A stretch of 62,842 nucleotides of DNA. Source: a virus. A program made the translations under genes and the position numbers. Location: IMG/VR virus record IMGVR_UViG_3300045988_149506. One strand, given 5' to 3'. This document shows positions 1 through 62,842 of the stretch, in pieces (the stretch's first letter is position 1; each line of letters starts with the position of its first letter). Under the pieces are notes generated by a model. That model made no database searches. It was not told the origin of the DNA and saw nothing but the letters and a program-made list of their open reading frames with translations.

Positions 1-99
1 ACTATACTTCTGACTATCTAGAAACCAACGATTTACGCTATTTCATTAAATATCAAGCAATTATAAAAATATGCTTTCTAATTTCCAAACCAAATTCAT
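1..99. repeat. Terminal direct repeat, left copy (identical to 62744-62842)
   Basis: Base-by-base reading: the first 99 nt of the window equal the last 99 nt. This means either a circular or terminally redundant assembly overlap, or attL/attR. Confidence 0.95.
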
Positions 100-175
100 T
101 TTTACTTGATTTCCAGATATTTTTACGTTTCTTTCGAAACAATCTATAATTTAATCTATATTACCTAAAATAATT

Positions 176-1075
176 CTACTTATATACATTATACTCTATC
201 AAAAGATGATGGCTTTCGCCACTACTATCTGTATAGAGCAATTCTATTGTTATCTCGTAACCATTCTCCCCTAAAGTCACATACATATAACTGCCGGGTA
301 GAACATTTTCATAGCGCACAAAGCTACTCCATCTGTAATAGCTTCGGTCAGAAAGTTCTATCTTCTTCCCTAATTCGAAGTTATTTACTGTCATATCGAA
401 GTTAGTCTCTGTCTTTTCTCTATTACCCTTTTCAAAGGCATAACAAGAGAAGAAGGCAATGCCATCCTTAACATTAAACTCAGCCCATTTGCCATATACA
501 TAGGAAACGCCATCGCTGGTGAAGTCATAGCTGTAACTAGCTTTATTCTGCCAATCTTCTGCTGGCAGATAATCGCTATCACCTAACTTTCCTTCATACT
601 CAACATCCAGTTTATCCTTGCCATGACTACCGCTAGAATAGAGAAGATGAATGGCAACGCTTATACGGTCTCCCTTTCTTGAAAGAATATAATAGCTGCC
701 AGGCTCTATTTTAGAGCTTCCACCCTCAAAGGAATAAGTCTGTCTGCCATCATTGAACGTTATGCCAGAATCATACTTATCGGTTGTCAAATCAACTTTC
801 TCTCCATATATGTAGTTAACACAACTAAGATATAAACTCTTACCTGGATGCTCAGAGTTCTCCAAAGCCAAGTTTACCCCAAAGTACTTATCGTTTGATG
901 GAGCAGGTCTAGCAGGATCCGTACACCATGAATAACAAACGTCATACCTAGTATCATTCCAGGAAACAACATTTGTTTCCTCATCTGCATCATTCAAGCT
1001 TTCCTTGCTGCATGAACAAAGAAGGCACACGATGAGCATTAACATCAATTTCAAACTATTCTCTTTCATTTTCAT
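176..1075 (-). CDS. Predicted surface or periplasmic lipoprotein with an internal duplication (lysogeny-module accessory gene)
   Basis: N-terminal signal peptide with lipobox (LLCSC). Two similar halves end in PGSYYILSRKGDRISVAIHLLYSSGSHG and PGSYMYVTLGENGYEITIELLYTDSSGESH. It shares the strand of the integrase and repressor. Confidence 0.7.
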   Translation of the reverse strand: MKMKENSLKLMLMLIVCLLCSCSKESLNDADEETNVVSWNDTRYDVCYSWCTDPARPAPSNDKYFGVNLALENSEHPGKSLYLSCVNYIYGEKVDLTTDKYDSGITFNDGRQTYSFEGGSSKIEPGSYYILSRKGDRISVAIHLLYSSGSHGKDKLDVEYEGKLGDSDYLPAEDWQNKASYSYDFTSDGVSYVYGKWAEFNVKDGIAFFSCYAFEKGNREKTETNFDMTVNNFELGKKIELSDRSYYRWSSFVRYENVLPGSYMYVTLGENGYEITIELLYTDSSGESHHLLIEYNVYK

Positions 1076-1081
1076 TCATAT

Positions 1082-2443
1082 TTAATGATTATACGCACGC
1101 CTAAAACCTTCCTGAATAGCTTCAGCAATTTCAAACTTATAGCCTTTTCCCTTGGCGTTAATCTTCACCAGGTCATAGTGCCTATCAAATGGCAGATGAT
1201 AAATCTTTTGACCTGTATTATGATTCACATTGCACTTGATGGCCGGAAACCTGTCCATGGGCAATCGTCTTACTTTAATGCCTAGCAAATTGACACATTT
1301 GATAGCTTCAGGAGACAAGTCACAAGTGACATAAAGCCATGGCTCTACTTCCACCCCTTTGATTTTATCTTCATTGTCCAACTTCCATTGAACAAAAGAG
1401 CCATATAATTGAAAAACTACATTTTCTCTTATCTGGCTATGTTCACTCCAATTTTTACATTGAACTATCAGAATCTTTCCTGTCTTTTGATGCGTTGCTA
1501 TAATATCACGACCACCATCTTCCAGTTTTTTATTTAAGCCTTCCTGAATAATGTCGTAACCTTCATTATAAAGCCTGTAGGCACAATATATCTCATAATT
1601 GCGTCCCTTCTCCCAGTCTGTCCATCTAGAACTATCTGAAATGTAGCGATTCACTGCCAACTGCTCCCTGCCTTGTTCTGTCATCTGAGAATACTCATCA
1701 TCAGATAACCAATTTCTAATATTACACCTCTTCTCTTCTTCATGCATATAATTGATATAAGCAACATCATCCTTAAATTTACTCAATTCAGGATATATAG
1801 AAAGAAGATACTCAAACTTATATTGATATTTAAACAAAGAAGCAAGCTCCTCTACATTAGAATCAACATACATGTTCTCGTGTTCCAAAGCATGAGCACG
1901 AAGATGGGCAACATAATCAAATGGATTCTTTGCATTAATCATCTGATAAAAATCATCTATCTTCTGTTCCAGATTGTTAATGTCAGATTTGGCGCATTCA
2001 TACTTATCGAATAGTTCACGATAAATATATTCCACTTCATCAAGCTCTTTCTTTAGCTTGGCATTCAAATCCTGCAATTCATTTTTTTCAAAGTTCAATC
2101 CATGGACAACAGCTTTCTGATTAGATAAATCTACAGTCTGCTTGTTTATCACCTTAAGCTTTGATTCAACATCTGATTCCAGTTGCTTTATCAAATCCAC
2201 CTGCCTGGCATTCAAATCTGCTAATACAGATTTCTCCTTCTTAATCTTTTGCAATTCTTCTCCTTGCTTGGTAAAATCAGCTTTCCATCTTTCTATCTGA
2301 TTTCGAAGCATATTAATAGTACTATTGAAGTATGTCATATCAGCAACAGGTTCATTTTTTTGGAATTTCCCCAGTAACAATACAACAATAACAACAACAC
2401 ATAGAACTATTATAAGCAACAATACGCCATCCATTTCACTCAA
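1082..2443 (-). CDS. Membrane-anchored coiled-coil protein with a C-terminal Mrr-type (PD-(D/E)xK) restriction-endonuclease-like domain
   Basis: N-terminal TM helix (VLLLIIVLCVVVIVVLLL) and about 150 aa of heptad-rich coiled coil. Nuclease core is GGRDIIATHQKTGKILIVQCKNW...VVFQLYGS. Terminal motif is IYHLPFDRHYD...AEAIQEGFRRA. Confidence 0.65.
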   Translation of the reverse strand: MSEMDGVLLLIIVLCVVVIVVLLLGKFQKNEPVADMTYFNSTINMLRNQIERWKADFTKQGEELQKIKKEKSVLADLNARQVDLIKQLESDVESKLKVINKQTVDLSNQKAVVHGLNFEKNELQDLNAKLKKELDEVEYIYRELFDKYECAKSDINNLEQKIDDFYQMINAKNPFDYVAHLRAHALEHENMYVDSNVEELASLFKYQYKFEYLLSIYPELSKFKDDVAYINYMHEEEKRCNIRNWLSDDEYSQMTEQGREQLAVNRYISDSSRWTDWEKGRNYEIYCAYRLYNEGYDIIQEGLNKKLEDGGRDIIATHQKTGKILIVQCKNWSEHSQIRENVVFQLYGSFVQWKLDNEDKIKGVEVEPWLYVTCDLSPEAIKCVNLLGIKVRRLPMDRFPAIKCNVNHNTGQKIYHLPFDRHYDLVKINAKGKGYKFEIAEAIQEGFRRAYNH

Positions 2444-2452
2444 ACAGTTTTA

Positions 2453-2788
2453 CTATCCTACATGTACCTGGCTTCTAGCAGAAAGACCATGAATCTCCCT
2501 CAGCACCTTATTCTCAGCCCTAAGAGCAATCACCTCTCGTTCCAACTCGTTCATGTCAACCACATTACTATTATTATTAGCCAAAGATGGAGCTTTCTTC
2601 TCTGAACCGAAAAATTCAGCAACATCAACACCAAGAACTTCGGCAAGATTTTCAACCGTGCTAACTTTCACATCAGCACCATTAAGAAGGTTATCCAGTG
2701 TAGTTCTGCTAACCTTCATCCTAGAAGCAATATCAATTTTGCTCAGTTTACTGGACGTTATAATGTCCACTATTCTCTGCACATTCAT
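2453..2788 (-). CDS. XRE/cI-type helix-turn-helix transcriptional repressor
   Basis: HTH segment LSKIDIASRMKVSRTTLDNLLNG...VENLAEVLGV. The gene is divergent from the plus-strand early operon. Confidence 0.8.
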   Translation of the reverse strand: MNVQRIVDIITSSKLSKIDIASRMKVSRTTLDNLLNGADVKVSTVENLAEVLGVDVAEFFGSEKKAPSLANNNSNVVDMNELEREVIALRAENKVLREIHGLSARSQVHVG

Positions 2789-2873
2789 ACTAAAATCCTT
2801 TAAAAGTTCAACAAAGTGGGTTAATTAATATTAATATCGCCCACTATATTATACATATATAAAAAGTTTATTG

Positions 2874-2881
2874 TACTTTTG
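2874..2881 (+). promoter_or_regulatory. Bacteroidetes-type -7 box (TACTTTTG) for the early rightward operon
   Basis: Matches TAnnTTTG about 50 nt upstream of the ATG at 2934, inside the repressor/early divergent region. An inverted repeat GTGGG...CCCAC lies at about 2816-2844. Confidence 0.4.
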
Positions 2882-2933
2882 CACCGTAAAGTTAGTAAAT
2901 AAATAAATAAGTACCAAATAAAATTGAAGAAAA

Positions 2934-3335
2934 ATGAAAAAAGATAGCAAAAAATCTCACGATGCACCATTAAGGCTGTTCGTCTGTCCTTTTCACACTG
3001 CGCTTACAGCAGGATGGAAAGACCGTGAAGGAAACCTACATGACGGTCAACCTATATGGCATGGAATGGAGGTCAGAATGGGTAGAGACGATGAGGAATA
3101 CATCAACCTAGCCAAAGTCTGGCACCAAGGAAAAGAACTTCCAAAAAGCAACAACGAGGATTGCCTCCTTGATTACGCTGACGGCATGACTACAGAAGTC
3201 GGTCATACATATACAGACCCAGATGGCAGTCGTGGATGGCTCACAGATTCTGGAGCACATCTATTCGAAGAAATCGGTCAATGGGCATACCTCAAAGATA
3301 TTGTTCCTATCAAATTAAAGAAAGGAGGCAAATAA
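2934..3335 (+). CDS. Hypothetical early protein
   Basis: First ORF of the rightward operon. Its C-terminal W-x3-KDIVPI-x-L motif is shared with the product of 10775-11242. Confidence 0.7.
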   Translation: MKKDSKKSHDAPLRLFVCPFHTALTAGWKDREGNLHDGQPIWHGMEVRMGRDDEEYINLAKVWHQGKELPKSNNEDCLLDYADGMTTEVGHTYTDPDGSRGWLTDSGAHLFEEIGQWAYLKDIVPIKLKKGGK

Positions 3336-3685
3336 TGAAAAAGAACGAAAATGACAATTCAGTAGCTCACTTCTATTCTCTGTGTGAAGAATGGAAGAAG
3401 TTGAAGGATGATATTGCCAAGCAGCAGAAGAGACTCTGGCTCAGAACCAAGATTTATGAGATTACAGGCATCGAGACTCCTTTAACCCCAACCGAAAAAG
3501 ACAGTTTCGAGGAAATCTTCGATTGGATATTTCAAGCACCCATCTACGAGTGGGAAGGCATGTTATATTGCTTTAATCATGAATACGAGATAGTAATAGA
3601 TTCGCCTGTTGAAAAAATTTCCATAGAATCTAACATTGAATATGCCCTAGAAAATGCCAAGGTACTTTACTCATTCCTTAAATAA
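3335..3685 (+). CDS. Hypothetical early protein
   Basis: The track ORF is 3236-3685. The likely start is the ATG at 3335, which overlaps the upstream stop (TAATG). Confidence 0.65.
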   Translation: MKKNENDNSVAHFYSLCEEWKKLKDDIAKQQKRLWLRTKIYEITGIETPLTPTEKDSFEEIFDWIFQAPIYEWEGMLYCFNHEYEIVIDSPVEKISIESNIEYALENAKVLYSFLK

Positions 3686-3709
3686 CAACAAAACAAAGGA
3701 GACAAGACT

Positions 3710-4294
3710 ATGCAAAAGATAATGTTCAATGACCAGTACGGTCTCACCCAAGCAGTCCTAGATGGTCGCAAGACCCAGACCAGAAGAATCGCCTATCAAA
3801 AGCCTTTCAAGTATAATTGCAACTGCGGTTTCTGTACGGAAGGAAAAGACAAGGGCAAGTTCACCATCAATGATGGCAATGAGATAGTGGCAAAGTCCAC
3901 TTATAGAATAGGTGAAGTCGTGGCAGTCGCTCAAAGATACAGCGACATTTCACTGGAACCATCCATCAGGACAATACTATGCAAACATCCTGGATGGAAT
4001 AACAAGATGTTCGTCACGGCAAAAACGATGCATCATCAAATCAAGATTATCAACATCAGTGTACAGCGCCTACAGAACATCAGCACCGATGACTGCATGA
4101 AGGAAGGAATCTTCTGTAGCCACATCGAAGGCATTGCCGATGCCTTTTCATACGATGCCACAAATGATAGCTTTGAGAAGAAATGGTGGTACAGAACTCC
4201 TATCGAAGCATACAAGATGCTCAGCTGTAAGCTCCACCTCCATTGGGGCAGCAATCCTCTCGTCTTCGTTTACGATTTCGAACTAGTTAAATAA
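3710..4294 (+). CDS. ASCH-like domain protein
   Basis: The N-terminus FNDQYGLTQAVLDGRKTQTRRI resembles the ASCH/PUA-like beta-barrel start. Confidence 0.45.
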   Translation: MQKIMFNDQYGLTQAVLDGRKTQTRRIAYQKPFKYNCNCGFCTEGKDKGKFTINDGNEIVAKSTYRIGEVVAVAQRYSDISLEPSIRTILCKHPGWNNKMFVTAKTMHHQIKIINISVQRLQNISTDDCMKEGIFCSHIEGIADAFSYDATNDSFEKKWWYRTPIEAYKMLSCKLHLHWGSNPLVFVYDFELVK

Positions 4295-4309
4295 TAATTC
4301 ATCATCAAT

Positions 4310-4501
4310 ATGAAAGAAGAAACATTACCTCTCAGACCTCAGATTAGGGAACTGGCGTTAGGTCAAGCCATCGACTTCCCTATCAAGAGAATGCTATCGG
4401 TCAAGAGTAGTTGCACCGACCTCGGTGCCATCTACAGCCGAAAGTTCAAGACCAAGCTCAACCGTGAGCAAGGAGTTATCACAGTTACAAGAATCAAATA
4501 A
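4310..4501 (+). CDS. Hypothetical small protein
   Basis: 63-aa ORF tightly packed within the operon. Confidence 0.55.
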   Translation: MKEETLPLRPQIRELALGQAIDFPIKRMLSVKSSCTDLGAIYSRKFKTKLNREQGVITVTRIK

Positions 4502-4513
4502 AACAAAATAGTC

Positions 4514-4813
4514 ATGAACCAAACAGTACAAATCCAGTTCGCTGACAAGATGGTCTCATTCGACACATTCCTATCAGCCATACGCAATGTAGTCCAGGAA
4601 GAAATTTCCAAGGCTGTAGGCAAGCGACCATTCATCACCCAAGCCAAGGCATTCGATACCTTCGGCAGACGCAATGTAGAGCGATGGGTGAAGGAAGGCA
4701 AGGTCAAGGTCTTCGGGCGTGGCAAGAACGGCAAGATTACTCGCTACGAATACCGACTGTCCGAGCTGGAAGCCTGTGCCTGTAAAGTTCAAGACTATCT
4801 ACATCCCACATAG
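4514..4813 (+). CDS. Excisionase/MerR-like HTH DNA-binding protein
   Basis: ITQAKAFDTFGRRNVERWVKEGKVKVFGRG resembles an HTH_17/Xis-type helix-turn-helix. Confidence 0.5.
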   Translation: MNQTVQIQFADKMVSFDTFLSAIRNVVQEEISKAVGKRPFITQAKAFDTFGRRNVERWVKEGKVKVFGRGKNGKITRYEYRLSELEACACKVQDYLHPT

Positions 4814-4901
4814 GTAATTTTACTTTTAGAGAATAGACATAAGCTAACATTGCAAACAAGAAAAGCTCGCTGTGAAGCGAAACTTATCGTTGAAACATTC
4901 A

Positions 4902-4986
4902 AAAGGTGCCTGGGCAAATATCCCTGCGAAAACAGCTATTCATCATTAAAAATCTGATAAGTACAAATCCTACTCAGGCACCTTTC
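4902..4986 (+). terminator. Long-range 11-bp inverted repeat followed by a T-rich run
   Basis: AAAGGTGCCTG (4902-4912) pairs with CAGGCACCTTT (4976-4986) and is followed by CTTTTC. It lies downstream of the stop at 4813. Confidence 0.35.
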
Positions 4987-4993
4987 TTTTCAC

Positions 4994-5152
4994 GGTCGGC
5001 ATTGCAATCTTGCATGTAGCCTAGCCCATCGGGGGCGATGTTCATAACAAACGATTGATTGTTTAAATGCTTTTTTACTAGGTTCACCATGATTTCTGCG
5101 AAAAAGAACTAAGCAGATAGGCACAAGGGTTCGACTCCCTAACCGACCACCA
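4994..5152 (+). ncRNA. tRNA-like element: acceptor-like helix, T-arm and encoded ACCA. It is not a canonical tRNA.
   Basis: GGTCGG (4994-4999) pairs with CCGACC (5143-5148). T-arm is AGGG-TTCGACT-CCCT (5126-5140). The 3' end is A-CCA (5149-5152). The element is 159 nt and I could not draw a cloverleaf. Confidence 0.3.
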
Positions 5153-5179
5153 TTACAAACAATATAAAACGATAAAGTT

Positions 5180-5398
5180 ATGAAAACAATTAAGATTATC
5201 TTCTGCATTGCCATCTGGCTAGTCCTTGGATGGCTCTGCCTCAGTAAACTCTCACAGGACATCCACGATGAGAATCTGATTTCTCAGATGCCACAGTGTA
5301 CATACGATGAGATAGTCGATACGCTCACCTCTCGTAATGGCTTCCAGCCTACAGAGCATCAGATAGTAACCTACTATTATGAGCGATTCAAGAAGTAA
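5180..5398 (+). CDS. Small membrane or secreted protein
   Basis: N-terminal hydrophobic helix IIFCIAIWLVLGWLCL. Confidence 0.6.
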   Translation: MKTIKIIFCIAIWLVLGWLCLSKLSQDIHDENLISQMPQCTYDEIVDTLTSRNGFQPTEHQIVTYYYERFKK

Positions 5399-5519
5399 GA
5401 GCACCTATGCAGCTCGCAAGTGCCTCCTCTGCCCAAATGGGCGTAACTGCATCAATGGCAAGTATTGTCTTAAATACAAGATGTACGTGCAGCATCAGGA
5501 GAAACTTCTATGTGAATAA
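5379..5519 (+). CDS. Unlisted 46-aa Cys-rich (zinc-ribbon-like) small ORF
   Basis: Hand translation gives MSDSRSKSTYAARKCLLCPNGRNCINGKYCLKYKMYVQHQEKLLCE. It fills the 5399-5537 gap and overlaps the upstream gene by 20 nt. Confidence 0.35.
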   Translation: MSDSRSKSTYAARKCLLCPNGRNCINGKYCLKYKMYVQHQEKLLCE

Positions 5520-5537
5520 CTTTTTAAACTAAATAAT

Positions 5538-6038
5538 ATGGAACAGAACAACAAACAGACGATGCCATGTTTCGAACTTGGCTACCTTTACGTCTTCAAA
5601 GAAGAAGACGAGGACGGAGAGCTGACAATCATCGGCAAGCTCATCGGCAAGAACGAGAGCGAGGACACGCTGACATTCGGCAACCAGTACGAAATCGAGA
5701 ACGAGAAGTTCGTGACCGACCAAGCCTTCGACCTGCGTATCAGCGTACACGAGGAACTGCGAGAAGCAACAGAGGGCGAAGCCGCCACGTTCCAGGAGGC
5801 TTTCACTCTCTGGAAGAAGAGCAAGAATCAGCCATCATTCAGAACCTTCGATAAGGTTCTTGTGCGTAACAGCGATGAACACAAATGGAGACCAGCAATC
5901 TTCGCACGAACACGTATAGGTGAATCCCCATACAAATACAACGCTTTGCTATTATGCACCGGGCACGTAGGTGACTTTATCCAATGCATCCCATACAAAG
6001 GAAATGAGAAAATGGCATTCACCACAGACCCATTTTAG
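5538..6038 (+). CDS. Hypothetical protein (acidic N-terminal half)
   Basis: 166-aa ORF. The alternative-frame ORFs over the same DNA look like compositional artefacts. Confidence 0.7.
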   Translation: MEQNNKQTMPCFELGYLYVFKEEDEDGELTIIGKLIGKNESEDTLTFGNQYEIENEKFVTDQAFDLRISVHEELREATEGEAATFQEAFTLWKKSKNQPSFRTFDKVLVRNSDEHKWRPAIFARTRIGESPYKYNALLLCTGHVGDFIQCIPYKGNEKMAFTTDPF

Positions 6039-6056
6039 GTAACAAGATTAAGCAAT

Positions 6057-7457
6057 ATGAATCACGCTAGTTTATTCAGCGGAATCGGTGGCGCAGAGAT
6101 CGCTGCATCCATGATGGGATGGAAGAATCTCTTCCATTGCGAGATACAGGAGTTCCCTCGCAAGGTGCTCGACTACTGGTTTCCAAATTCAGAAAGTTAT
6201 GAAGACATTACCAAAACAGACTTCACAAAGTGGCACGGCAAGGTCGATGTTCTCACAGGAGGATTCCCCTGCCAACCTTTCTCCCTCGCTGGCAGAAGAA
6301 AGGGAGCGGACGATAACCGCTACCTCTGGCCACAAATGCTTCGAGCGATACGGCAGATACACCCCACTTGGGTCGTTGGTGAAAACGTTGCTGGCATCAA
6401 GACGATGGTGGAGTCCTGCCAAGTCACTCAGATGGGACGCACAGACTATCTTTTCGAAGAGAATCACCTATACCGAGAGGAAAGCCGATTCACCCTCGAC
6501 AAAATCTGTGCAGACCTCGAAGCCGAAGGATATTCCGTCCAACCGATTGTTATTCCAGCTTGTGCCATCGGAGCACCGCACAGAAGAGACCGAGTTTGGA
6601 TTATTGCCCACCGTTCAGACCCAAGGGCTGAAACAGTGCAACAAGAAAGGCAAGACGGAATTTGTTCCGCTAGACCTTCTCCCCACACCCAATGCGATGG
6701 ACATAGCCCACAAGGACATGGAAATCAACGAGAGAGGGCGAAGAAATCCAAAGAAGGGCAAGACCGACCACAGCCTGGGTCTAGAAGACATGGCAGTGGC
6801 ACAACTCCTTCCTACGCCCACGGCACTCGACAAAGGAGGAGGAAGAATAAACAAGAGCCTTTCACCGAATGCAGCAGAACGCCCAACCTTGGCACTCGCC
6901 GCTCGAAAAGGCTTGCTTCCCACTCCTTGCAGCATAGAAGCCACGAAGTTCACCAAGACCATCAATCCCAATTCCCAGATGGGGCAAGGACTAACAACCT
7001 TGGCAGTCAATGGTCTTCTTCCCACTCCTACCGCAATGGAGGTAAAGCACTCCAAGCGAGTAAAGGGCTTGAAAGAACAGGGCGCAAAAGGGATGTACAG
7101 CCGAAAGAACGGAGCACTTCGCCCGAATGGACTGACCGACTTTCTGGATTTCCATTATCTCCTCACTCCAAGTGCAACAGATGGTCTCAGAAGTACAATG
7201 ACAATGGATTCTTTGAAGAGCCACAACAAGGAGAATGCCAACCTGGCGGAGCAGATAGCCCACAAAGTAGGTGGCGGAACTTCCCAACTCAATCCCCTGT
7301 TTGTAGAGGAAATGATGGGATTCCCTTTGATGTGGACAGCCTTACCATTTCTTTCCCAAAGTGGCGACAAGAATCCATAAAGGCTTACGGCAATGCCTGG
7401 GTGCCACAAGTGGCTTACGAGATATTCCGAGCCATCGAGGCAGAAGAAAACAAATAA
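6057..7457 (+). CDS. DNA (cytosine-5)-methyltransferase, long ORF. The middle third is low-complexity in this frame.
   Basis: In this frame: motif I FSGIGG, IV GFPCQPFS, VI GENV, VIII APHRRDRVWIIA and X GNAWVPQVAYEIF. See the finding on the overlapping frame. Confidence 0.8.
   Translation: MNHASLFSGIGGAEIAASMMGWKNLFHCEIQEFPRKVLDYWFPNSESYEDITKTDFTKWHGKVDVLTGGFPCQPFSLAGRRKGADDNRYLWPQMLRAIRQIHPTWVVGENVAGIKTMVESCQVTQMGRTDYLFEENHLYREESRFTLDKICADLEAEGYSVQPIVIPACAIGAPHRRDRVWIIAHRSDPRAETVQQERQDGICSARPSPHTQCDGHSPQGHGNQRERAKKSKEGQDRPQPGSRRHGSGTTPSYAHGTRQRRRKNKQEPFTECSRTPNLGTRRSKRLASHSLQHRSHEVHQDHQSQFPDGARTNNLGSQWSSSHSYRNGGKALQASKGLERTGRKRDVQPKERSTSPEWTDRLSGFPLSPHSKCNRWSQKYNDNGFFEEPQQGECQPGGADSPQSRWRNFPTQSPVCRGNDGIPFDVDSLTISFPKWRQESIKAYGNAWVPQVAYEIFRAIEAEENK
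6199..7380 (+). CDS. Overlapping +1-frame ORF with LLPTPxAxD repeats and a motif-IX-like LNPLFVEEMMGFPLMWT
   Basis: 393-aa ORF entirely inside 6057-7457. It has five LLPT(P)/LLTP repeats (starting 6601, 6676, 6805, 6913, 7015, and 7159 as LLTP) and globular-looking composition. It stops 9 nt before motif X of the other frame. Confidence 0.45.
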   Translation: MKTLPKQTSQSGTARSMFSQEDSPANLSPSLAEERERTITATSGHKCFERYGRYTPLGSLVKTLLASRRWWSPAKSLRWDAQTIFSKRITYTERKADSPSTKSVQTSKPKDIPSNRLLFQLVPSEHRTEETEFGLLPTVQTQGLKQCNKKGKTEFVPLDLLPTPNAMDIAHKDMEINERGRRNPKKGKTDHSLGLEDMAVAQLLPTPTALDKGGGRINKSLSPNAAERPTLALAARKGLLPTPCSIEATKFTKTINPNSQMGQGLTTLAVNGLLPTPTAMEVKHSKRVKGLKEQGAKGMYSRKNGALRPNGLTDFLDFHYLLTPSATDGLRSTMTMDSLKSHNKENANLAEQIAHKVGGGTSQLNPLFVEEMMGFPLMWTALPFLSQSGDKNP

Positions 7458-7501
7458 ATGATAGAAATCGTAAATTCTACATTCCAAATAAAGAAGAATA
7501 A

Positions 7502-8911
7502 ATGAAAACAGATGGCTACATATTTACTCCAGAGCTGTTGCAGTGGCGTTACTTCCATCGTCCTGTGGTCGTTCAGGTGCTCATCCATGTGCTCCTCTCC
7601 TCCGCTCACAACGAGGCTTCCGCTGCCACCCTCTCCTATCGTGATTTGGCTCTACAGCTCCATACCACGGTCAAGACCATCCGTGTCGCCATCGATGTGC
7701 TCATAGCCGAGAAAATCATCACCAAGTGCTCTGCTCCAAGAGCCTCAACCAAACTCTATGTTAACAGTTCTCACCCCCTATCCCACTGCATCATACCGTG
7801 GCAAAGAGACCAAGGGTCACAGGTTACGGCACACTTCGGGGCACAGATTGGGGCACAATCTAGGGCACAGATTTCAAACTCACAACAAGCTGATAATCAA
7901 GGTTGCAAGGTGTATTACCAAGATGAGCAGGGCACAGATTGGGGCGCAGTTATGGGCACGGATGGGGCACAGCAAAGGGCGCAGCAAAAACAAGGGGCAC
8001 AGCCAAGGGCACAATCTAGGGCACAGATTTCACACTTCGAAACCCCTTTAAATAAAGGTGATTCCGAAGATTTGAGCAAAGTCAAGGGCACAGATGAGGA
8101 CATTGCCAAGGGCACACTTGCGAGAAAAGGGAAGAAAGAAACGAAAGAAACAAAAGAAAGCCTTTCCCCCGAACCCCCTATTAAAGAAAAGAAAGAAAGA
8201 AAAGAAAGAAGGCAAAAGAGAGCACCCACCCAAACACAAAAAAAAGAAAAAGAAAAAAAGTCGGTGGATGCTGAAACTCAGTTCTCCGAAGTGTTAAGGC
8301 TCTTCAACCGCCTCTTCCTGGGCACGCAGGTAAAGCCAATCTCGAAGATGACTCCCGACCGCAAGAAGCTAGTCGCCAAGTTTATCTCAGACTACTCCTT
8401 CGAGGATATTGAGCCGATGCTTCGCAAGGCTCTCAACTCAGACCTGCTCTCAGGGCGCAAGGATGGTGGCTGCTATATCTCCTTCAACTGGCTTTTCAAT
8501 CCAAAGAACTACGAGCCTCTGATGGAAGGAACGTTCGACAACCCATCAGTTGAAGCCTCAGCCAGAAAGAAGCCTCAGCCTTCAAGTTCTAAACCATCTT
8601 CTCCTCCACAGCCTCAACACGAGGAAACCAACGAGGAAATTGAAGCTCGTCTCAAAAGGAAGGAAGAACGCAAGAAGGAATTGGAGAAAGAACAGGCAGA
8701 AGCCTTACGGCAGAAATATGTAGGCTGGATAGAAGCTGCCAAGAAGAATCCGGATGGTTCCATGGCACAGATGGTGAAAGATGCCTACAAGAATGGCACT
8801 TTAGCTAAACTGGGCATCGACTGGACACCACCTGTGGAAGAGGAAACGAAAAACCTCCTCGACTTGGACGATAAGACACAAAACTATCTCCAGTCTCTCC
8901 TCAGCGACTAA
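7502..8911 (+). CDS. Replication initiation / replisome-organiser-like protein
   Basis: Winged-helix-like N-terminus (LSYRDLALQLHTTVKTIRVAIDVLIAEKII), central GAQ-repeat and K/E-rich linker, and a DnaD/phage-replisome-organiser-like C-terminal block (FNRLFLGTQVKPISKMTPDRKKLV...YISFNWLFNPKNYE). Confidence 0.55.
   Translation: MKTDGYIFTPELLQWRYFHRPVVVQVLIHVLLSSAHNEASAATLSYRDLALQLHTTVKTIRVAIDVLIAEKIITKCSAPRASTKLYVNSSHPLSHCIIPWQRDQGSQVTAHFGAQIGAQSRAQISNSQQADNQGCKVYYQDEQGTDWGAVMGTDGAQQRAQQKQGAQPRAQSRAQISHFETPLNKGDSEDLSKVKGTDEDIAKGTLARKGKKETKETKESLSPEPPIKEKKERKERRQKRAPTQTQKKEKEKKSVDAETQFSEVLRLFNRLFLGTQVKPISKMTPDRKKLVAKFISDYSFEDIEPMLRKALNSDLLSGRKDGGCYISFNWLFNPKNYEPLMEGTFDNPSVEASARKKPQPSSSKPSSPPQPQHEETNEEIEARLKRKEERKKELEKEQAEALRQKYVGWIEAAKKNPDGSMAQMVKDAYKNGTLAKLGIDWTPPVEEETKNLLDLDDKTQNYLQSLLSD
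7813..8120 (+). repeat. Iteron-like array of about 13 GGGCAC(A/G) repeats inside the initiator gene (candidate origin)
   Basis: Copies at about 7839, 7851, 7863, 7930, 7942, 7954, 7964, 7977, 7993, 8006, 8018, 8086 and 8109, mostly 10-13 nt apart. A purine-rich tract follows at 8120-8265. Confidence 0.45.
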
Positions 8912-8945
8912 GATACAAGTAACAAACAATTTAATTCATACAGTT

Positions 8946-9518
8946 ATGGACAGACAAGAATTAATAGACCGTCTCAACGGCAATTATCCCGAGTACACGC
9001 AAAAGCCTCAGCACAAGAAGGTGCAGCGTGAAGGTCAGTTGCAGATAGCCTGTGTACGATGGTTTCGCCTACAGTACCCGGCATTCTCTACTCTCCTCTT
9101 CCATCCCAAGAACGAGGCAGACGGTGCCACCAGTGGCAAGAAGATAGCCATCAATGCAGCATCGGGCGTGGTCCCAGGCGTTCCCGACCTCATCCTAGCC
9201 CTCCCTTCCATGAAGGATGGCAAGACAGGCATCATCTACGAGAACCCAGAAGTTTACTTCGGCTTGGGCATCGAATTGAAGTATGGCAAGACAAACAATC
9301 AGTCTGCCAATCAGAAACGCTTCCAGGGCTATTGGCAGTCCGCTGGCTACAAGTACGCCCTCTGTCGTTCTCTCGAAGATTTCATGCAGGTAGTCAATGC
9401 CTATATGCAAGCTGCCGAAGTCAACGCTTTCGAGAAAGTTCGCTCCTATCACACCACCGATGATGATACAGCGCACAATAAGCAAGTATTAAACAAAATC
9501 ATTAAAAACAAAAAGTAA
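8946..9518 (+). CDS. VRR-NUC domain nuclease
   Basis: GVVPGVPDLILALP...GLGIELKYGKTNNQSANQKRFQGYW matches the VRR-NUC PD-(D/E)xK pattern. Confidence 0.7.
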   Translation: MDRQELIDRLNGNYPEYTQKPQHKKVQREGQLQIACVRWFRLQYPAFSTLLFHPKNEADGATSGKKIAINAASGVVPGVPDLILALPSMKDGKTGIIYENPEVYFGLGIELKYGKTNNQSANQKRFQGYWQSAGYKYALCRSLEDFMQVVNAYMQAAEVNAFEKVRSYHTTDDDTAHNKQVLNKIIKNKK

Positions 9519-9519
9519 T

Positions 9520-9750
9520 ATGGAAATCGGATTTATCATCATCATGCTGTGCCTGGTTGTTATGGCCAGCACATTCATCTATCTAGTTTACCACCATGGC
9601 CATCGCTCCTGTAAGGGTTGTAAGTTCTTCCATCCTACAGCAAATAGTAAGTACAGCGGAACATGCAACGGCTTCGGTCATCATCGCTTCCACTGGGAGT
9701 GCTGTGGAGAATGGAAACGTAAAGCAACCAACCAAGAGGATGAACTTTAA
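9520..9750 (+). CDS. Small TM protein with a Cys/His-rich tail
   Basis: TM helix IIIMLCLVVMASTFIYLVY followed by CKGCKFFH...CNGFGHHRFHWECCGEW. Confidence 0.6.
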   Translation: MEIGFIIIMLCLVVMASTFIYLVYHHGHRSCKGCKFFHPTANSKYSGTCNGFGHHRFHWECCGEWKRKATNQEDEL

Positions 9751-9762
9751 AATCATGCATCT

Positions 9763-10320
9763 ATGGGCAATTACATCAAACAAAGCCTGATGCAGCCAAC
9801 ACCATCAGTTGCTAATCAGGAGAAAATGAGGATGTGCAAGTTCTGTGTACATAGCCACATCAGCGACCTCGGCTACAACCATTGCTGGAAGTCTGATAGT
9901 GTTACGTATAATGGAGATTCCCCTACAGGCATCTGTAGCGCATATAGGGATAAGAGAATATGGGAACCCTATTATTTCTCTGGTCTCATGTCACACTACA
10001 GGGGAAACATCTGTTGGGCAAGACCAGTGTATAACTCTCCTAAAAAGGGCAAGAGCCGTATTTTTAAATACGAAGTCATCGACCCGATAGCCTCAACAAT
10101 AGCAACCCTCTTGCCAAAGGAGTTCGCCAAGGAATACATTCCAGCCACTCCTGGCTCCCAGCCTCCACATACGATGAAGGAGTATGAGAAATTTGACACC
10201 TATTGTTTCGGTGGCTACGACCCACAGCTAACCGAGAACCAAGAGGCAAGAAATTACAATGAAGCCCACTGGCAGAAAATTCTAGCCCAGGAAGCAATCG
10301 AAGAACAATTAAAACAATAA
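9763..10320 (+). CDS. Hypothetical Cys-rich protein
   Basis: 185-aa ORF with CKFCVHSH...CWKSD...GICSAY. Confidence 0.65.
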   Translation: MGNYIKQSLMQPTPSVANQEKMRMCKFCVHSHISDLGYNHCWKSDSVTYNGDSPTGICSAYRDKRIWEPYYFSGLMSHYRGNICWARPVYNSPKKGKSRIFKYEVIDPIASTIATLLPKEFAKEYIPATPGSQPPHTMKEYEKFDTYCFGGYDPQLTENQEARNYNEAHWQKILAQEAIEEQLKQ

Positions 10321-10325
10321 GCAAT

Positions 10326-10586
10326 ATGAAAAAAAGATATTTTTACGTAGTCGCATCATTTATGCGCAAAGACGTAGCCAACACATGGCGTAAGGTTGAC
10401 TTTACCATTATGAAGGATGATGGTTCTGCATTGTTCCCTCTCATGGAGGCTATCAAGGCGATTAATGAAGGATATTCTGAGATAGCTGACCCTGCAACTG
10501 TCCAGTTCGACAGCTGCATAGAAATCAGCAAGGAAGACTTTGAGGCTTTCAACAAGCTCAATAATTTAGTCAAAGTGAATAAGTAG
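10326..10586 (+). CDS. Hypothetical protein
   Basis: 86-aa ORF within the operon. Confidence 0.6.
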   Translation: MKKRYFYVVASFMRKDVANTWRKVDFTIMKDDGSALFPLMEAIKAINEGYSEIADPATVQFDSCIEISKEDFEAFNKLNNLVKVNK

Positions 10587-10704
10587 CGTATGAGAAGAAC
10601 AATGAAGACTGTGGATAAGTATTTATCAGATATGAAAAAGTTAGAAAATTTAGTTAAGCGCAATAAACGTTTGATTATTTTGAAAACAAGAAAGATTTGG
10701 TAAA

Positions 10705-10738
10705 AGCCACCGTTCCCAGCGATTCCATCGCTGGTCCC
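10705..10738 (+). terminator. Conserved hairpin element, copy A (variant with a compensatory change)
   Basis: GCCACCGTTC-CCAGCGAT-TCC-ATCGCTGG-TCC with an 8-bp stem (10716-10723 / 10727-10734). It lies at the end of the first plus-strand block. Confidence 0.5.
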
Positions 10739-10774
10739 TCAGAAAGAATATTAACAAAGTAAGAAATTAAGGAA

Positions 10775-11242
10775 ATGGAAAAAACAATTTATATTCCAGG
10801 TGATTTGGTTATGACCAACGGCATTCCTATCGGAACGAAAAAAGGAATTGTTTACCAAGTCACAGAAAGTAATGCTGATAAATATGCAAAAGTGAAAGAT
10901 GGAAATGCTTTCACTGAGCTTAAAGGTTCCGTCACTCTTGCCAACTTAAAAGGGAAAACCATTCATGATGATGGATTCCTGTATGTTGACAGTGGCGCAT
11001 GGGTGAAGGATATAGTTCCTATCCCTCTCACTCCTTCCATCCTAGAGAAGAATGGCTATAAGCAAGTAGTCAATCATAGCTATATTTACCAACATATAGA
11101 AAATGATTGCTATGAAATCTGGAAAAATGTGAAGAATTGGACTATGTATTGGAGAGGTGTAAACCTATGCAGTTTCAAATATTTGCATGAGTTACAACAT
11201 ATTCTCTTATTCCTTGGTTTAAATTCAGAAATGGAGGTGTAG
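10775..11242 (+). CDS. Hypothetical protein (shares the KDIVPI motif with 2934-3335)
   Basis: 155-aa ORF containing GAWVKDIVPIPL. Confidence 0.65.
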   Translation: MEKTIYIPGDLVMTNGIPIGTKKGIVYQVTESNADKYAKVKDGNAFTELKGSVTLANLKGKTIHDDGFLYVDSGAWVKDIVPIPLTPSILEKNGYKQVVNHSYIYQHIENDCYEIWKNVKNWTMYWRGVNLCSFKYLHELQHILLFLGLNSEMEV

Positions 11243-11245
11243 CGT

Positions 11246-11494
11246 ATGAAGATTCATTTATTGCAAGCCTCGTCTTGCGCAGACGATGAGCATGATATAA
11301 GAAATTATCCTCGTTCATCATTCAAGTCGAAACCAGAACTTCCTGCTGGCACTAGACTTAGTGTCAAGGAGAAATGGCAAAATTTCTACGGAAGATATTA
11401 CCGCTGCTATCTCCCAGACGAAATGAAGGATAAGGGATATTCCATACCTTGGTACGACATCCCTGCCGACAAAGCAAAAGTGATAGAACTTTAA
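11246..11494 (+). CDS. Hypothetical protein
   Basis: 82-aa ORF. Confidence 0.6.
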   Translation: MKIHLLQASSCADDEHDIRNYPRSSFKSKPELPAGTRLSVKEKWQNFYGRYYRCYLPDEMKDKGYSIPWYDIPADKAKVIEL

Positions 11495-11505
11495 TCAATT
11501 ATCGT

Positions 11506-11736
11506 ATGGACAGAATACAGAACGAAATCAGTAAGCTTCGCCATGAGCAGAATTTGCACGAAAGACTGCAAGCTGCCAAACTTCGACAGATTAAGCGTGA
11601 GCACGATGGTCTCCACAAGTGGATAACCATCACGCCACGCCTCAGACTCCTCTGCCGAATAGACGAGCAAGGCAACCTCCTCCCAAAGGAGCTAGACCGC
11701 ATCAAGAAAGTTAAACAAACATTAGGTATCAAATAA
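11506..11736 (+). CDS. Hypothetical coiled-coil protein
   Basis: The track ORF is 11449-11736. The likely start is MDRIQNEISKL at 11506, after the upstream stop. Confidence 0.55.
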   Translation: MDRIQNEISKLRHEQNLHERLQAAKLRQIKREHDGLHKWITITPRLRLLCRIDEQGNLLPKELDRIKKVKQTLGIK

Positions 11737-11739
11737 ACT

Positions 11740-12330
11740 ATGAGTGAAGAATCAGCATTATCCTTTCGCAAGCTAGTTTCAGCTATGCGAACCACCGAGA
11801 AGGAGTATTGGGCACACCGAGACAAAAAGATGCTTCGCCAATCCATCGAGTTAGAAAAGCGTGTCGATGATATTATCTTGAAGGCAGATGGCTCAGCCGT
11901 CCCTCAGAACGACAACGGCACCTTCTTCCTTCTGGTGGCAGAACTTAGAGCCTCAACCATCCAATACTTCCAAGAGAAGAAGAAGGCACAGCCCGACAAA
12001 GAGCTGGTCAATACCCTCTTCAAGACCATCAAGGAGAAAGAAGCCAAGCTAGATAAGATGCTCATTCGCCTCCAAGATGAACAGATAAAGAAAGATGGCT
12101 ACAGCATCCACTACGAGGTTATGGAGAAACTGCCAAGAGCACATCAAGCTCGCAAAGTCTTTAGTTCCATGGATGAGCAACTTGCCAAGGTAGAGTTGAA
12201 CGACCTCTACCGCCATCCCGACCCTCCTGGCACTATGTATTTCATTTGCAAGAAGTATCTTGGCAAAGACGGAAAACCTCTATCAGAAGAAGAGGTAAAT
12301 AAAATTACAAATAACAATTCAAATTCTTAA
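11740..12330 (+). CDS. Hypothetical protein
   Basis: 196-aa ORF. Confidence 0.7.
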   Translation: MSEESALSFRKLVSAMRTTEKEYWAHRDKKMLRQSIELEKRVDDIILKADGSAVPQNDNGTFFLLVAELRASTIQYFQEKKKAQPDKELVNTLFKTIKEKEAKLDKMLIRLQDEQIKKDGYSIHYEVMEKLPRAHQARKVFSSMDEQLAKVELNDLYRHPDPPGTMYFICKKYLGKDGKPLSEEEVNKITNNNSNS

Positions 12331-12334
12331 GATT

Positions 12335-12865
12335 ATGGAAAAGAAAACAGAAAGTTTAAAAGTCAAAGTTGACAAAGCCATTGCCGAAAAGATTATTGGC
12401 ACAGGCAACGGTTCATCCCTTCGTTCTCGCACAGGCTCATGGTTCGAGTGCAAGGTGCGCTATGAGAAGACCCAGGACGATGGTAGCGAGAAAATGGTAA
12501 ACGAGCTGTACGTGGTCGATGCCCTATCCTTCACAGAGGCAGAAGCAAGCATCATTGACAACATGCAGGTCTATGTATCTGGTGAGTTTAAGGTTGCCAA
12601 CATCAACCCTACCAACTACAACGAGATATTCTTCTCGGATATTGATGACGATGATTTATGGTTTAAGGCACGTTTGGCTTTCATCACCATTGATGATAAG
12701 AGCAACAAGGAGAAGCGTTCCTATGTCAACTACCTCATCCAAGCCAAGTGCATCGAGCGTGCAAAGCGTTACGTTGACGAGGTTATGGGCAAAACCATGA
12801 TAGACTACGAGTTGAAGAGCCTCAGCGAGACCAAGATTCTTGATGTCTTCGAACATAAAGCATAA
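12335..12865 (+). CDS. DUF4494-like protein (Bacteroidota-restricted family)
   Basis: WFECKVRYEKTQDDGSEKMVNELYVVDALSFTEAEA...WFKARLAFITIDDKSNKEKR matches my recollection of the DUF4494 pattern. Confidence 0.5.
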   Translation: MEKKTESLKVKVDKAIAEKIIGTGNGSSLRSRTGSWFECKVRYEKTQDDGSEKMVNELYVVDALSFTEAEASIIDNMQVYVSGEFKVANINPTNYNEIFFSDIDDDDLWFKARLAFITIDDKSNKEKRSYVNYLIQAKCIERAKRYVDEVMGKTMIDYELKSLSETKILDVFEHKA

Positions 12866-12911
12866 GTTGCGCAAGTTATCACTTCTGTTCCGCACAGAAG
12901 TGGTAACTTAG
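12864..12911 (+). promoter_or_regulatory. Phage-specific promoter: AAGTTGCGCAAGTT-ATCAC-N21-TAACTTAG
   Basis: Same architecture and exact 26-nt spacing as four other loci. The spacer contains the hairpin ACTTCTGT-TCCGC-ACAGAAGT. Confidence 0.6.
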
Positions 12912-12944
12912 CCCACATTATTAATATATAATATAGTACAATAT

Positions 12945-13280
12945 ATGAAAAAGTTGAAACGTTTCATCATTTATCTCCGTCTCTGGTTCATCCGCAAGAT
13001 GGGCTATACCCTCCCATCCCTCAGAGAAGCTACTAGCATTGTGCCTGGAGAGTTTTACGACCTCTTCGGGCGCATTGTTCGAGCTGTACCCAACAAGGAA
13101 TCAGCCTCACCACTGGCAAAAGGCAACTTTGAGTATGAGGAAGTCCCAGAGCATTGCCTTAACTGCGATTTGTTCAAAGAGCACATTCCTTGCTCCTTCA
13201 ATCATCGTATGCCCAACGGCTGCGATATTTGCGACAATCATCATTTCGAAATCATCTGCATTAACAGAGGTAACATCTAA
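12945..13280 (+). CDS. Hypothetical Cys-rich protein
   Basis: 111 aa with CLNCDLFKEHIPCSFNHRMPNGCDICDNHH. Confidence 0.6.
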   Translation: MKKLKRFIIYLRLWFIRKMGYTLPSLREATSIVPGEFYDLFGRIVRAVPNKESASPLAKGNFEYEEVPEHCLNCDLFKEHIPCSFNHRMPNGCDICDNHHFEIICINRGNI

Positions 13281-13286
13281 AGCATA

Positions 13287-14036
13287 ATGAATATGAAACA
13301 GCAGAAGTCAAATTACAAGCTCGACAAAAAAACTGGCCACCTTCTCGAAGTCCCTTCCAAGAAGCAAGTTCGTGAGCACGTAAAGAAGGTACGTGAGCAG
13401 ACTAGCCAAGAGCCTCAGCAACCTATCACAGTGCATGAGACCCAAGCCGACAAGAATTTCAATAAGGTTCAGAAGGTTATCGACCGAATGCACGCCAAGG
13501 CGAAGCTCCCCGACTTCCTTCACATGGCACGCAAGAAGTTCCTTTCCACCGTCTGCGTTATCAATCGCCCAGGCAAGCAGCGTAGCCTCCTCCCCGACAA
13601 GAAAGGGCGTTATGTCATGCTCTGCCACCGCAAGATGGCAAAGGTCTTCACAGCTGATGTCTGCCTTCTGGTCAAGATTCAGAAGTCCTTTGTCGAAATC
13701 ATAGACGACAAACTTCTTGAATGCACAGTACACAAAGGGGAAAAATGGCAAGATGGTAGCTGGAGCATCGTCCCATGCAGAGTGGACAAAAGCAACTACA
13801 CCACCATTCAGGAAGTCCGTCTTCGCCCATGGTTCTTTCTCCACCGCTATTGGTACGAGATAACCTTTGATGGCAGGGTAGAGCCAGCTATGATGCTCCA
13901 CGATTACAACCTCAACCCTACCCTACGCAAGAAACATTTCTATGTCACCCGAGAATATGTAAAAGTACGTAACCAGGATGCCGAAAACGACTACTTCCGT
14001 TTCTGGCTCCACAAACCTACAGATTATGCAGAATGA
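13287..14036 (+). CDS. Hypothetical protein
   Basis: 249-aa ORF. The antisense 197-aa ORF was judged spurious. Confidence 0.7.
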   Translation: MNMKQQKSNYKLDKKTGHLLEVPSKKQVREHVKKVREQTSQEPQQPITVHETQADKNFNKVQKVIDRMHAKAKLPDFLHMARKKFLSTVCVINRPGKQRSLLPDKKGRYVMLCHRKMAKVFTADVCLLVKIQKSFVEIIDDKLLECTVHKGEKWQDGSWSIVPCRVDKSNYTTIQEVRLRPWFFLHRYWYEITFDGRVEPAMMLHDYNLNPTLRKKHFYVTREYVKVRNQDAENDYFRFWLHKPTDYAE

Positions 14037-14430
14037 AACAGATTTTTTTATCCTCAACCGTCCACGCCCTCAAAAGCGTGGACTCACCCTCAACAAGAAT
14101 GGGCGCATCACCTTGCGTTCCTACCCTGTAAAGCTCTTGGGGCTACAGCGAGGCGACAAAATCGTGTTCTTCTGTCTCGGCTCTCAGATGTATATCACCA
14201 AGTCCTCCTCTCTTCCTGATGCCATACCTCTCTATGGGCGCAAGGCACAGCTTCATGGTTGCAGTGCTAGCACTGTCAAATGCCTCTTCCTCCACACCCT
14301 AGGCGTTCCACCTAACGCCCAAGAGATAGACTTGGTAGTCTCTGACCGTCTAGAGACCATCACCGTAGGCAACGACACCATACAGGCATTGGCTGTAGTC
14401 AATCGTGCCGACCTATCCCATTGCCGATAA
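14026..14430 (+). CDS. Hypothetical protein, possibly AbrB/SpoVT-like DNA binding
   Basis: The likely start is MQNETDFF at 14026 (ATGCAGAATGA overlap). GRITLRSYPVKLLGLQRGDKIVFF resembles a swapped-hairpin motif. Confidence 0.4.
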   Translation: MQNETDFFILNRPRPQKRGLTLNKNGRITLRSYPVKLLGLQRGDKIVFFCLGSQMYITKSSSLPDAIPLYGRKAQLHGCSASTVKCLFLHTLGVPPNAQEIDLVVSDRLETITVGNDTIQALAVVNRADLSHCR

Positions 14431-14467
14431 TTAAATATTAAACAATACACATTAAACATTAATAAAG

Positions 14468-17389
14468 ATGCAACAGTCAATTAGATACAAAGGCCTCAGC
14501 CTCACACCCGATGAAATGGCAGTAGAGAACGGTGCGCTATCCCTCTGCGGCAACCTAGAGCTGCACGATGGCGCATTGCGCCCAGCCATCCTTTCCGGCA
14601 CGCAGATTTCAGAAGCATTGCTAGTAGGCAGCACCCAAAGCATTGCCACCCTCCTCTATATCCACGAAACAGGCAATTACAAGCACCTCATCGCCCTCCA
14701 GCCCAATGCTGGTACCGATGCAGGTGTCAGTACGCCATCCATCCATTGGTTCGATGAAGACGGCACCTACATGAATCTCCTCCACACCTTCCCATCCGGA
14801 ACTACCATCCAGTCCGTCAATTCCGTAGGCAACACCCTCATCATCATTGCCACCGATGGCATCCACTATGCCATCTTCCACCCAGATGCCACCTACGGCT
14901 CCTACCAGTATCTGGGGGCAAAGCCGCCATTCCTCCAGCTCAGCTTCTCCATCGACACACAGAACCATTACGAAAACTACGACCTCGGAGGCATTGACAG
15001 CAAGAGCAGCAGCAACGGTTTCCAGGATTGTTTCCAGCAAACCAGCCTCTCCTGTGCCGAAGCATTCAGCGTAGTAGCCAACGACAGTTTCAGCCTGGGC
15101 GAAATCTGTGCCAGCATCAAGGAAGAAAGGCAGTCCGATATAACCCAGAGCATCTACGCCCTGGTCAATCGTACCAACAACCTCATCGCCCGCAACGGCC
15201 GTTTCTATGCCAATTTCTTCGTGCGCTATTGCTACCGCATGTTCGATAACACAATGATCATGCACTCATCCCCGGTCTTCATCCCAGTCCAGGTTCCCGA
15301 TTCCTATGCAGTGGCCAGCGCAAATCTCACCTTCAATAGCTCAGATGTAGTAGGCGATGTGCTCAAAGGAAAAATAAACGTCAAGGACGAAGTCGCATTC
15401 TCACGCCAGGATGGCGATTTCCAGTCCTACGATATTAAAATCAACAAGGCAGCCTTCTACTATTACCCTCGCAATGTCTCCCTTCTCTATAGCTTGAAGG
15501 GCGAAATAGAAGAGTTGAAGAAGTGGAAAGATGTCATCAAGTCCATCGATGTCTTCATCACGCCACCCATCACCAATGTAGATACATCGCAGAAGATTTC
15601 CTCACTCGCCATCTATAGCCCAAACTATGGTCTCGGCATCAGTGGTAGGGCAGACCACTACACCTACGGCAACAACCAGGACAAGATAGGCTATGTACGT
15701 GTCAAGTTCCCAACCATATCCGCTGATGTGTACAAGAACAAGCTGGCCAACGCCTCATCCTTCTACAAAGTAAGTTCCCTCAATGTCGAAGACCTTAAGG
15801 GCTGCAGCAGCATAGCCCTCCCAGTAGATAAGCAGGCCATCTACGAAATCTCCTTGCAGGAACAGATGAAAGACGATTACAAGTCCCACAACTCCCTCTT
15901 CTCGTCAGGCAGCTACGTCTATAACCATCGACTCAATCTCTATGGCATACACGAAAAGCTCTTCTCAGGCTTCAATCGTTACGTCATGTTCCCAAATTCC
16001 GAATTATTAAAAGGTGAATCAGGCATAGTCAACTACCATTATCTCATCAAAAAGATAGTCACCGTACTCAACACATCGTCAGGAACCAAATACGTAGAAG
16101 CCACCTGCTGCACCAGCGATAAGAATGTAGATGCCTATATGCTCGCCAATCTGGTCAAGTTCTACCCAGACTCCAGAGCCACACAGATGGTAATCTTCGC
16201 ATTAAGGCAGGAAACACAGGAAGAAGTCATCTACTCCTTCCCCCTCACGCCATGCTCCGAACTCAACGGAGCCATGCACATGGGCGATTTCACGAAAACA
16301 GAAGAGGAGTTCCTCGTCACCTCATTCCCATACACGGCAGATACGATGGTAGAACTCCCTAGCAAGCTCTACACATCCGAGGCAGACAACCCCTTCCACT
16401 TCCCCCTCAACGCCATCAACACCGTGGGCATAGGCCATATCCAGGGCATAGCCTCCACCACGCGTGCCCTCTCCCAGGGTCAGTTCGGCCAATACCCACT
16501 CATGGCATTCTCCACCGATGGCATCTGGGCACTCAACGTCTCCGCCTCCGGCACCTATAGCAGCATCCACCCCATCAGTCGTGAGGTTTGCAGCAATCCG
16601 AAGTCCATCACCCAGCTAGACCAGTCCGTGCTCTTCGCCACCAATCGCTCCCTCAGTCGCATAGCTGAGTCACAAGTGGCTTCCATGTCCGATGTCTTGG
16701 ATGGACCAGGCTTCAATATAGTGGGCAACCTTGGCAAGTTCCTCAACTTCTTCAATGATGCCGAAGGCGATGATGATACCACCAAGACCATCAAGGCACA
16801 GATGCGCCAACTCATAGATTTCACCTCCTCGCCAATCGACTTCTTTCAGCGTTGTCAGGTTATCTACGATTACAAGAACTCTCGCATCTTCTGCCTAGAT
16901 GTCAGCCAACTTACCAAGGAAGCCTCAGCCGATACCGTAGCCCTCTGCTATTCCATCAAGGATGAAGCCTGGAGCACCTTCCTCATCAAGAACGTGCTCA
17001 CAGCCCTCAACTCCTACCCTCACCCATACATACAGTATCGAGACGGTAGCGTAATAGTTTTGGATAGCGGTTACGATTACGAGGATGAAACAGAGTATCA
17101 CGGCATCATAGTTACTCGTACCTTGAAGTTCGATGAGGAGAACGCTCCCGATGCCATCACAGGCTACATCCATTCCCTCACCTCTGGCACCGTGCCAATC
17201 ATGTGGCTGTATGGTAGCAACGATAACCAAAATTGGCATTACCTAGGGCGTTGTGGTGGCATGAAGTCCAGCTATATGTCCTCTCATAGCTACCGCTTCT
17301 TCCGCATAGCCCTCTATCTTAAGATGAAGTCAATGAATCAGTACTTTGCCACTCGCCTCGAAGTTATCAGGCGTTTCAACAAGTTCTAG
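14468..17389 (+). CDS. Large hypothetical protein (putative virion or tail component)
   Basis: 973-aa ORF downstream of the late-type promoter at 12864. No catalytic motif was recognised. Confidence 0.6.
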   Translation: MQQSIRYKGLSLTPDEMAVENGALSLCGNLELHDGALRPAILSGTQISEALLVGSTQSIATLLYIHETGNYKHLIALQPNAGTDAGVSTPSIHWFDEDGTYMNLLHTFPSGTTIQSVNSVGNTLIIIATDGIHYAIFHPDATYGSYQYLGAKPPFLQLSFSIDTQNHYENYDLGGIDSKSSSNGFQDCFQQTSLSCAEAFSVVANDSFSLGEICASIKEERQSDITQSIYALVNRTNNLIARNGRFYANFFVRYCYRMFDNTMIMHSSPVFIPVQVPDSYAVASANLTFNSSDVVGDVLKGKINVKDEVAFSRQDGDFQSYDIKINKAAFYYYPRNVSLLYSLKGEIEELKKWKDVIKSIDVFITPPITNVDTSQKISSLAIYSPNYGLGISGRADHYTYGNNQDKIGYVRVKFPTISADVYKNKLANASSFYKVSSLNVEDLKGCSSIALPVDKQAIYEISLQEQMKDDYKSHNSLFSSGSYVYNHRLNLYGIHEKLFSGFNRYVMFPNSELLKGESGIVNYHYLIKKIVTVLNTSSGTKYVEATCCTSDKNVDAYMLANLVKFYPDSRATQMVIFALRQETQEEVIYSFPLTPCSELNGAMHMGDFTKTEEEFLVTSFPYTADTMVELPSKLYTSEADNPFHFPLNAINTVGIGHIQGIASTTRALSQGQFGQYPLMAFSTDGIWALNVSASGTYSSIHPISREVCSNPKSITQLDQSVLFATNRSLSRIAESQVASMSDVLDGPGFNIVGNLGKFLNFFNDAEGDDDTTKTIKAQMRQLIDFTSSPIDFFQRCQVIYDYKNSRIFCLDVSQLTKEASADTVALCYSIKDEAWSTFLIKNVLTALNSYPHPYIQYRDGSVIVLDSGYDYEDETEYHGIIVTRTLKFDEENAPDAITGYIHSLTSGTVPIMWLYGSNDNQNWHYLGRCGGMKSSYMSSHSYRFFRIALYLKMKSMNQYFATRLEVIRRFNKF

Positions 17390-17402
17390 CCAGAAAAAAA
17401 AT

Positions 17403-17451
17403 AAGAGCCTTCGCTTTTTCAGGAATCCATCCCGATTTAGCGAAGGCTCTT
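17403..17451. terminator. 13-bp-stem hairpin between convergent genes
   Basis: AAGAGCCTTCGCT (17403-17415) pairs with AGCGAAGGCTCTT (17439-17451). Confidence 0.6.
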
Positions 17452-17485
17452 TCCATAAACACCCAAAATAATGAAGAAAAAGAAT

Positions 17486-17519
17486 AGCCACCGTTCCAGG
17501 CGATTCCATCGCCTGTCCC
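17486..17519 (+). terminator. Conserved hairpin element, copy B
   Basis: GCCACCGTTC-CAGGCGAT-TCC-ATCGCCTG-TCC (stem 17497-17504 / 17508-17515). Confidence 0.5.
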
Positions 17520-17529
17520 CAATAGCCTC

Positions 17530-18168
17530 CTACGTAAAGCTAGGTCTTCTCTGCGTATAGTTATCCCGGCTCAGCAAGTCGCTCTTGATGTTATTGTAGT
17601 CTGCCGTTGCGCTTTCGCCATACGTTCCTGCCTTGTCGGCAAACTGGTCCATCAGGAATTGGCTCATTACGTAGTCCACGATGTAGCGGTGGCAATGGCT
17701 CTTCAAGGCATCCGTCACAGCCACGTTCCAGTTCGGAATCTCCAGTTTCAGCGTCACGGTCTCATAGATGTTTTCCTCCCTGTCCTTACCAGCTTTGTTC
17801 ACGGTAGCGGTCGTTTCGCTCTCCTCACCATCAATGATGGTGGTCACTACCTCCGTCCACGTACCGTTTTTGTTGTCAGTATAGGCATACTTTCGTGTTC
17901 CCTTCACCAGTCGTTCCAAGTTGTTGTTGTCCTCCACTCTACCAGTGGTCAGATAACGCTGAGCAGCCAGTTTGATGTTACCGATGGCTTCCGTCACGGC
18001 ACGATTGATGATACTGCGAGTCTCGTCACTGTCTGGGCTTTCGATGTTGGCTCTGATGTCCTTCTGGGCTTCGTCCACCATTCCCTGGCTCACTACATAG
18101 CATCTTGCAAGCACATCATTACATACCTGCTCCATGCCAAAATTCAATGTAATCAATTTTCTATCCAT
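17530..18168 (-). CDS. Hypothetical structural protein
   Basis: 212-aa ORF at the end of the minus-strand late operon. The overlapping plus-strand ORF looks like antisense noise. Confidence 0.65.
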   Translation of the reverse strand: MDRKLITLNFGMEQVCNDVLARCYVVSQGMVDEAQKDIRANIESPDSDETRSIINRAVTEAIGNIKLAAQRYLTTGRVEDNNNLERLVKGTRKYAYTDNKNGTWTEVVTTIIDGEESETTATVNKAGKDREENIYETVTLKLEIPNWNVAVTDALKSHCHRYIVDYVMSQFLMDQFADKAGTYGESATADYNNIKSDLLSRDNYTQRRPSFT

Positions 18169-18196
18169 AATTGCAATTATTTGTTTTGATGAAAAA

Positions 18197-19306
18197 TTAT
18201 CTTAGTTCGTAAGGTGGCCTACCTCCGCTCCAGTCCACATAGTCTTGGTGGAAATGTTGTGAAGCAAAGTCAGGATTTCGCTCAGAGCCTTTCAGTCCTC
18301 TCTGCTCATCCTTGGCTACCTCGTCCTCTTTTCGAGCCTCAGCATCCAATGAATTGCCTTCCTTGACCGCTCCATCGGCACCTCTAGCCTCAGCGTTCAG
18401 AGCATTTTGAGTTTTGCCCTCATCATCCTCCTTGCGGTTATCAGTACCTATGGCACCTCTATCCTTCTTTTCCGAATCAGCACCCCTTCCATCTGTAGCC
18501 AAAGACTGAGCCTGTTTGCTCATTTCATCCTCACCTCTCACAGTAGTACCAGGAGAAGCAGCATTCTTTCCTACACTGTCCGAAGTTCTAGTTTCAGCAG
18601 ATTGGGCATTCATCTGTTTATCAGAATCATCCTCCACTCTCATTGAAGTAGAAGAACGATTGCTGTCCTTTCCTGCTTCATCTTCTTTTCTCTCGGAAGC
18701 AGAAGAGGATGAAGCATTCTTTGCAACACCATCCACAGCCCTTCTCCCTATAGGCGAAAAGCTGCTATTCTTTTCAACTCCATCCCCTCCTCTAGCCACA
18801 GCATCAACAGCCGAAGAACCATCTTTCACGGTATCGTCAGCGGTTCTTTCAGCCTCAGCAAAGCTAAAGTCCTTCTTTAGCAAAACCTCCTTAATGGCTT
18901 CTAGGTCGCTCGCTCCCATGCTAGCATAGTCCGTATGGTTCATGTCTGGGAAGTCACTCAGCCATCCGGCAAGGATAGCATGTACCAGATAGTTCTGTAT
19001 TTGGTTGGTCAGCACACCGCTCAATCTAGGTGGCCAAGATGCCAAGGTCTTGATGGTGATTGTGAAATCATCAGCCAGTGCCTGTAGGTCAAACTGCTGT
19101 GTGGTCGAAGAAGAGAATCTTGCCAAGAAGTTCTCTAGGTCGGTTATTGCTTCCCTATAGTAGATGTCCAGCTTCGCTTCCTCGCCATTACTCGCCCAGA
19201 CGGTCTGAAAGTCCACCTCTGGGTTATGCTGCGCAATGGTGGCAGATAGTCCCTCTACCACGCCCATCACGCTCTTCTTCACTATTTTTATCGTTATTGT
19301 CTTCAT
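18197..19306 (-). CDS. Hypothetical structural protein with 11 tandem 17-residue repeats
   Basis: Globular N-terminus of about 150 aa. The following repeats have invariant R-x2-D-x3-K every 17 residues, with Arg at positions 172 to 342. Confidence 0.7.
   Translation of the reverse strand: MKTITIKIVKKSVMGVVEGLSATIAQHNPEVDFQTVWASNGEEAKLDIYYREAITDLENFLARFSSSTTQQFDLQALADDFTITIKTLASWPPRLSGVLTNQIQNYLVHAILAGWLSDFPDMNHTDYASMGASDLEAIKEVLLKKDFSFAEAERTADDTVKDGSSAVDAVARGGDGVEKNSSFSPIGRRAVDGVAKNASSSSASERKEDEAGKDSNRSSTSMRVEDDSDKQMNAQSAETRTSDSVGKNAASPGTTVRGEDEMSKQAQSLATDGRGADSEKKDRGAIGTDNRKEDDEGKTQNALNAEARGADGAVKEGNSLDAEARKEDEVAKDEQRGLKGSERNPDFASQHFHQDYVDWSGGRPPYELR
18272..18850 (-). repeat. Degenerate 51-nt (17-aa) coding tandem repeats, about 11 copies
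   Basis: Arg positions 153, 172, 189, 206, 223, 240, 257, 274, 291, 308, 325 and 342. Each is followed by D at +3 and K at +7. Confidence 0.8.
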
Positions 19307-19310
19307 ACGC

Positions 19311-19739
19311 TCATTTCTTTCTGTGCCATAGCCAAATCAACAAACCAATCACTGCGACTACGAGAGTCCAAATCATCTTGGCGGTATACTTCCCAAGGGT
19401 GATATACTTTTGTTCTGCCTTGGTAAGTTCTCGTGTCATCGGCTTCGGCACATATATAGTATCTCGTTTGATGAAAGAATCCGTCTTCACCTTGTTAAGA
19501 TACCTGTACCTATCTTGAAGCACAAGCCTATCCTTAAAGATAGTGTCACCTCTCTGATAGATATACACGCTATCCTTCCGATAGATACTATCTGTTTTCT
19601 CCACCGTGTCCGTTCTTACCACATATTGGGTATGATATTCTGGCACGGTTACATACTTCGTCTTGCAGCTCGTCAGGAAGAGCAACGAGAAGTACGCCAC
19701 CCAAACGAACAGATAGATTATCCAATGTCTTGTTTTCAT
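19311..19739 (-). CDS. Unimolecular spanin-like lysis protein (lipoprotein signal plus C-terminal TM)
   Basis: Lipobox LFLTSC at the N-terminus and C-terminal TM IWTLVVAVIGLLIWLW. It lies immediately downstream of the endolysin. Confidence 0.5.
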   Translation of the reverse strand: MKTRHWIIYLFVWVAYFSLLFLTSCKTKYVTVPEYHTQYVVRTDTVEKTDSIYRKDSVYIYQRGDTIFKDRLVLQDRYRYLNKVKTDSFIKRDTIYVPKPMTRELTKAEQKYITLGKYTAKMIWTLVVAVIGLLIWLWHRKK

Positions 19740-19742
19740 AAG

Positions 19743-20279
19743 CTATGATATGTTTAAGGCTCGCTTGGACTTCTTCAAATACTCCTCGCATTTGTCCAGC
19801 CCATTATAGCCTCCATTAATTTTCTTTCTGATTGCTTTCAGATTATCCTCGTCAGCCAATTCATTGCAGCCGAAGGTATCGAATATCCACATCGATGAAC
19901 GTGTGGCACCAAGAGGCTGCTCCAACAGCTCAGGCTTCTCCACTACATCATAGCCACAATATCCGGCATACTTCCTGTAGTTGGCTCTTCCTGTTATCTG
20001 AATAAGCCCCCTGCCCTTATACCTCACCCCATCACCCTTATAGGTATTGCCCAAGTCTTTTCGCCCCTCATACGCCTTTCCGCTGGCTATCTCCTTGGTA
20101 TATTTCAGTTCACCGCTCTCATGCGCTATCTGAGCCAAGTAGTGCGCCCACCTCAAAGGCGTGTTGATTTCAAATTCCTGAGCATACTTATTCAGGTATG
20201 GCAGAAACTTCTCTGCTCTTTTCCCTGCATTAGGCATCGCCATCAGCAGCTGTTCCAATCTGATTTCCTTCATTTCCAT
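19743..20279 (-). CDS. Glycoside hydrolase family 19 (chitinase-like) endolysin
   Basis: AHYLAQIAHESGELKYTKE...YEGRKDLGNTYKGDGVRYKGRGLIQITGRANY. The likely start is MEMKEIRL (20279), which overlaps the end of the holin gene. Confidence 0.8.
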   Translation of the reverse strand: MEMKEIRLEQLLMAMPNAGKRAEKFLPYLNKYAQEFEINTPLRWAHYLAQIAHESGELKYTKEIASGKAYEGRKDLGNTYKGDGVRYKGRGLIQITGRANYRKYAGYCGYDVVEKPELLEQPLGATRSSMWIFDTFGCNELADEDNLKAIRKKINGGYNGLDKCEEYLKKSKRALNIS

Positions 20280-20748
20280 TCTCCTTATTGTTCTTATATT
20301 CTTGATACTTCTTGAACATTGGCATTTTCTCCACGAAGCCAAGTGTCAGCGCATAATATCCATAGTCCACTAGCCTGTACCAAGGCGAATCTGGCACCAG
20401 CATTCGTTTCAGATTCTTCAAGATGTTGGTCGTGAATAGATAGGTCGCGGCTATGCACACCCACTTCACGCAAAACAGTGCCTCAGCATCCGAATGCAAG
20501 AAGTGCCCGATGATAAACAGTGCAGCCACCGTCACGAAAAACACCGCACAGCAAACGAAGAACATACCGAATTTCTTCCAGCTCCATTCCTCACCATTAA
20601 ACACCGCTGCCACGATGCCAAACACAAGGTTCAGCCCGAACAATACCATCATGGCAATCATAAAATCTCTGATGGGTACTAGCAGACTCAGAAAAGTCCA
20701 TATCGTCCCAATTAAGTAACCTCGAATATCATTCATTTTCTTTTCCAT
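20230..20748 (-). CDS. Holin-like multi-TM protein
   Basis: Four predicted TM helices, located directly upstream of the endolysin. It is the first gene after the promoter at 20781-20828. Confidence 0.55.
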   Translation of the reverse strand: MEKKMNDIRGYLIGTIWTFLSLLVPIRDFMIAMMVLFGLNLVFGIVAAVFNGEEWSWKKFGMFFVCCAVFFVTVAALFIIGHFLHSDAEALFCVKWVCIAATYLFTTNILKNLKRMLVPDSPWYRLVDYGYYALTLGFVEKMPMFKKYQEYKNNKENGNEGNQIGTAADGDA

Positions 20749-20780
20749 TTTTCCGTCCCCACTCCGTTATGGAAACGATG

Positions 20781-20828
20781 CAAATTTAAGCCATCATTCC
20801 CGATTCTCAGTGATAAGTTGCGCAACTT
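20781..20828 (-). promoter_or_regulatory. Phage-specific promoter (minus strand): AAGTTGCGCAACTT-ATCAC-N21-TAAATTTG
   Basis: Palindrome at 20815-20828. The -7 box is the reverse complement of 20781-20788. The gap is exactly 26 nt. Confidence 0.65.
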
Positions 20829-20946
20829 CATACGAAAAAAGAGAACACAAGTCCTTTTCCTCAGCCTGCATTCTCTTCTTCTGATAGTTTTCTTTTATAT
20901 ATCTCTAGGTGTTATGGAATAATTCTTAATTATAAATTATAAATTA

Positions 20947-21438
20947 TTAATTATTAAAGTACCCCCATGCCTTGCACTTTCCGTATGGGTTATCATCGTC
21001 TCTCAGCCAGTTCACAGCCAAGTCCACCATTTTATCCATCAGCTGCTCCTCGCTATCATCGGCAAACCATTTCTTCATCAGGTTGTAGTTGTCCGAATAC
21101 ACCATGTTCAGAACCACGGCAAAGTCCCATTGGTTGTAAGGGCGAATCTCGTCCTTCACCGTCTCATATATTTCCTGCGTCTTCGCCATGGTATAGTAAG
21201 GAGCACGATGCTCTATCTCCTTATCATCCTCAAAAACCATCTTCTTAATTTGAGCCTCAGCGAAGAAGTCATTGAAGTGTCCGTTGCCCACTACCCCATA
21301 GATTTCCTTATACAGCAGCAAGAGGTCTTCATCCGTTGCGTGCATAGCCACGAATTTGCCGATTATCTTTGTCACCAGCACCATCTGTTCCGGTGTGGCA
21401 TCGGTCTGATATTTTGTAATAAGTTCTACTAAGTTCAT
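20947..21438 (-). CDS. Hypothetical protein
   Basis: The likely start is MNLVELITKY at 21438, abutting the upstream stop at 21440. Confidence 0.65.
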   Translation of the reverse strand: MNLVELITKYQTDATPEQMVLVTKIIGKFVAMHATDEDLLLLYKEIYGVVGNGHFNDFFAEAQIKKMVFEDDKEIEHRAPYYTMAKTQEIYETVKDEIRPYNQWDFAVVLNMVYSDNYNLMKKWFADDSEEQLMDKMVDLAVNWLRDDDNPYGKCKAWGYFNN

Positions 21439-21439
21439 G

Positions 21440-21931
21440 TCATTCTTGTTTTTGCGATTTGACGAATTTGAAAATCTCATCCAGCTTGCTTTCCATCTGG
21501 TTGAGCCTTTCGTTTGTTTTCTGCTGGTCACGAAACGTTGTGTCCAGTTCTGAGAGGAGATTATCACAGTCCTTTACGGTCTGCTCGAAATCAGGCATCT
21601 TTCTTAGGATGTCGTTAGCTTGGTTCTTCAATGCGTTCACCTCGTTGATGATGTTCTCCTTGCTACAGGATATTACAAGGGTGTCGCTGTATGCTGTTTG
21701 CTCAGTATCTACCACCGAATAGATGGACTGCTTGCCATCCTCGGTTTGCACATTCACCTTCACGTTCCTCGCCCCATAGTTCGGCATTCCCGGCATAGCA
21801 GCCATCACGTTCGGCTTGCCATTCTCAAAGTCAGGGCAAGGATTGCTCGTCACCTTGCCTTGCTTAAATTTTCTGCTGGCTCTATCAAATAGATAGACTG
21901 GGAATCCAGCCTTCAAGTCTCTGAATATCAT
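21440..21931 (-). CDS. Hypothetical protein (coiled-coil C-terminus)
   Basis: 163-aa ORF. Confidence 0.65.
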   Translation of the reverse strand: MIFRDLKAGFPVYLFDRASRKFKQGKVTSNPCPDFENGKPNVMAAMPGMPNYGARNVKVNVQTEDGKQSIYSVVDTEQTAYSDTLVISCSKENIINEVNALKNQANDILRKMPDFEQTVKDCDNLLSELDTTFRDQQKTNERLNQMESKLDEIFKFVKSQKQE

Positions 21932-22012
21932 ATATTGTATATATTTTGAAGTTAGTATTATGCGAGGGAAACGATGGCTCTCTTCCGTCCATCCTTTCCC
22001 TCTATAATGATA

Positions 22013-22456
22013 CTAAGCAGTAGTCAATGCTACGGTTAGACTGTCAAATATGCTTAGGCCTCTAGCCTTTCCGCATACCACATCGTTAGCCTTTTGCGTC
22101 CGTCCCACGCTGGCGATGGTCACAGCTGTTGGTAGGGCTGTCTGCCCTTGGAAGGCTGCAATCCATTTTTCCGTGTAAATCAATGGCTGTGCTCTCATCA
22201 CGTTTCTGTTGCCTGTTACAGGCGAAATGATGGATATTGTCGCCACGATAGGCACGAATACCGTTGTACCGTTCAGGATAGGCTGCTCATAACTGTAGGT
22301 TATGCTAGCCTGTGGCTGCACGTTGCCGTTCACGCAATAAGGTCTGCAAAGCTTCTCATTGTAAGTAGCTAAGACTGAAACTTGGTTGGCTACCAATGCT
22401 GTAGTAGCCAATCCCACTGGAGAAATTTTGTTCATACCACTACGCTTCTGTTTCAT
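22013..22456 (-). CDS. Hypothetical structural protein
   Basis: 147-aa ORF. Confidence 0.6.
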   Translation of the reverse strand: MKQKRSGMNKISPVGLATTALVANQVSVLATYNEKLCRPYCVNGNVQPQASITYSYEQPILNGTTVFVPIVATISIISPVTGNRNVMRAQPLIYTEKWIAAFQGQTALPTAVTIASVGRTQKANDVVCGKARGLSIFDSLTVALTTA

Positions 22457-22469
22457 TCTTTACTCTTTT

Positions 22470-23333
22470 TTACTGATAGCCACCTGCTACACCTGCGCCA
22501 CATCCGCAACCGCCATTCATCAGATTGGCAAAGTAGATGTTCTGCTGCAACTGAGAGTTCTTAAACTTCAAGTCCTGAATCTCGTTAGCTTGCTCCTGGC
22601 TCCAATGACCTGTCAAGGTGTCAATGATACGCTGAGTGTTGTTCTCACCTGCACGGATAACGTCACACTTGTCTTGCTGCATCTGGAAACCGAGGTTCGA
22701 AGCAGCTCTTTCTATACCAGTGTTGGTATAGCTAAAGCCCTGCTGCATCTGGTTAACGATGTCCTTCTGACCAAGCTGGTTATCATAGCCCATCTTGATG
22801 ATGTTCTGCTGGGTCTGGCAGCAGCAATCCTTCAATGCTATGGTCATCTGCAAGTTACCCTGAGAGATAGCGTTGATTACTCGCTCTGCCGAGAATCCAA
22901 CCTGACCACCAAGCTGCTGGATGCCAGCCTGAATGCCACAGATAGAGTTCTGCAAGGCGTTGAAGTCACAGTTCAGATTGCTTGCCAACATCTTAAGGTC
23001 GTTACCATTACCCTGGATAGCACCCATCAGCAAGTTGCTGTTCTGGTTGTCTGCCATCTGGTTGCGCAAACTCTCGATTTGGCTCTGAATCTCTGCACGC
23101 TGCACATCTGCGCCATTGTCACGGTTGTTCCAGTCTGCACCATACATATAGCGCATCATGCCCATCATCATCATGTAGGCGAACGGATTGTTCCACATGT
23201 CATCATCGTCACGGTTACGCATCATAGCCGCCATTGCCAAAGGATTGTTGTCACGATTTGCCATCGCTCCAAGCAAACCACCCATCATTGCATCGTTGCA
23301 ACAAGAGGTTGTCTTAATTACTTCTTCTGCCAT
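22470..23333 (-). CDS. Met/Asn/Gln/Cys-rich hypothetical protein
   Basis: 287 aa with runs such as AYMMMMGMMRYMYG, CC/CCC clusters and a GGCGCGAGVAGGYQ tail. The antisense 318-aa ORF was judged spurious. Confidence 0.65.
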   Translation of the reverse strand: MAEEVIKTTSCCNDAMMGGLLGAMANRDNNPLAMAAMMRNRDDDDMWNNPFAYMMMMGMMRYMYGADWNNRDNGADVQRAEIQSQIESLRNQMADNQNSNLLMGAIQGNGNDLKMLASNLNCDFNALQNSICGIQAGIQQLGGQVGFSAERVINAISQGNLQMTIALKDCCCQTQQNIIKMGYDNQLGQKDIVNQMQQGFSYTNTGIERAASNLGFQMQQDKCDVIRAGENNTQRIIDTLTGHWSQEQANEIQDLKFKNSQLQQNIYFANLMNGGCGCGAGVAGGYQ

Positions 23334-23564
23334 AATTCCTAAAGAAATAAAAGTTGTACATTTTGTTTATACTCACATGTAACCGATTACGCATGCAAAG
23401 ATACAAGGAATTGGCAAGCTATTTAATAACTCTGTCACAAAAACTTTTATTCTCTGAATATCAGCGTATTAACATGACATAAACCCATATCAAAACCATC
23501 GTATGTATATTTTAGCAAGAATATTGCGTATAATTTAAGGCAAAAATTGTGAGTTTTAGAGCAT

Positions 23565-23587
23565 AAAAAAGAGAGAAGCAATCTCTC
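23565..23587 (-). terminator. Rho-independent-type terminator (minus strand)
   Basis: The minus strand reads GAGAGA-TTGCT-TCTCTC followed by TTTTTT. It lies downstream of the 23609 stop. Confidence 0.6.
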
Positions 23588-23608
23588 GCCTCTCTCCTAG
23601 CCTACCAT

Positions 23609-23800
23609 TTAGTTCATCAGAAATGAAGAAAATGCAATAATATCCCCTATCCATATAAAAATGGTGAAAGCAGCTATCCATACAAACGTCCATCTTGGCA
23701 TTTTCTTATACAGCTTAGAGCACAAAAGATGGATGAACGCACCAGTGATAAATACCGTGAAGATTAAGGTCACAGCAATCATAAAATATATTTCTTGCAT
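23609..23800 (-). CDS. Small two-TM membrane protein
   Basis: 63 aa with two hydrophobic helices. Confidence 0.55.
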   Translation of the reverse strand: MQEIYFMIAVTLIFTVFITGAFIHLLCSKLYKKMPRWTFVWIAAFTIFIWIGDIIAFSSFLMN

Positions 23801-23831
23801 ATCATATCGCTTATCCGTGTTGCGATAGGGC

Positions 23832-24209
23832 TTAGTTCTTATATTTCTTAAGTCTTTTCTTGATAAACTCCCTTACGTCCCATTTCTTGAAGAAATGAGA
23901 ATGGTCCCCAGCGTTCCCCACGCTTTCCAGCTCCCCATCAGCGATAGCCCTTCTTAGGGTAGATTCGCTGATATGCGCCTCCTTCTTCACCTGCCCGGCA
24001 GTCATATAAGGATTCAGCATGAAAGGAATCTGTTCACAAAGATTGTCCAAATCATCATCGCTCATTCCGCAAGCCGTAACCTTCTCCCCATTCTTCTGCT
24101 GCTCTGCTGCCTTGAAGCAAGCATCGCTCAATGACTTCAATGCCCATCCCAGGGTATCATAATTCAATATCTTCTTCATAATTCTCCAATTTTCTCTGTT
24201 ATTCTCCAA
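23832..24209 (-). CDS. HTH (excisionase/MerR-like) DNA-binding protein
   Basis: The C-terminal MTAGQVKKEAHISESTLRRAIADGELESVG...WDVREFIKK resembles an HTH_17 motif. Confidence 0.5.
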   Translation of the reverse strand: MENNRENWRIMKKILNYDTLGWALKSLSDACFKAAEQQKNGEKVTACGMSDDDLDNLCEQIPFMLNPYMTAGQVKKEAHISESTLRRAIADGELESVGNAGDHSHFFKKWDVREFIKKRLKKYKN

Positions 24210-24234
24210 AAATCTCTATTATCTACAGCAATCT

Positions 24235-24741
24235 CTATGCGAAGAATTTTCTACCCATCTTCGTCTGTTTGATGAACATATCAACAAATCCATACAGATA
24301 AAATATCGCGGTAACAATCATGATTGTATAGCAAGAGTCCACCATATCATTGGTAGTGTACCAGCTCCATTCCACTATATGTGCAGCATTAATGCCAAAG
24401 AAATAGAAAAAAGGAATACGATACCACCAGCACAAAAAGAAAAATCTACTAGCCAGAATTGTCACCATCGGAAGAATATAGACCATAAAATAAATGAAAA
24501 GATAACATGGCAAATTTTCTTCGTGAGGAACAAACATTTCTCTGGGATGCTGAGAAAAGTCCCAGATACCATAAGCGTGGAAGAACATAAGGCTTATAGG
24601 CATATACTTGCAGTACCACCGGAAGAACTTCAAGATTCTCCTGGAATATCTGTTGCCATGCTTCATAAGCATTCCCATCAGTTCAGTAACATCTACGTCC
24701 TTTATCAACCGTTGGACTTCGGCTTCTTGTTCTTGTGTCAT
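24235..24741 (-). CDS. Multi-TM membrane protein
   Basis: 168 aa with at least four aromatic-rich hydrophobic helices. Confidence 0.6.
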   Translation of the reverse strand: MTQEQEAEVQRLIKDVDVTELMGMLMKHGNRYSRRILKFFRWYCKYMPISLMFFHAYGIWDFSQHPREMFVPHEENLPCYLFIYFMVYILPMVTILASRFFFLCWWYRIPFFYFFGINAAHIVEWSWYTTNDMVDSCYTIMIVTAIFYLYGFVDMFIKQTKMGRKFFA

Positions 24742-24892
24742 TGAAAAACCTCCTTTTGTTAATTGTTCATATGTTCTTGATAAAAATTAAAATCTGTGGC
24801 AAAATTACAACTTTTTACACAAACCAAATCATTTTGAGCAAAATTTTAAAGTTAAACTTTGCTAAAGTAACAATTCATAAGCAACTTTTTGG

Positions 24893-24900
24893 TATCTTTG
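24893..24900 (+). promoter_or_regulatory. -7 box TATCTTTG
   Basis: TAnnTTTG match 23 nt upstream of the ATG at 24924. Confidence 0.5.
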
Positions 24901-24923
24901 CAGAAAATTAAACATTCAAACTT

Positions 24924-25151
24924 ATGAAGAAGAAAATATTAGCTTATATTATAGGTGTACTTGGTTGCATTATTATTGATGCAGGATTTGTAGCAATAGC
25001 AATCCATCATGAAGCACCAGTTTCTGATTATATCCTTATGGGTATATTCCTGCCTATTATTGATGTTGCGTTTATTGCTATGGGTAGCTTGTGCTTAAAG
25101 AAGTCTGGAAAGGAGTGCTTGGTGGTCAAACTTCCTGATACGGTAGATTAG
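24924..25151 (+). CDS. Small two-TM membrane protein
   Basis: 75 aa with two hydrophobic helices. Confidence 0.55.
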   Translation: MKKKILAYIIGVLGCIIIDAGFVAIAIHHEAPVSDYILMGIFLPIIDVAFIAMGSLCLKKSGKECLVVKLPDTVD

Positions 25152-25181
25152 GAACAGAAAAACTTGAATAGTAAATACAAG

Positions 25182-25212
25182 AAAAGGGAGTGTTGTTTTA
25201 GCACTCCCTTTT
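25182..25212. terminator. Bidirectional terminator hairpin
   Basis: AAAAGGGAGTG (25182-25192) pairs with CACTCCCTTTT (25202-25212), between convergent genes. Confidence 0.6.
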
Positions 25213-25228
25213 ACTATTCCAATACGGT

Positions 25229-25426
25229 TTACTCCCCATACTTTGGCTCCTCATACACCAAGTTATGCTCATCTACGTAAGCCTTGGCTTCTGGGTATGT
25301 GTCAAACTCTACTGCGGTGGCATCTACTGCTGGGAATACCTCAGCATTGTCACCTTCCTCTGTGAGAGGGAACACCATCTTGGTTCCCTCATGTACTACC
25401 TTATACTTCTTTGTTAACTTGTTCAT
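25229..25426 (-). CDS. Small acidic hypothetical protein
   Basis: 65-aa ORF at the end of the tail-fibre operon. Confidence 0.55.
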   Translation of the reverse strand: MNKLTKKYKVVHEGTKMVFPLTEEGDNAEVFPAVDATAVEFDTYPEAKAYVDEHNLVYEEPKYGE

Positions 25427-25459
25427 ATCTTATTTCCTTTCTTTGCTTTAACATTAAAC

Positions 25460-26542
25460 TTATGCCTTTGCAATACTGATTGTATAACCCTTCTGCTGCA
25501 AGGTTGCTACTGCATCATCTGATACTGATGTGCGGTTTCCAGCGACTTGGATAGTCTTATACCAGATAGCATCTCCTGATGAAAATCCAACCTGACATTG
25601 TGCTTGATCTTGCAGCATCTTGTCAATGTTGTTAAGTGTAGCATTTCCTTCAATGGCAATAATTTTGGCAGAAGAGGAACGAGTGCTCCATGTGAATACT
25701 GAACCTTTATTATTTTGGAATGAAGCAAATCGGCATACAGAAGGAAGAGATGCAAGGTCGCCAGTCAGCTTACTGTACTTAAAGGACATTTCAGTACACT
25801 TTGATAGAGCACTTAATTCATCTATATTTCCTGTTAGTGAAGTGTATTCACCATACAAATTAAGTGTAGTCAATGCTGTCAAATTCTTCAAATTAGCAAT
25901 ATCACCACTTACTCGTGTATTAGCTAAGTTTAGATTAGTCAATGCTGTCAAATTCTTCAAATTAACAACATCACCACTTACTCGTGTATTAGCTAAGTTT
26001 AGATTAGTCAATGCTGTCAAATTCTTCAAATTAACAACATCACCACTTACTTGTGTACCATACAAATTAAGTGTAGCCAATGCTGTCAAATTCTTCAAAT
26101 TAGCAATATCACCACTTACTTGTGCACTAGGTAAGTTTAGAGTGATTAGAGCAGTGGAATATTTTAAATCATCAATATCAAAGAATTTGTTTTTAGCATA
26201 TACTGTGCCATTTGGCTGATTATTATAGTAAGCATTAATCCTAGTGATAGCATACTTTCCTAGCAAAGCAACTTCAACATCACTGGTAGAAGACACGAAG
26301 ATTCCATTAGTAGTGGAATCTATTGAGAGACTTTTGCCTTTGTTTTCCTGCAAGTTCTTGTCTGTAAAATATCCATCACCTATGATTTCCACTTTTGATG
26401 GTGTATTTACAAATAAGCCAAGCAACTGAGTTCCTTCCGTAGGAACATCAACTTTGTTAATCTTAAATCTCATTTCTCCAAGTCTTAAAATAGAATTATT
26501 ATTTACAGTTCCATTTAACTTTGTTACTAAACATTTTCCCAT
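25460..26542 (-). CDS. Leucine-rich-repeat protein (putative receptor-binding or tail-fibre protein)
   Basis: At least five 23-aa LRR units (LANTRVSGDVVNLKNLTALTNLN). It lies at the distal end of the tail-fibre gene block. Confidence 0.7.
   Translation of the reverse strand: MGKCLVTKLNGTVNNNSILRLGEMRFKINKVDVPTEGTQLLGLFVNTPSKVEIIGDGYFTDKNLQENKGKSLSIDSTTNGIFVSSTSDVEVALLGKYAITRINAYYNNQPNGTVYAKNKFFDIDDLKYSTALITLNLPSAQVSGDIANLKNLTALATLNLYGTQVSGDVVNLKNLTALTNLNLANTRVSGDVVNLKNLTALTNLNLANTRVSGDIANLKNLTALTTLNLYGEYTSLTGNIDELSALSKCTEMSFKYSKLTGDLASLPSVCRFASFQNNKGSVFTWSTRSSSAKIIAIEGNATLNNIDKMLQDQAQCQVGFSSGDAIWYKTIQVAGNRTSVSDDAVATLQQKGYTISIAKA
25850..26130 (-). repeat. 69-bp in-frame tandem repeats (LRR units), including two near-identical adjacent copies
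   Basis: 25921-25989 and 25990-26058 are identical except near the unit end. Flanking copies at about 25852-25920 and 26059-26127 are more diverged. Confidence 0.85.
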
Positions 26543-26561
26543 AATTATTTATTTTAATTAA

Positions 26562-29330
26562 TTAAACTTCTGTATAACTGTACGTTTTATCCAAAAATGC
26601 CAATCTGTTCGTTAACCAAACAGAAACTCGTTTTACTGAATTATAAAAACCACAATAGTATGGTCTGTTACTATAAGCCGAAGATAAAGGTGGCACATCG
26701 GTTAATGTGGTTGTTGCCTTAAAGGTATAGCCCCTGTAGATACAAGTATCACCTTCATTGTAAATTTTCTCTGCATTGTAATTATCTTCTTTACTAGTAT
26801 AATCAACTATTGCCCATCCGCTATTAAGATTTGGATTTCTGTAAGATGGAGTGTCAGGATATAGTTTTATTTCGTCCTCCATATTCTCGTAACCAATGTT
26901 ATTAAGCCATTTTTCTAGCAAATTTATAATATTGTCAACAGAGAATATGTTTGAATCACGAAGCTGTTTATACCTAGCCTTTATCTCGTCTGCATAAAGG
27001 AGTTCAAGACCAAAAACATTTTCAACTCCTAATATGGTATTTTTGTCACTATTTGGTATGACAAATGTACCATTCCAATGTGCTCCTAATATACTGTCAA
27101 CATCATATAGAGTAGGTGTCCAATGCAGCCCGTCCCAAGTACACCAAATCCAATTTTTTCTGAAACCATCTAAATGATAAATTACTTGTGAAATAACAAA
27201 GTAATCAATGAAGGCATCAATAATAAAGTACTTTTCAAAAGTTTCTTTTGTGTTACTTTCAGTCAAGGCAGCTTTTACACCAGACAATCTAAGCAAGTAA
27301 TCTTTCACCTTCTTACTATTTTTATCTGTTTCAGAAAGTTCCTTCGGATTATCTCCGTCATATTTGTTACCATCAATATCAATGAGAGACTTTGGATTTC
27401 TGATTTCAAATTGTGTCCAATCAACAGTTCCACCAAACAAGGTACTATTACTTATTACACCATCAAGTATGATATTCTCAGGTGTTTTCTTATCTGCGTG
27501 ATATATCTCTTTTGATTTTTTGAGATTCCACGCATAAACACCCATATTTTTCTCCTCTTTGGTTTTGGTGTTAACCCATGTTATAACAATAGGAAAACCA
27601 TCAGGATGGCATTTTGCTCCAGTGTAGAAGTCTCGATTAACTTTACCGTTTCCAGTATAAGGGCTATATACATCAGACAACAGCTCATAAGGATAACGTT
27701 TGCCTACTGCTCTTGTTTGATAAACCTGCTCCATCAGCCAATATCCAACAATACATTGTCCACGGAATATGTCAATGAAATATTTCTTTAGATGAAAGCT
27801 GTCCTGTGCAGGAAAATCACCAAACTTGATTTTTGAATCATCATTGATGTCAATAGCCATATTTTTTACATAGTATGACATAGATGAAGAACCTTGTGCA
27901 TTCAAGATTACAGGCTTACGGAAATAATTTCCATCCTTATCATTGTACTCTATCTCAGCTTCTATATCATCCTGCTTTGTTGTAGGCAACTTTGGGGCAT
28001 AAAGCCTTACTTGTGCAGCAACTCTAGGAATGGGTAATTCTACATAGATGTTCTTGCTGAAATCAGATGGGTTATCCGTCTTGATACCAGCAGACTTGAA
28101 AGCATCATTTACTTCTTTTGCTGCATCCTCTGATAAATCAATGTGATTAACAGAAATCTTATGTTCATGACGTGTGCCTTCTGAATCTCTGTAACCAAGA
28201 ACCTTTCCTTTTGAATCTTCTGTAATCTCTGTTCTTCCCTCTACATCTTCAAAGCTGGCATTTGCATCAGCAACATCAGCATTAATAAGAGATTTCCCCT
28301 CTTCTTTATCAACCTTAGCATCAATAGTCTCAGATTTCAAGTTATGAGAATAGTGACTACCATCATTGTAAGTTCCTGAAAGAACCCTTCCATCTGCATC
28401 TTTCTCTATTGCAAGATACTCAGGACTCTCCTGCATAGAGAAGACATCGAGCAGTTCTTTGAGATTGGTATCTATTGTACCTACCTTCTCCTGCAATGAT
28501 GCGAGGTCTGATTGAAGCTGAGAGATAACTTGCTTCAAGGCATTGACAGCATGGATTTCGCCAATGATTTGTCCGTCTCTTCTGATACCAAGAACTACTT
28601 TATCGTCAGTAGTAAGCCAGGCAGCAAAGAACTCTTCATTCTGAATGACATGATACATTTCATTGAGAGGATAATATGGCTTGCCAGTATCTCGGTAAAT
28701 GCCATAGAGAGCTCTATCCTCTAAATCAACTACAGCCCAAAGGAACTCTTCATTCTCGATTACTCTAAATGGAGTGTCTTGAATTTCACCAGCTTCATCC
28801 TTGATAGTTGTCTTATCTAAGATGCCATTGATGGTATTAATTGACCCTAACAAGTCTGTTTTATCCTGCTGGCACTGAGTGATAATCTCCTGCAACTTGG
28901 TTCTGATAGGTGCAGGAATACCCTTGCCCCACTCAATGGAACCATCAAGCTGAATACCAAAAAGAAAACGGTCTTCTGCATCAACAATACAATGCAAGAA
29001 CTCAGGAGACTCAATCTCCCTGAAAGGAGTCTTGATAGTCTTTCCCTCTTTATTCTTAATTTCTGTGTTTTCTGCCAACTTGTCAATCCGACTACCAGCA
29101 TTATATGCGCCAAGGGCATTAGCCACAATAATCCACTTGTCTGTGTTGATGGCATATACCTTGCCATCGTCACGTTCCTCTGCTGGCGGATTGCCAACAT
29201 TATCATCGGCAACACTTTGGAAAGTACTGCCGAACATAGTCACCTGATTGTCTCTGTAGTATGAAGTTTCACCATCATACTCACCTCTGAGCACAGGTAA
29301 GCTACCTATGATTGTTTGTATTTCTGCCAT
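26562..29330 (-). CDS. Tail fibre or spike protein with N-terminal ~40-aa repeats and a CotH-like C-terminal domain
   Basis: Repeats are TPFREIESPEFLHCIVDAEDRFLFGIQLDG, TPFRVIENEEFLWAVVDLEDRALYGIYRDTG, YHVIQNEEFFAAWLTTDDKVVLGIRRDG and ESPEYLAIEKDADGRVLSGTYNDG. The C-terminal IDAFIDYFVISQVIYHLDGFRKNWIWCTWDGLHWTPTLYDVDSILG resembles the CotH kinase-fold core. Confidence 0.55.
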   Translation of the reverse strand: MAEIQTIIGSLPVLRGEYDGETSYYRDNQVTMFGSTFQSVADDNVGNPPAEERDDGKVYAINTDKWIIVANALGAYNAGSRIDKLAENTEIKNKEGKTIKTPFREIESPEFLHCIVDAEDRFLFGIQLDGSIEWGKGIPAPIRTKLQEIITQCQQDKTDLLGSINTINGILDKTTIKDEAGEIQDTPFRVIENEEFLWAVVDLEDRALYGIYRDTGKPYYPLNEMYHVIQNEEFFAAWLTTDDKVVLGIRRDGQIIGEIHAVNALKQVISQLQSDLASLQEKVGTIDTNLKELLDVFSMQESPEYLAIEKDADGRVLSGTYNDGSHYSHNLKSETIDAKVDKEEGKSLINADVADANASFEDVEGRTEITEDSKGKVLGYRDSEGTRHEHKISVNHIDLSEDAAKEVNDAFKSAGIKTDNPSDFSKNIYVELPIPRVAAQVRLYAPKLPTTKQDDIEAEIEYNDKDGNYFRKPVILNAQGSSSMSYYVKNMAIDINDDSKIKFGDFPAQDSFHLKKYFIDIFRGQCIVGYWLMEQVYQTRAVGKRYPYELLSDVYSPYTGNGKVNRDFYTGAKCHPDGFPIVITWVNTKTKEEKNMGVYAWNLKKSKEIYHADKKTPENIILDGVISNSTLFGGTVDWTQFEIRNPKSLIDIDGNKYDGDNPKELSETDKNSKKVKDYLLRLSGVKAALTESNTKETFEKYFIIDAFIDYFVISQVIYHLDGFRKNWIWCTWDGLHWTPTLYDVDSILGAHWNGTFVIPNSDKNTILGVENVFGLELLYADEIKARYKQLRDSNIFSVDNIINLLEKWLNNIGYENMEDEIKLYPDTPSYRNPNLNSGWAIVDYTSKEDNYNAEKIYNEGDTCIYRGYTFKATTTLTDVPPLSSAYSNRPYYCGFYNSVKRVSVWLTNRLAFLDKTYSYTEV

Positions 29331-29342
29331 ATCTATTTTTGT

Positions 29343-29831
29343 TTAATCTAACTCATGATTCATAATAATTCTACCAGTCTTACGGTCTTGAACGCATCCT
29401 GTAATTCTGCTACGGTCGCTAGTCGTGCCAATAATCTGACCTGTCGAACGGTTGAAGGAGATGGATAGCACATTTCTCTTCAAATCAGTTTTAATGTTTT
29501 CTACCTGCTTATTGACAGCAGCAAACTCACGTTCTGCATTCTCTTCCATCTTGGCTGTTTGCGGAGTACCATCCCAATGAATACCTGCTAAGAAATGCTC
29601 TTCGGCATCCAACATGGCAAAGATATACTCTTCGTTGACGATATACCTAAATGGGGTCTGTTGTACATTTCCATCAGCATCCTTGACAACCGACAATTCA
29701 TTAAGAACAGACTGATATTCTTGCAGTTCCTCATCGAAGGTTTCATAAGCTACTACAGCCACATGGTCTTTGGCAGTGCTGTGTAATGCATTACCAATAT
29801 TTCCTTTTGCTATTTTTAATTTTTCAGCCAT
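29343..29831 (-). CDS. Tail-fibre-associated protein carrying one copy of the same repeat
   Basis: TPFRYIVNEEYIFAMLDAEEHFLAGIHWDG. Confidence 0.6.
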   Translation of the reverse strand: MAEKLKIAKGNIGNALHSTAKDHVAVVAYETFDEELQEYQSVLNELSVVKDADGNVQQTPFRYIVNEEYIFAMLDAEEHFLAGIHWDGTPQTAKMEENAEREFAAVNKQVENIKTDLKRNVLSISFNRSTGQIIGTTSDRSRITGCVQDRKTGRIIMNHELD

Positions 29832-29846
29832 ATTTACTTATTTTTT

Positions 29847-31085
29847 TTAGTTCGCTTGAACGTTCAAAGTTACGCCATTCATGTAAATAGCACCACTCTT
29901 ATACATGTAGTAGTCCTTGCCATTGATGGTGACGGAAGTAGTCTCCATCACGAAAGGAGCACCACCCATCGTGAAGTTGGTAAGTTTCGGAAGAGTCTTT
30001 GGCGCAAGGATAATGAAGTTAACATCGTCCTTTGCCGAAGTCTTTGTGTAAGTTCCACTAGCAGACAGACGAGGCGAAAGCTTATTGGCTGCAATAGCTA
30101 TGTCCGTTTCCGTTGTACCGAAGCCGTAGTAGATAGGCAACACCATTGTCACTTTACTCAATGCCGACTTTACGAGGTTGCCATGCTTTGCGGTGAGGAT
30201 GATTTGCGTTTCTCCTTCCTTATTCACCTTGATAGTGACTGTATCTGCTTGCTTTACATCAATAAAAACAAGAGAACCATCAACAGACAGAGCCAATGCT
30301 GTAGGCGTTATTGGCGAACCTTTGCGCTTGATAGAGTAAGTAGCTTTGATGCTCTGCTCACTACCAGTAAACTCCAGCAAAGACTTGTCAAGGGATAAAG
30401 ACACTTCTAGCGGAAAGACCGTATTTTGCAGCTCTGTAAGGTTATCTGTAACAACCTTCTGGCTCATAACCTTATCTGTAGCCGTCCCTGTTTCTTGAAC
30501 AACAGAAACTTTGTCAAACTTCTTGGCAAGTTCCGTGTTCATCGTTTCCTTATCAGCTTTCTTAGATAAAGCCTCATCCACATCGGTCGTATTAGCCTTG
30601 CGGTTAATGGCATCGGTAATCGCCTTCTGGCTCACAAGCATGGTGGTACTAGCCCCAAGTTCCTGTGCGATGGAAATAAGGCTCTGCACAGTCCACGATT
30701 TACCGTCCAAAGTCAGCAGTACATTGATGCCCTGTGCTACATCTTGGTTTCCGAAGTTAGCATATTTTCCACCTTGCAGCGCAAAATAAAACATCTTTGC
30801 AACCGAACTATCTGGCACGGTTCCAGTAGTAGCCATCCCCATATAGGTAGCACCCTTGATGGTCTTGAAATGTTCGATGATATTGGTGATAAGCTCATCC
30901 CAGTAGCTATCCCTCTGAGCGTTCACGCACCAAGTCCCTCTGTCCGCATTCCAGTAATGCGCCCAACCATCAATAGCCACATAGTCACCTTCCACGCCTC
31001 CCGAAGGAAACTTCTGGTTAGCCTCGTAGATACTACCAAACTCCCCCTTGTAGTGAGGACTTGTTTTGTCTATATCATTAGCCAT
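29847..31085 (-). CDS. Putative tail or structural protein
   Basis: 412-aa ORF upstream of the fibre genes. No motif was assigned. Confidence 0.55.
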   Translation of the reverse strand: MANDIDKTSPHYKGEFGSIYEANQKFPSGGVEGDYVAIDGWAHYWNADRGTWCVNAQRDSYWDELITNIIEHFKTIKGATYMGMATTGTVPDSSVAKMFYFALQGGKYANFGNQDVAQGINVLLTLDGKSWTVQSLISIAQELGASTTMLVSQKAITDAINRKANTTDVDEALSKKADKETMNTELAKKFDKVSVVQETGTATDKVMSQKVVTDNLTELQNTVFPLEVSLSLDKSLLEFTGSEQSIKATYSIKRKGSPITPTALALSVDGSLVFIDVKQADTVTIKVNKEGETQIILTAKHGNLVKSALSKVTMVLPIYYGFGTTETDIAIAANKLSPRLSASGTYTKTSAKDDVNFIILAPKTLPKLTNFTMGGAPFVMETTSVTINGKDYYMYKSGAIYMNGVTLNVQAN

Positions 31086-31091
31086 ATCTTG

Positions 31092-31811
31092 TTAAATTTG
31101 TGATAATTGGTTATACTTCTCGCCCAGTTCACTCTCCTTCTTACTTATCAAGAAGATAGAGATGGCACGATAGATAAGATACTTCTTGCACTCGTCAGTC
31201 AGGGCTAGGATGATTTTCTGGTCTGTCACCGTTTTCCCATCCTTTTCAAGCACATCCTCTACCTTTTGATAAGGAAGGTATGTGAACAGCTCTACTTCAT
31301 GGTCATACACCTTGTTTGTGGGCTTATCATGGTTAGCAGAATACCGTCCAGCTGTCCAGTACATCAATACTCGCTTTCCTGTAGTAGGCGAAACGGTTAT
31401 CATGCCCTTCGGCTTCTGCGGTGTCCCTCTAGTCCATCGAGAGGCTTGCATCTGAGCCTCCTTGCTGCCTGGGTCCATCAATGCCACCAACGAAGAAGAC
31501 CAGCTTTTCAGCCTCAGCTCTACCAGCCTCAGCCAATCGTCTGGTATCACAAGGCTACCATGCCCATCAGTGTATTGCGTCTGAATGGCATCATAATCTT
31601 GCTTACCGCTTTCATTCAGCGAAGCCACTACTCTTTGGGGCTGTAGCATCTGCGGTGGTGCTTGCAGCAAAAGCTGTTGTGCGGCAGTCTCGATGGCTTG
31701 CTTCATTTCCTCGTCCGAATCATCGGCAAAGACATCGTTCAGCTCGTCATGCTTCACCTCGTCCAGCGCAAGCCTCATATCCTTTACAAGGTCACTCATC
31801 AGTGCTTCCAT
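31092..31811 (-). CDS. Hypothetical structural protein (possible head-tail joining)
   Basis: 239-aa ORF between the capsid and tail genes. The call rests on position only. Confidence 0.45.
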   Translation of the reverse strand: MEALMSDLVKDMRLALDEVKHDELNDVFADDSDEEMKQAIETAAQQLLLQAPPQMLQPQRVVASLNESGKQDYDAIQTQYTDGHGSLVIPDDWLRLVELRLKSWSSSLVALMDPGSKEAQMQASRWTRGTPQKPKGMITVSPTTGKRVLMYWTAGRYSANHDKPTNKVYDHEVELFTYLPYQKVEDVLEKDGKTVTDQKIILALTDECKKYLIYRAISIFLISKKESELGEKYNQLSQI

Positions 31812-31850
31812 ATCGCAAGAAATTAAACATTAAACACTAAAAATTAAACA

Positions 31851-32243
31851 CTAAAACACGATGTTCACCCCAAGCTCCTTAGCCTTCTCCTTCACCTGCT
31901 CAGGTGATTTCAGTTTCCTTACATCCACCTTGAAGGACTTCTGGAGATAGTTCTTAGCCTTGGTGATATTCTCGAAGCGAAGGGCGTTATCGTCCATCAA
32001 GTCCATCGCCTTCCCTATTACCTCATCAAGAGCTTTCTTTGGCTCTGGCTCGGGTTCGCTTTCATCGATGATGCGTCCTGCCTTGGTCAACGGATGCTTT
32101 CTGATGCAGTCTGCCACCTGCTTATTGTCCGTGAGGTAAGAATAAGCATTGTTACTGCACCTCTCAAACTCCACGCTCTTGATAAGTCCGCTTGGCAGAG
32201 TCACCACAAAGATGAGCATACTGTTTGCTACAAATCTATACAT
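31851..32243 (-). CDS. Hypothetical protein
   Basis: 130-aa ORF downstream of the capsid gene. Confidence 0.6.
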   Translation of the reverse strand: MYRFVANSMLIFVVTLPSGLIKSVEFERCSNNAYSYLTDNKQVADCIRKHPLTKAGRIIDESEPEPEPKKALDEVIGKAMDLMDDNALRFENITKAKNYLQKSFKVDVRKLKSPEQVKEKAKELGVNIVF

Positions 32244-32367
32244 ATCTTTTGTGTTTATGGGTGAAGGGATAGTGAAGCCCAGTCCGAGGCTTTTTTTCCT
32301 TACTAGAGCCTCAACTATCCCCGAGTTTTGATATATGTTAGAAAACTATCAGTTCCCTTTGTTTTGA

Positions 32368-33939
32368 TTAAGCAGCCTCCTGAATCTGCTCATCGGTCAC
32401 ACCGTTCTCAGTGAAGGTAGGACGAGATACACGAGCATGGGCATCTGGGAAGGTAAGTACCCAACAGCTATACTCCTCCATTACCACACCTGCGGTATTG
32501 CGAATCAGCAAGTCCTTGGCATTAAACTCATTTCGTGACCAAGTACCAAATACATACTTGTCGAGATAACGAGCATCCAAACAGAAGGCTCTACCATCCA
32601 TGCCCCAACTATTGAAGGCATCGTGGCGATAAATGAGAATTTTAGTTCCCATGCTCTCAAACTTCTCGAAGTCGAGTTTCCATCCCTGGTAGTCCTTTTC
32701 GGTCTGTGTAATGATGCGCTTGTTAGAGCGGAGGTTGGCAAATGCCTGATAAATCAAGTTGTCCACGAAGAGCAACTTGGTACGGCTAGAGTTACCTGCA
32801 CCCTTCAACATAGCAGCAATAAATGAGGTCAGCTCCTTCTCACTAATCACATATTCATATACCTGCTTCTTCACTACCTCAGTACCGCCATCATCACCCT
32901 TTGGAACGGTCACATCTGCGGTTACAGGCACAAGAGTGCCATCGGCTTGTCTAAACATCTTTGGCTCCCAGTGTCCAATCTGCAAATCCTTACCAGCTGC
33001 CCAGAAGATGCCACCCATGGTATAAACAAGACCTACATCCTTGCCACCATTCGACATAGAGCGATAGCCAAACAGTCCGCTCAGCTCCTGACCTTGGCGC
33101 ATATCGTCCATAGCCATCTTCTCCTGACGTGTGAAGTCCCACTGCACCTGGGTCTTGCTCATACGGTCGATAAGAGACTCCTCCACCTGCATGATGAATC
33201 GCTGGCAATACTGGAAGCTCTTGTCTGGCATAGAGTAGTAGCTACCAGTCTCTACCTCTTTTTCACCAGCAGCTCGTCCCAGGCGCATTACGACAGTACC
33301 TGCCTCAATATCCTCAGGAATATCCCGGTTACCACGACTGGCATTCTTTTTACCATTCAGCGCATAGCATGTAGGGTTTCCATCGTTATCTACCTCTGTT
33401 ACACGCAGCTGCAAAGGAATCATCGTGCTTCGGTCAGTACCGTTGTCCTGATAGCCCAGGCAGCTTTTAATCATAATGATGTCACCAGTACCAAACACTG
33501 TAGCATTTTCCACCGTTAGCTTTACAGAGCCACCGTTTGTAGTTTTACTTACCTTCACTGCAAGTTTGGATTTGATTGGTCGCTGACCGATGGAATAGTA
33601 CTCAATGCGGTTACTGTCCACAGGAGTCATTCGCTTCGAGGCTCGAAGAATCTGGTCGATTGGACAACTCTCCAGCTTCATTTCCACCACGGTAGGGTTC
33701 ACATGAGCCACATAGTAGTCCCAGTTGTTCATCTTCTCCTGTTGCTCTTGGCTTCCACCCTGCCACTTTGGACCCGTGCCACCTACACCTGGTCCATCTG
33801 TTGGACCTGTAGGACCACCGCCACCTTCACCTGCTGGAATATTAGGAGGAGTTTCTGCCATAGCATAAGAGTTGCCACCACTCAGAATCATGACGAAAAT
33901 CGCCATCATGAATCCAAACCATTTCTTAAACTGTTTCAT
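32368..33939 (-). CDS. Putative major capsid protein (HK97-fold-like) with an unusual hydrophobic N-terminus
   Basis: The gene follows the scaffold gene, and its size and overall sequence pattern look MCP-like. The N-terminus reads MKQFKKWFGFMMAIFVMILSGGNSYAMA followed by a Gly/Pro-rich linker. Confidence 0.5.
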   Translation of the reverse strand: MKQFKKWFGFMMAIFVMILSGGNSYAMAETPPNIPAGEGGGGPTGPTDGPGVGGTGPKWQGGSQEQQEKMNNWDYYVAHVNPTVVEMKLESCPIDQILRASKRMTPVDSNRIEYYSIGQRPIKSKLAVKVSKTTNGGSVKLTVENATVFGTGDIIMIKSCLGYQDNGTDRSTMIPLQLRVTEVDNDGNPTCYALNGKKNASRGNRDIPEDIEAGTVVMRLGRAAGEKEVETGSYYSMPDKSFQYCQRFIMQVEESLIDRMSKTQVQWDFTRQEKMAMDDMRQGQELSGLFGYRSMSNGGKDVGLVYTMGGIFWAAGKDLQIGHWEPKMFRQADGTLVPVTADVTVPKGDDGGTEVVKKQVYEYVISEKELTSFIAAMLKGAGNSSRTKLLFVDNLIYQAFANLRSNKRIITQTEKDYQGWKLDFEKFESMGTKILIYRHDAFNSWGMDGRAFCLDARYLDKYVFGTWSRNEFNAKDLLIRNTAGVVMEEYSCWVLTFPDAHARVSRPTFTENGVTDEQIQEAA

Positions 33940-33995
33940 AATCTGCTAATTTTTAAACTATTAATTATTAACTATAAATTCTTAATTGATAAGAG

Positions 33996-34808
33996 CTACA
34001 TTCCAACCATCTGGCTGTACACCTGTTCCGTCCGGCTCTTCTCCTTTGGAAGAGAAGGAGCACCACCGCCACCATTGATATTGATGTTCCTCTTGCCACC
34101 CTGTCTTCCATCATGCAGCTGCTTCTGTTGGTCGATTTTCTCGTTCTTGCCACGCTTGTAGCCACGTTCCTCGGCATCAGCCACAGCCTTGTCGAAGTCC
34201 TTTATTTGGAAGAGTCGCAAGAAGTCAGCCTTCTTCAAGCCATAACGAGCAGCACGCCATACGAATCCATCATCATCGTGGTCTTCGCCATCATCGCTGC
34301 GCTTATACATCCACTCTATCAAGTCCTTGATATCCTCGGGCTTAATCTTGGCTTCCTTCATGGCTGCATCAAGCTCCTTATCCTCTTGCTCCATGTTGGC
34401 TGCAAGAGTCTCCTTGCCCTTGGCTAGCTTCTCACTGGCTGCAAGCTTTTCCTTCTCGCTAGCCTTCAAGCGTTTCCTAGCCTCCTCGTCACCATTGATG
34501 GCTTCGATGTAGTCCTGTCCTAGCTCGTCTATCAAGTAGTCGATAAGGTTGAAGTCGCCACCGTCTGCATTTTTCTTGGTCACAAGACCTGTCACAAGCC
34601 CAGGCGCATGAGGATTTTCTTTCAGCATATTGTTGAAGTCGTCCATCCTTTTCTTGCTTTGGTCGTACTGGTCGTAATCGGTCGCAATTTGGTTAAAAAC
34701 AGCCTCATCATCGTCCATATTCAGGTCGGGATAACGCTGAGCAAGACGCTCTCTGAAAGAATCTCGCTTTGATTTAACATTCTGATTATCAATCGTTTCT
34801 TTTGCCAT
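33996..34808 (-). CDS. Putative scaffolding protein
   Basis: Acidic, helical, coiled-coil-rich 270-aa protein directly upstream of the capsid gene. Confidence 0.5.
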   Translation of the reverse strand: MAKETIDNQNVKSKRDSFRERLAQRYPDLNMDDDEAVFNQIATDYDQYDQSKKRMDDFNNMLKENPHAPGLVTGLVTKKNADGGDFNLIDYLIDELGQDYIEAINGDEEARKRLKASEKEKLAASEKLAKGKETLAANMEQEDKELDAAMKEAKIKPEDIKDLIEWMYKRSDDGEDHDDDGFVWRAARYGLKKADFLRLFQIKDFDKAVADAEERGYKRGKNEKIDQQKQLHDGRQGGKRNININGGGGAPSLPKEKSRTEQVYSQMVGM

Positions 34809-34834
34809 AAACGTTCGTTTTTAATATTTGTGTG

Positions 34835-34882
34835 CTAAATTAAGGAAAATTTCGCATTACTTTGTGATAAGTTCTGCATCTT
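34835..34882 (-). promoter_or_regulatory. Phage-specific promoter (minus strand), degenerate distal half: AAGATGCAGAACTT-ATCAC-N21-TAATTTAG
   Basis: Element at 34869-34882. The -7 box is the reverse complement of 34835-34842. The gap is 26 nt. Confidence 0.55.
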
Positions 34883-34902
34883 GGTGAATTAATTTTGTTG
34901 GC

Positions 34903-35337
34903 ATGAAACATCTAAATTCCATATCCGAAATTTACCTTAAAAGAGACCAGGAAATGCTTCTGCTCTTTCGTAAGGCCAAGAGGATGGTAGAATATCCTAC
35001 CACCATGGCTAAGATATGCGATTACATCGCCAAGATGCCAGCCTCTTGTTATTATCTCGCTGATAGCACAGCCTATCGGTATGTATGCAAACGCATCAAG
35101 GGGAAAAAGCCTAAGTTCGGCAAATACCAAGCCATGAAAGAAAAACTCTTCGAAGCCTTCTATCAGGATTTCTTGCGCCTTCGTCAGATGGAACAATACA
35201 AGGAATACAACACCAAGCATCTTGTGTATGTGTGCCTAGACCTCCCTGCGCCAAACTTGGGCATGGCTCCTAGATATATACAGATGAAAATCAACAATTA
35301 TTTCCGCAATAAGAAAACATCATTCATCACTCGATAA
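34903..35337 (+). CDS. Hypothetical protein (candidate small terminase by position only)
   Basis: 144-aa ORF at the head of the TerL operon. A -7 box TAATTTTG at 34890-34897 sits only 5 nt upstream of the ATG, so the true start may be an internal Met. Confidence 0.35.
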   Translation: MKHLNSISEIYLKRDQEMLLLFRKAKRMVEYPTTMAKICDYIAKMPASCYYLADSTAYRYVCKRIKGKKPKFGKYQAMKEKLFEAFYQDFLRLRQMEQYKEYNTKHLVYVCLDLPAPNLGMAPRYIQMKINNYFRNKKTSFITR

Positions 35338-35351
35338 AACTTTCATTCATT

Positions 35352-35831
35352 ATGCGTACATTATATATAACACTCCTCATCATCATCCTGATGGCTTTCA
35401 TCATTCCGCTGCACGCCAATCTTGCAGTGTCACCATCCTCGCCCCAATACTCCCATTTCGTTTACATGTTCGGTCATGCCAACTTCATCCATTGGGCTGT
35501 TAATGCCTGGTGCCTCCTCATGGTGCATCGTCTGTTTCGCTTTCATCGGGTGCTGGCTTCGTGGCTTGCATCCGTGGCTCTCTCCTTCCTCTATTATCCG
35601 TCCCTCCCAGTCTTGGGCGCATCGGTCATTATATCTTTCTTCATGGGTTTCACTGCTCCGTGGCTCTACAGGCGAAAACGCTTAGCCTTCTGGCAGATGC
35701 TCATCCTCCTAGTGATTGGATGCCTCCTCCCTCACATAGCCGGCATCTATCACCTCATCCTCTTCGCCATCGGATTCATCTATGCCAAGGCAGAAGGATT
35801 CATTCGCAAGTCTCAAAAACTCAACATTTAA
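35352..35831 (+). CDS. Rhomboid-like polytopic membrane protein
   Basis: HANFIHWAVN (H-x4-H-x3-N), VLGASVIISF (GxS) and PHIAGIYHLILFAIG (TM6-like His) spread over about 5-6 TM helices. Confidence 0.4.
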   Translation: MRTLYITLLIIILMAFIIPLHANLAVSPSSPQYSHFVYMFGHANFIHWAVNAWCLLMVHRLFRFHRVLASWLASVALSFLYYPSLPVLGASVIISFFMGFTAPWLYRRKRLAFWQMLILLVIGCLLPHIAGIYHLILFAIGFIYAKAEGFIRKSQKLNI

Positions 35832-35860
35832 CATTCAACACTCAACATTAAAAATAAAAA

Positions 35861-38044
35861 ATGCCAGTAGCAAAGTCTTTATTAAAGGTACGACCTCAGC
35901 AGCAGATTTCCGAAAAGAAGCTCAAAGAACTTCTAGAGGAAGATAAGAGAAGGCTCACAAGCCTCCTCGCTAGCTATCGTCCCATTACTGGAGAAAACGC
36001 CCCTGGTCTTCGTTTCGAGTGTGTCATTGAGGATTTCTTAAAAGGCAAGAAGCTTTGGCTTCCGGTAGAAATGTTGAAGGAAAAGAAGTTCTGCGCCATC
36101 ATCAAGTGCGGTTCCATCCAAGCCTTCTGCGAGAAGTATATGGCAGACCTGGATCAAGAAAAGGCACGCGATGCAGTATTCCGCTATCTCATCCGTCTCC
36201 GCTGCAAGCACGATTTCTATTTCTTCGCCTACGCCTATGCCCGAATCAAGAACAAGGATGGTGGCGATGATATACCTTTTCTTCTTCGCAATGCCCAGAT
36301 TAAGTTAGCCAAGGTCTTCGAGCAGTTGCGCCTTCATAGTCAGTACCGCTATATCCGTGTCATTCTCTTGAAGTGTCGCCAATGGGGTGGTTCTACCCTC
36401 ACCGACATCTACATGGCATGGCTGCAAATCTTCTGGAAGACCAACTGGAACAGCAACATCGTGGGTCACCAGTCTTCTTCTGCTACCCAGGTGTTCGATA
36501 TGTACGAGAAACTTATCAACGCCATCCCTACATGGCTCTTCTACGACATCGGGCAACCATTCAAACCTGATACTCGCAAGTTGAAGACTTCTGGCACCAT
36601 TCAGAACATCAAGTACCTCATCCCTCGTTCCTGCAAGATTCAGACTGGTTCGGCTCGTAACCCTGAGTCCTGTCGTTCCGGTGATGCTGCCCTCGCACAT
36701 ATCACCGAGGAAGCCTTCTTCCCGAATACTACTGAGTGGACCCCGGCAAAGGTTATCAAGGCTGCTTCTTCATCCATCCAGCCAGACCCTCTTACCTTCA
36801 TTGTCCGTGAGTCCACCCCTAATGGTCGTGAAAACGAGTTCCATGATGCTTGGGTAGCTGCCAACTCCGTGGATAAGGATGGCAAACCTCTCTCTGCTTA
36901 TACGCCTGTCTTCGTGGCATGGTTCGAGATTGAGAAATATGTACTCCCATTCGCCTCCGAGGATGAGCGTGCCGATTTCATCATCTGGCTGTGGAAGAAT
37001 CGCAATGACGAGCAAGGTCATGGAAAGTATTATTGGTGGCTCTACGAGTGCAAGGGCGCTTCCTTCGAGGGCATCCATTGGTACATCGAGAAGGCCAAGG
37101 AGTATGAGACTCTTGACGATATGCGTCAGGAGTTCCCTTCCGATGACGTGGAAGCCTTCCTGTTCTCTGGTACTACTGTCTTCGACCCTTACAAGTTGAA
37201 GGAGATGGAAGAGGACTGCAAGGGCATCGAGCCTATCATGGTGGGCGACATCGAGGGCGATTCCTACGATGCAGCCGACCCTGCTTGTATGAACAACATC
37301 CGTTTCGTGGAACGTTCCGGTGGACCTCTCAAAGTTTGGGCTGGACCCGACAACTCCGAGATTGTCAAGCATCGTTACGTTGTAGCCTGCGATATTGGTG
37401 GTTCACATAAAACCTCCGACTTCTCAGATATAGTAGTCTTCGACCGTTACGATGAAATCTACGGTGGCGTTCCCGAACTGGTAGCCGAATGGCATGGTCA
37501 CTGTGATGCCGACCAACTCGCCATGCGTTGCGCCCAGATTGCTCATTTCTTTAATGATGCCTTCCTGGTTATCGAGAACAATACCGCTTACTCTCGTATG
37601 AACAATACCGAGGGCAACCAGTCTGAGCTGTTCTTCCCTATCCTCATCCCTCTCTACAGCAACCTGTATAGTGCCTCCCAGTCCAAGCTGAAGAAGGTGA
37701 AGAATATCGAAATGAAATGGGGATTCAACACCAATAAGGCAACCAAGGTGGCAGTAGTGAAGACCATGGCACGCATCATCCGAGACGGTGGCTATATGGA
37801 GCGTGAGCTTGCAGCCATCGATGAATGCACCTACTTCCTCTACTACAAGCAAAACGACTGCTACGGTGCCATTGCTGGCAAGCATGATGACCGTGTTATG
37901 GCTAGAGCCATCGCCCTCTACGTAGAAAAGGACATGCCAGCCCCAGAAATCATCCCATTCCGTTCTAAGTCCGACATAGAGCGAGAACGCCTCCGCAACC
38001 GCCCTCCAGTAGTAGCCGAGTTAGCCGGAATAGGTGGCAGCTAA
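35861..38044 (+). CDS. terL: Terminase large subunit
   Basis: ATPase-like LLKCRQWGGSTL, nuclease-half YVVACDIGGSHKTSDFSDIVVFD and C-terminal GKHDDRVMARAIALY. Confidence 0.85.
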   Translation: MPVAKSLLKVRPQQQISEKKLKELLEEDKRRLTSLLASYRPITGENAPGLRFECVIEDFLKGKKLWLPVEMLKEKKFCAIIKCGSIQAFCEKYMADLDQEKARDAVFRYLIRLRCKHDFYFFAYAYARIKNKDGGDDIPFLLRNAQIKLAKVFEQLRLHSQYRYIRVILLKCRQWGGSTLTDIYMAWLQIFWKTNWNSNIVGHQSSSATQVFDMYEKLINAIPTWLFYDIGQPFKPDTRKLKTSGTIQNIKYLIPRSCKIQTGSARNPESCRSGDAALAHITEEAFFPNTTEWTPAKVIKAASSSIQPDPLTFIVRESTPNGRENEFHDAWVAANSVDKDGKPLSAYTPVFVAWFEIEKYVLPFASEDERADFIIWLWKNRNDEQGHGKYYWWLYECKGASFEGIHWYIEKAKEYETLDDMRQEFPSDDVEAFLFSGTTVFDPYKLKEMEEDCKGIEPIMVGDIEGDSYDAADPACMNNIRFVERSGGPLKVWAGPDNSEIVKHRYVVACDIGGSHKTSDFSDIVVFDRYDEIYGGVPELVAEWHGHCDADQLAMRCAQIAHFFNDAFLVIENNTAYSRMNNTEGNQSELFFPILIPLYSNLYSASQSKLKKVKNIEMKWGFNTNKATKVAVVKTMARIIRDGGYMERELAAIDECTYFLYYKQNDCYGAIAGKHDDRVMARAIALYVEKDMPAPEIIPFRSKSDIERERLRNRPPVVAELAGIGGS

Positions 38045-38076
38045 ATAGTTAGCAGCTAAGATAGTTTCCCCCTCTG

Positions 38077-38110
38077 AGCCTCCGTTCCAGGCGATTCCAT
38101 CGCCTGTCCA
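38077..38110 (+). terminator. Conserved hairpin element, copy C
   Basis: GCCTCCGTTC-CAGGCGAT-TCC-ATCGCCTG-TCC (stem 38088-38095 / 38099-38106), 33 nt after the TerL stop. Confidence 0.5.
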
Positions 38111-38140
38111 TATAAATTAATAATTAAAAGATAAAAGAAA

Positions 38141-38608
38141 ATGAAAAAAGTTTATCAAAATCATCTTCGCAAAATGCTGATAGCCATCTACCAGCCAGTC
38201 ATCACTCGTATCGAACTCTTCCGCTCCACTCGTATGTGGCAGAAGGGAGTAAAAGCCACGCTCGCCAAGTACAAGGAAGGTGGTGCGCCTCGCTTCTACA
38301 TGCTCTACGACCAGTCTCACAAGGATTGGGCTATCATGACCTACGACCCCAACCGCAAGGGTATGCTCGCCTACCGTCGCCTGGTGCAGCTTGGTAAGTG
38401 GAAGGCTACACGCTACTTCAAGAACGTGAAAGACATCAAGGCTGCATCCTTCTACTACACACCTTCCAAGTGGGGTGCCATCGGCTGCGATGCCGACAAC
38501 AAGGTTAGAGCCAAGAAGTTGAAGCAGTGGCAAGACTATTACATGTATCGTGTTTCCGTCCCGATGGAAAAGCTACGTTCCTACAAGAAGAAATATGGTA
38601 TAGCTTAA
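38141..38608 (+). CDS. Hypothetical basic protein
   Basis: 155-aa ORF. Confidence 0.65.
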   Translation: MKKVYQNHLRKMLIAIYQPVITRIELFRSTRMWQKGVKATLAKYKEGGAPRFYMLYDQSHKDWAIMTYDPNRKGMLAYRRLVQLGKWKATRYFKNVKDIKAASFYYTPSKWGAIGCDADNKVRAKKLKQWQDYYMYRVSVPMEKLRSYKKKYGIA

Positions 38609-38623
38609 GCCCTCACAAAACAA

Positions 38624-38667
38624 AAGGAAGAGAAAGCCATCACGGTCTCCTCTTCCTTATCTTTTTA
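38624..38667 (+). terminator. Terminator hairpin with T-run between convergent genes
   Basis: AAGGAAGAG (38624-38632) pairs with CTCTTCCTT (38650-38658) and is followed by ATCTTTTT. Confidence 0.5.
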
Positions 38668-38742
38668 CCTTTAAACTAAAACCTAAAAACAATCTACTAA
38701 CTAAAAACTTAAGAGTTTATTATGATTCTAAGAACTTTCCTT

Positions 38743-40800
38743 TTATGTGCCCGATGATGGCAAAGTTGCCAAGTCATTTACACCATCGCTTGCATCTTTC
38801 AGGTGTGTTGCTGGCGTACCTGTTTGCTGTTGTCCAGCTCCTGCTGTAGGTATTTCGCCATTCGCTTGCTGTTGCGCTTGCATCGCCTGTAGTTTCTCTA
38901 GCTGTTCCTTGAAGTACTTCTTCATTCGGCTTGTACCAGGGAATTGTCCTACGGTCAGCATAGTATATGGGTCCATCTTACCGCTAACCATCATCTGCCA
39001 AGCCATATCGTTATTAGCATTTCTGATAAGTGGGCTGTAAGCGCCCAAGTCGATTGAAACATCAAGGTCCATATCCCTCATGGTCTCCGGATTGAAATGT
39101 GTCTCGAAATCGTCCCCTGTCAGTTTCACGCTGTCCGCTGAGGTACAAAATTCCTGAATGAGGTACAGCTTCTTCTTGGCGATTCTCACCTTGAAGTTAT
39201 TGAAGCTCTCCACAAAATCTTGTATTGTGGTAGAAGAACTTTCCCTTTCCAGTTGGTATTGCTTACCGCTAGTGTTGCGATGAACGCCTTGCAGAGCACC
39301 CTGCACGCCTGTACCCTCACTTGCCATAGTTTTGGCGAAGTTAACCATGAAGTCAACTCCTGCCGGAATACTCTTGTTGACCAAAGTCTGCGGTGGCTTG
39401 CCTCCGTTGGCTGAGTTCCACAAGATGATGCTATCCGTCTTCACATAGTTCGCTTGCATTTCATCGATACTTTGTTTTTCGCTCAGAGCATTCTCATCCA
39501 CAAGCATCGTACCCTTTGCACCATTGGCAACAATGAAGTTTATCATCATCATATAGTGGTTCAAGGTGCGTTGATTATTCTCAGCACGCATCGAAAAACT
39601 TCTTACCTCGCCATTCAGACAAGGGTATGCCACGAAGGTATATGGCATGATGGAAGTTCTGAAACCGTCTCTCAGAACATAGTAAGGCGATTCTCTCGCA
39701 TCCAGCAGATAGCCATTCGGAGTTAGGTATCTTCTGTACCAATAGGTCTCAACCTCATCCTTCATTTCGATGGTCTTAAGCTCTGATGGGTCCACATAAT
39801 AGATAGGCTCACCGTTCTCATCGAGCACAGGCAGACCGTTCTCGTCCTTCATGATGTTGGCTTCCTCTAGCTTCCGCTTCTTCTCCTCGTAGAAAGCTCG
39901 TTGGTCAGGAGAGGCATATCCGCTAGTTCCTGCATCCCAGTCATGCACCCAGATGGCTGGTCTAGTCTCCTTCGTCCATATCTCCAATACCCTGTACTTG
40001 CCGATTACCGAAGAATGGGTGAAATCGTCTATCCCTGCATACTGCGCTTCACCATTCGGGTGATAAGTCTGCTCAGGAGCGAAATGATGCTGTGTCTGTA
40101 GATATATCTCGCTCAGTTTGTCCACCTCAGCCTTGCTTCCATCGGTGAAGGTGGCGATTATCTCTCGCCAAGTCAAATCGTGAGCCTCAGCGATAAATTC
40201 TATGTCGCTCAGGTCATACTTGAAGAAAGGTGGCAACGCTATCTTAAAGATGTCCACCATGTAGTCAAAGATGCCATTCTTGCCATCTTTCCTGCCATAG
40301 TAGGTTTTCATGCCCACGAAGGCGAAGACACAGAAGGCATAAAACATTCTGGCATCTAGCTCCTGCCTGTCGTTCAAGTTGTCGTTCTGACGAAGGTATT
40401 CATTGAGGAAATTGATATAGTCCTCCTCGTTGGGGTCAACGGCACTGCAAGAGGCTGTACTGCGCTGCTGGCGCACAAGTCCTACGAGAGAAAGCAGCTT
40501 GTCGCCTATCACATCATATTCCAGTATAGGCATACCCTTCATTTCCATATACTGACGGATGCTTATCTTTCTGCCGTTCCACTCTATCAGTTCTTCCAGC
40601 TGTCTGCCCATCACGAAGTCCTGCGCTCGCTTCCACTTCTTTCTCAGCTCTGCGCCATCATAGAAGTATTGGCAAGCCCATTCTATCAGCCGAAGGTTGC
40701 TGTCCGTCTGGGCAAACCGCTCCCTGCTCACTCCCTCCAGGGAGTCAGGTCCAGGCTCGGCATAGTTCGAAATATCATTTATAACACGATTATCTGGCAT
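38743..40800 (-). CDS. Putative portal protein
   Basis: 685 aa, adjacent to the terminase, with a Gln-rich C-terminal tail. The call rests on size and position. Confidence 0.6.
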   Translation of the reverse strand: MPDNRVINDISNYAEPGPDSLEGVSRERFAQTDSNLRLIEWACQYFYDGAELRKKWKRAQDFVMGRQLEELIEWNGRKISIRQYMEMKGMPILEYDVIGDKLLSLVGLVRQQRSTASCSAVDPNEEDYINFLNEYLRQNDNLNDRQELDARMFYAFCVFAFVGMKTYYGRKDGKNGIFDYMVDIFKIALPPFFKYDLSDIEFIAEAHDLTWREIIATFTDGSKAEVDKLSEIYLQTQHHFAPEQTYHPNGEAQYAGIDDFTHSSVIGKYRVLEIWTKETRPAIWVHDWDAGTSGYASPDQRAFYEEKKRKLEEANIMKDENGLPVLDENGEPIYYVDPSELKTIEMKDEVETYWYRRYLTPNGYLLDARESPYYVLRDGFRTSIMPYTFVAYPCLNGEVRSFSMRAENNQRTLNHYMMMINFIVANGAKGTMLVDENALSEKQSIDEMQANYVKTDSIILWNSANGGKPPQTLVNKSIPAGVDFMVNFAKTMASEGTGVQGALQGVHRNTSGKQYQLERESSSTTIQDFVESFNNFKVRIAKKKLYLIQEFCTSADSVKLTGDDFETHFNPETMRDMDLDVSIDLGAYSPLIRNANNDMAWQMMVSGKMDPYTMLTVGQFPGTSRMKKYFKEQLEKLQAMQAQQQANGEIPTAGAGQQQTGTPATHLKDASDGVNDLATLPSSGT

Positions 40801-40817
40801 AATTCTTAATTTTTCGC

Positions 40818-40899
40818 CAAAAATACCGCCTTTTTCTCACTTCTTAGTGATAAGTTGCGCAACTTAACATTACTTTCTCATATTTTCCCCTTATTTTTG
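40818..40899. promoter_or_regulatory. Bidirectional phage-specific promoter centred on the perfect palindrome AAGTTGCGCAACTT
   Basis: Palindrome at 40852-40865. The minus -7 box TATTTTTG is the reverse complement of 40818-40825, and the plus -7 box TATTTTTG is at 40892-40899. Both are exactly 26 nt from the palindrome. Confidence 0.65.
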
Positions 40900-40930
40900 T
40901 TCCGAATTTCATTTAAAAACGTTTTTAAGT

Positions 40931-41401
40931 ATGAGTAAATCAATAAATGTTCACGAAGCCTGTATCATCACCAAGGATGATAAAGGCAACCTCTCCCTGG
41001 TAGGCAAGGCAAAAGAAGCCCTCACCACCTTGAAGAAGAATAAGGTTTCCGTCTGCATTCTTCTCTGTGACAACAAGAAGGAGGATGTAGAAAAGTTCCT
41101 TAACGATAATAACGTGCCTTTCGCCTCTCTCTCCACCAAGCAGGAGACCGATAAGGATGGCAACACCGTGCATGTTGACCCACCAAAGGCAGATGTCACC
41201 ATCATGCCAAGTTCCAAGGTCATCACTCTCCGAGACGATTGGCAGTGGTGTCTAGACGATATTGCCCACCGTCTTTGGGGCGAGAAAAAGAAAGAAGCAC
41301 CCAAGAGTGAACAGCAGAGCATGGATGAAGCCATGAAGCGTTACATCGATTGGGCGAAGCCAAAGAAGGCAGAAGACAACGGACCCACTCAGCTAGGTTA
41401 A
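40931..41401 (+). CDS. Hypothetical protein
   Basis: 156-aa ORF divergent from the portal gene. Confidence 0.6.
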   Translation: MSKSINVHEACIITKDDKGNLSLVGKAKEALTTLKKNKVSVCILLCDNKKEDVEKFLNDNNVPFASLSTKQETDKDGNTVHVDPPKADVTIMPSSKVITLRDDWQWCLDDIAHRLWGEKKKEAPKSEQQSMDEAMKRYIDWAKPKKAEDNGPTQLG

Positions 41402-41480
41402 TCATCGCTCCAACATCTTCAAAACACGATTTTCATTTTTTATTAAAAATATATTTGGAATTTAGAATTTATGACTATCA

Positions 41481-41520
41481 AAAAGGGACTCGCTGTGAAG
41501 CAAGTCCCTTTTCTTTTTCT
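41481..41520. terminator. Bidirectional terminator hairpin
   Basis: AAAAGGGACT (41481-41490) pairs with AGTCCCTTTT (41503-41512) and is followed by CTTTTTCT. Confidence 0.6.
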
Positions 41521-41559
41521 GAGTATCGAGTAAGCCCTCGTAGCTTTTATCATGCCGGG

Positions 41560-44500
41560 CTACTCCATTCCATTCAATGTTTTCAGCAGCTCCTTTCTGG
41601 TCTTGCGAATCTCCACCATTTTGGCGGCATCGTTCTGACCATCCATTTGCTTCTTGGCTTTGTTCATCTTCTTCTTGGCAGCAGAGATAGCCTTTCTAGC
41701 TGCAAACAGTCGCTTGTTGGTCTTGCTGTTCTTGAAGGCGTTAGCCTTCGCCTTATCCACATCCTTCAAACGCTGATACTCATCGTAGGTTTCCATCGTT
41801 CCGTTCCATACAGCCTGTATTCTCCAGTCCTCGGTCACATCCTCCGATTTCGCCTTCATCAAGTACTTGTTTTCAGCCTTTTCCATCTCCTTCAAGTCTT
41901 CATCACCGTTCAGATAGCCCTGCACCATGTCCAGAGCCTCCTTCTGGGTGAAAGCCTTGTACTCACTCTGCGAGAGGAATTTCTTCATCTTCTGGCGCAT
42001 CTTCTTCTTTTCGGTGATACTCTTAGCCACATCGAAGCGTTCGCTAGCCACCTGTAGAGAGGTAACACCATCTTGCATTTCAGATGTCTCCAACGCCTTC
42101 ACGCTACCGATGGCTGCTTTTATCTGCTCCTCTGGGGCAATGCCATTGCGCTCACAGCTCTGGTAGGTCATTACCACGCCTTCCATGTCACCGCTCAGGA
42201 TGAAGTCCTTGAAGTAGCTCTGAGCCTTCCAAGGAGAGAAGCCCTTTGAGGATGGGAAGAAGAAATCCACTGCCTTAAACTCCTTGTTCTCTTGGCTCGG
42301 TATCAAGAAAGGTGCCCAGTAGAGCGCATCCTTGTAGAGCAGACCGATGGTCTTGCCATACTTTCTTTGTATCTCTTGGTCGGCATGGCTGGCTTGGAAA
42401 TCGCTCAGATAGTTTATATCGTCCAAGGTCATTCTCACCATCGGGTTCGCCTTACCTATCATTCGCTGCACCATAGGGCCAGGGAACTCTAGTTCACCCT
42501 TATGGTTGAAGAGATATTCAGGCACCTCTCGGAACTGCTTACCATGTCGGATATACATTTCCGTTCCGTCCGCATATCTGCCCATAAAGATTTTGCTCTG
42601 TTGTCCTAGGCTGTTTCCTCTCATCAAGTAGTCATACCACATCATGCCATCAGGATAAGCCAGTTCGTAAGGGCTACGGTAGTTAGGGTTGGTCTTCCTC
42701 AACTCCTCAGCCTTCTTGCGTTCCTTCTCCTCGTCCAGGGCACGGAAGGCAGCATTGATGCCATTAGCAATAGCCTCATAGAACAACATGAAGCCCAAGC
42801 CGTAGCAGAGAAGCGAAGAAATCTGTCTAGCCCTTCTGCCCTCATCTTCTGGAGTAAGTTTCTTATGATAAAGCTTCTTGTAATACTCCTTGAAGTTCTC
42901 AAAGGTCGCCTCATTCCAGACAGAGCCATATCCTGTAAGAGCCAAGAAGTGGCGAGTAGTGGAGGCATTCCAGTCTGGCGAAAGAAGAACTCGTCCGGCA
43001 TAGCGCAAGGTTCGATGGCTGGCACCAAGCACATCCCAGTGCTGACCGCCAAACATATCGTTCACAAACTGACCGTCTTCATCCAAAGCCCGGCTCAGTT
43101 CCTCCTCAGTCCATCCCTTCTTCTTGGCACGCTCCTTGGTCTTGTCTGCCCTCATCCGGTAGGTAGCAAGTTTCAGTCCGTCATGAAGGAAATCCCACAA
43201 GGCTCTATCCATACCCTTGTTGATGAGCGAAAGCATCTGCGAAGCCACCTTCAAAGGCATAGTAGCCAAAGCCACCGTTCCGGAAATTCCATTTCCGTCC
43301 TTCAACTTCTCCTGCACCTTCATCATTGCATCGCGCATATTGTCGAACATGTTCTGCACATCCGCTGCTGCATAGTCGTTGGTCGCTCCAAACTTCACCA
43401 AGTGGGTTGCTGCCTCTTGGAAGTCCTGCGGATTGGCAAAGCATGGCAACTGATGATTCTTCATCGTGTCGGCAAAGATGTACTTCATAAAGTTGGCAAG
43501 AGCCTTCTTGGGTCCATACTCAACCATGTTCTGCACCATATACACCTCGGTCAGTGCTCCTGCATGGAATCCACTGAAGCCAAGCTCCAACTTCTTCATG
43601 CTCGATGCAGTTGTATCGAAGAACTTCCAGAAAGGAGTTGACTGATAGGTATCGAATACAACTCCGAATCTATCTCCTGCACTTGCCTCCGAGTAGAGCA
43701 CCTTATCCTTGCCAGTGATTGGGTTCTTCACTTTCATCTGCTTAGGCGATACATTATATACCCATACAGGACCCACACCCGGAATCTCGAAGTATTTGTA
43801 TTGCTCCAAGTTGAAAGGTGCAACCGAAGAAAGCAGTGGGTCGGAAGAAATTATCTCTCCGTCCTCGTTGCGCTCTATTACGTTCAGTCCGCTCACCTCT
43901 TGGAGCATCGTCTTGTTAGCCCAAGCCTCGATGTTGCTTCTGCTGTAGTAAGCCATCATCTTAGTGATGTCCGTGGTCTTAGGCACAAGTCCTACCTCCA
44001 AGCCTTCCATGATGGTGTTAATCTGGCGTGGCTTCTCGTTCGGGCTTTTGGTTCGCTGTCTGTTCTCCACATACATGGCATAGGCATTCTTATCAGACTT
44101 CTCCTTATCCCAAAGGTGATTTACATAGTCCACGGTGAAACCAGTGTCTGCCTTCAAGGTGTTGTTGTCCTTCAACCAGTCGAAGGTATAGTTATACCAG
44201 TCTCTGATGGAATCCAACACACTCTTCATCGGCTCGCTCAGGTTCTTGTAGTCCACACCGTAAGGAGTGATACGCTTCAAGATGATAGGCAAAACATTCT
44301 TATTCAAGATGTCCGTACCATCGATAGGCACAAATCCAGGTTCTTTCTCATGGTTGCCATTGATGATGTCAGCCATCTTGCTAGCCACCTCGGATGCGCC
44401 CTTCATATCATCGAAGACTTCTACCTCTTTTCCATCCTTCAGCTCCGTGTGCTTTTTGGCAGTCACCTCGGCAAGTTGTGGGCGAAGCTCCTGAATAGCC

Positions 44501-47500
44501 TCAACATCGTTAGGAGTGATATGGATATGTCCCTCACCAAACACACCAGTGGAGTTCAGCTTGTAGGCGATTTCTCTGATGCGTCTAGGTGCCTCTATTA
44601 TATAAGGTATAGCCTCAGCTAGCTTTTCAGCCTTGTTTGGCTTGCCTTGGTAGTCGGAAAGCAACTTGTCGAAAGCACCGCTCTCAGCCATTTTCTCGAT
44701 GCTGTTTTTCACATCATTGATATAGATGGCATCGTCTGCGCTTGCCTCCTCCATGTTCTTTCTACGATGGATAACCGCATGTTTCACTGTTCTAGCAGCT
44801 CCCTCCTTGCTCACATCGGTACTAGTTACCTCTGCCAAGTCCTGCATCACTCGCTGCTCCAAGGCATCAGCCTCCGGATTGGTCTCGGCTGGGTATATCT
44901 TCCCTTCATACAAGTCAAGGTCGGCATTGTTCTGCTCGTTCAGTTCGTGTCTAGTCAGCCAGTCCTCGTACTTCTGCCTAGCCTCATCCTGCTTCTGCTT
45001 CTCAAACGAGAACATATCAGGCATCGGGTTTTCCTTGTCTGCCATGGCATCGTTCCACTTCTCCCATTCCTTGTAACGAGGGAAAAACTCCTCATCCGTC
45101 TCGCCTTCCTTGCGTTCCGGCTTAATCGGCATTTCGTCACCCTGCAGATGATGGCTTTCACGCCATTCCTTGTTAAGACGTTCCCATTCCTTCTTGCCCT
45201 CAACATCCTTGTCGAAGTCATAGAACATTGGTGGCTCGGGGTCTTCTGTGTCCTCTCGGGCAATCTTCCACTTTTCCCACTCTCTTTTACGTTTAATATA
45301 TGCGATTTCGCCCTCGCCCTTCTTTCGATGTGGCTTGCCCTTACCTGCACCATCAGATAGCGCATCCTTGATTTCGGCATTGCTAGCCTGTGTCATCATA
45401 GCCTCCTGCTGTGTCTTCGGCATATTGTCCCAAACGTGAAGAGCCTTACCAGCCTTCATCAGGTAATATCTCAAATCCTTATCATTGAGCAAACCAGGAA
45501 CACGGATGCCCAATTTCTTAAGCATCTTGATGAGATAATGCTTTATCTTAGTCCAAAGAGAAAAGTCCTCCGCTGTAGTCGGACCCTCCTCGGCAAGATG
45601 GGCGATATACTCCTGCGTGCCGATATTGATGCGGTCAGGATTGTTCCAACCTGGATCATACTGATAAGCGAAGTCGAGAATCTTGCCCCTCGTCTTCTTA
45701 TCTACAGACTTATATACGAAGTCCGCAAACTTTCTCACGCCCTGCTCACCACCAAGCAGCACTTCCATACCCTCATGTCCTATCTTCTCATGGAAGACGG
45801 TTCTCTGAGCCTCATCGGCATCAGCACAGTTAGGAAGGTACACATGCACTGTATGAGTGCTAGGGTCATACCAACCTCTTGCACCTTGCTCCACAGCTTC
45901 TTTGTACTCATCAGGCACTTCCGAAGCATTGGTGTAAGATGTAACCTCAGCACCACCCAATACGTTAGCAACGTTCTTCACCTTATCGGCAGAATTTTTC
46001 ATCTCCTGCGATTCAAAGGTGCGGATGGATGGCATCGACAATCGCAAAGGATTCTTGTGGTTCGGTATATAGGTATGCTGAATCATGGTGTCGAAGAAGT
46101 GCAAATCTCCGTTCTCATCCTTGATTACATTCCTTGGTTCGGCATCCCACAAGTCAAACTCGCCATTCGTCCAGCCCAAATCTACCTCATCAGCACTAAT
46201 CTGAATCATATCCAGCTTAAATCCATGGTCGGTCAGATACTGAGTGATTTCCTCTCTTGTTGGAGTTGTACCCTTCAAGTATGGTTGTTCCATTACAATA
46301 CAAGGGTCTCCCTTTTGATTGTAGGCGAAACCAAGAGGAGTATATTTGTCCTCTGGCATAAACTGGTTATGGGCATTGATGCGGTCTATGAACTCATTAA
46401 TGCGGAATAAGCTATCAGTCATGGTGAAATCATTGAGTTTGATAACTTTAGTATCATCATATTTGGCATGATACACAAAGTTCTCCTCACCATGACCAAT
46501 AGAATCACCCACTATTTTTTTGAGTTCTTCGTCTGGGATGAACGAAAGATTTTTCTTAGCTGCTCGAATGACATACCCAAGTACGGGTCCTCTATCCCAA
46601 GTGCCTTGTTGTTTCTCAGCTGTTGCTGTTTGATTTCTTCGAAAGTTATCGGCTGCTGCGCCCAACGTTTCATTAACTCTTCTTTGCGCCTGTGCTCGGC
46701 TTCCAATTCTTCTGGTGATAACATCTTTATTTGGATTTTTGTTCATACTATCACCATTTTCATCAGCAACATCTGTGCCATTGTCACCAAGAGAGAACTT
46801 CAAGATGCTTCGATACCCCTTTTCTCTATGATTCTTACCATACACCTTGGAATAATGCACACCATCATTCTCACCTCCTACGATTCTGCCTCTGTTATCG
46901 GTCTCAACAAACGGCACACCTCGCTTCTCCAACTCTTTTCTCAGACTTGGAGTAACCACATTCGAAGGCATAGTGATATTCTTGCCCTTGAACATATCAT
47001 TAACAATAACATCAGCCACCTCGCTATCAGGCACAATACGCACAGGCTTATCCCAACGAGAAAGCACCACTTTGCGTTTGCCTGTCAGCTGTCCTTGGAT
47101 GATACCAGCCTTCCACTCTACTTCACCCACGGCATCCTTGGCTTTATCAGCCTTGTAGCCACTGGTTAACTCGCTCTTTGGCACCTCAACCTCTACGGTT
47201 ACGATGTTAGGGCGATTCTGAGCCTCGCTAAACTGGTCATTCAGTGGAGTGCGAGAAGTATGAAGGTAAGGATTGTAAGCAGCCTTAAGCGATTTACCAT
47301 TACCCTTGTTTAGGGTAAACATACCCTTATCATCAGCAAGTTCTGGTCGCTCATCTGCCTGTTCCCACTTACCGAGTTCGATAGGTTCCACAAACTTGCC
47401 CTTCACCTTTGCAGCCATCGGTGGATAGAGTTTTCCATCATCACCTACCTGCATGGCACGATAAACCTTCACCGTGTCTTCCTTATCCAGCTTCTTGATG

Positions 47501-50500
47501 GTCTCTGGGTCTTTCACGATGCTATAGCTAGCATCGCTCCCATTCATCACGATTTGCTCATCACGGTTCACATCCTCAGTTTCAGATGCCAATGAATTTC
47601 TGCGCTCCTCGTCCGTCATACCCAAACGCTTCTCCACGTTACGAGCCTCAACCTCACCTGCCAACTTTCTATATTCTTGGTAAGAATCAAAGTCTGTACG
47701 TTGGAACCTATCCAAACGGAAACGCTTAATGGCATCATCCATACTTCTGTCTGCATAGCCACGTGCGAAGTAGTTGAATCCCTTAATTCGGGTTTCCTTG
47801 TCAGGAATGAACTCAGGCATATCCATGTCCTTATATTCCTGAATAAGGGCTTTCTCTACAGCAGATTGGTTATACTCACCACCCATTTCCTTGGCTTTCT
47901 CTTCCAATTCAAAGGCATAGGAACGTGCCTTCCATTCAACCTTAGCAGCATTGAAATCCCTCTCCACCTGCTCGGGTGTGCCACCATGCGCAAACCCCTC
48001 TTCACGCTGAATTACGTGCTGAATTTCATGATTCAGAATGCTATTCAGATACTTTAATTCATCCGCATGAATGGTAATAGTCTTTGTTTGTGGATTGTAT
48101 TCCCCATTTGAAGGCATGTCATTCATTACTGCATCAGTATGGATTTTAATATTTTTCAACTGAGGATAAGCCTCAAAAAGCTTTGGTGCATCCACAGCAT
48201 CTTCCAACTTACCATCAGTCCATAGCATATCCTCTTCGAAACGTTTAACGATATTTCCACCACCTACATCGATGGTGTCCTTTATCTTGGCATCAGGCAT
48301 TTCGTATCTCCACTTGCCATCCACGCCTTTCTCCCAACCTGTAGCCATCTTGATAACCTTGGCATCCTTCTTCTCCTCTTCCATCTGCTTAGCCACATCC
48401 AGGTTATCCATGCGGATAGTTTGCTCATCAGCCTTATCAGCCTCAGCAGCTCCCTTCTCTCCAGCAAACATGAAGCGAATATCGCTCTTGCGAGAATTGA
48501 AGCGCTTAGAAGGAGGAATAACGTCACCCTCATCATCATAGGTAACAAGGTCGTTCAACTTTCTATTATTCTTGGCATTCTTGTATTTATACTCCTTGCC
48601 ATCATCAAAGCCAAACTCGTTTGCGTCATTACCATCCCACCACAGTTGAGTAGCTGGAACTTCGTCTTCAATGATACGATATTTGCCTTCCAGTCGGTTC
48701 GTTCCGTGCATTTCGGCATATTTCTTAGAAGGAGTAACCCAGTCACCATTACGCAACTTTCCTTCCTTCACAGAAGTTGGAACTGCACGATAAACCTTTA
48801 CCTTAACATCCTTCTCGCCATTCTTAATGGCATCAATAGCCGTATTGATGGCTTTCACAGATTCCAATCCATGAGGAGTGTTCTGCGAATAACGCTCAGG
48901 GTGAGAGAAGTAATCATCCGGCTGAGGAGTGTACCCCAAAGCCATATCCTCCAGGTTTACATCTGAGCCACTGGATTCCCAATCGTCACGTCTCGCCTTG
49001 TCGCTTTCATATCCAGGGTTTCCCGGTGCAGCCCATGCACCTACGCCCTGATATGCGCTTTCGGTATCGTCATATCCCTTGCGTCTGGCAGCCTCATCAA
49101 GCATTTCCCTGGCTGTAGCATCATCACCCTTAGAAAGAGCATCCATATACTGCTTGTCAAGTTTATCTTCAGGAATCAAAGAAAGTTCCTCCAAGTGCTT
49201 TTTGCGCTTGGCTTCCTCTTCCTCTGCTCTCTTTCTAGCAGCTTCCATAGCATTACGCTCTGCTTCAACCTGCTTTCTTCGTTCCTCAATCATTGCATCA
49301 AGGTCACCAAAATTCACCTTCAAGGCTTCATTTATAGGTTTGGTGTACTTAACAACATCCTTAAATGAGAAAATGTTACCTTCATTTACCTGCATCAAGT
49401 GACGCTTAATATTGGCTCTGGCACGTGCAGCCTCAGCAGTAGAACCCTTCTTAACAGCATTGGCATACATTGCCACATCTGCCTCATCTACCCCAAATTG
49501 CTGAGATACAGCCTTAATTTTATCCTCCACAGATAAATTTCCACCATTTTCCTTGGTGATTTCAAAGGAATTGCGTATCTTTGCATCGCTATGAGGATTC
49601 AGGACGCTATCCTTTCCGCTTGGGTTATTTGCGGATGGAGTTAATGCCGAACCTTGATTCTCGCCCAAGGAATTAGAATCGCCTCTGAAACGATTCCATA
49701 GCACTTTTGATTCTGTCAATTCTTTCACAACTTTCGAAGGCTCTATTTGGTGTGCGCTAATTGCAACCTCATCTTCGCCCTGTTTCACTGTGATAGACTC
49801 ATAGTTAAGAATCTTTGTTCCATCAGCCTTCTTGAAAGATTTAATAAACAAATACTTTGTTTGGCGTTCTGCGCCTTCTTTAGGTGCAGACTTCTCCAAG
49901 ATAACATCAGGACGTTCCAAGGTAGGTTTCAACAAACCAAATCGTTTGATTCGGTCTTCTCTTCCAGCCTTCTTATATTGATTCTCACCCAGTTTGATAC
50001 TGCCAATAGGAGTAGAGACACGCCCATCTTTGCCAAATTCTTTCAGCCAATTCTCCTCCGTATGCTCCAAGACTCTCTCTTGTTCCGCATTATCTTCCAT
50101 TTGCTGGCGCAAGGAAATGGCATCGTCTTTGGTAAGGCGAGATTTCACATTACGTGGGTCCACTCCTTGCGCCAAATCTCTCAGCACAAGGTTACGAATA
50201 TCCTCCAAGGTCATTTTCTTGATGTCCTCAGGCTTCCACTTCGTAAATGTATCAAGAGTCCAATACCAGAACTTCTTCAACCAATCCTTCAATCGGTTGA
50301 TGATAGTAAGCTCTTTAGCAGTATCTAACGGATTCTCCTTAATGGCATCATTTGCCATCTGCTCCAGGATGGCAGCACCGTCCTCGCCAGTCAAACGAGC
50401 AAAAGCCTCATCGCAAATCTGCTCATCGCTCAGATGCTTGTAGTTAGGGTCCTCCTTCAAGTCGGCAAATAGCTGGGTCTGCATGATGAGTTTATCACCA

Positions 50501-53500
50501 TGCTCAATAAGCTCCGGATTCATGTTCTTGGCAGCAGTGCGCCACAAATGCTGATACTCATGGATAGGAGTATTAGGATTCAGATGCTCCTGATTCAGTA
50601 CAATCTCCTTGCCATCGGTATAGCCATACACCGTGCCCTTTCCCTTCGCAAACTTGTTATGGTCAACAATCTGCATATTCTCTGGCTTAAAGATAACATA
50701 GTTAGTGTCACCTTCCTCTGCACCACCAAAATTACGACCAGCCTTGTACTTGATGCCAGTGTAGCCTAAAGAAGAGAGGAATTTACTTGCAGCCTTATCG
50801 TCTTTATAGGTTGCATCATCGCTCTTCATCCTTATAGACAAAGAATCGTACAAATCTTTCCCATCAAGGAACTTGTATCTCTTATCCAACTCTGGGTCAA
50901 TAGGACGCTTACCTAGTTGCTCCAACTGTTTGTTTATTTTGTTCAGCAATCTTGCTCCAACCTTGGCATCCCAATTCAAGTAGTTCTTGCCATTATCATC
51001 AGGGATATTCACCTCATAGAGAGAAGTCTTAGGAGTTTCAACCGACAAATCTAAGTCAAGCAGTTTCTGCATTACATCAATCTGCTTTTTATAGAAATCA
51101 TTGTTATCTTCCTTGTATATCTCTTGATTTTCTTTTATGGAGTTCTTTAGCTTTTGTTTAGCCTTATCTACCCCCATTCTATCAACATTCATAAGGAAGT
51201 TGTCTGCCTTAGAAACTCCATCCATGCCAACAATATCACTAAGAGTTGCCGACATGTGCCGCCAATCCAGCTTTTCCCCATTATAGACAAAATACTTATC
51301 TTTTCTACCGCTCTCAGCATAGTATTTTCCTATTTCAGGAGAAGAGGTTACATATCCTCCCCATCCAAAGCTCTGTGTACCTTCCCCCTCTCCCATGTGG
51401 CCAAAGTCAAACTCCGTGAAGTCAGCACCGCTACCATGATAAGTACGCAAGAATCTCACTCCAGGCTGTACGATAGCCTTCAACTGTCTGTCCAAATCCT
51501 TATATTTCGCAAACAAGGAATCAAGCTTATCTTGATATTTTTCAAAGGATTTATTCCTGCAATCATTCCAAACATCATCAGGAATATCGTTTTCAGAAGC
51601 CAGTCCATGCTCATCCATGTACTCCTTCATCAACTGATTTTGATACTTCACACGTTCCTGCCCGGTTGAATTATAAGCATCCTCAGTCTCCTTAATCTGC
51701 TTTTTCAACTCATTCTTCTTACTGGTCTGTTCATCAATCTTATAAGGGTCAAACTCCGAAGGGAAAGAGCCAGTAAGCCCTGCTACATTGTCCTCAAAGC
51801 TCTTGTCGAGATTGAACACCTTGTAGTTTCCCCACATCAGCCTATTCAGGTAGGTACGTTCCTTTCTTGCCAGCTCCTGCTTCTGGTAGTACTCAGGCAT
51901 CTTATTCGGATTGCTCATATCCACCACGGCATACTGCGCCCATTTGTTTGGTCGCAACTCCTTGGCAAAGTTATAAGCATTCTCGGCAGCCTGCTTCTCC
52001 TCCGGAGTCTTGATTTTAAATCTCATCTCAGGATGATTCAGCAACATGGCAAGATTCAGATTATCCTGAGCCTCAGCCACCTTCTCCATCTCCTCGTTGC
52101 TTATCACCTTCACAGGTATTCCAGCCTTCTTAAGCATAGCAGAAACGGCATCAAAAGCCACCTTCTGCGCCTCCGTCATTTCAGATGGCTTCACCTCCTT
52201 TACATCGCGGTCAAACTTCGTCTGTTCCTTCTGTACAATGGCATAGTCAGCAAATGGCTTAGTCTTGCGGTCAGAAGCCTCTAACCACTTATCGAAGGTA
52301 GCCTTAGGCACAGCAGTAACCTTACCAAGTCCCTTCCAGTCCTTGGAATAGTTGGCAAGATAAGCCTCTGTAGCAGCCTCCTCAGAAGGATAGCCAAACA
52401 TCACCTTATGCTCGCCAAACTCACCAGTCTCTGGGTTCACCTGGTCAACAACATAAACGTTACCATCAAAAGAATCAAGGTCAGCAGCATCATTGATGAA
52501 CATATCGATATGGTCACCATCCACGCCAATCTTGCCCAAAATATAGCCATAAGTGTCGTGCATGGTCACGCTCCAAGGCTTGCCCTGCTCGTCCTTACCG
52601 CTACGTGTTGTACCCTTCGGTGTCTCTACAGTAAAGTCATAGCCACCGAAGGACAAATGTCCCTTCTTATAGTTACCTGCCTTCTTCTGAGCCTCAGAAG
52701 GGTTAGGCTCAGTCTCGGCAATGGCATTCTTTAAACGTTCTCCGAAGGATGCTTCTTGCGGTAGATGTGGAGTTCTATCAGCTGAGCCTTCGCCAGATGC
52801 CAAGCTGCTAATCTCTTGTCTCCCTTCGCCTGTGCTATTATGTAACGCTCCAGTCTCGGTCTCAGCAGATGCTTCTCTGCTACCACCTTCTTGGCGATTG
52901 CGATTTCCTTCATCAACTCCTCTCCGTGAAGAGTCGCTACCCAGGCTACTGCCTCCTCCATATCCTTCTTCATTGCTTCTGTCATCATAATCTGCTAATT
53001 CTGGTAAAATTGATTTGACATATTGTTTGTACTCTCGTTCACGATTCTCAATCTCCATCATGCGGTCATATTCCATACCAGCAATATGGTTAAGTTCGTT
53101 TTCTGACGGCAAAGGTACAGAATTATCTTCAAGATAAGCATAATAATCTGGATTTTCTGCCTGTCTTTCGATAATTTCACGCTCTTTCTGTGCCTCATAA
53201 TACTCTTCCTCGCTTGAAAGTTCCTCCTCTGCTGCAGCAATTCGGTTCATAAGTGCCACATTACGCATTTCCTTCACATTGTCGTAGGTCTTGAACATAT
53301 CCAGCAAGGTGTTTCTCACATCTTGGTCAGAATATCCCATATCCTGCAAGTTGATAGGAAGGTCATTGTACACTCTCACGGCAAAATCGTTAACAGACAT
53401 ACCAGTGCCTTTCTTGGCAATAAGATAATTGAACTTATTAGAATCATATCCCTTGCCAATACCAACCTTGAAATTACTCTTGCCCAACTCATATTGAAGA

Positions 53501-56500
53501 GATTCCGGATTCAAGCTATGAGGGTGCAAAGCTTGCGACACAGCCTCCTCCACTGTCTGAGGCGTTAAGTCCATAACATCTATAGAGGCATCCTTGTAAA
53601 TCTCTTTGATTGCTCCAAGGTCATTCTTCTTGAAGGCATCAGCCACAAGAACCTTGCGCTGCTCAGAAGGAGTCAATTCTTCCATCGCCTTGGCTCTCTC
53701 CTCCTTATTCTCTGCACTATATAGAGTATTGAGCAACTTATCCTGTGCCTTCAAATCCTTTGCCGATGCAGATAGATTAGCCTGTCTAGCCTCCAACTGA
53801 GCCATGGTAGTGTTCAATTCCTTCAACTGGTCAGCCGAATAATCAATGTCACCATTCATATATTGTTCCAGGGCTTCATTGATATTATCTATCTGTGGCT
53901 GCACCTCATCGTTCTGAATATGATAGATGCGCTTGCGCTCAGAGGCAATATAATTGCTAGCCTCATCCATGGTAGGATATTGCTTCTTCAATTCTTTATT
54001 GTCAAGCACAGCCACCTCACGCTCATCCGAAGGACTGCCAACACTATCATCTACACCAGCATTTTCGATTTCAGCCTTGCGCTCATTCTTCAAGGTTCTA
54101 GCCTCCTCTGGAGTCATAACCTCCTTGCGGATAGCATTCCAGTTCTTATAACGAGTTTCAAGGTCGGCAATCTGCTCGTTGACAAGAGCCAAGTCGTTCT
54201 CCACCTTCTGAGCCTTCTCTGGGTCCAAGTCGGCATTGAGAGATAGCCACTCCTCGTATTCAGATGCAGCCTTTCTCTTGTTATCCAACTGTTCCTTGAT
54301 GTCAGAACGGCTACCACTGATAAGATTCATCAGTTTACCATGGTCATTGCCAAATTGCTCCTGTAGATACTCAGCTGCCACCTTTGGCTCTGTGTCCTTA
54401 GAGGAATAATCAGGCTGTCCCATGCCCAAGCCTACGATACCCTTCTTATATCGCTCCTGCTTGTCAGCCTCAGCCTTGGCTGCATCATCGTTGGCACGCT
54501 GTGCGTCCTCGGCATCCAGCTCTGCACCAACAGAGGCATCGAGTGCGTTCTTTCTCCAAGCATTAAACTCGTCCTTGGTCAGAGCGATATTATCCTTGCC
54601 GTCAGAAAGCACAATCTTGCCATCCTCGCTATATCCGGCAAAGGTCATTTGCATAGGTTCTTCACCTGCTTCCATGGCAACCTCCACGGTGTCGCTAGGC
54701 TTCAACCCACTGCCATCATACTGGGCAAAGAACTGCTGCTGTCTCACATTTTTCTGCTCAGTAACTTTCTGGTCGATGAAATCATCAAGGGAAATAGGCG
54801 TACCCACTTCCTTGATGTCGGCACTAGATACCTGCTTAATCGTAGGCTGTCCCTGCTCATCAGGCACTACCACGAAACCACCACCATATTCATTGGCTTT
54901 CTTCAAGAATACCTGCTGACCAGTAGTAAGGGTAGCTGGCACGATGTTTCCGTCTTCCGTCTGATAAGGCCAAAGCTGCTGCTTCAAAGCCTCCCCATAG
55001 CCATCATCAGCATGTTGCAGAGCATCATAAACACCCTTCTTGGCATCCTGAGCCTCCACATATTTACGAACAGCATCCTGCTGCGCTGTAGTCATAGAGT
55101 TGGCACGCTGAGCCACAAACTGCTCCATGTCCTTGCCTTCCTCGTATGCCTTCACCACCACATCCATCATAGCCTCATCATCAGCAAAAGCACGCTTCAA
55201 TCGAGCTTTCGACACATCATCGTTATGGTCAATCGCTTTCAAGCCCTCAGCATCCCCATTCTGGTAGGCATTCTGTCCCATCACATAGGCATCAGACTTG
55301 CTTTCATTGGATGCAGTAGTGGCATCAGAAGGACTTGAACCGTTCTCCACCGAAGGTGTACCCTCCGCATTTGTAGGCGTTTCACCCCCAACAGGAGGCG
55401 TTGGCGGTTCAGTAGGTGGAACATCAGAAGAAACAGAAGCATCTACAGGCTTTTCCGCTGTAGCCTCAGCATTCTGAGCCGAAGCACCACCTTCCTGTGT
55501 GGCACCAGGCAGTTCACGCTGTCCCTCTATCAAGGTTTGGCTCATCTGCTCCTTGGCATCGTTCATTTCACGTTTCAGCACGATGTCGTTATAGAGCTGC
55601 TTCTGGTATTCCTCCACAAGTTTCTGTTGTTCGGCAGTGCGAGACTTGCCATCACCCTCTAGAGCCTTGCGAAGCGTACCATGCTCCACACCCTGCGAAT
55701 CCTCGAAGGTGCGAACATACTCCTTCATAATAGGGCTATTCTCGAAAGCACTATCATAGAAGTGACGATAACTGTTCACCATCTGCTGCTCCTGCTCGGT
55801 TAGTTCCATTCCGCTCTGCTGCTTCTGGATGATGTCCTTGATGGCAGCAGCATTCTGATGAAGATAGATTGCAGCCTTATCCTCATCACTCAGTTGTTCA
55901 CCTGCGGCATACTTATCCCTAGCTTGCTCATAAACAGTGTTCAGTCTGTCCTGCAAGGCATCGGTATGGTAAGCCTTTTCATACTCAGAAGTGATATTCA
56001 GCGACTTCTCGAAGTCTAGCTTCTTGTCTGCCTTCTGAGCCTCATCAAGCGAAGAATACTCCTTGCGGTCGATGATGCCACCATCCTTATTCAAGGTTTC
56101 GAGATATACCTTGCCATCATTATCCATTGGCTGCACGATGATAGAATCAATGACTGGCGAGAAGGAAGAAGGACGTTTTCCTTCCACCACAGCCATCATC
56201 TTTGCCTTCAATACCTCTGGCACACTCTTATCGTTCATCAGGTTCATGTACTTATCGGTAAGCTGCCCCATCATCTGCACACCGTCACCCTCTGCACGAA
56301 AGCCATTGATGCCCAACTTCTCGAAGGCATCACGCAAATCATCATAGCCGAATCTCTTCAACTCGGCAATATCTTGGTCGTTGAAGTCAAACTTGCGGTT
56401 AAACTCCTTGGCATCCTTGAATCGGGCATACTTGCCCACCATACCAGGCAAACCGATGGAAGTAAGGTTAGCCATGCTCTCCAAGAAGCTCTCAGCGGCA

Positions 56501-58713
56501 TCTTTGCCTGTAGGTTTGAAAGATGGGTCCTGTGCCATACGCTCCAACATCTGCTGACCTGTCATAATGCTAGAGTCCACCACCTTGCCACCTACATCTG
56601 CAAGGATATTGGTAGCCAAACCTCTGCCCTTGCCTACCATGTTGGCAATAGTACCACCTTGCATAATGGCACCTACGGCACTCTGCTTAACCACCTCGCC
56701 CAAAGTATTGGCAAGAATCTTGCCCACGGAAGGATTGTAAACCTTGCCATTCTCATCAAACTGACCTGTACGATAGATTTCATCGATAGGCTTGGAGATA
56801 GCCGATTGTCCACCGAAGGTTACTGCACCATGAGCTGCACCAGTCTTCAACGCCATTCCCTTACTCTTACCAATGAGAACCTTGGCTGCACGCTCTGCCA
56901 TCTTGGCTTCCATACCCTTAGCCATCAAGTCGCTAGCCAGTCTGCCCTCAGCCTTGGCAAGCATACTCTTGGTTACCTTGCCACCTGCGGCACCAGGAAG
57001 CCAATAACTCCAAGCATCACCTGCGAAGGTCAACGCTCCACTGCCTACACGCTCCCAGAAGCCCGGCTGATACTGTTGATTGGCAATATTCTCCAGCCAG
57101 TTCTGATAGTCGGTCTGAACCAACTTTCGTGTTATCTTGCCCACTATGGTATTACCCAAGCCTGTATTCATGATATACTCTGCACTACCCTTTGGTATCA
57201 TATTCTTCACCTCCAACTGATTGAGCTGAGCCTTCAACACTTCATCAATCATCGGCTTAAATTGCTTAGGATTTCCGCTCAGAGTTCCATTCATGCCATA
57301 TCGCTGCATCACCTTGAAGGCTGCGTTGCTCATATCGTTCAGGAACTGAGGATTCTTGTAAAGACCATTAAACTTCTTCTGCAATGTGTTGAGAGTCTTC
57401 TGAGGGTCTTTGGCTTGATTAGCCTCATACTGAGATGCAATGGCAGTACCAAGGCGAAGACTGGCAGGAATGTTCTGACTTCCTTCCATACCTTCATTAA
57501 AAGCCTTGCTTCCTGCCTCCTGTGCCTTGTTATACTCATCCACCACAGAAGGGTTTACATACTTGCTGACAACATCAGAAAGTGCCTCATTAATGTCTTG
57601 GTTCATCAGTCTGTCCTGCACATGCTCATCATGAGAATAAAGGCGTGTGGCGATGCCTTCAGCGATGTTTCGATAGTTCTGACCATACTTCTGCACAAGG
57701 CTCTCAACCATGGCTGGCTTCAAGTAGTGAGCCACATAATCATCATAGCTTACACCCATAGCCGAAGCCTCCTGCTTCAACTTATCTTGCACATCATGGC
57801 TATACCATTGAGCCTCGATATTCTTTTCGGCATCCTGTACAGTATCATCTGCCAAAGAAGAAACAACCTTGTTGGTCACTTCAAGAGCCGAACGATTAGC
57901 ATATCTGTTCAGAGCGTTCTGTGTGGCTTGTGTAGCCTCTTCAGGATTCATACCCTCGGCTTCAAGGTCTGCAACGAAGTTTTGGAAATAGTTGCCTTCC
58001 TTATCTGGTCGTTTCTTCCAATCCTCCAAATAATTAGCAAACTTTGCATCCATCAAAGTATTGTCGTTCACTACGCTAGGGATAGAAGGAGCTGGCTCCT
58101 GCCGTTGGGTAGCAGTCACCTGTTCTGTCTGCTGTACCTGCTGATTATTGTCTTGTGGTTGCTGCAATGGCTGCACTTGCTGCTCATTACCCCCAAGAAG
58201 CATACTGGTAATCATGCCACCCATTTTCTGCTCCCTACCTATATTACCTGCATCCACCTTCGGCATCATGCCGAGTGCTTGCGAAATCAAGCTAGGTTTC
58301 TTCAACTCGCCTCGCTGATACTCATCATTCAGCTGAGCCAAGTCCTTGAAGTTGCCTGGCTTGTTGTCAGGAGAATTGAAAGCATCAATCACCTCTTGTG
58401 GATATTGAGTCTGTTCAGTTCCCTGAGAAGGTGAAGAAGGAGAAGGCTTCTTGCCTACCTCATTGATAGGGGTAGCGTTTCCACTGGTATCATACCAAAT
58501 GTAACCTTGCTTACGATATTCTCCCACATCCTCGATAGGCACATCCACCTTCTGCTTCTTATCATCAAACATGGTAATATAGCCACCCTCGAAGTCCTTG
58601 GCGAAGTTATCCATGCCTCGCTGCTGAACAACCTCGTCTGGGATGTCATACTCGTTGTTGTCCTTATCCCATACATGATAAGTCAACTTAGATTTGTTGT
58701 CTTTGTCTGCCAT
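41560..58713 (-). CDS. Giant (5,717 aa) multidomain polyvalent protein, a putative virion-delivered effector or ejection protein
   Basis: A single uninterrupted ORF of 17,154 nt. Multiple enzyme-like modules are visible by motif and listed as sub-features below. It is co-oriented with two Ala/Gln/Gly-rich proteins downstream of the promoter at 60571-60618. Confidence 0.85.
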   Translation of the reverse strand: MADKDNKSKLTYHVWDKDNNEYDIPDEVVQQRGMDNFAKDFEGGYITMFDDKKQKVDVPIEDVGEYRKQGYIWYDTSGNATPINEVGKKPSPSSPSQGTEQTQYPQEVIDAFNSPDNKPGNFKDLAQLNDEYQRGELKKPSLISQALGMMPKVDAGNIGREQKMGGMITSMLLGGNEQQVQPLQQPQDNNQQVQQTEQVTATQRQEPAPSIPSVVNDNTLMDAKFANYLEDWKKRPDKEGNYFQNFVADLEAEGMNPEEATQATQNALNRYANRSALEVTNKVVSSLADDTVQDAEKNIEAQWYSHDVQDKLKQEASAMGVSYDDYVAHYLKPAMVESLVQKYGQNYRNIAEGIATRLYSHDEHVQDRLMNQDINEALSDVVSKYVNPSVVDEYNKAQEAGSKAFNEGMEGSQNIPASLRLGTAIASQYEANQAKDPQKTLNTLQKKFNGLYKNPQFLNDMSNAAFKVMQRYGMNGTLSGNPKQFKPMIDEVLKAQLNQLEVKNMIPKGSAEYIMNTGLGNTIVGKITRKLVQTDYQNWLENIANQQYQPGFWERVGSGALTFAGDAWSYWLPGAAGGKVTKSMLAKAEGRLASDLMAKGMEAKMAERAAKVLIGKSKGMALKTGAAHGAVTFGGQSAISKPIDEIYRTGQFDENGKVYNPSVGKILANTLGEVVKQSAVGAIMQGGTIANMVGKGRGLATNILADVGGKVVDSSIMTGQQMLERMAQDPSFKPTGKDAAESFLESMANLTSIGLPGMVGKYARFKDAKEFNRKFDFNDQDIAELKRFGYDDLRDAFEKLGINGFRAEGDGVQMMGQLTDKYMNLMNDKSVPEVLKAKMMAVVEGKRPSSFSPVIDSIIVQPMDNDGKVYLETLNKDGGIIDRKEYSSLDEAQKADKKLDFEKSLNITSEYEKAYHTDALQDRLNTVYEQARDKYAAGEQLSDEDKAAIYLHQNAAAIKDIIQKQQSGMELTEQEQQMVNSYRHFYDSAFENSPIMKEYVRTFEDSQGVEHGTLRKALEGDGKSRTAEQQKLVEEYQKQLYNDIVLKREMNDAKEQMSQTLIEGQRELPGATQEGGASAQNAEATAEKPVDASVSSDVPPTEPPTPPVGGETPTNAEGTPSVENGSSPSDATTASNESKSDAYVMGQNAYQNGDAEGLKAIDHNDDVSKARLKRAFADDEAMMDVVVKAYEEGKDMEQFVAQRANSMTTAQQDAVRKYVEAQDAKKGVYDALQHADDGYGEALKQQLWPYQTEDGNIVPATLTTGQQVFLKKANEYGGGFVVVPDEQGQPTIKQVSSADIKEVGTPISLDDFIDQKVTEQKNVRQQQFFAQYDGSGLKPSDTVEVAMEAGEEPMQMTFAGYSEDGKIVLSDGKDNIALTKDEFNAWRKNALDASVGAELDAEDAQRANDDAAKAEADKQERYKKGIVGLGMGQPDYSSKDTEPKVAAEYLQEQFGNDHGKLMNLISGSRSDIKEQLDNKRKAASEYEEWLSLNADLDPEKAQKVENDLALVNEQIADLETRYKNWNAIRKEVMTPEEARTLKNERKAEIENAGVDDSVGSPSDEREVAVLDNKELKKQYPTMDEASNYIASERKRIYHIQNDEVQPQIDNINEALEQYMNGDIDYSADQLKELNTTMAQLEARQANLSASAKDLKAQDKLLNTLYSAENKEERAKAMEELTPSEQRKVLVADAFKKNDLGAIKEIYKDASIDVMDLTPQTVEEAVSQALHPHSLNPESLQYELGKSNFKVGIGKGYDSNKFNYLIAKKGTGMSVNDFAVRVYNDLPINLQDMGYSDQDVRNTLLDMFKTYDNVKEMRNVALMNRIAAAEEELSSEEEYYEAQKEREIIERQAENPDYYAYLEDNSVPLPSENELNHIAGMEYDRMMEIENREREYKQYVKSILPELADYDDRSNEEGYGGGSSLGSDSSRRGVDEGNRNRQEGGSREASAETETGALHNSTGEGRQEISSLASGEGSADRTPHLPQEASFGERLKNAIAETEPNPSEAQKKAGNYKKGHLSFGGYDFTVETPKGTTRSGKDEQGKPWSVTMHDTYGYILGKIGVDGDHIDMFINDAADLDSFDGNVYVVDQVNPETGEFGEHKVMFGYPSEEAATEAYLANYSKDWKGLGKVTAVPKATFDKWLEASDRKTKPFADYAIVQKEQTKFDRDVKEVKPSEMTEAQKVAFDAVSAMLKKAGIPVKVISNEEMEKVAEAQDNLNLAMLLNHPEMRFKIKTPEEKQAAENAYNFAKELRPNKWAQYAVVDMSNPNKMPEYYQKQELARKERTYLNRLMWGNYKVFNLDKSFEDNVAGLTGSFPSEFDPYKIDEQTSKKNELKKQIKETEDAYNSTGQERVKYQNQLMKEYMDEHGLASENDIPDDVWNDCRNKSFEKYQDKLDSLFAKYKDLDRQLKAIVQPGVRFLRTYHGSGADFTEFDFGHMGEGEGTQSFGWGGYVTSSPEIGKYYAESGRKDKYFVYNGEKLDWRHMSATLSDIVGMDGVSKADNFLMNVDRMGVDKAKQKLKNSIKENQEIYKEDNNDFYKKQIDVMQKLLDLDLSVETPKTSLYEVNIPDDNGKNYLNWDAKVGARLLNKINKQLEQLGKRPIDPELDKRYKFLDGKDLYDSLSIRMKSDDATYKDDKAASKFLSSLGYTGIKYKAGRNFGGAEEGDTNYVIFKPENMQIVDHNKFAKGKGTVYGYTDGKEIVLNQEHLNPNTPIHEYQHLWRTAAKNMNPELIEHGDKLIMQTQLFADLKEDPNYKHLSDEQICDEAFARLTGEDGAAILEQMANDAIKENPLDTAKELTIINRLKDWLKKFWYWTLDTFTKWKPEDIKKMTLEDIRNLVLRDLAQGVDPRNVKSRLTKDDAISLRQQMEDNAEQERVLEHTEENWLKEFGKDGRVSTPIGSIKLGENQYKKAGREDRIKRFGLLKPTLERPDVILEKSAPKEGAERQTKYLFIKSFKKADGTKILNYESITVKQGEDEVAISAHQIEPSKVVKELTESKVLWNRFRGDSNSLGENQGSALTPSANNPSGKDSVLNPHSDAKIRNSFEITKENGGNLSVEDKIKAVSQQFGVDEADVAMYANAVKKGSTAEAARARANIKRHLMQVNEGNIFSFKDVVKYTKPINEALKVNFGDLDAMIEERRKQVEAERNAMEAARKRAEEEEAKRKKHLEELSLIPEDKLDKQYMDALSKGDDATAREMLDEAARRKGYDDTESAYQGVGAWAAPGNPGYESDKARRDDWESSGSDVNLEDMALGYTPQPDDYFSHPERYSQNTPHGLESVKAINTAIDAIKNGEKDVKVKVYRAVPTSVKEGKLRNGDWVTPSKKYAEMHGTNRLEGKYRIIEDEVPATQLWWDGNDANEFGFDDGKEYKYKNAKNNRKLNDLVTYDDEGDVIPPSKRFNSRKSDIRFMFAGEKGAAEADKADEQTIRMDNLDVAKQMEEEKKDAKVIKMATGWEKGVDGKWRYEMPDAKIKDTIDVGGGNIVKRFEEDMLWTDGKLEDAVDAPKLFEAYPQLKNIKIHTDAVMNDMPSNGEYNPQTKTITIHADELKYLNSILNHEIQHVIQREEGFAHGGTPEQVERDFNAAKVEWKARSYAFELEEKAKEMGGEYNQSAVEKALIQEYKDMDMPEFIPDKETRIKGFNYFARGYADRSMDDAIKRFRLDRFQRTDFDSYQEYRKLAGEVEARNVEKRLGMTDEERRNSLASETEDVNRDEQIVMNGSDASYSIVKDPETIKKLDKEDTVKVYRAMQVGDDGKLYPPMAAKVKGKFVEPIELGKWEQADERPELADDKGMFTLNKGNGKSLKAAYNPYLHTSRTPLNDQFSEAQNRPNIVTVEVEVPKSELTSGYKADKAKDAVGEVEWKAGIIQGQLTGKRKVVLSRWDKPVRIVPDSEVADVIVNDMFKGKNITMPSNVVTPSLRKELEKRGVPFVETDNRGRIVGGENDGVHYSKVYGKNHREKGYRSILKFSLGDNGTDVADENGDSMNKNPNKDVITRRIGSRAQAQRRVNETLGAAADNFRRNQTATAEKQQGTWDRGPVLGYVIRAAKKNLSFIPDEELKKIVGDSIGHGEENFVYHAKYDDTKVIKLNDFTMTDSLFRINEFIDRINAHNQFMPEDKYTPLGFAYNQKGDPCIVMEQPYLKGTTPTREEITQYLTDHGFKLDMIQISADEVDLGWTNGEFDLWDAEPRNVIKDENGDLHFFDTMIQHTYIPNHKNPLRLSMPSIRTFESQEMKNSADKVKNVANVLGGAEVTSYTNASEVPDEYKEAVEQGARGWYDPSTHTVHVYLPNCADADEAQRTVFHEKIGHEGMEVLLGGEQGVRKFADFVYKSVDKKTRGKILDFAYQYDPGWNNPDRINIGTQEYIAHLAEEGPTTAEDFSLWTKIKHYLIKMLKKLGIRVPGLLNDKDLRYYLMKAGKALHVWDNMPKTQQEAMMTQASNAEIKDALSDGAGKGKPHRKKGEGEIAYIKRKREWEKWKIAREDTEDPEPPMFYDFDKDVEGKKEWERLNKEWRESHHLQGDEMPIKPERKEGETDEEFFPRYKEWEKWNDAMADKENPMPDMFSFEKQKQDEARQKYEDWLTRHELNEQNNADLDLYEGKIYPAETNPEADALEQRVMQDLAEVTSTDVSKEGAARTVKHAVIHRRKNMEEASADDAIYINDVKNSIEKMAESGAFDKLLSDYQGKPNKAEKLAEAIPYIIEAPRRIREIAYKLNSTGVFGEGHIHITPNDVEAIQELRPQLAEVTAKKHTELKDGKEVEVFDDMKGASEVASKMADIINGNHEKEPGFVPIDGTDILNKNVLPIILKRITPYGVDYKNLSEPMKSVLDSIRDWYNYTFDWLKDNNTLKADTGFTVDYVNHLWDKEKSDKNAYAMYVENRQRTKSPNEKPRQINTIMEGLEVGLVPKTTDITKMMAYYSRSNIEAWANKTMLQEVSGLNVIERNEDGEIISSDPLLSSVAPFNLEQYKYFEIPGVGPVWVYNVSPKQMKVKNPITGKDKVLYSEASAGDRFGVVFDTYQSTPFWKFFDTTASSMKKLELGFSGFHAGALTEVYMVQNMVEYGPKKALANFMKYIFADTMKNHQLPCFANPQDFQEAATHLVKFGATNDYAAADVQNMFDNMRDAMMKVQEKLKDGNGISGTVALATMPLKVASQMLSLINKGMDRALWDFLHDGLKLATYRMRADKTKERAKKKGWTEEELSRALDEDGQFVNDMFGGQHWDVLGASHRTLRYAGRVLLSPDWNASTTRHFLALTGYGSVWNEATFENFKEYYKKLYHKKLTPEDEGRRARQISSLLCYGLGFMLFYEAIANGINAAFRALDEEKERKKAEELRKTNPNYRSPYELAYPDGMMWYDYLMRGNSLGQQSKIFMGRYADGTEMYIRHGKQFREVPEYLFNHKGELEFPGPMVQRMIGKANPMVRMTLDDINYLSDFQASHADQEIQRKYGKTIGLLYKDALYWAPFLIPSQENKEFKAVDFFFPSSKGFSPWKAQSYFKDFILSGDMEGVVMTYQSCERNGIAPEEQIKAAIGSVKALETSEMQDGVTSLQVASERFDVAKSITEKKKMRQKMKKFLSQSEYKAFTQKEALDMVQGYLNGDEDLKEMEKAENKYLMKAKSEDVTEDWRIQAVWNGTMETYDEYQRLKDVDKAKANAFKNSKTNKRLFAARKAISAAKKKMNKAKKQMDGQNDAAKMVEIRKTRKELLKTLNGME
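45436..45960 (-). other. Giant protein: HExxGH module (LPD1-like). Coordinates approximate.
   Basis: GWYDPSTHTVHVYLPNCADADEAQRTVFHEKIGHEGMEVLLGG. Confidence 0.35.
46070..46500 (-). other. Giant protein: protein-kinase-like module. Coordinates approximate.
   Basis: Gly-rich loop GHGEENFVY, Lys in TKVIKL, catalytic-loop-like LWDAEPRNVIKD and DFG-like HFFDTMI. Confidence 0.45.
47030..47480 (-). other. Giant protein: YPPM...YNPYLH...LNDQF module of unknown function. Coordinates approximate.
   Basis: VKVYRAMQVGDDGKLYPPMAAKV...LKAAYNPYLHTSRTPLNDQFSEAQNRPNIVTVEVEVPKSELTSGYKADKAKDAVGEVEWKAG. Confidence 0.3.
47624..48471 (-). other. Giant protein: Zn-metallopeptidase-like module 2 (HEIQH ... GEVEAR). 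Coordinates approximate.
   Basis: LFEAYPQLKNIKIH...ITIHADELKYLNSILNHEIQHVIQREEGFAHGGT...YRKLAGEVEARNVEKR. HEIQHVIQ lies at 48007-48030. Confidence 0.5.
48590..48810 (-). other. Giant protein: conserved YRAVP...GDWVT...YA module of unknown function. Coordinates approximate.
   Basis: VKVKVYRAVPTSVKEGKLRNGDWVTPSKKYAEMHG...LWWDGNDANEFGF. Confidence 0.3.
49700..50030 (-). other. Giant protein: Barnase/EndoU/ColicinE5-RelE-like (phage BECR-type) RNase-like module. Coordinates approximate.
   Basis: VSTPIGSIKLGENQYKKAGREDRIKRFGLLKPTLERPDVILEK...YLFIKSFKKADGTKILNYESITVKQGEDEVAISAHQ. Confidence 0.35.
50200..50650 (-). other. Giant protein: Zn-metallopeptidase-like module 1 (HEYQH). Coordinates approximate.
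   Basis: GTVYGYTDGKEIVLNQEHLNPNTPIHEYQHLW. The HExxH motif lies at about 50548-50562. Confidence 0.5.
50660..51460 (-). other. Giant protein: ADP-ribosyltransferase-like (ART-PolyVal-type) module. Coordinates approximate.
   Basis: VRFLRTYHGSGADFTEFDFGHMGEGEGTQSFGWGGYVTSSPEIGKYYA ... SLYEVNIPD ... GYTGIKYKAG...NYVIFKPENMQIV. Confidence 0.45.
52276..52700 (-). other. Giant protein: inorganic-pyrophosphatase-like module. Coordinates approximate.
   Basis: AGNYKKGHLSFGGYDFTVETPKGTTRSGKD...YGYILGKIGVDGDHIDMFI resembles the family-I PPase D-x-D-x-x-D signature region. Confidence 0.4.
56540..57070 (-). other. Giant protein: Gly-rich hydrophobic segments (possible membrane-interacting region). Coordinates approximate.
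   Basis: PGFWERVGSGALTFAGDAWSYWLPGAAGGK ... GAAHGAVTFGGQSAI ... GAIMQGGTIANMVGKGRGLATNILADVGGKVV. Confidence 0.35.
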
Positions 58714-58721
58714 ATATTATG

Positions 58722-60023
58722 TTATTTTCTTATATACTTTGAATAATCTACCTTTGTGCTCGAAGTTCCCTTGGCTGGTTTTCCACCATAAGGGCGAACG
58801 GTTCGTTTCTTTCCCTCCTTAGCCATCTTAGCCCTAGCGTAAGCGGATGCCTGTTGTCGGTTATACTTGTTTGCCCAAGTTCCACCTCTTCCATCAGTAT
58901 TGCCACCGATATTCATACCATTGTGTGTAGCCCATTCATTCACATGCTTCTTGAAAACAGGGTCGTTCACATAGTTGGTATTGAAATCGTCCGCTTCCTT
59001 ATCGGCTTGGTTGCCACGGTTTGCCTTCTCGGTCTCAGCCCCAATCTTGACAACTTGGGCTTTCTTCACAGCCACACCTGCTGCATGGTCAGCTGCTCCT
59101 GCATTGGCATTATTTGCTTGGGCGGTAAGCAAGTTACTCTTCTTTCCTCTCAGTTCGTCTTCCGTCTTGGTCTTGGCGGTAGAAAGACCAGCTGCTGCAT
59201 TAGAAGCTGCTTGTCTTGCCTGTTCGGTCTTCACCTTTTCAGGTGTCAAAGCATCCTCCTGTGCCTTCTGCGAACCACGATAAGCAGCAAGGGCATCATT
59301 AGCCTTGGCTGCTGCCTCTGCTTGCATCTGAGCTTGCTTATTGGCTCTATCTTTCCAAATATTCGCCATCATCTGGTCATAGCCTTTCTGTCGAAGGGCA
59401 TCAGTGCCTTCCCTTAGCTTGCGTTGGCGTTCTGTCAATGCCTGGGCTGATTCCACCTTCTGCTCAGGAGCACCGATAGCTGTGCCGAAGAAGTTGCCGA
59501 TATGCTGGAAAAGGTTGCCTAACTGTTCCCACTTTGCTTGTCTCTCGGCTTTCTTCTGCAAAACAGCATTGGCTGCTACCGTCCTATCCACATCACCAAG
59601 AGATTGAAGCCAAGGCATAAAAGAAGCCCAATCGCCATTGCCATTCTTCTCGAAGTCCCTCATGATGTCATAAGGTTTCATCTGCTGCAAGAGAGGGTTC
59701 TGCTCTATATCGGCATAAGGTTTGCTCCAATCAATAGAAATGCCTTGATTTGGAGTAACCTTGGTTACATCATCAGTTGGCTGTTGTGTGAAGGATGGTT
59801 GATTACCTTCTACCAATCCATTTGTATCTATTGGAGCTGTCGTAGTTGTTGATGTAGCTTGCGCTGCCATACTATCCCCACCAGATGGTGTTGGTGTCTG
59901 CACAGTGAAAGAAACTGGCTCTGATGGTGCTGACTGCCCATCATCATTGGATGGAAAATCGGTTACAGGTGTCACAGCCGTAGCTGGACGCTTTGGAGTT
60001 AAATCGTCACTCATAAATCCCAT
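58722..60023 (-). CDS. Ala/Gln/Lys-rich hypothetical protein (candidate internal virion or ejection protein)
   Basis: 433 aa with low-complexity helical composition, immediately upstream of the giant gene. Confidence 0.5.
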   Translation of the reverse strand: MGFMSDDLTPKRPATAVTPVTDFPSNDDGQSAPSEPVSFTVQTPTPSGGDSMAAQATSTTTTAPIDTNGLVEGNQPSFTQQPTDDVTKVTPNQGISIDWSKPYADIEQNPLLQQMKPYDIMRDFEKNGNGDWASFMPWLQSLGDVDRTVAANAVLQKKAERQAKWEQLGNLFQHIGNFFGTAIGAPEQKVESAQALTERQRKLREGTDALRQKGYDQMMANIWKDRANKQAQMQAEAAAKANDALAAYRGSQKAQEDALTPEKVKTEQARQAASNAAAGLSTAKTKTEDELRGKKSNLLTAQANNANAGAADHAAGVAVKKAQVVKIGAETEKANRGNQADKEADDFNTNYVNDPVFKKHVNEWATHNGMNIGGNTDGRGGTWANKYNRQQASAYARAKMAKEGKKRTVRPYGGKPAKGTSSTKVDYSKYIRK

Positions 60024-60038
60024 ATCTACCTCCTTTCC

Positions 60039-60542
60039 TTACCACGGCAAACTACTTGCAGCACTAGCCAAGCCACTAGCTGCACCTTGAATAGCTTGCG
60101 CCTGAGCCAAACCCTTTTCCTTCTTGGCGGTAGCAATGTAGTTGGTCATTTGGTCTATCTGAGAATCTGCGGTGTTCCAAACATTCTCTTTCTGCTGGGC
60201 ACCTTGCACAGCTGCTTGTTGCATCATGTTTCCCACTTGCTCATTGGCTGCTTGCTTACTCAGAGCCACAGCTTCATCACTACCACCACTCACGATGTTG
60301 GTATTCTTGGCTTTCTGCGTGGCATTATCCAGCACCTTCTGGGCGTTGGTCACTGCCACCTGGTTCTCGGCTGTCTGTGTCGGGTCCTGATAATAAAGAT
60401 TATCACGGTGGTCCTTCACCTGCTGCATACGATTCTCAAAGGTCTTGATGTATTCATTGTATGCAGCATTTTGTTTTTTGGCTGCTAGAGCACCACCTAC
60501 AGCTGAGGTAACGCCACCAGCAATACTTCCTATAAGTCCCAT
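60039..60542 (-). CDS. Gly/Ala/Gln-rich hypothetical protein (candidate internal virion protein)
   Basis: The N-terminus GLIGSIAGGVTSAVGGALAA is hydrophobic and Gly-rich. It is the first gene after the promoter at 60571-60618. Confidence 0.5.
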   Translation of the reverse strand: MGLIGSIAGGVTSAVGGALAAKKQNAAYNEYIKTFENRMQQVKDHRDNLYYQDPTQTAENQVAVTNAQKVLDNATQKAKNTNIVSGGSDEAVALSKQAANEQVGNMMQQAAVQGAQQKENVWNTADSQIDQMTNYIATAKKEKGLAQAQAIQGAASGLASAASSLPW

Positions 60543-60570
60543 AAAATTCGAATTTAATGTTTAAACAGTG

Positions 60571-60652
60571 CTAAAGTAATGCGTTTTTCTCGCCTATCTG
60601 TGATAAGTTGCGCAACTTGAACAACAAGTTTCGTTATTTTTCACTATATTTG
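60571..60652. promoter_or_regulatory. Bidirectional phage-specific promoter centred on the perfect palindrome AAGTTGCGCAACTT
   Basis: Palindrome at 60605-60618. The minus -7 box TACTTTAG is the reverse complement of 60571-60578, and the plus -7 box TATATTTG is at 60645-60652. Both gaps are 26 nt. Confidence 0.65.
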
Positions 60653-60692
60653 CACCCGAAAACTATCAGTAAACAATAAAATTCTATAGAAT

Positions 60693-61076
60693 ATGGCAAC
60701 AAAGAAAGATAATAGCAATGAGCCGAAACCAAAGCGAAAGAAGACAGGTGGACGCAAGGCTGGCACGGCAAACAAGATAACGAAAACGGTACGTGAAAGC
60801 CTCAGCGATGCCATCACTGGCTATTTTAACGGCATCAATGAAAAAGGCTACTCTCTCGCCAATGACCTCATGCAGATAGAAGAACCTGCTGGACGCTTGG
60901 CTATAGTAGCAAAGTTCCTCCCATACGTTGCTCCAAAGCTTCAATCCATATCATTCAACAATGATGAGCATCGAAGCCTGTCCGTGGAAGAGTCCTTCAT
61001 GGAGTTGGAAGAGAAATTTGAGAAACAGGAGACCAACATCAACATCAAGAATCTCAAAATTGTCAATAATGGCTAA
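60693..61076 (+). CDS. Hypothetical protein with a basic N-terminus
   Basis: KPKRKKTGGRKAGTANKITKTVRE is a DNA-binding-like basic arm. Function is unassigned. Confidence 0.55.
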   Translation: MATKKDNSNEPKPKRKKTGGRKAGTANKITKTVRESLSDAITGYFNGINEKGYSLANDLMQIEEPAGRLAIVAKFLPYVAPKLQSISFNNDEHRSLSVEESFMELEEKFEKQETNINIKNLKIVNNG

Positions 61077-61087
61077 ATACGAAAAAA

Positions 61088-61132
61088 GGGTAGCCCTCTC
61101 TAAAATTTCTACTACTTTAGAGAAGACTACCC
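61088..61132. terminator. Long imperfect hairpin between convergent genes
   Basis: GGGTAGCCCTCTCTAAA...TTTAGAGAAGACTACCC. Confidence 0.55.
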
Positions 61133-61199
61133 TATGGTATGAAATTGACTGAATCCGTCAGATATTAAGCTTTATTGGCACAATTTTAAGATATATTAG

Positions 61200-62666
61200 C
61201 TACTTTTTGCCCCTCATGCGTTCAAAATACTTGGTTTGGTCTTTGGTGATGTTCTTCACCTTTATCTGTATGGTGCAAGTGCTAGGTACGTTGTCGTTTA
61301 TGTTGGCCATCAGTTGGTCAATAATCTCATCCGTGTTCTTGTAGCCCTTGCCATCTAAATGAGCCACCACCTCGCCCATGAAGTAGGCATCGGCACAGAG
61401 TTCAAATGTTTCCTCCACCTTTTCAAAAACAGGCGCATGATACTCCTGTATTCGTCTGCTTGGGTCATTGGTAAAGAAAATCTTCTCCACCACCTTCTCG
61501 TTCAGTTCCCAAGCTCTGGAGAAGTCTGGCTTCACATAGCCCATGGTAATCTTATGAGTACTAACGTGATTCATTGCAAAGCCTATCTCTTCATAGTTGG
61601 CACCAATATCATTTTGCGCTATAGTTGCCCAAGTGTGGCGAAAAGTATAAGGAGTTATCTTCAATTCACTATCCTTCAATGTATTGACACAGAATTTCTT
61701 TAGAAAGATGCACAAATTACTATCCATCGACCTGCTACACCCATAGCTTTTATGGAAATTAAACAGATATGGGTCATCTTTATCTGCGAAATACTTCGTC
61801 ATTGTAGGTAGGAGCATATCAGGAACTCTCATTTCTATATATGCTTCATCAGCTCTAGCCGATTGCGTCTTCTGGCGCTTGTAATGAAGAATACCATCAT
61901 AATAATCAACCTTCTTCATTACATAAAGGTCAGCCACATTGATTCCGGCAAGACACAATACCATCTTGCACACATCCACTGCCAGGCATTCTGTCTTAGA
62001 AGAAGGAATCACAGAAAAAATCCTTCTGCAATCCTCCATCAGGATAGCACGCTTTTTGGGTACAACATGATTAGGAAACTCCACCTTAGTCCAAGGATTC
62101 ACCTTTATTCTTACGATGTCGTTGTCATAATCATTATATTTAGCCACACCTGCCTTGAACATTTTCTTTAAGAACCTTGGATAGAAGGCTTTCTTTGACT
62201 TAGAATCCTTCATACTATCTATCCATCCTTGCACAAGTTTGGTGTTCAATTCGCTAAACATTACTTTCTCAGAACCACAATATCTTTCTATGCTATGCAA
62301 TGTATTGTGATAATTGACAAGAGACTGAGGTCTCAATGTTTCTGACAATTCACCAATATATTCTCTAGCGAAGTCTGAGAAACACACATCAGCATCATTC
62401 TGCTCCAGATAGTCCCTAACCTGTTCAGCACTCCAAGAACGGATGTCAAGCTTATTCAGCTTGAACATCCATTCTTCAATAATTTGGTTCAGAGAATTAA
62501 GCACAAAAGAATCCTTAACATCATGAGAACCCTTCACGATGCCCTTCTGCCCCACCATCTTGCTCGTCTTGATATAAAGCGACCTACGATTATGAGTCAT
62601 TCGAATGTACACTTGATAAAAGCCATCAGACCTCTGATGCTGAACAACAATTTTAAATGTAGCCAT
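61200..62666 (-). CDS. int: Tyrosine site-specific integrase (Bacteroidota phage-integrase type) with a ~110-aa C-terminal extension
   Basis: Arm-binding-like N-terminus (MATFKIVVQHQRSDGFYQVYIRMTHNRRSLYIKT). Catalytic region is YTFRHTWATIAQ...GFAMNHVSTHKITMGYV. Confidence 0.85.
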   Translation of the reverse strand: MATFKIVVQHQRSDGFYQVYIRMTHNRRSLYIKTSKMVGQKGIVKGSHDVKDSFVLNSLNQIIEEWMFKLNKLDIRSWSAEQVRDYLEQNDADVCFSDFAREYIGELSETLRPQSLVNYHNTLHSIERYCGSEKVMFSELNTKLVQGWIDSMKDSKSKKAFYPRFLKKMFKAGVAKYNDYDNDIVRIKVNPWTKVEFPNHVVPKKRAILMEDCRRIFSVIPSSKTECLAVDVCKMVLCLAGINVADLYVMKKVDYYDGILHYKRQKTQSARADEAYIEMRVPDMLLPTMTKYFADKDDPYLFNFHKSYGCSRSMDSNLCIFLKKFCVNTLKDSELKITPYTFRHTWATIAQNDIGANYEEIGFAMNHVSTHKITMGYVKPDFSRAWELNEKVVEKIFFTNDPSRRIQEYHAPVFEKVEETFELCADAYFMGEVVAHLDGKGYKNTDEIIDQLMANINDNVPSTCTIQIKVKNITKDQTKYFERMRGKK

Positions 62667-62743
62667 AGTAATTTTATTTTCAAAGCAATTTCAAAACAAA
62701 CGCACTTGTTTGTCACGTTTAACGTGTCAAACGTTTCTAAAAC

Positions 62744-62842
62744 ACTATACTTCTGACTATCTAGAAACCAACGATTTACGCTATTTCATTAAATATCAAG
62801 CAATTATAAAAATATGCTTTCTAATTTCCAAACCAAATTCAT
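62744..62842. repeat. Terminal direct repeat, right copy (identical to 1-99)
   Basis: Identical 99 nt. It starts 77 nt beyond the integrase start codon. Confidence 0.95.

Follow-up and report, generated by a model that had tools for sequence, protein, structure and literature searches.

What does a podovirus-like phage do with a single gene that fills more than a quarter of its genome? The window analyzed here, the whole 62,842-nucleotide stretch, is a complete, circular, 62.7-kb genome. Within it, one minus-strand frame (41560..58713) runs from an ATG through 5,717 codons to its one stop, at the end, and takes up 17,154 nt, or 27.3% of the window; the uninterrupted frame that the earlier note had put at about 27% of the genome was confirmed at exactly these coordinates. 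The predicted product has a mass of 647 kDa and a pI of 5.2. Taken as a whole, our reading, which we consider probable, is that this giant is a polyvalent protein that is delivered by the virion, processes itself and counters host defence; we infer that it is packaged, injected and self-cleaved.

An open frame of 17 kb at ~46% GC cannot have arisen by chance. Measured against 57 relatives, the gene has a pN/pS of 0.27 overall and 0.05-0.2 within its domains, a Gly/Ser-rich linker at aa ~1900-2000 being the only part with a ratio near 1, and purifying selection acts along almost its whole length. Of 164 relatives found in IMG/VR, 80 were fetched, and the architecture counts given below refer to 57 full-length relatives. 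Most of those examined (80 of the 164 found) carry a single ORF of 4,700-5,900 aa, which disposes of the earlier concern that related genomes might reveal a chimera of several genes, and a search with the C-terminal domain returned giant-sized cluster representatives, among them proteins of 5,605 and 5,707 aa. The region is called as two genes in three of the fetched relatives, the causes being 10 consecutive N in one, a 2-bp deletion in another and a frameshift in the third, with homology continuous around each in DNA alignments; the idea that these relatives have two genuine genes was rejected, as the DNA at the junctions shows a scaffold gap or frameshifts only. Matches in the protein database are fragments of 1,300-2,300 aa, a sampling effect, because that database holds nothing above ~2,300 aa. 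Against GenBank phages, neither megablast with the whole gene nor tblastn with the C-terminal 1,318 aa found a match, tblastn with aa 200-2400 matched through the InPase block alone, and phmmer with both protein halves against PDB sequences returned only the Pa193 portal, again via InPase.

The earlier note had assigned the protein, from motifs that all lie at the expected places, to the phage-type polyvalent proteins described by Iyer, Burroughs, Anand, de Souza and Aravind (2017, J Bacteriol; PMC5512222). Profile searches upheld this assignment and the proposed folds by returning families specific to the class: a whole-protein scan placed InPase, Kinase-PolyVal and LPD23 above their Pfam cut-offs, two further Pfam domains fell below theirs, and at least five other conserved modules were recognized. 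The giant resembles the published class in joining many conflict-related domains (InPase, Kinase-PolyVal, PBECR2, ART-PolyVal, LPD23) in a single very large polypeptide, in its late or structural gene context and in the mosaic architectures of its orthologues. InPase and PBECR2 figure there as domains that only phage-type polyvalent proteins have, and the kinase clade comes mainly from Bacteroidetes and Verrucomicrobia (pro)phages (PMC5512222). In contrast with that class, whose size benchmark is “often >2,000 aa” (PMC5512222), the present protein is larger, lacks an N-terminal MuF, DarA-N or portal fusion, and is built on a fixed chassis that includes an N-terminal region of ~1,800 aa and a C-terminal domain of ~890 aa; neither of these was found described in PMC5512222 and Pfam covers neither. 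The evidence supports a phage-type polyvalent protein, the class itself being already described and this large family within it unstudied.

The protein can be read module by module from its N-terminus (all coordinates are on the minus strand). A variable leader (aa 1-200; 58114..58713) is found in only 14-60% of relatives, and alternative leaders exist. The conserved N-terminal chassis (aa 201-1989; 52747..58113), without Pfam, PHROG or PDB match, follows and includes a Gly/Ala-rich, moderately hydrophobic segment (aa 551-720; 56554..57063; Gly ~14%). InPase (PF18823; aa 2007-2145; 52279..52695), the pyrophosphatase-like block of the earlier note, matches at E=4.8e-50 and is present in 57/57 relatives. 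The same domain matches the C-terminal appendage of the Pa193 portal (9b41_L), which is without density in that structure, and lies at the start of a protein of a Cellulophaga phage, annotated “virion structural protein”; both are pointers to a location in the virion. A substitution at a near-invariant Asp of InPase, D2100G, is private to the present genome.

The ART-like cassette (aa 2413-2686; 50656..51477), optional and found in 24/57 relatives, reaches only 18.9 bits with ART-PolyVal (PF18760; cut-off 31.2, E=0.003). PF18760 is present in homologues that align over aa 2413-2856, which favours the call, while the triad H2426/Y2454/N2671, with an ~80-aa insert, ends in Asn instead of the expected Asp or Glu. 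The proposed BECR/RelE-like block corresponds to the optional PBECR2 RNase-like cassette (aa 2861-3060; 49534..50133; 26/57 relatives), which falls just under its cut-off (PF18810, 26.1 versus 27.1 bits, E~1e-5) and is backed by aligned homologues that carry PF18810. A conserved module with no assigned function (aa 3069-3442; 48388..49509) is kept in 52/57 relatives with a pN/pS of 0.05-0.08; aa 3262-3374 match PHROG 2579, “ParB C-terminal domain”, at E=6.6e-20. LPD23 (PF18838; aa 3415-3477; 48283..48471) matches at E=2.4e-11 and occurs in 26/57 relatives. A confidently folded alpha/beta module (aa 3728-3960; 46834..47532; AF2 pLDDT 60-94), present in 38/57 relatives, has many conserved polar residues and no family match. 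The kinase suggested earlier was identified as Kinase-PolyVal (PF18762; aa 4051-4212; 46078..46563; E=1e-17); it occurs in 12/57 relatives, and K4092, D4190, N4195 and D4208 are conserved in at least 90% of 7 non-redundant homologues. The mostly alpha-helical C-terminal domain (aa 4824-5717; 41563..44244) is conserved and is the hallmark of the wider family. Charged linkers separate modules, as had been noted, at aa 3127-3213 and aa 4453-4556. The pattern [ILVMAY][RKS][FY]x[LIFVMR] occurs four times, always at module junctions, but was drawn up from those very examples and is not counted as evidence.

Three blocks resemble zincin metallopeptidases. Block A (HEYQH plus E2769; aa 2687-2860; 50134..50655) and block C (HEKIGH plus E4368; aa 4231-4421; 45451..46023) belong to the chassis and occur in 57/57 relatives, and block B (HEIQH ... 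GEVEAR; aa 3499-3727; 47533..48219) is optional (25/57). In block A, H2718, E2719 and H2722 are retained in 43/43 non-redundant homologues and E2769 in at least 90%; its pN/pS is 0.10, and it is also found in ArdC_N-containing proteins. The H/E/H residues of block B are kept in 15-16 of 16 homologues and E3687 and E3689 in 16/16, and its AF2 model has three strands, a motif-bearing helix and a later Glu-bearing helix; comparison of B with C by hhalign gave 86%. Residues H4308, E4309 and H4313 of block C are invariant in 35/35 non-redundant homologues, and its model (pLDDT 80-94) follows the order strand-helix-strand-strand-helix, the last helix carrying the motif. The “HExxGH” of the earlier note is really HExxxH, a variant already described for polyvalent proteins (PMC5512222). 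The blocks match neither MPTase-PolyVal nor any other Pfam model, and nothing among PDB sequences or, by Foldseek, solved folds. A profile of aa 3400-4599 found nothing among PDB sequences, and the 1,200-residue multi-domain model of this region (mean pLDDT 65), poor over the kinase because the alignment there is shallow, gave a best Foldseek E of 0.26 against the PDB. All three are putative metallopeptidases, called from invariant motifs, distal Glu residues and predicted topology, which is zincin-like in blocks B and C.

Among the 57 full-length relatives, 33 architectures are arranged around an unchanging chassis consisting of the N-terminal ~2,000 aa, InPase, blocks A and C and the ~890-aa C-terminal domain. 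The cassettes mounted on it in the present genome are the ART-like module, PBECR2, LPD23 with block B, two unassigned modules and a Ser/Thr/Tyr-type kinase. The kinase slot holds a C5 methylase in 33 relatives, PBECR3 in 4, ART+LPD3 in 3 and MuF_C in 2, and alternative cassettes overall comprise PF00145, PBECR3, PBECR5, MuF_C (a PBECR-type cassette alone, not N-terminal MuF), ART-PolyVal+LPD3 and LPD13. The modules also recur in other orders in unrelated polyvalent proteins. As judged by genome comparison, the cassettes are shown to be reshuffled by recombination among related phages, bearing out the module shuffling that the earlier note had raised.

Across most of residues 201-1989 the sequence is kept in ~98-100% of close relatives, with a drop to ~75% at aa ~1800-2000; among the distant giants, about half have a recognizable N-terminal chassis. 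The Gly-rich hydrophobic segment recognized in the earlier note lies at aa ~551-720 and is family-wide: its equivalent is the most hydrophobic 200-aa window in 32/46 giants, where that window sits at aa ~120-690, mostly 330-690. We regard it as a candidate membrane-active region. The C-terminal domain has 529 cluster representatives and stands at the extreme C-terminus in all the giants listed; proteins of 3,346-7,483 aa account for 43 of the best 150 of the 529 clusters in that search. These 43 giants, the 164 IMG/VR relatives and two equivalents in cultured phages indicate that the earlier description of size and domain combination as “unusual” was overstated. The AF2 model of the domain (pLDDT 84.5, pTM 0.77) has no significant PDB match, either by sequence profile or by Foldseek, and its BFVD matches, with E as low as 2e-13, are pieces from the ends of phage polyvalent proteins. 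The hydrophobic stretches once ascribed to the C-terminal region are weak, only two segments reaching KD19 1.3-1.5. No Pfam or PHROG model for the chassis ends emerged when distant members of the family, and distant giants at their N-termini, were scanned. Scans of the giant, and of four distant giants over their N-terminal 2,000 aa, found no MuF (Phage_Mu_F), DarA-N or portal fusion.

The genomic context is that of structural genes. A 167-aa protein with a glycine-zipper-like hydrophobic N-terminus (60039..60542, minus strand; KD19 1.56) opens a conserved triad; its homologues are BF1-TP2 gp70 (7e-22), BKO1-TP3 gp57 (4e-18) and BS-TP4 gp1 (4e-8). The second member, a 433-aa Ala/Lys/Thr/Gly/Gln-rich protein (58722..60023, minus strand), ends 8 nt upstream of the giant gene, and BS-TP4, BKO1-TP3 and BF1-TP2 each have a protein of similar size and position ahead of the giant gene; these are the two Ala/Gln/Gly-rich neighbours mentioned in the earlier note. 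The next gene on the giant's strand, completing the co-directional run, encodes a P22-like portal (38743..40800, minus strand; PF16510, E=2e-34; phrog_156), 759 nt downstream with a small opposite-strand ORF between; the reported adjacency to the portal holds. The late-type promoter proposed at 60571-60618 was supported by neither a sigma-70 scan nor the Bacteroidetes TTTG...TAnnTTTG pattern. A large terminase, an SU10-like capsid protein and an integrase are also encoded, the integrase gene lying only ~1.2 kb upstream of the giant gene with a terminator-like hairpin between; profile searches detected no tape measure, tail tube or sheath gene in the genome, in agreement with the earlier reading. 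A prophage copy resides in the complete chromosome of the cultured strain Segatella copri G8, and we conclude that the host is S. copri and the phage temperate and podovirus-like. LoVEphage, considered as a member of the same clade, was rejected as a different, 71-kb phage.

The closest counterparts in cultured phages are BS-TP4 gp3 (5,391 aa; PQ571277) and BKO1-TP3 gp55 (5,553 aa; PQ571269), positional equivalents from temperate Bacteroidales phages of ~64 kb cultured on Bacteroides (PMC12694917). The triad is retained in these distant phages, and their gene order is the same: a small gene, a gene for ~370-390 aa, the giant, a P22-like portal and an opposite-strand terminase, with an integrase at the start in BKO1-TP3. 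Both giants carry InPase and an HExxxH block at nearly equal positions along the protein, and block C is colinear with them in alignment. In contrast with this shared layout, only two ~180-aa segments align, the remainder being beyond sequence recognition, and portal identity is only 26%. The two proteins are annotated “hypothetical” or “DarB-like antirestriction” and are not discussed (Gut Microbes 2025, PMC12694917). The “DarB-like” label arises because the giant PHROG profile, phrog_10089, shares the stretch around InPase; it matches aa 1350-2328 here. Like our proposal for the giant, P1 DarB/DdrB are large head-packaged proteins, which guard incoming DNA; DdrB is cleaved proteolytically before packaging, and a C-terminal metallopeptidase domain was identified in it (Iyer et al., PMC5512222). 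Unlike P1 DarB, the giant has no detectable triad of LPD36, N6-adenine DNA methylase and SF2 helicase (none at E<=0.1, Pfam). A MuF-fused effector of the SPP1 gp7/Mu F type was also considered and rejected, the N-terminal MuF domain being absent.

How would such a protein reach its targets? We propose that it is expressed late from the structural operon with its two small partners, would be taken up by the capsid close to the portal, and would then be ejected alongside the DNA into the host cell. Loading and exit may be the task of the conserved termini, by analogy with the N4 virion RNA polymerase (gp50, 3,500 aa), a very large protein packaged and injected by a short-tailed phage, whose N-terminal domain is tied to membrane association or injection and whose alpha-helical C-terminal domain is tied to encapsidation. 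The two proteins would share a tripartite logic with the payload in the centre. They differ in that the giant has no RNA polymerase domain by Pfam, PHROGs or PDB and no detectable sequence similarity, and its payload is a variable cassette array; the likeness is a functional analogy only. Once inside, the built-in metallopeptidase-like blocks may cut the giant into separate effectors that blunt host defences during the first minutes of infection, possibly by cleaving RNA, by phosphorylating or ADP-ribosylating proteins, by hydrolyzing pyrophosphate or signalling nucleotides and, in relatives, by methylating cytosines of the incoming DNA. Several observations weigh against parts of this scheme. 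A 647-kDa chain would have to cross an ~3-nm channel unfolded; no recognized capsid-targeting domain (MuF, DarA-N or portal fusion) was found in the giant or the distant giants checked; and the ART-like Asn with its sub-cut-off score, the InPase Gly at a near-invariant Asp and the failure of the zincin-like blocks to match a Pfam model, PDB sequence or solved fold also count against it. Some relatives have a frameshift-split gene, and a single chain is therefore not strictly required.

Could the giant be mainly a structural device, its termini and two partners forming a channel through the envelope, with the enzymes as secondary passengers? In T7, gp14, gp15 and gp16 come from three adjacent genes, each larger than the one before; the proteins are kept on the portal until they are ejected to span the envelope, and gp16 carries an enzymatic domain. 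A functional analogue of these, or of P22 gp7/16/20, would suit a podovirus-like phage in which no other ejection-protein candidates were found, a portal-adjacent triad of rising gene size conserved across deep divergence, the glycine-zipper-like N-terminus of its first member and the family-wide Gly-rich hydrophobic N-terminal segment, as well as termini that are the most conserved parts around a dispensable and variable centre. Beyond the triad and the short tail, however, the likeness to the T7 core fails: no sequence or fold similarity and no PHROG match were detected, sizes differ about four-fold, and Foldseek found no significant match to the T7 core or other ejection proteins with either the C-terminal domain or aa 3400-4599, the latter reaching the T7 core entry 9jyy_G with an E no better than 0.32. 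None of the hydrophobic segments is strong enough to form a classical transmembrane helix, and InPase and two zincin-like blocks match the termini in invariance, so the enzymes belong to the core. We judge a mainly structural role unlikely, while recognizing that it overlaps with the delivered, self-processing polyvalent protein more than it competes with it.

Somewhat less probable still, in our estimate, is that the protein is not packaged and acts in the producing or lysogenic cell, as a late polyprotein or as a prophage weapon or defence against competing elements. The missing capsid-targeting domain would fit this, as would the proximity to the integrase gene, near the lysogeny end of the genome, and the persistence of split versions in some lineages. 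Against it, the giant gene is tightly and co-directionally spaced with its two partners and is followed by the portal gene, the hairpin separates it from the integrase gene, InPase is physically joined to the portal in Pa193, and reports of InPase and PBECR2 are confined to polyvalent proteins of the phage type, in late-gene contexts (PMC5512222). Finally, an artefact (assembly chimera, run of fused genes or decaying pseudogene), to which the short database pieces and the three two-gene calls explained above might have pointed, is already refuted by the intact relatives, the pN/pS and the deposited cultured-phage equivalents, and we give it practically no weight.

Returning to the virion-delivered polyvalent protein, a bolder form of this reading is conceivable, about which we are doubtful: the N-terminal ~2,000 aa with a membrane-active Gly-rich segment, the ~890-aa C-terminal domain and the two small partners would constitute an undescribed delivery vehicle of hundreds of phage lineages. 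The termini would mediate capsid loading and envelope passage in short-tailed phages without known ejection proteins, the middle would be a plug-in bay whose cassettes start at short strand-like junction motifs, and the three resident metallopeptidases would release the cassettes, whose exchange would resemble the evolution of polymorphic toxins.

A prediction made in 2017 cast polyvalent proteins as multi-tool kits that are injected to counter host defence, and within the searches possible we found no experimental follow-up in the literature on their packaging, processing or targets. What is new here is the conserved chassis with its cassette slots, the C-terminal domain without Pfam model or PDB match, and the Segatella copri host. 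Such giant genes are hidden where protein catalogues omit very long sequences and where gene callers meet frameshifts. The system is tractable: S. copri is one of the major species of the human gut, the cultured strain G8 contains an integrated copy, and cultured Bacteroides phages carry positional equivalents. With 33 natural cassette combinations on one chassis, nature has already set up a swap experiment through which cassettes could be matched to host defence systems. Loading or delivery probably hinges on the C-terminal domain, which 529 clusters share and which occurs in proteins as long as 7,483 aa; and if the ends and partners do prove to be a delivery vehicle, a single giant gene would be both ejectosome and anti-defence arsenal.

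The giant protein is the product of a single minus-strand ORF (41560..58713) that opens with ATG, contains one stop only, the terminal one, and encodes 5,717 aa (647 kDa, pI 5.2), occupying 27.3% of the window. Bases 1-99 of the window exactly repeat 62744-62842, the kind of overlap that assemblers usually leave on circular contigs, and the window is therefore a complete genome of 62,743 bp. The motifs that the earlier note had quoted from reading by eye all lie at the expected positions in the translated ORF, and its claim of one intact gene is borne out by three independent lines of evidence. First, 164 relatives came out of an IMG/VR scan that used aa 1990-2337 as its anchor, and nearly all of the 80 loci retrieved carry an uninterrupted frame of 4,700-5,900 codons; 57 of these ORFs are complete within their locus, and 49 of the 57 reach the conserved C-terminal end. 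Second, Nei-Gojobori counts against the 57 relatives gave a pN/pS of 0.27 for the whole gene and 0.05-0.2 for the recognisable domains, with values near 1 confined to a Gly/Ser/Glu-rich linker at aa ~1900-2000. Third, an exhaustive search of cluster representatives revealed near-full-length counterparts of 5,707 and 5,605 aa. The giant ORF is real.

The existence of database homologues of 1,300-2,300 aa, together with three retrieved contigs carrying two genes at this place, had raised the reading that the ORF is a fusion. We rejected it because the window sequence runs continuously across all three split points (10 consecutive N, a deletion of 2 bp at GGGAAACCC, and a frameshift immediately ahead of the HExxxH motif), and because the protein collection searched first yielded no match longer than ~2,300 aa. 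Giant phage proteins are present there only as fragments, so that a long ORF can wrongly look like a fusion; unlike that collection, a 50%-identity representative library contains members of the family as long as 7,483 aa. The 2-bp deletion divides the giant gene in some relatives (locus L002, 9990-10040, corresponding to giant-protein aa ~3229), 11 recorded contigs carry its downstream product, P0011, and the frameshift before the HExxxH motif occurs in another relative (L004, ~9950-10001). Such genes could encode a working two-piece protein, mark decaying lineages, or have their frame restored by frameshifting.

Pfam searches support the proposal, made from sequence alone, that this is a polyvalent protein, a class whose domain vocabulary had already been set out (PMC5512222). 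InPase (aa 2007-2145, E=4.8e-50), Kinase-PolyVal (aa 4051-4212, E=1e-17) and LPD23 (aa 3415-3477, E=2.4e-11) match strongly, while PBECR2 (aa 2889-2992, E~1e-5, 26.1 bits against a cut-off of 27.1) and ART-PolyVal (aa 2422-2484, E=0.003, 18.9 bits against 31.2) fall below threshold. The latter two calls gain support from aligned homologues that bear the domains: PF18810 is precomputed in proteins aligned to aa 2860-3060, and PF18760 in proteins aligned across aa 2413-2856. H2426 and Y2454 are retained in the ART-like block, in which Asn2671 takes the third position and an insert of ~80 aa is present; the kinase, of a clade previously described in Bacteroidetes prophages (PMC5512222), keeps K4092, D4190, N4195 and D4208. 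A PHROGs match to 'ParB C-terminal domain' (aa 3262-3374) lies within a very conserved module at aa 3069-3442, and the module at aa 3728-3960 has a confident AlphaFold2 fold with no family match. In the InPase domain the codon for aa 2100 (52414-52416, minus strand) specifies Gly (GEFGEHK), where Asp (FDEHK) is present in 29 of 30 diverse homologues and 55 of 57 close relatives. This private substitution at a near-invariant acidic residue could mean that the InPase is inactivated, or could be a sequence variant or error.

Three zincin-like blocks, A (HEYQH, aa 2687-2860), B (HEIQH, aa 3499-3727) and C (HEKIGH, aa 4231-4421), have no match among Pfam models, PDB sequences or solved folds, and are putative, though likely, peptidases on the pattern of their conserved residues and, for B and C, of predicted topology. 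In block A, H2718, E2719 and H2722 are invariant in 43/43 non-redundant homologues and E2769 is kept in at least 90%; in block B, H3562, E3563 and H3566 are found in 15-16 of 16 homologues and E3687 and E3689 in all 16; in block C, H4308, E4309 and H4313 are invariant (35/35) and E4368 is kept in at least 90%. The HExxxH variant seen in block C was described by Iyer et al. for some polyvalent-protein metallopeptidases (PMC5512222). AF2 models of blocks B and C place strands ahead of the motif helix and a later helix bearing the Glu, and hhalign relates B to C over the motif helix with 86% probability and A to C with 63%, A and B scoring only 10%.

Occupancy along the protein, taken from a presence profile and cassette counts over the 57 relatives, distinguishes a conserved chassis from exchangeable cassettes. 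InPase and zincin-like blocks A and C are present in all 57, and the N-terminal region (aa ~200-1990) in ~98-100% over most of its length, dropping to ~75% at aa ~1800-2000; the module at aa 3069-3442 is found in 52 and the C-terminal domain (aa 4824-5717) in 49, with a divergent alternative in 5 of the remainder. Occupancy is lower for the aa 3728-3960 module (38/57), PBECR2 and LPD23 (26 each), zincin-like block B (25), the ART-like block (24) and the kinase (12). The slot preceding block C holds a C5 DNA methylase in 33 relatives, a kinase in 12, PBECR3 in 4, ART-PolyVal with LPD3 in 3 and MuF_C in 2, all confirmed by Pfam, and LPD13 and PBECR5 occupy other slots. Altogether 33 architectures were counted among the 57 genomes. 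Identity is mosaic (one relative is 98% identical over aa 3533-3960 and 71% over the N-terminal 2,300 aa), which points to recombination within the gene, and modules of the giant protein recur in different orders in unrelated polyvalent proteins. This genome has a stand-alone C5 cytosine DNA methylase gene (6057-7457, plus; PF00145, E=1e-41), and in 33 relatives a C5 methylase cassette occupies the slot where its giant protein has the kinase. A strand-like motif (VRFLR, IRFMF, ASYSI and LKFSL at aa 2419, 3412, 3728 and 3971; window ~46801-51458, minus strand) occurs only four times in the giant protein, always at module junctions, and cassettes of relatives begin with similar strings (DIRFRF, EIRFHR, VKYSL, AKYSL). 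The motif may serve as a handle for recombination or mark a site of cleavage; the associated P of ~0.0008 is circular, the pattern having been defined after the examples were seen.

The C-terminal end belongs to a much wider family. An exhaustive search with aa 4600-5717 matched 529 cluster representatives at E<=1e-3, 169 of them at E<=1e-30, and among the best 150 of the 529 there are 43 giants of 3,346-7,483 aa. The domain forms the very C-terminal end of the giants listed, and about half of the giants also have the N-terminal chassis, InPase at ~aa 2000 and an HExxxH region. The most hydrophobic 200-aa stretch of 32 of 46 giants is Gly-rich (12-18% Gly) and starts before aa 1000, mostly at aa ~330-690, and it is present even in giants with no detectable N-terminal sequence similarity. 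The C-terminal domain is modelled confidently (pLDDT 84.5, pTM 0.77) as mostly helical; it has no match by fold or profile in the PDB copy searched (entries to April 2026, which may predate the full-length N4 vRNAP structure published in July 2026), and scans of 43 members yielded no Pfam model. Its matches include a Cellulophaga phage protein and the terminal fragments of viral proteins that bear the UniProt name 'Large polyvalent protein associated domain-containing protein' (probability 1.00, best E 2e-13), and it is thus a recurrent, unnamed end module of phage polyvalent proteins. In the five relatives with the alternative C-terminus (L029, L030, L041 and two more IMG/VR loci), a divergent ending of ~1,360 aa follows a point near aa ~4546 in place of the C-terminal ~1,170 aa. 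Database proteins with this kind of ending (P0040-P0042) nevertheless retain the final ~150 residues (aa 5553-5714), a hint that the terminus carries a conserved signal.

The giant gene lies in the structural module of a temperate phage of Segatella copri. With the C-terminal-domain alignment as query, a scan covering a single genome for each species found copies 83-90% identical in MAGs of S. copri and in the complete strain G8 chromosome of that species (NZ_CP146523.1, around 3.12-3.14 Mb), where the adjoining portal is 90% identical to that of the window. The genome encodes a P22-like portal (38743-40800, minus), a large terminase on the opposite strand (35861-38044), an SU10-like major capsid protein (32368-33939), a tyrosine integrase (61200-62666) and a replication initiator; no tape measure, tail tube or sheath was detected among the window's genes, which fits a short-tailed virion. 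A strong terminator-like hairpin of 20 pairs followed by a T-run (61087-61133, minus) lies immediately downstream of the integrase gene and ahead of a 167-aa gene, where it would divide the lysogeny unit from the operon containing the giant gene. The 759-nt gap between giant gene and portal holds a 156-aa ORF on the strand opposite to both (40931-41401, plus), with no family match and with position and size (155-158 aa) kept in relatives. Downstream of a fibre-like gene, a 922-aa CotH kinase-like-domain protein and a 360-aa leucine-rich-repeat protein (25460-29330, minus) are candidates for host recognition, and a 453-aa protein with an Mrr-type restriction endonuclease domain near the left end (1082-2443, minus; PF04471, PF13156) may be a prophage-borne defence gene.

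Cultured equivalents of the giant protein are already in GenBank. The cultured phages with the closest portals are the Bacteroides phages BF1-TP2, BS-TP4 and BKO1-TP3 (26-30% identity). BS-TP4 gp3 (5,391 aa, 'hypothetical protein') and BKO1-TP3 gp55 (5,553 aa, 'DarB-like antirestriction') lie directly upstream of their portals in the gene order of the window. Alignment with the window protein is confined to InPase and the HExxxH block, at colinear positions; the paper on these phages does not discuss the giant gene (PMC12694917). The 167-aa upstream protein, with its glycine-zipper-like N-terminus, is homologous to small proteins before the giant genes in all three phages, and BF1-TP2 keeps the triad with a giant gene of 3,633 aa. 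Lacking the methylase-helicase-LPD36 triad of DarB, the window protein is not strictly DarB-like; nor does it contain a MuF fusion, represent an N4-type polymerase, or show detectable relation to the T7 core proteins.

We propose that the giant protein would be expressed late with two partner proteins, stored in the capsid near the portal and ejected with the DNA, after which self-cleavage by the zincin-like blocks might release enzymes that act early on host defence. The support for these steps is indirect. [quoted passage not shown] In the Pa193 portal the match to the InPase block covers residues 637-763, and its authors saw no density for residues 529-765; in Cellulophaga phage phiST a protein that bears InPase has the annotation virion structural protein. 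The 3,500-aa N4 virion polymerase, with an N-terminal domain tied to injection and a helical C-terminal domain tied to encapsidation, is a precedent for a short-tailed phage that packages and injects such a protein.

The giant protein belongs to a known class, since the class, its domain vocabulary, the HExxxH variant and the mosaicism of orthologues are all covered in PMC5512222. Within the literature searched, we found no description of a fixed chassis with two large Pfam-uncovered ends, of a family on this scale (529 clusters, proteins up to 7,483 aa) or of population-level cassette polymorphism in S. copri phages. Predictions about polyvalent proteins that have stood for years could be tested unusually well in this system.
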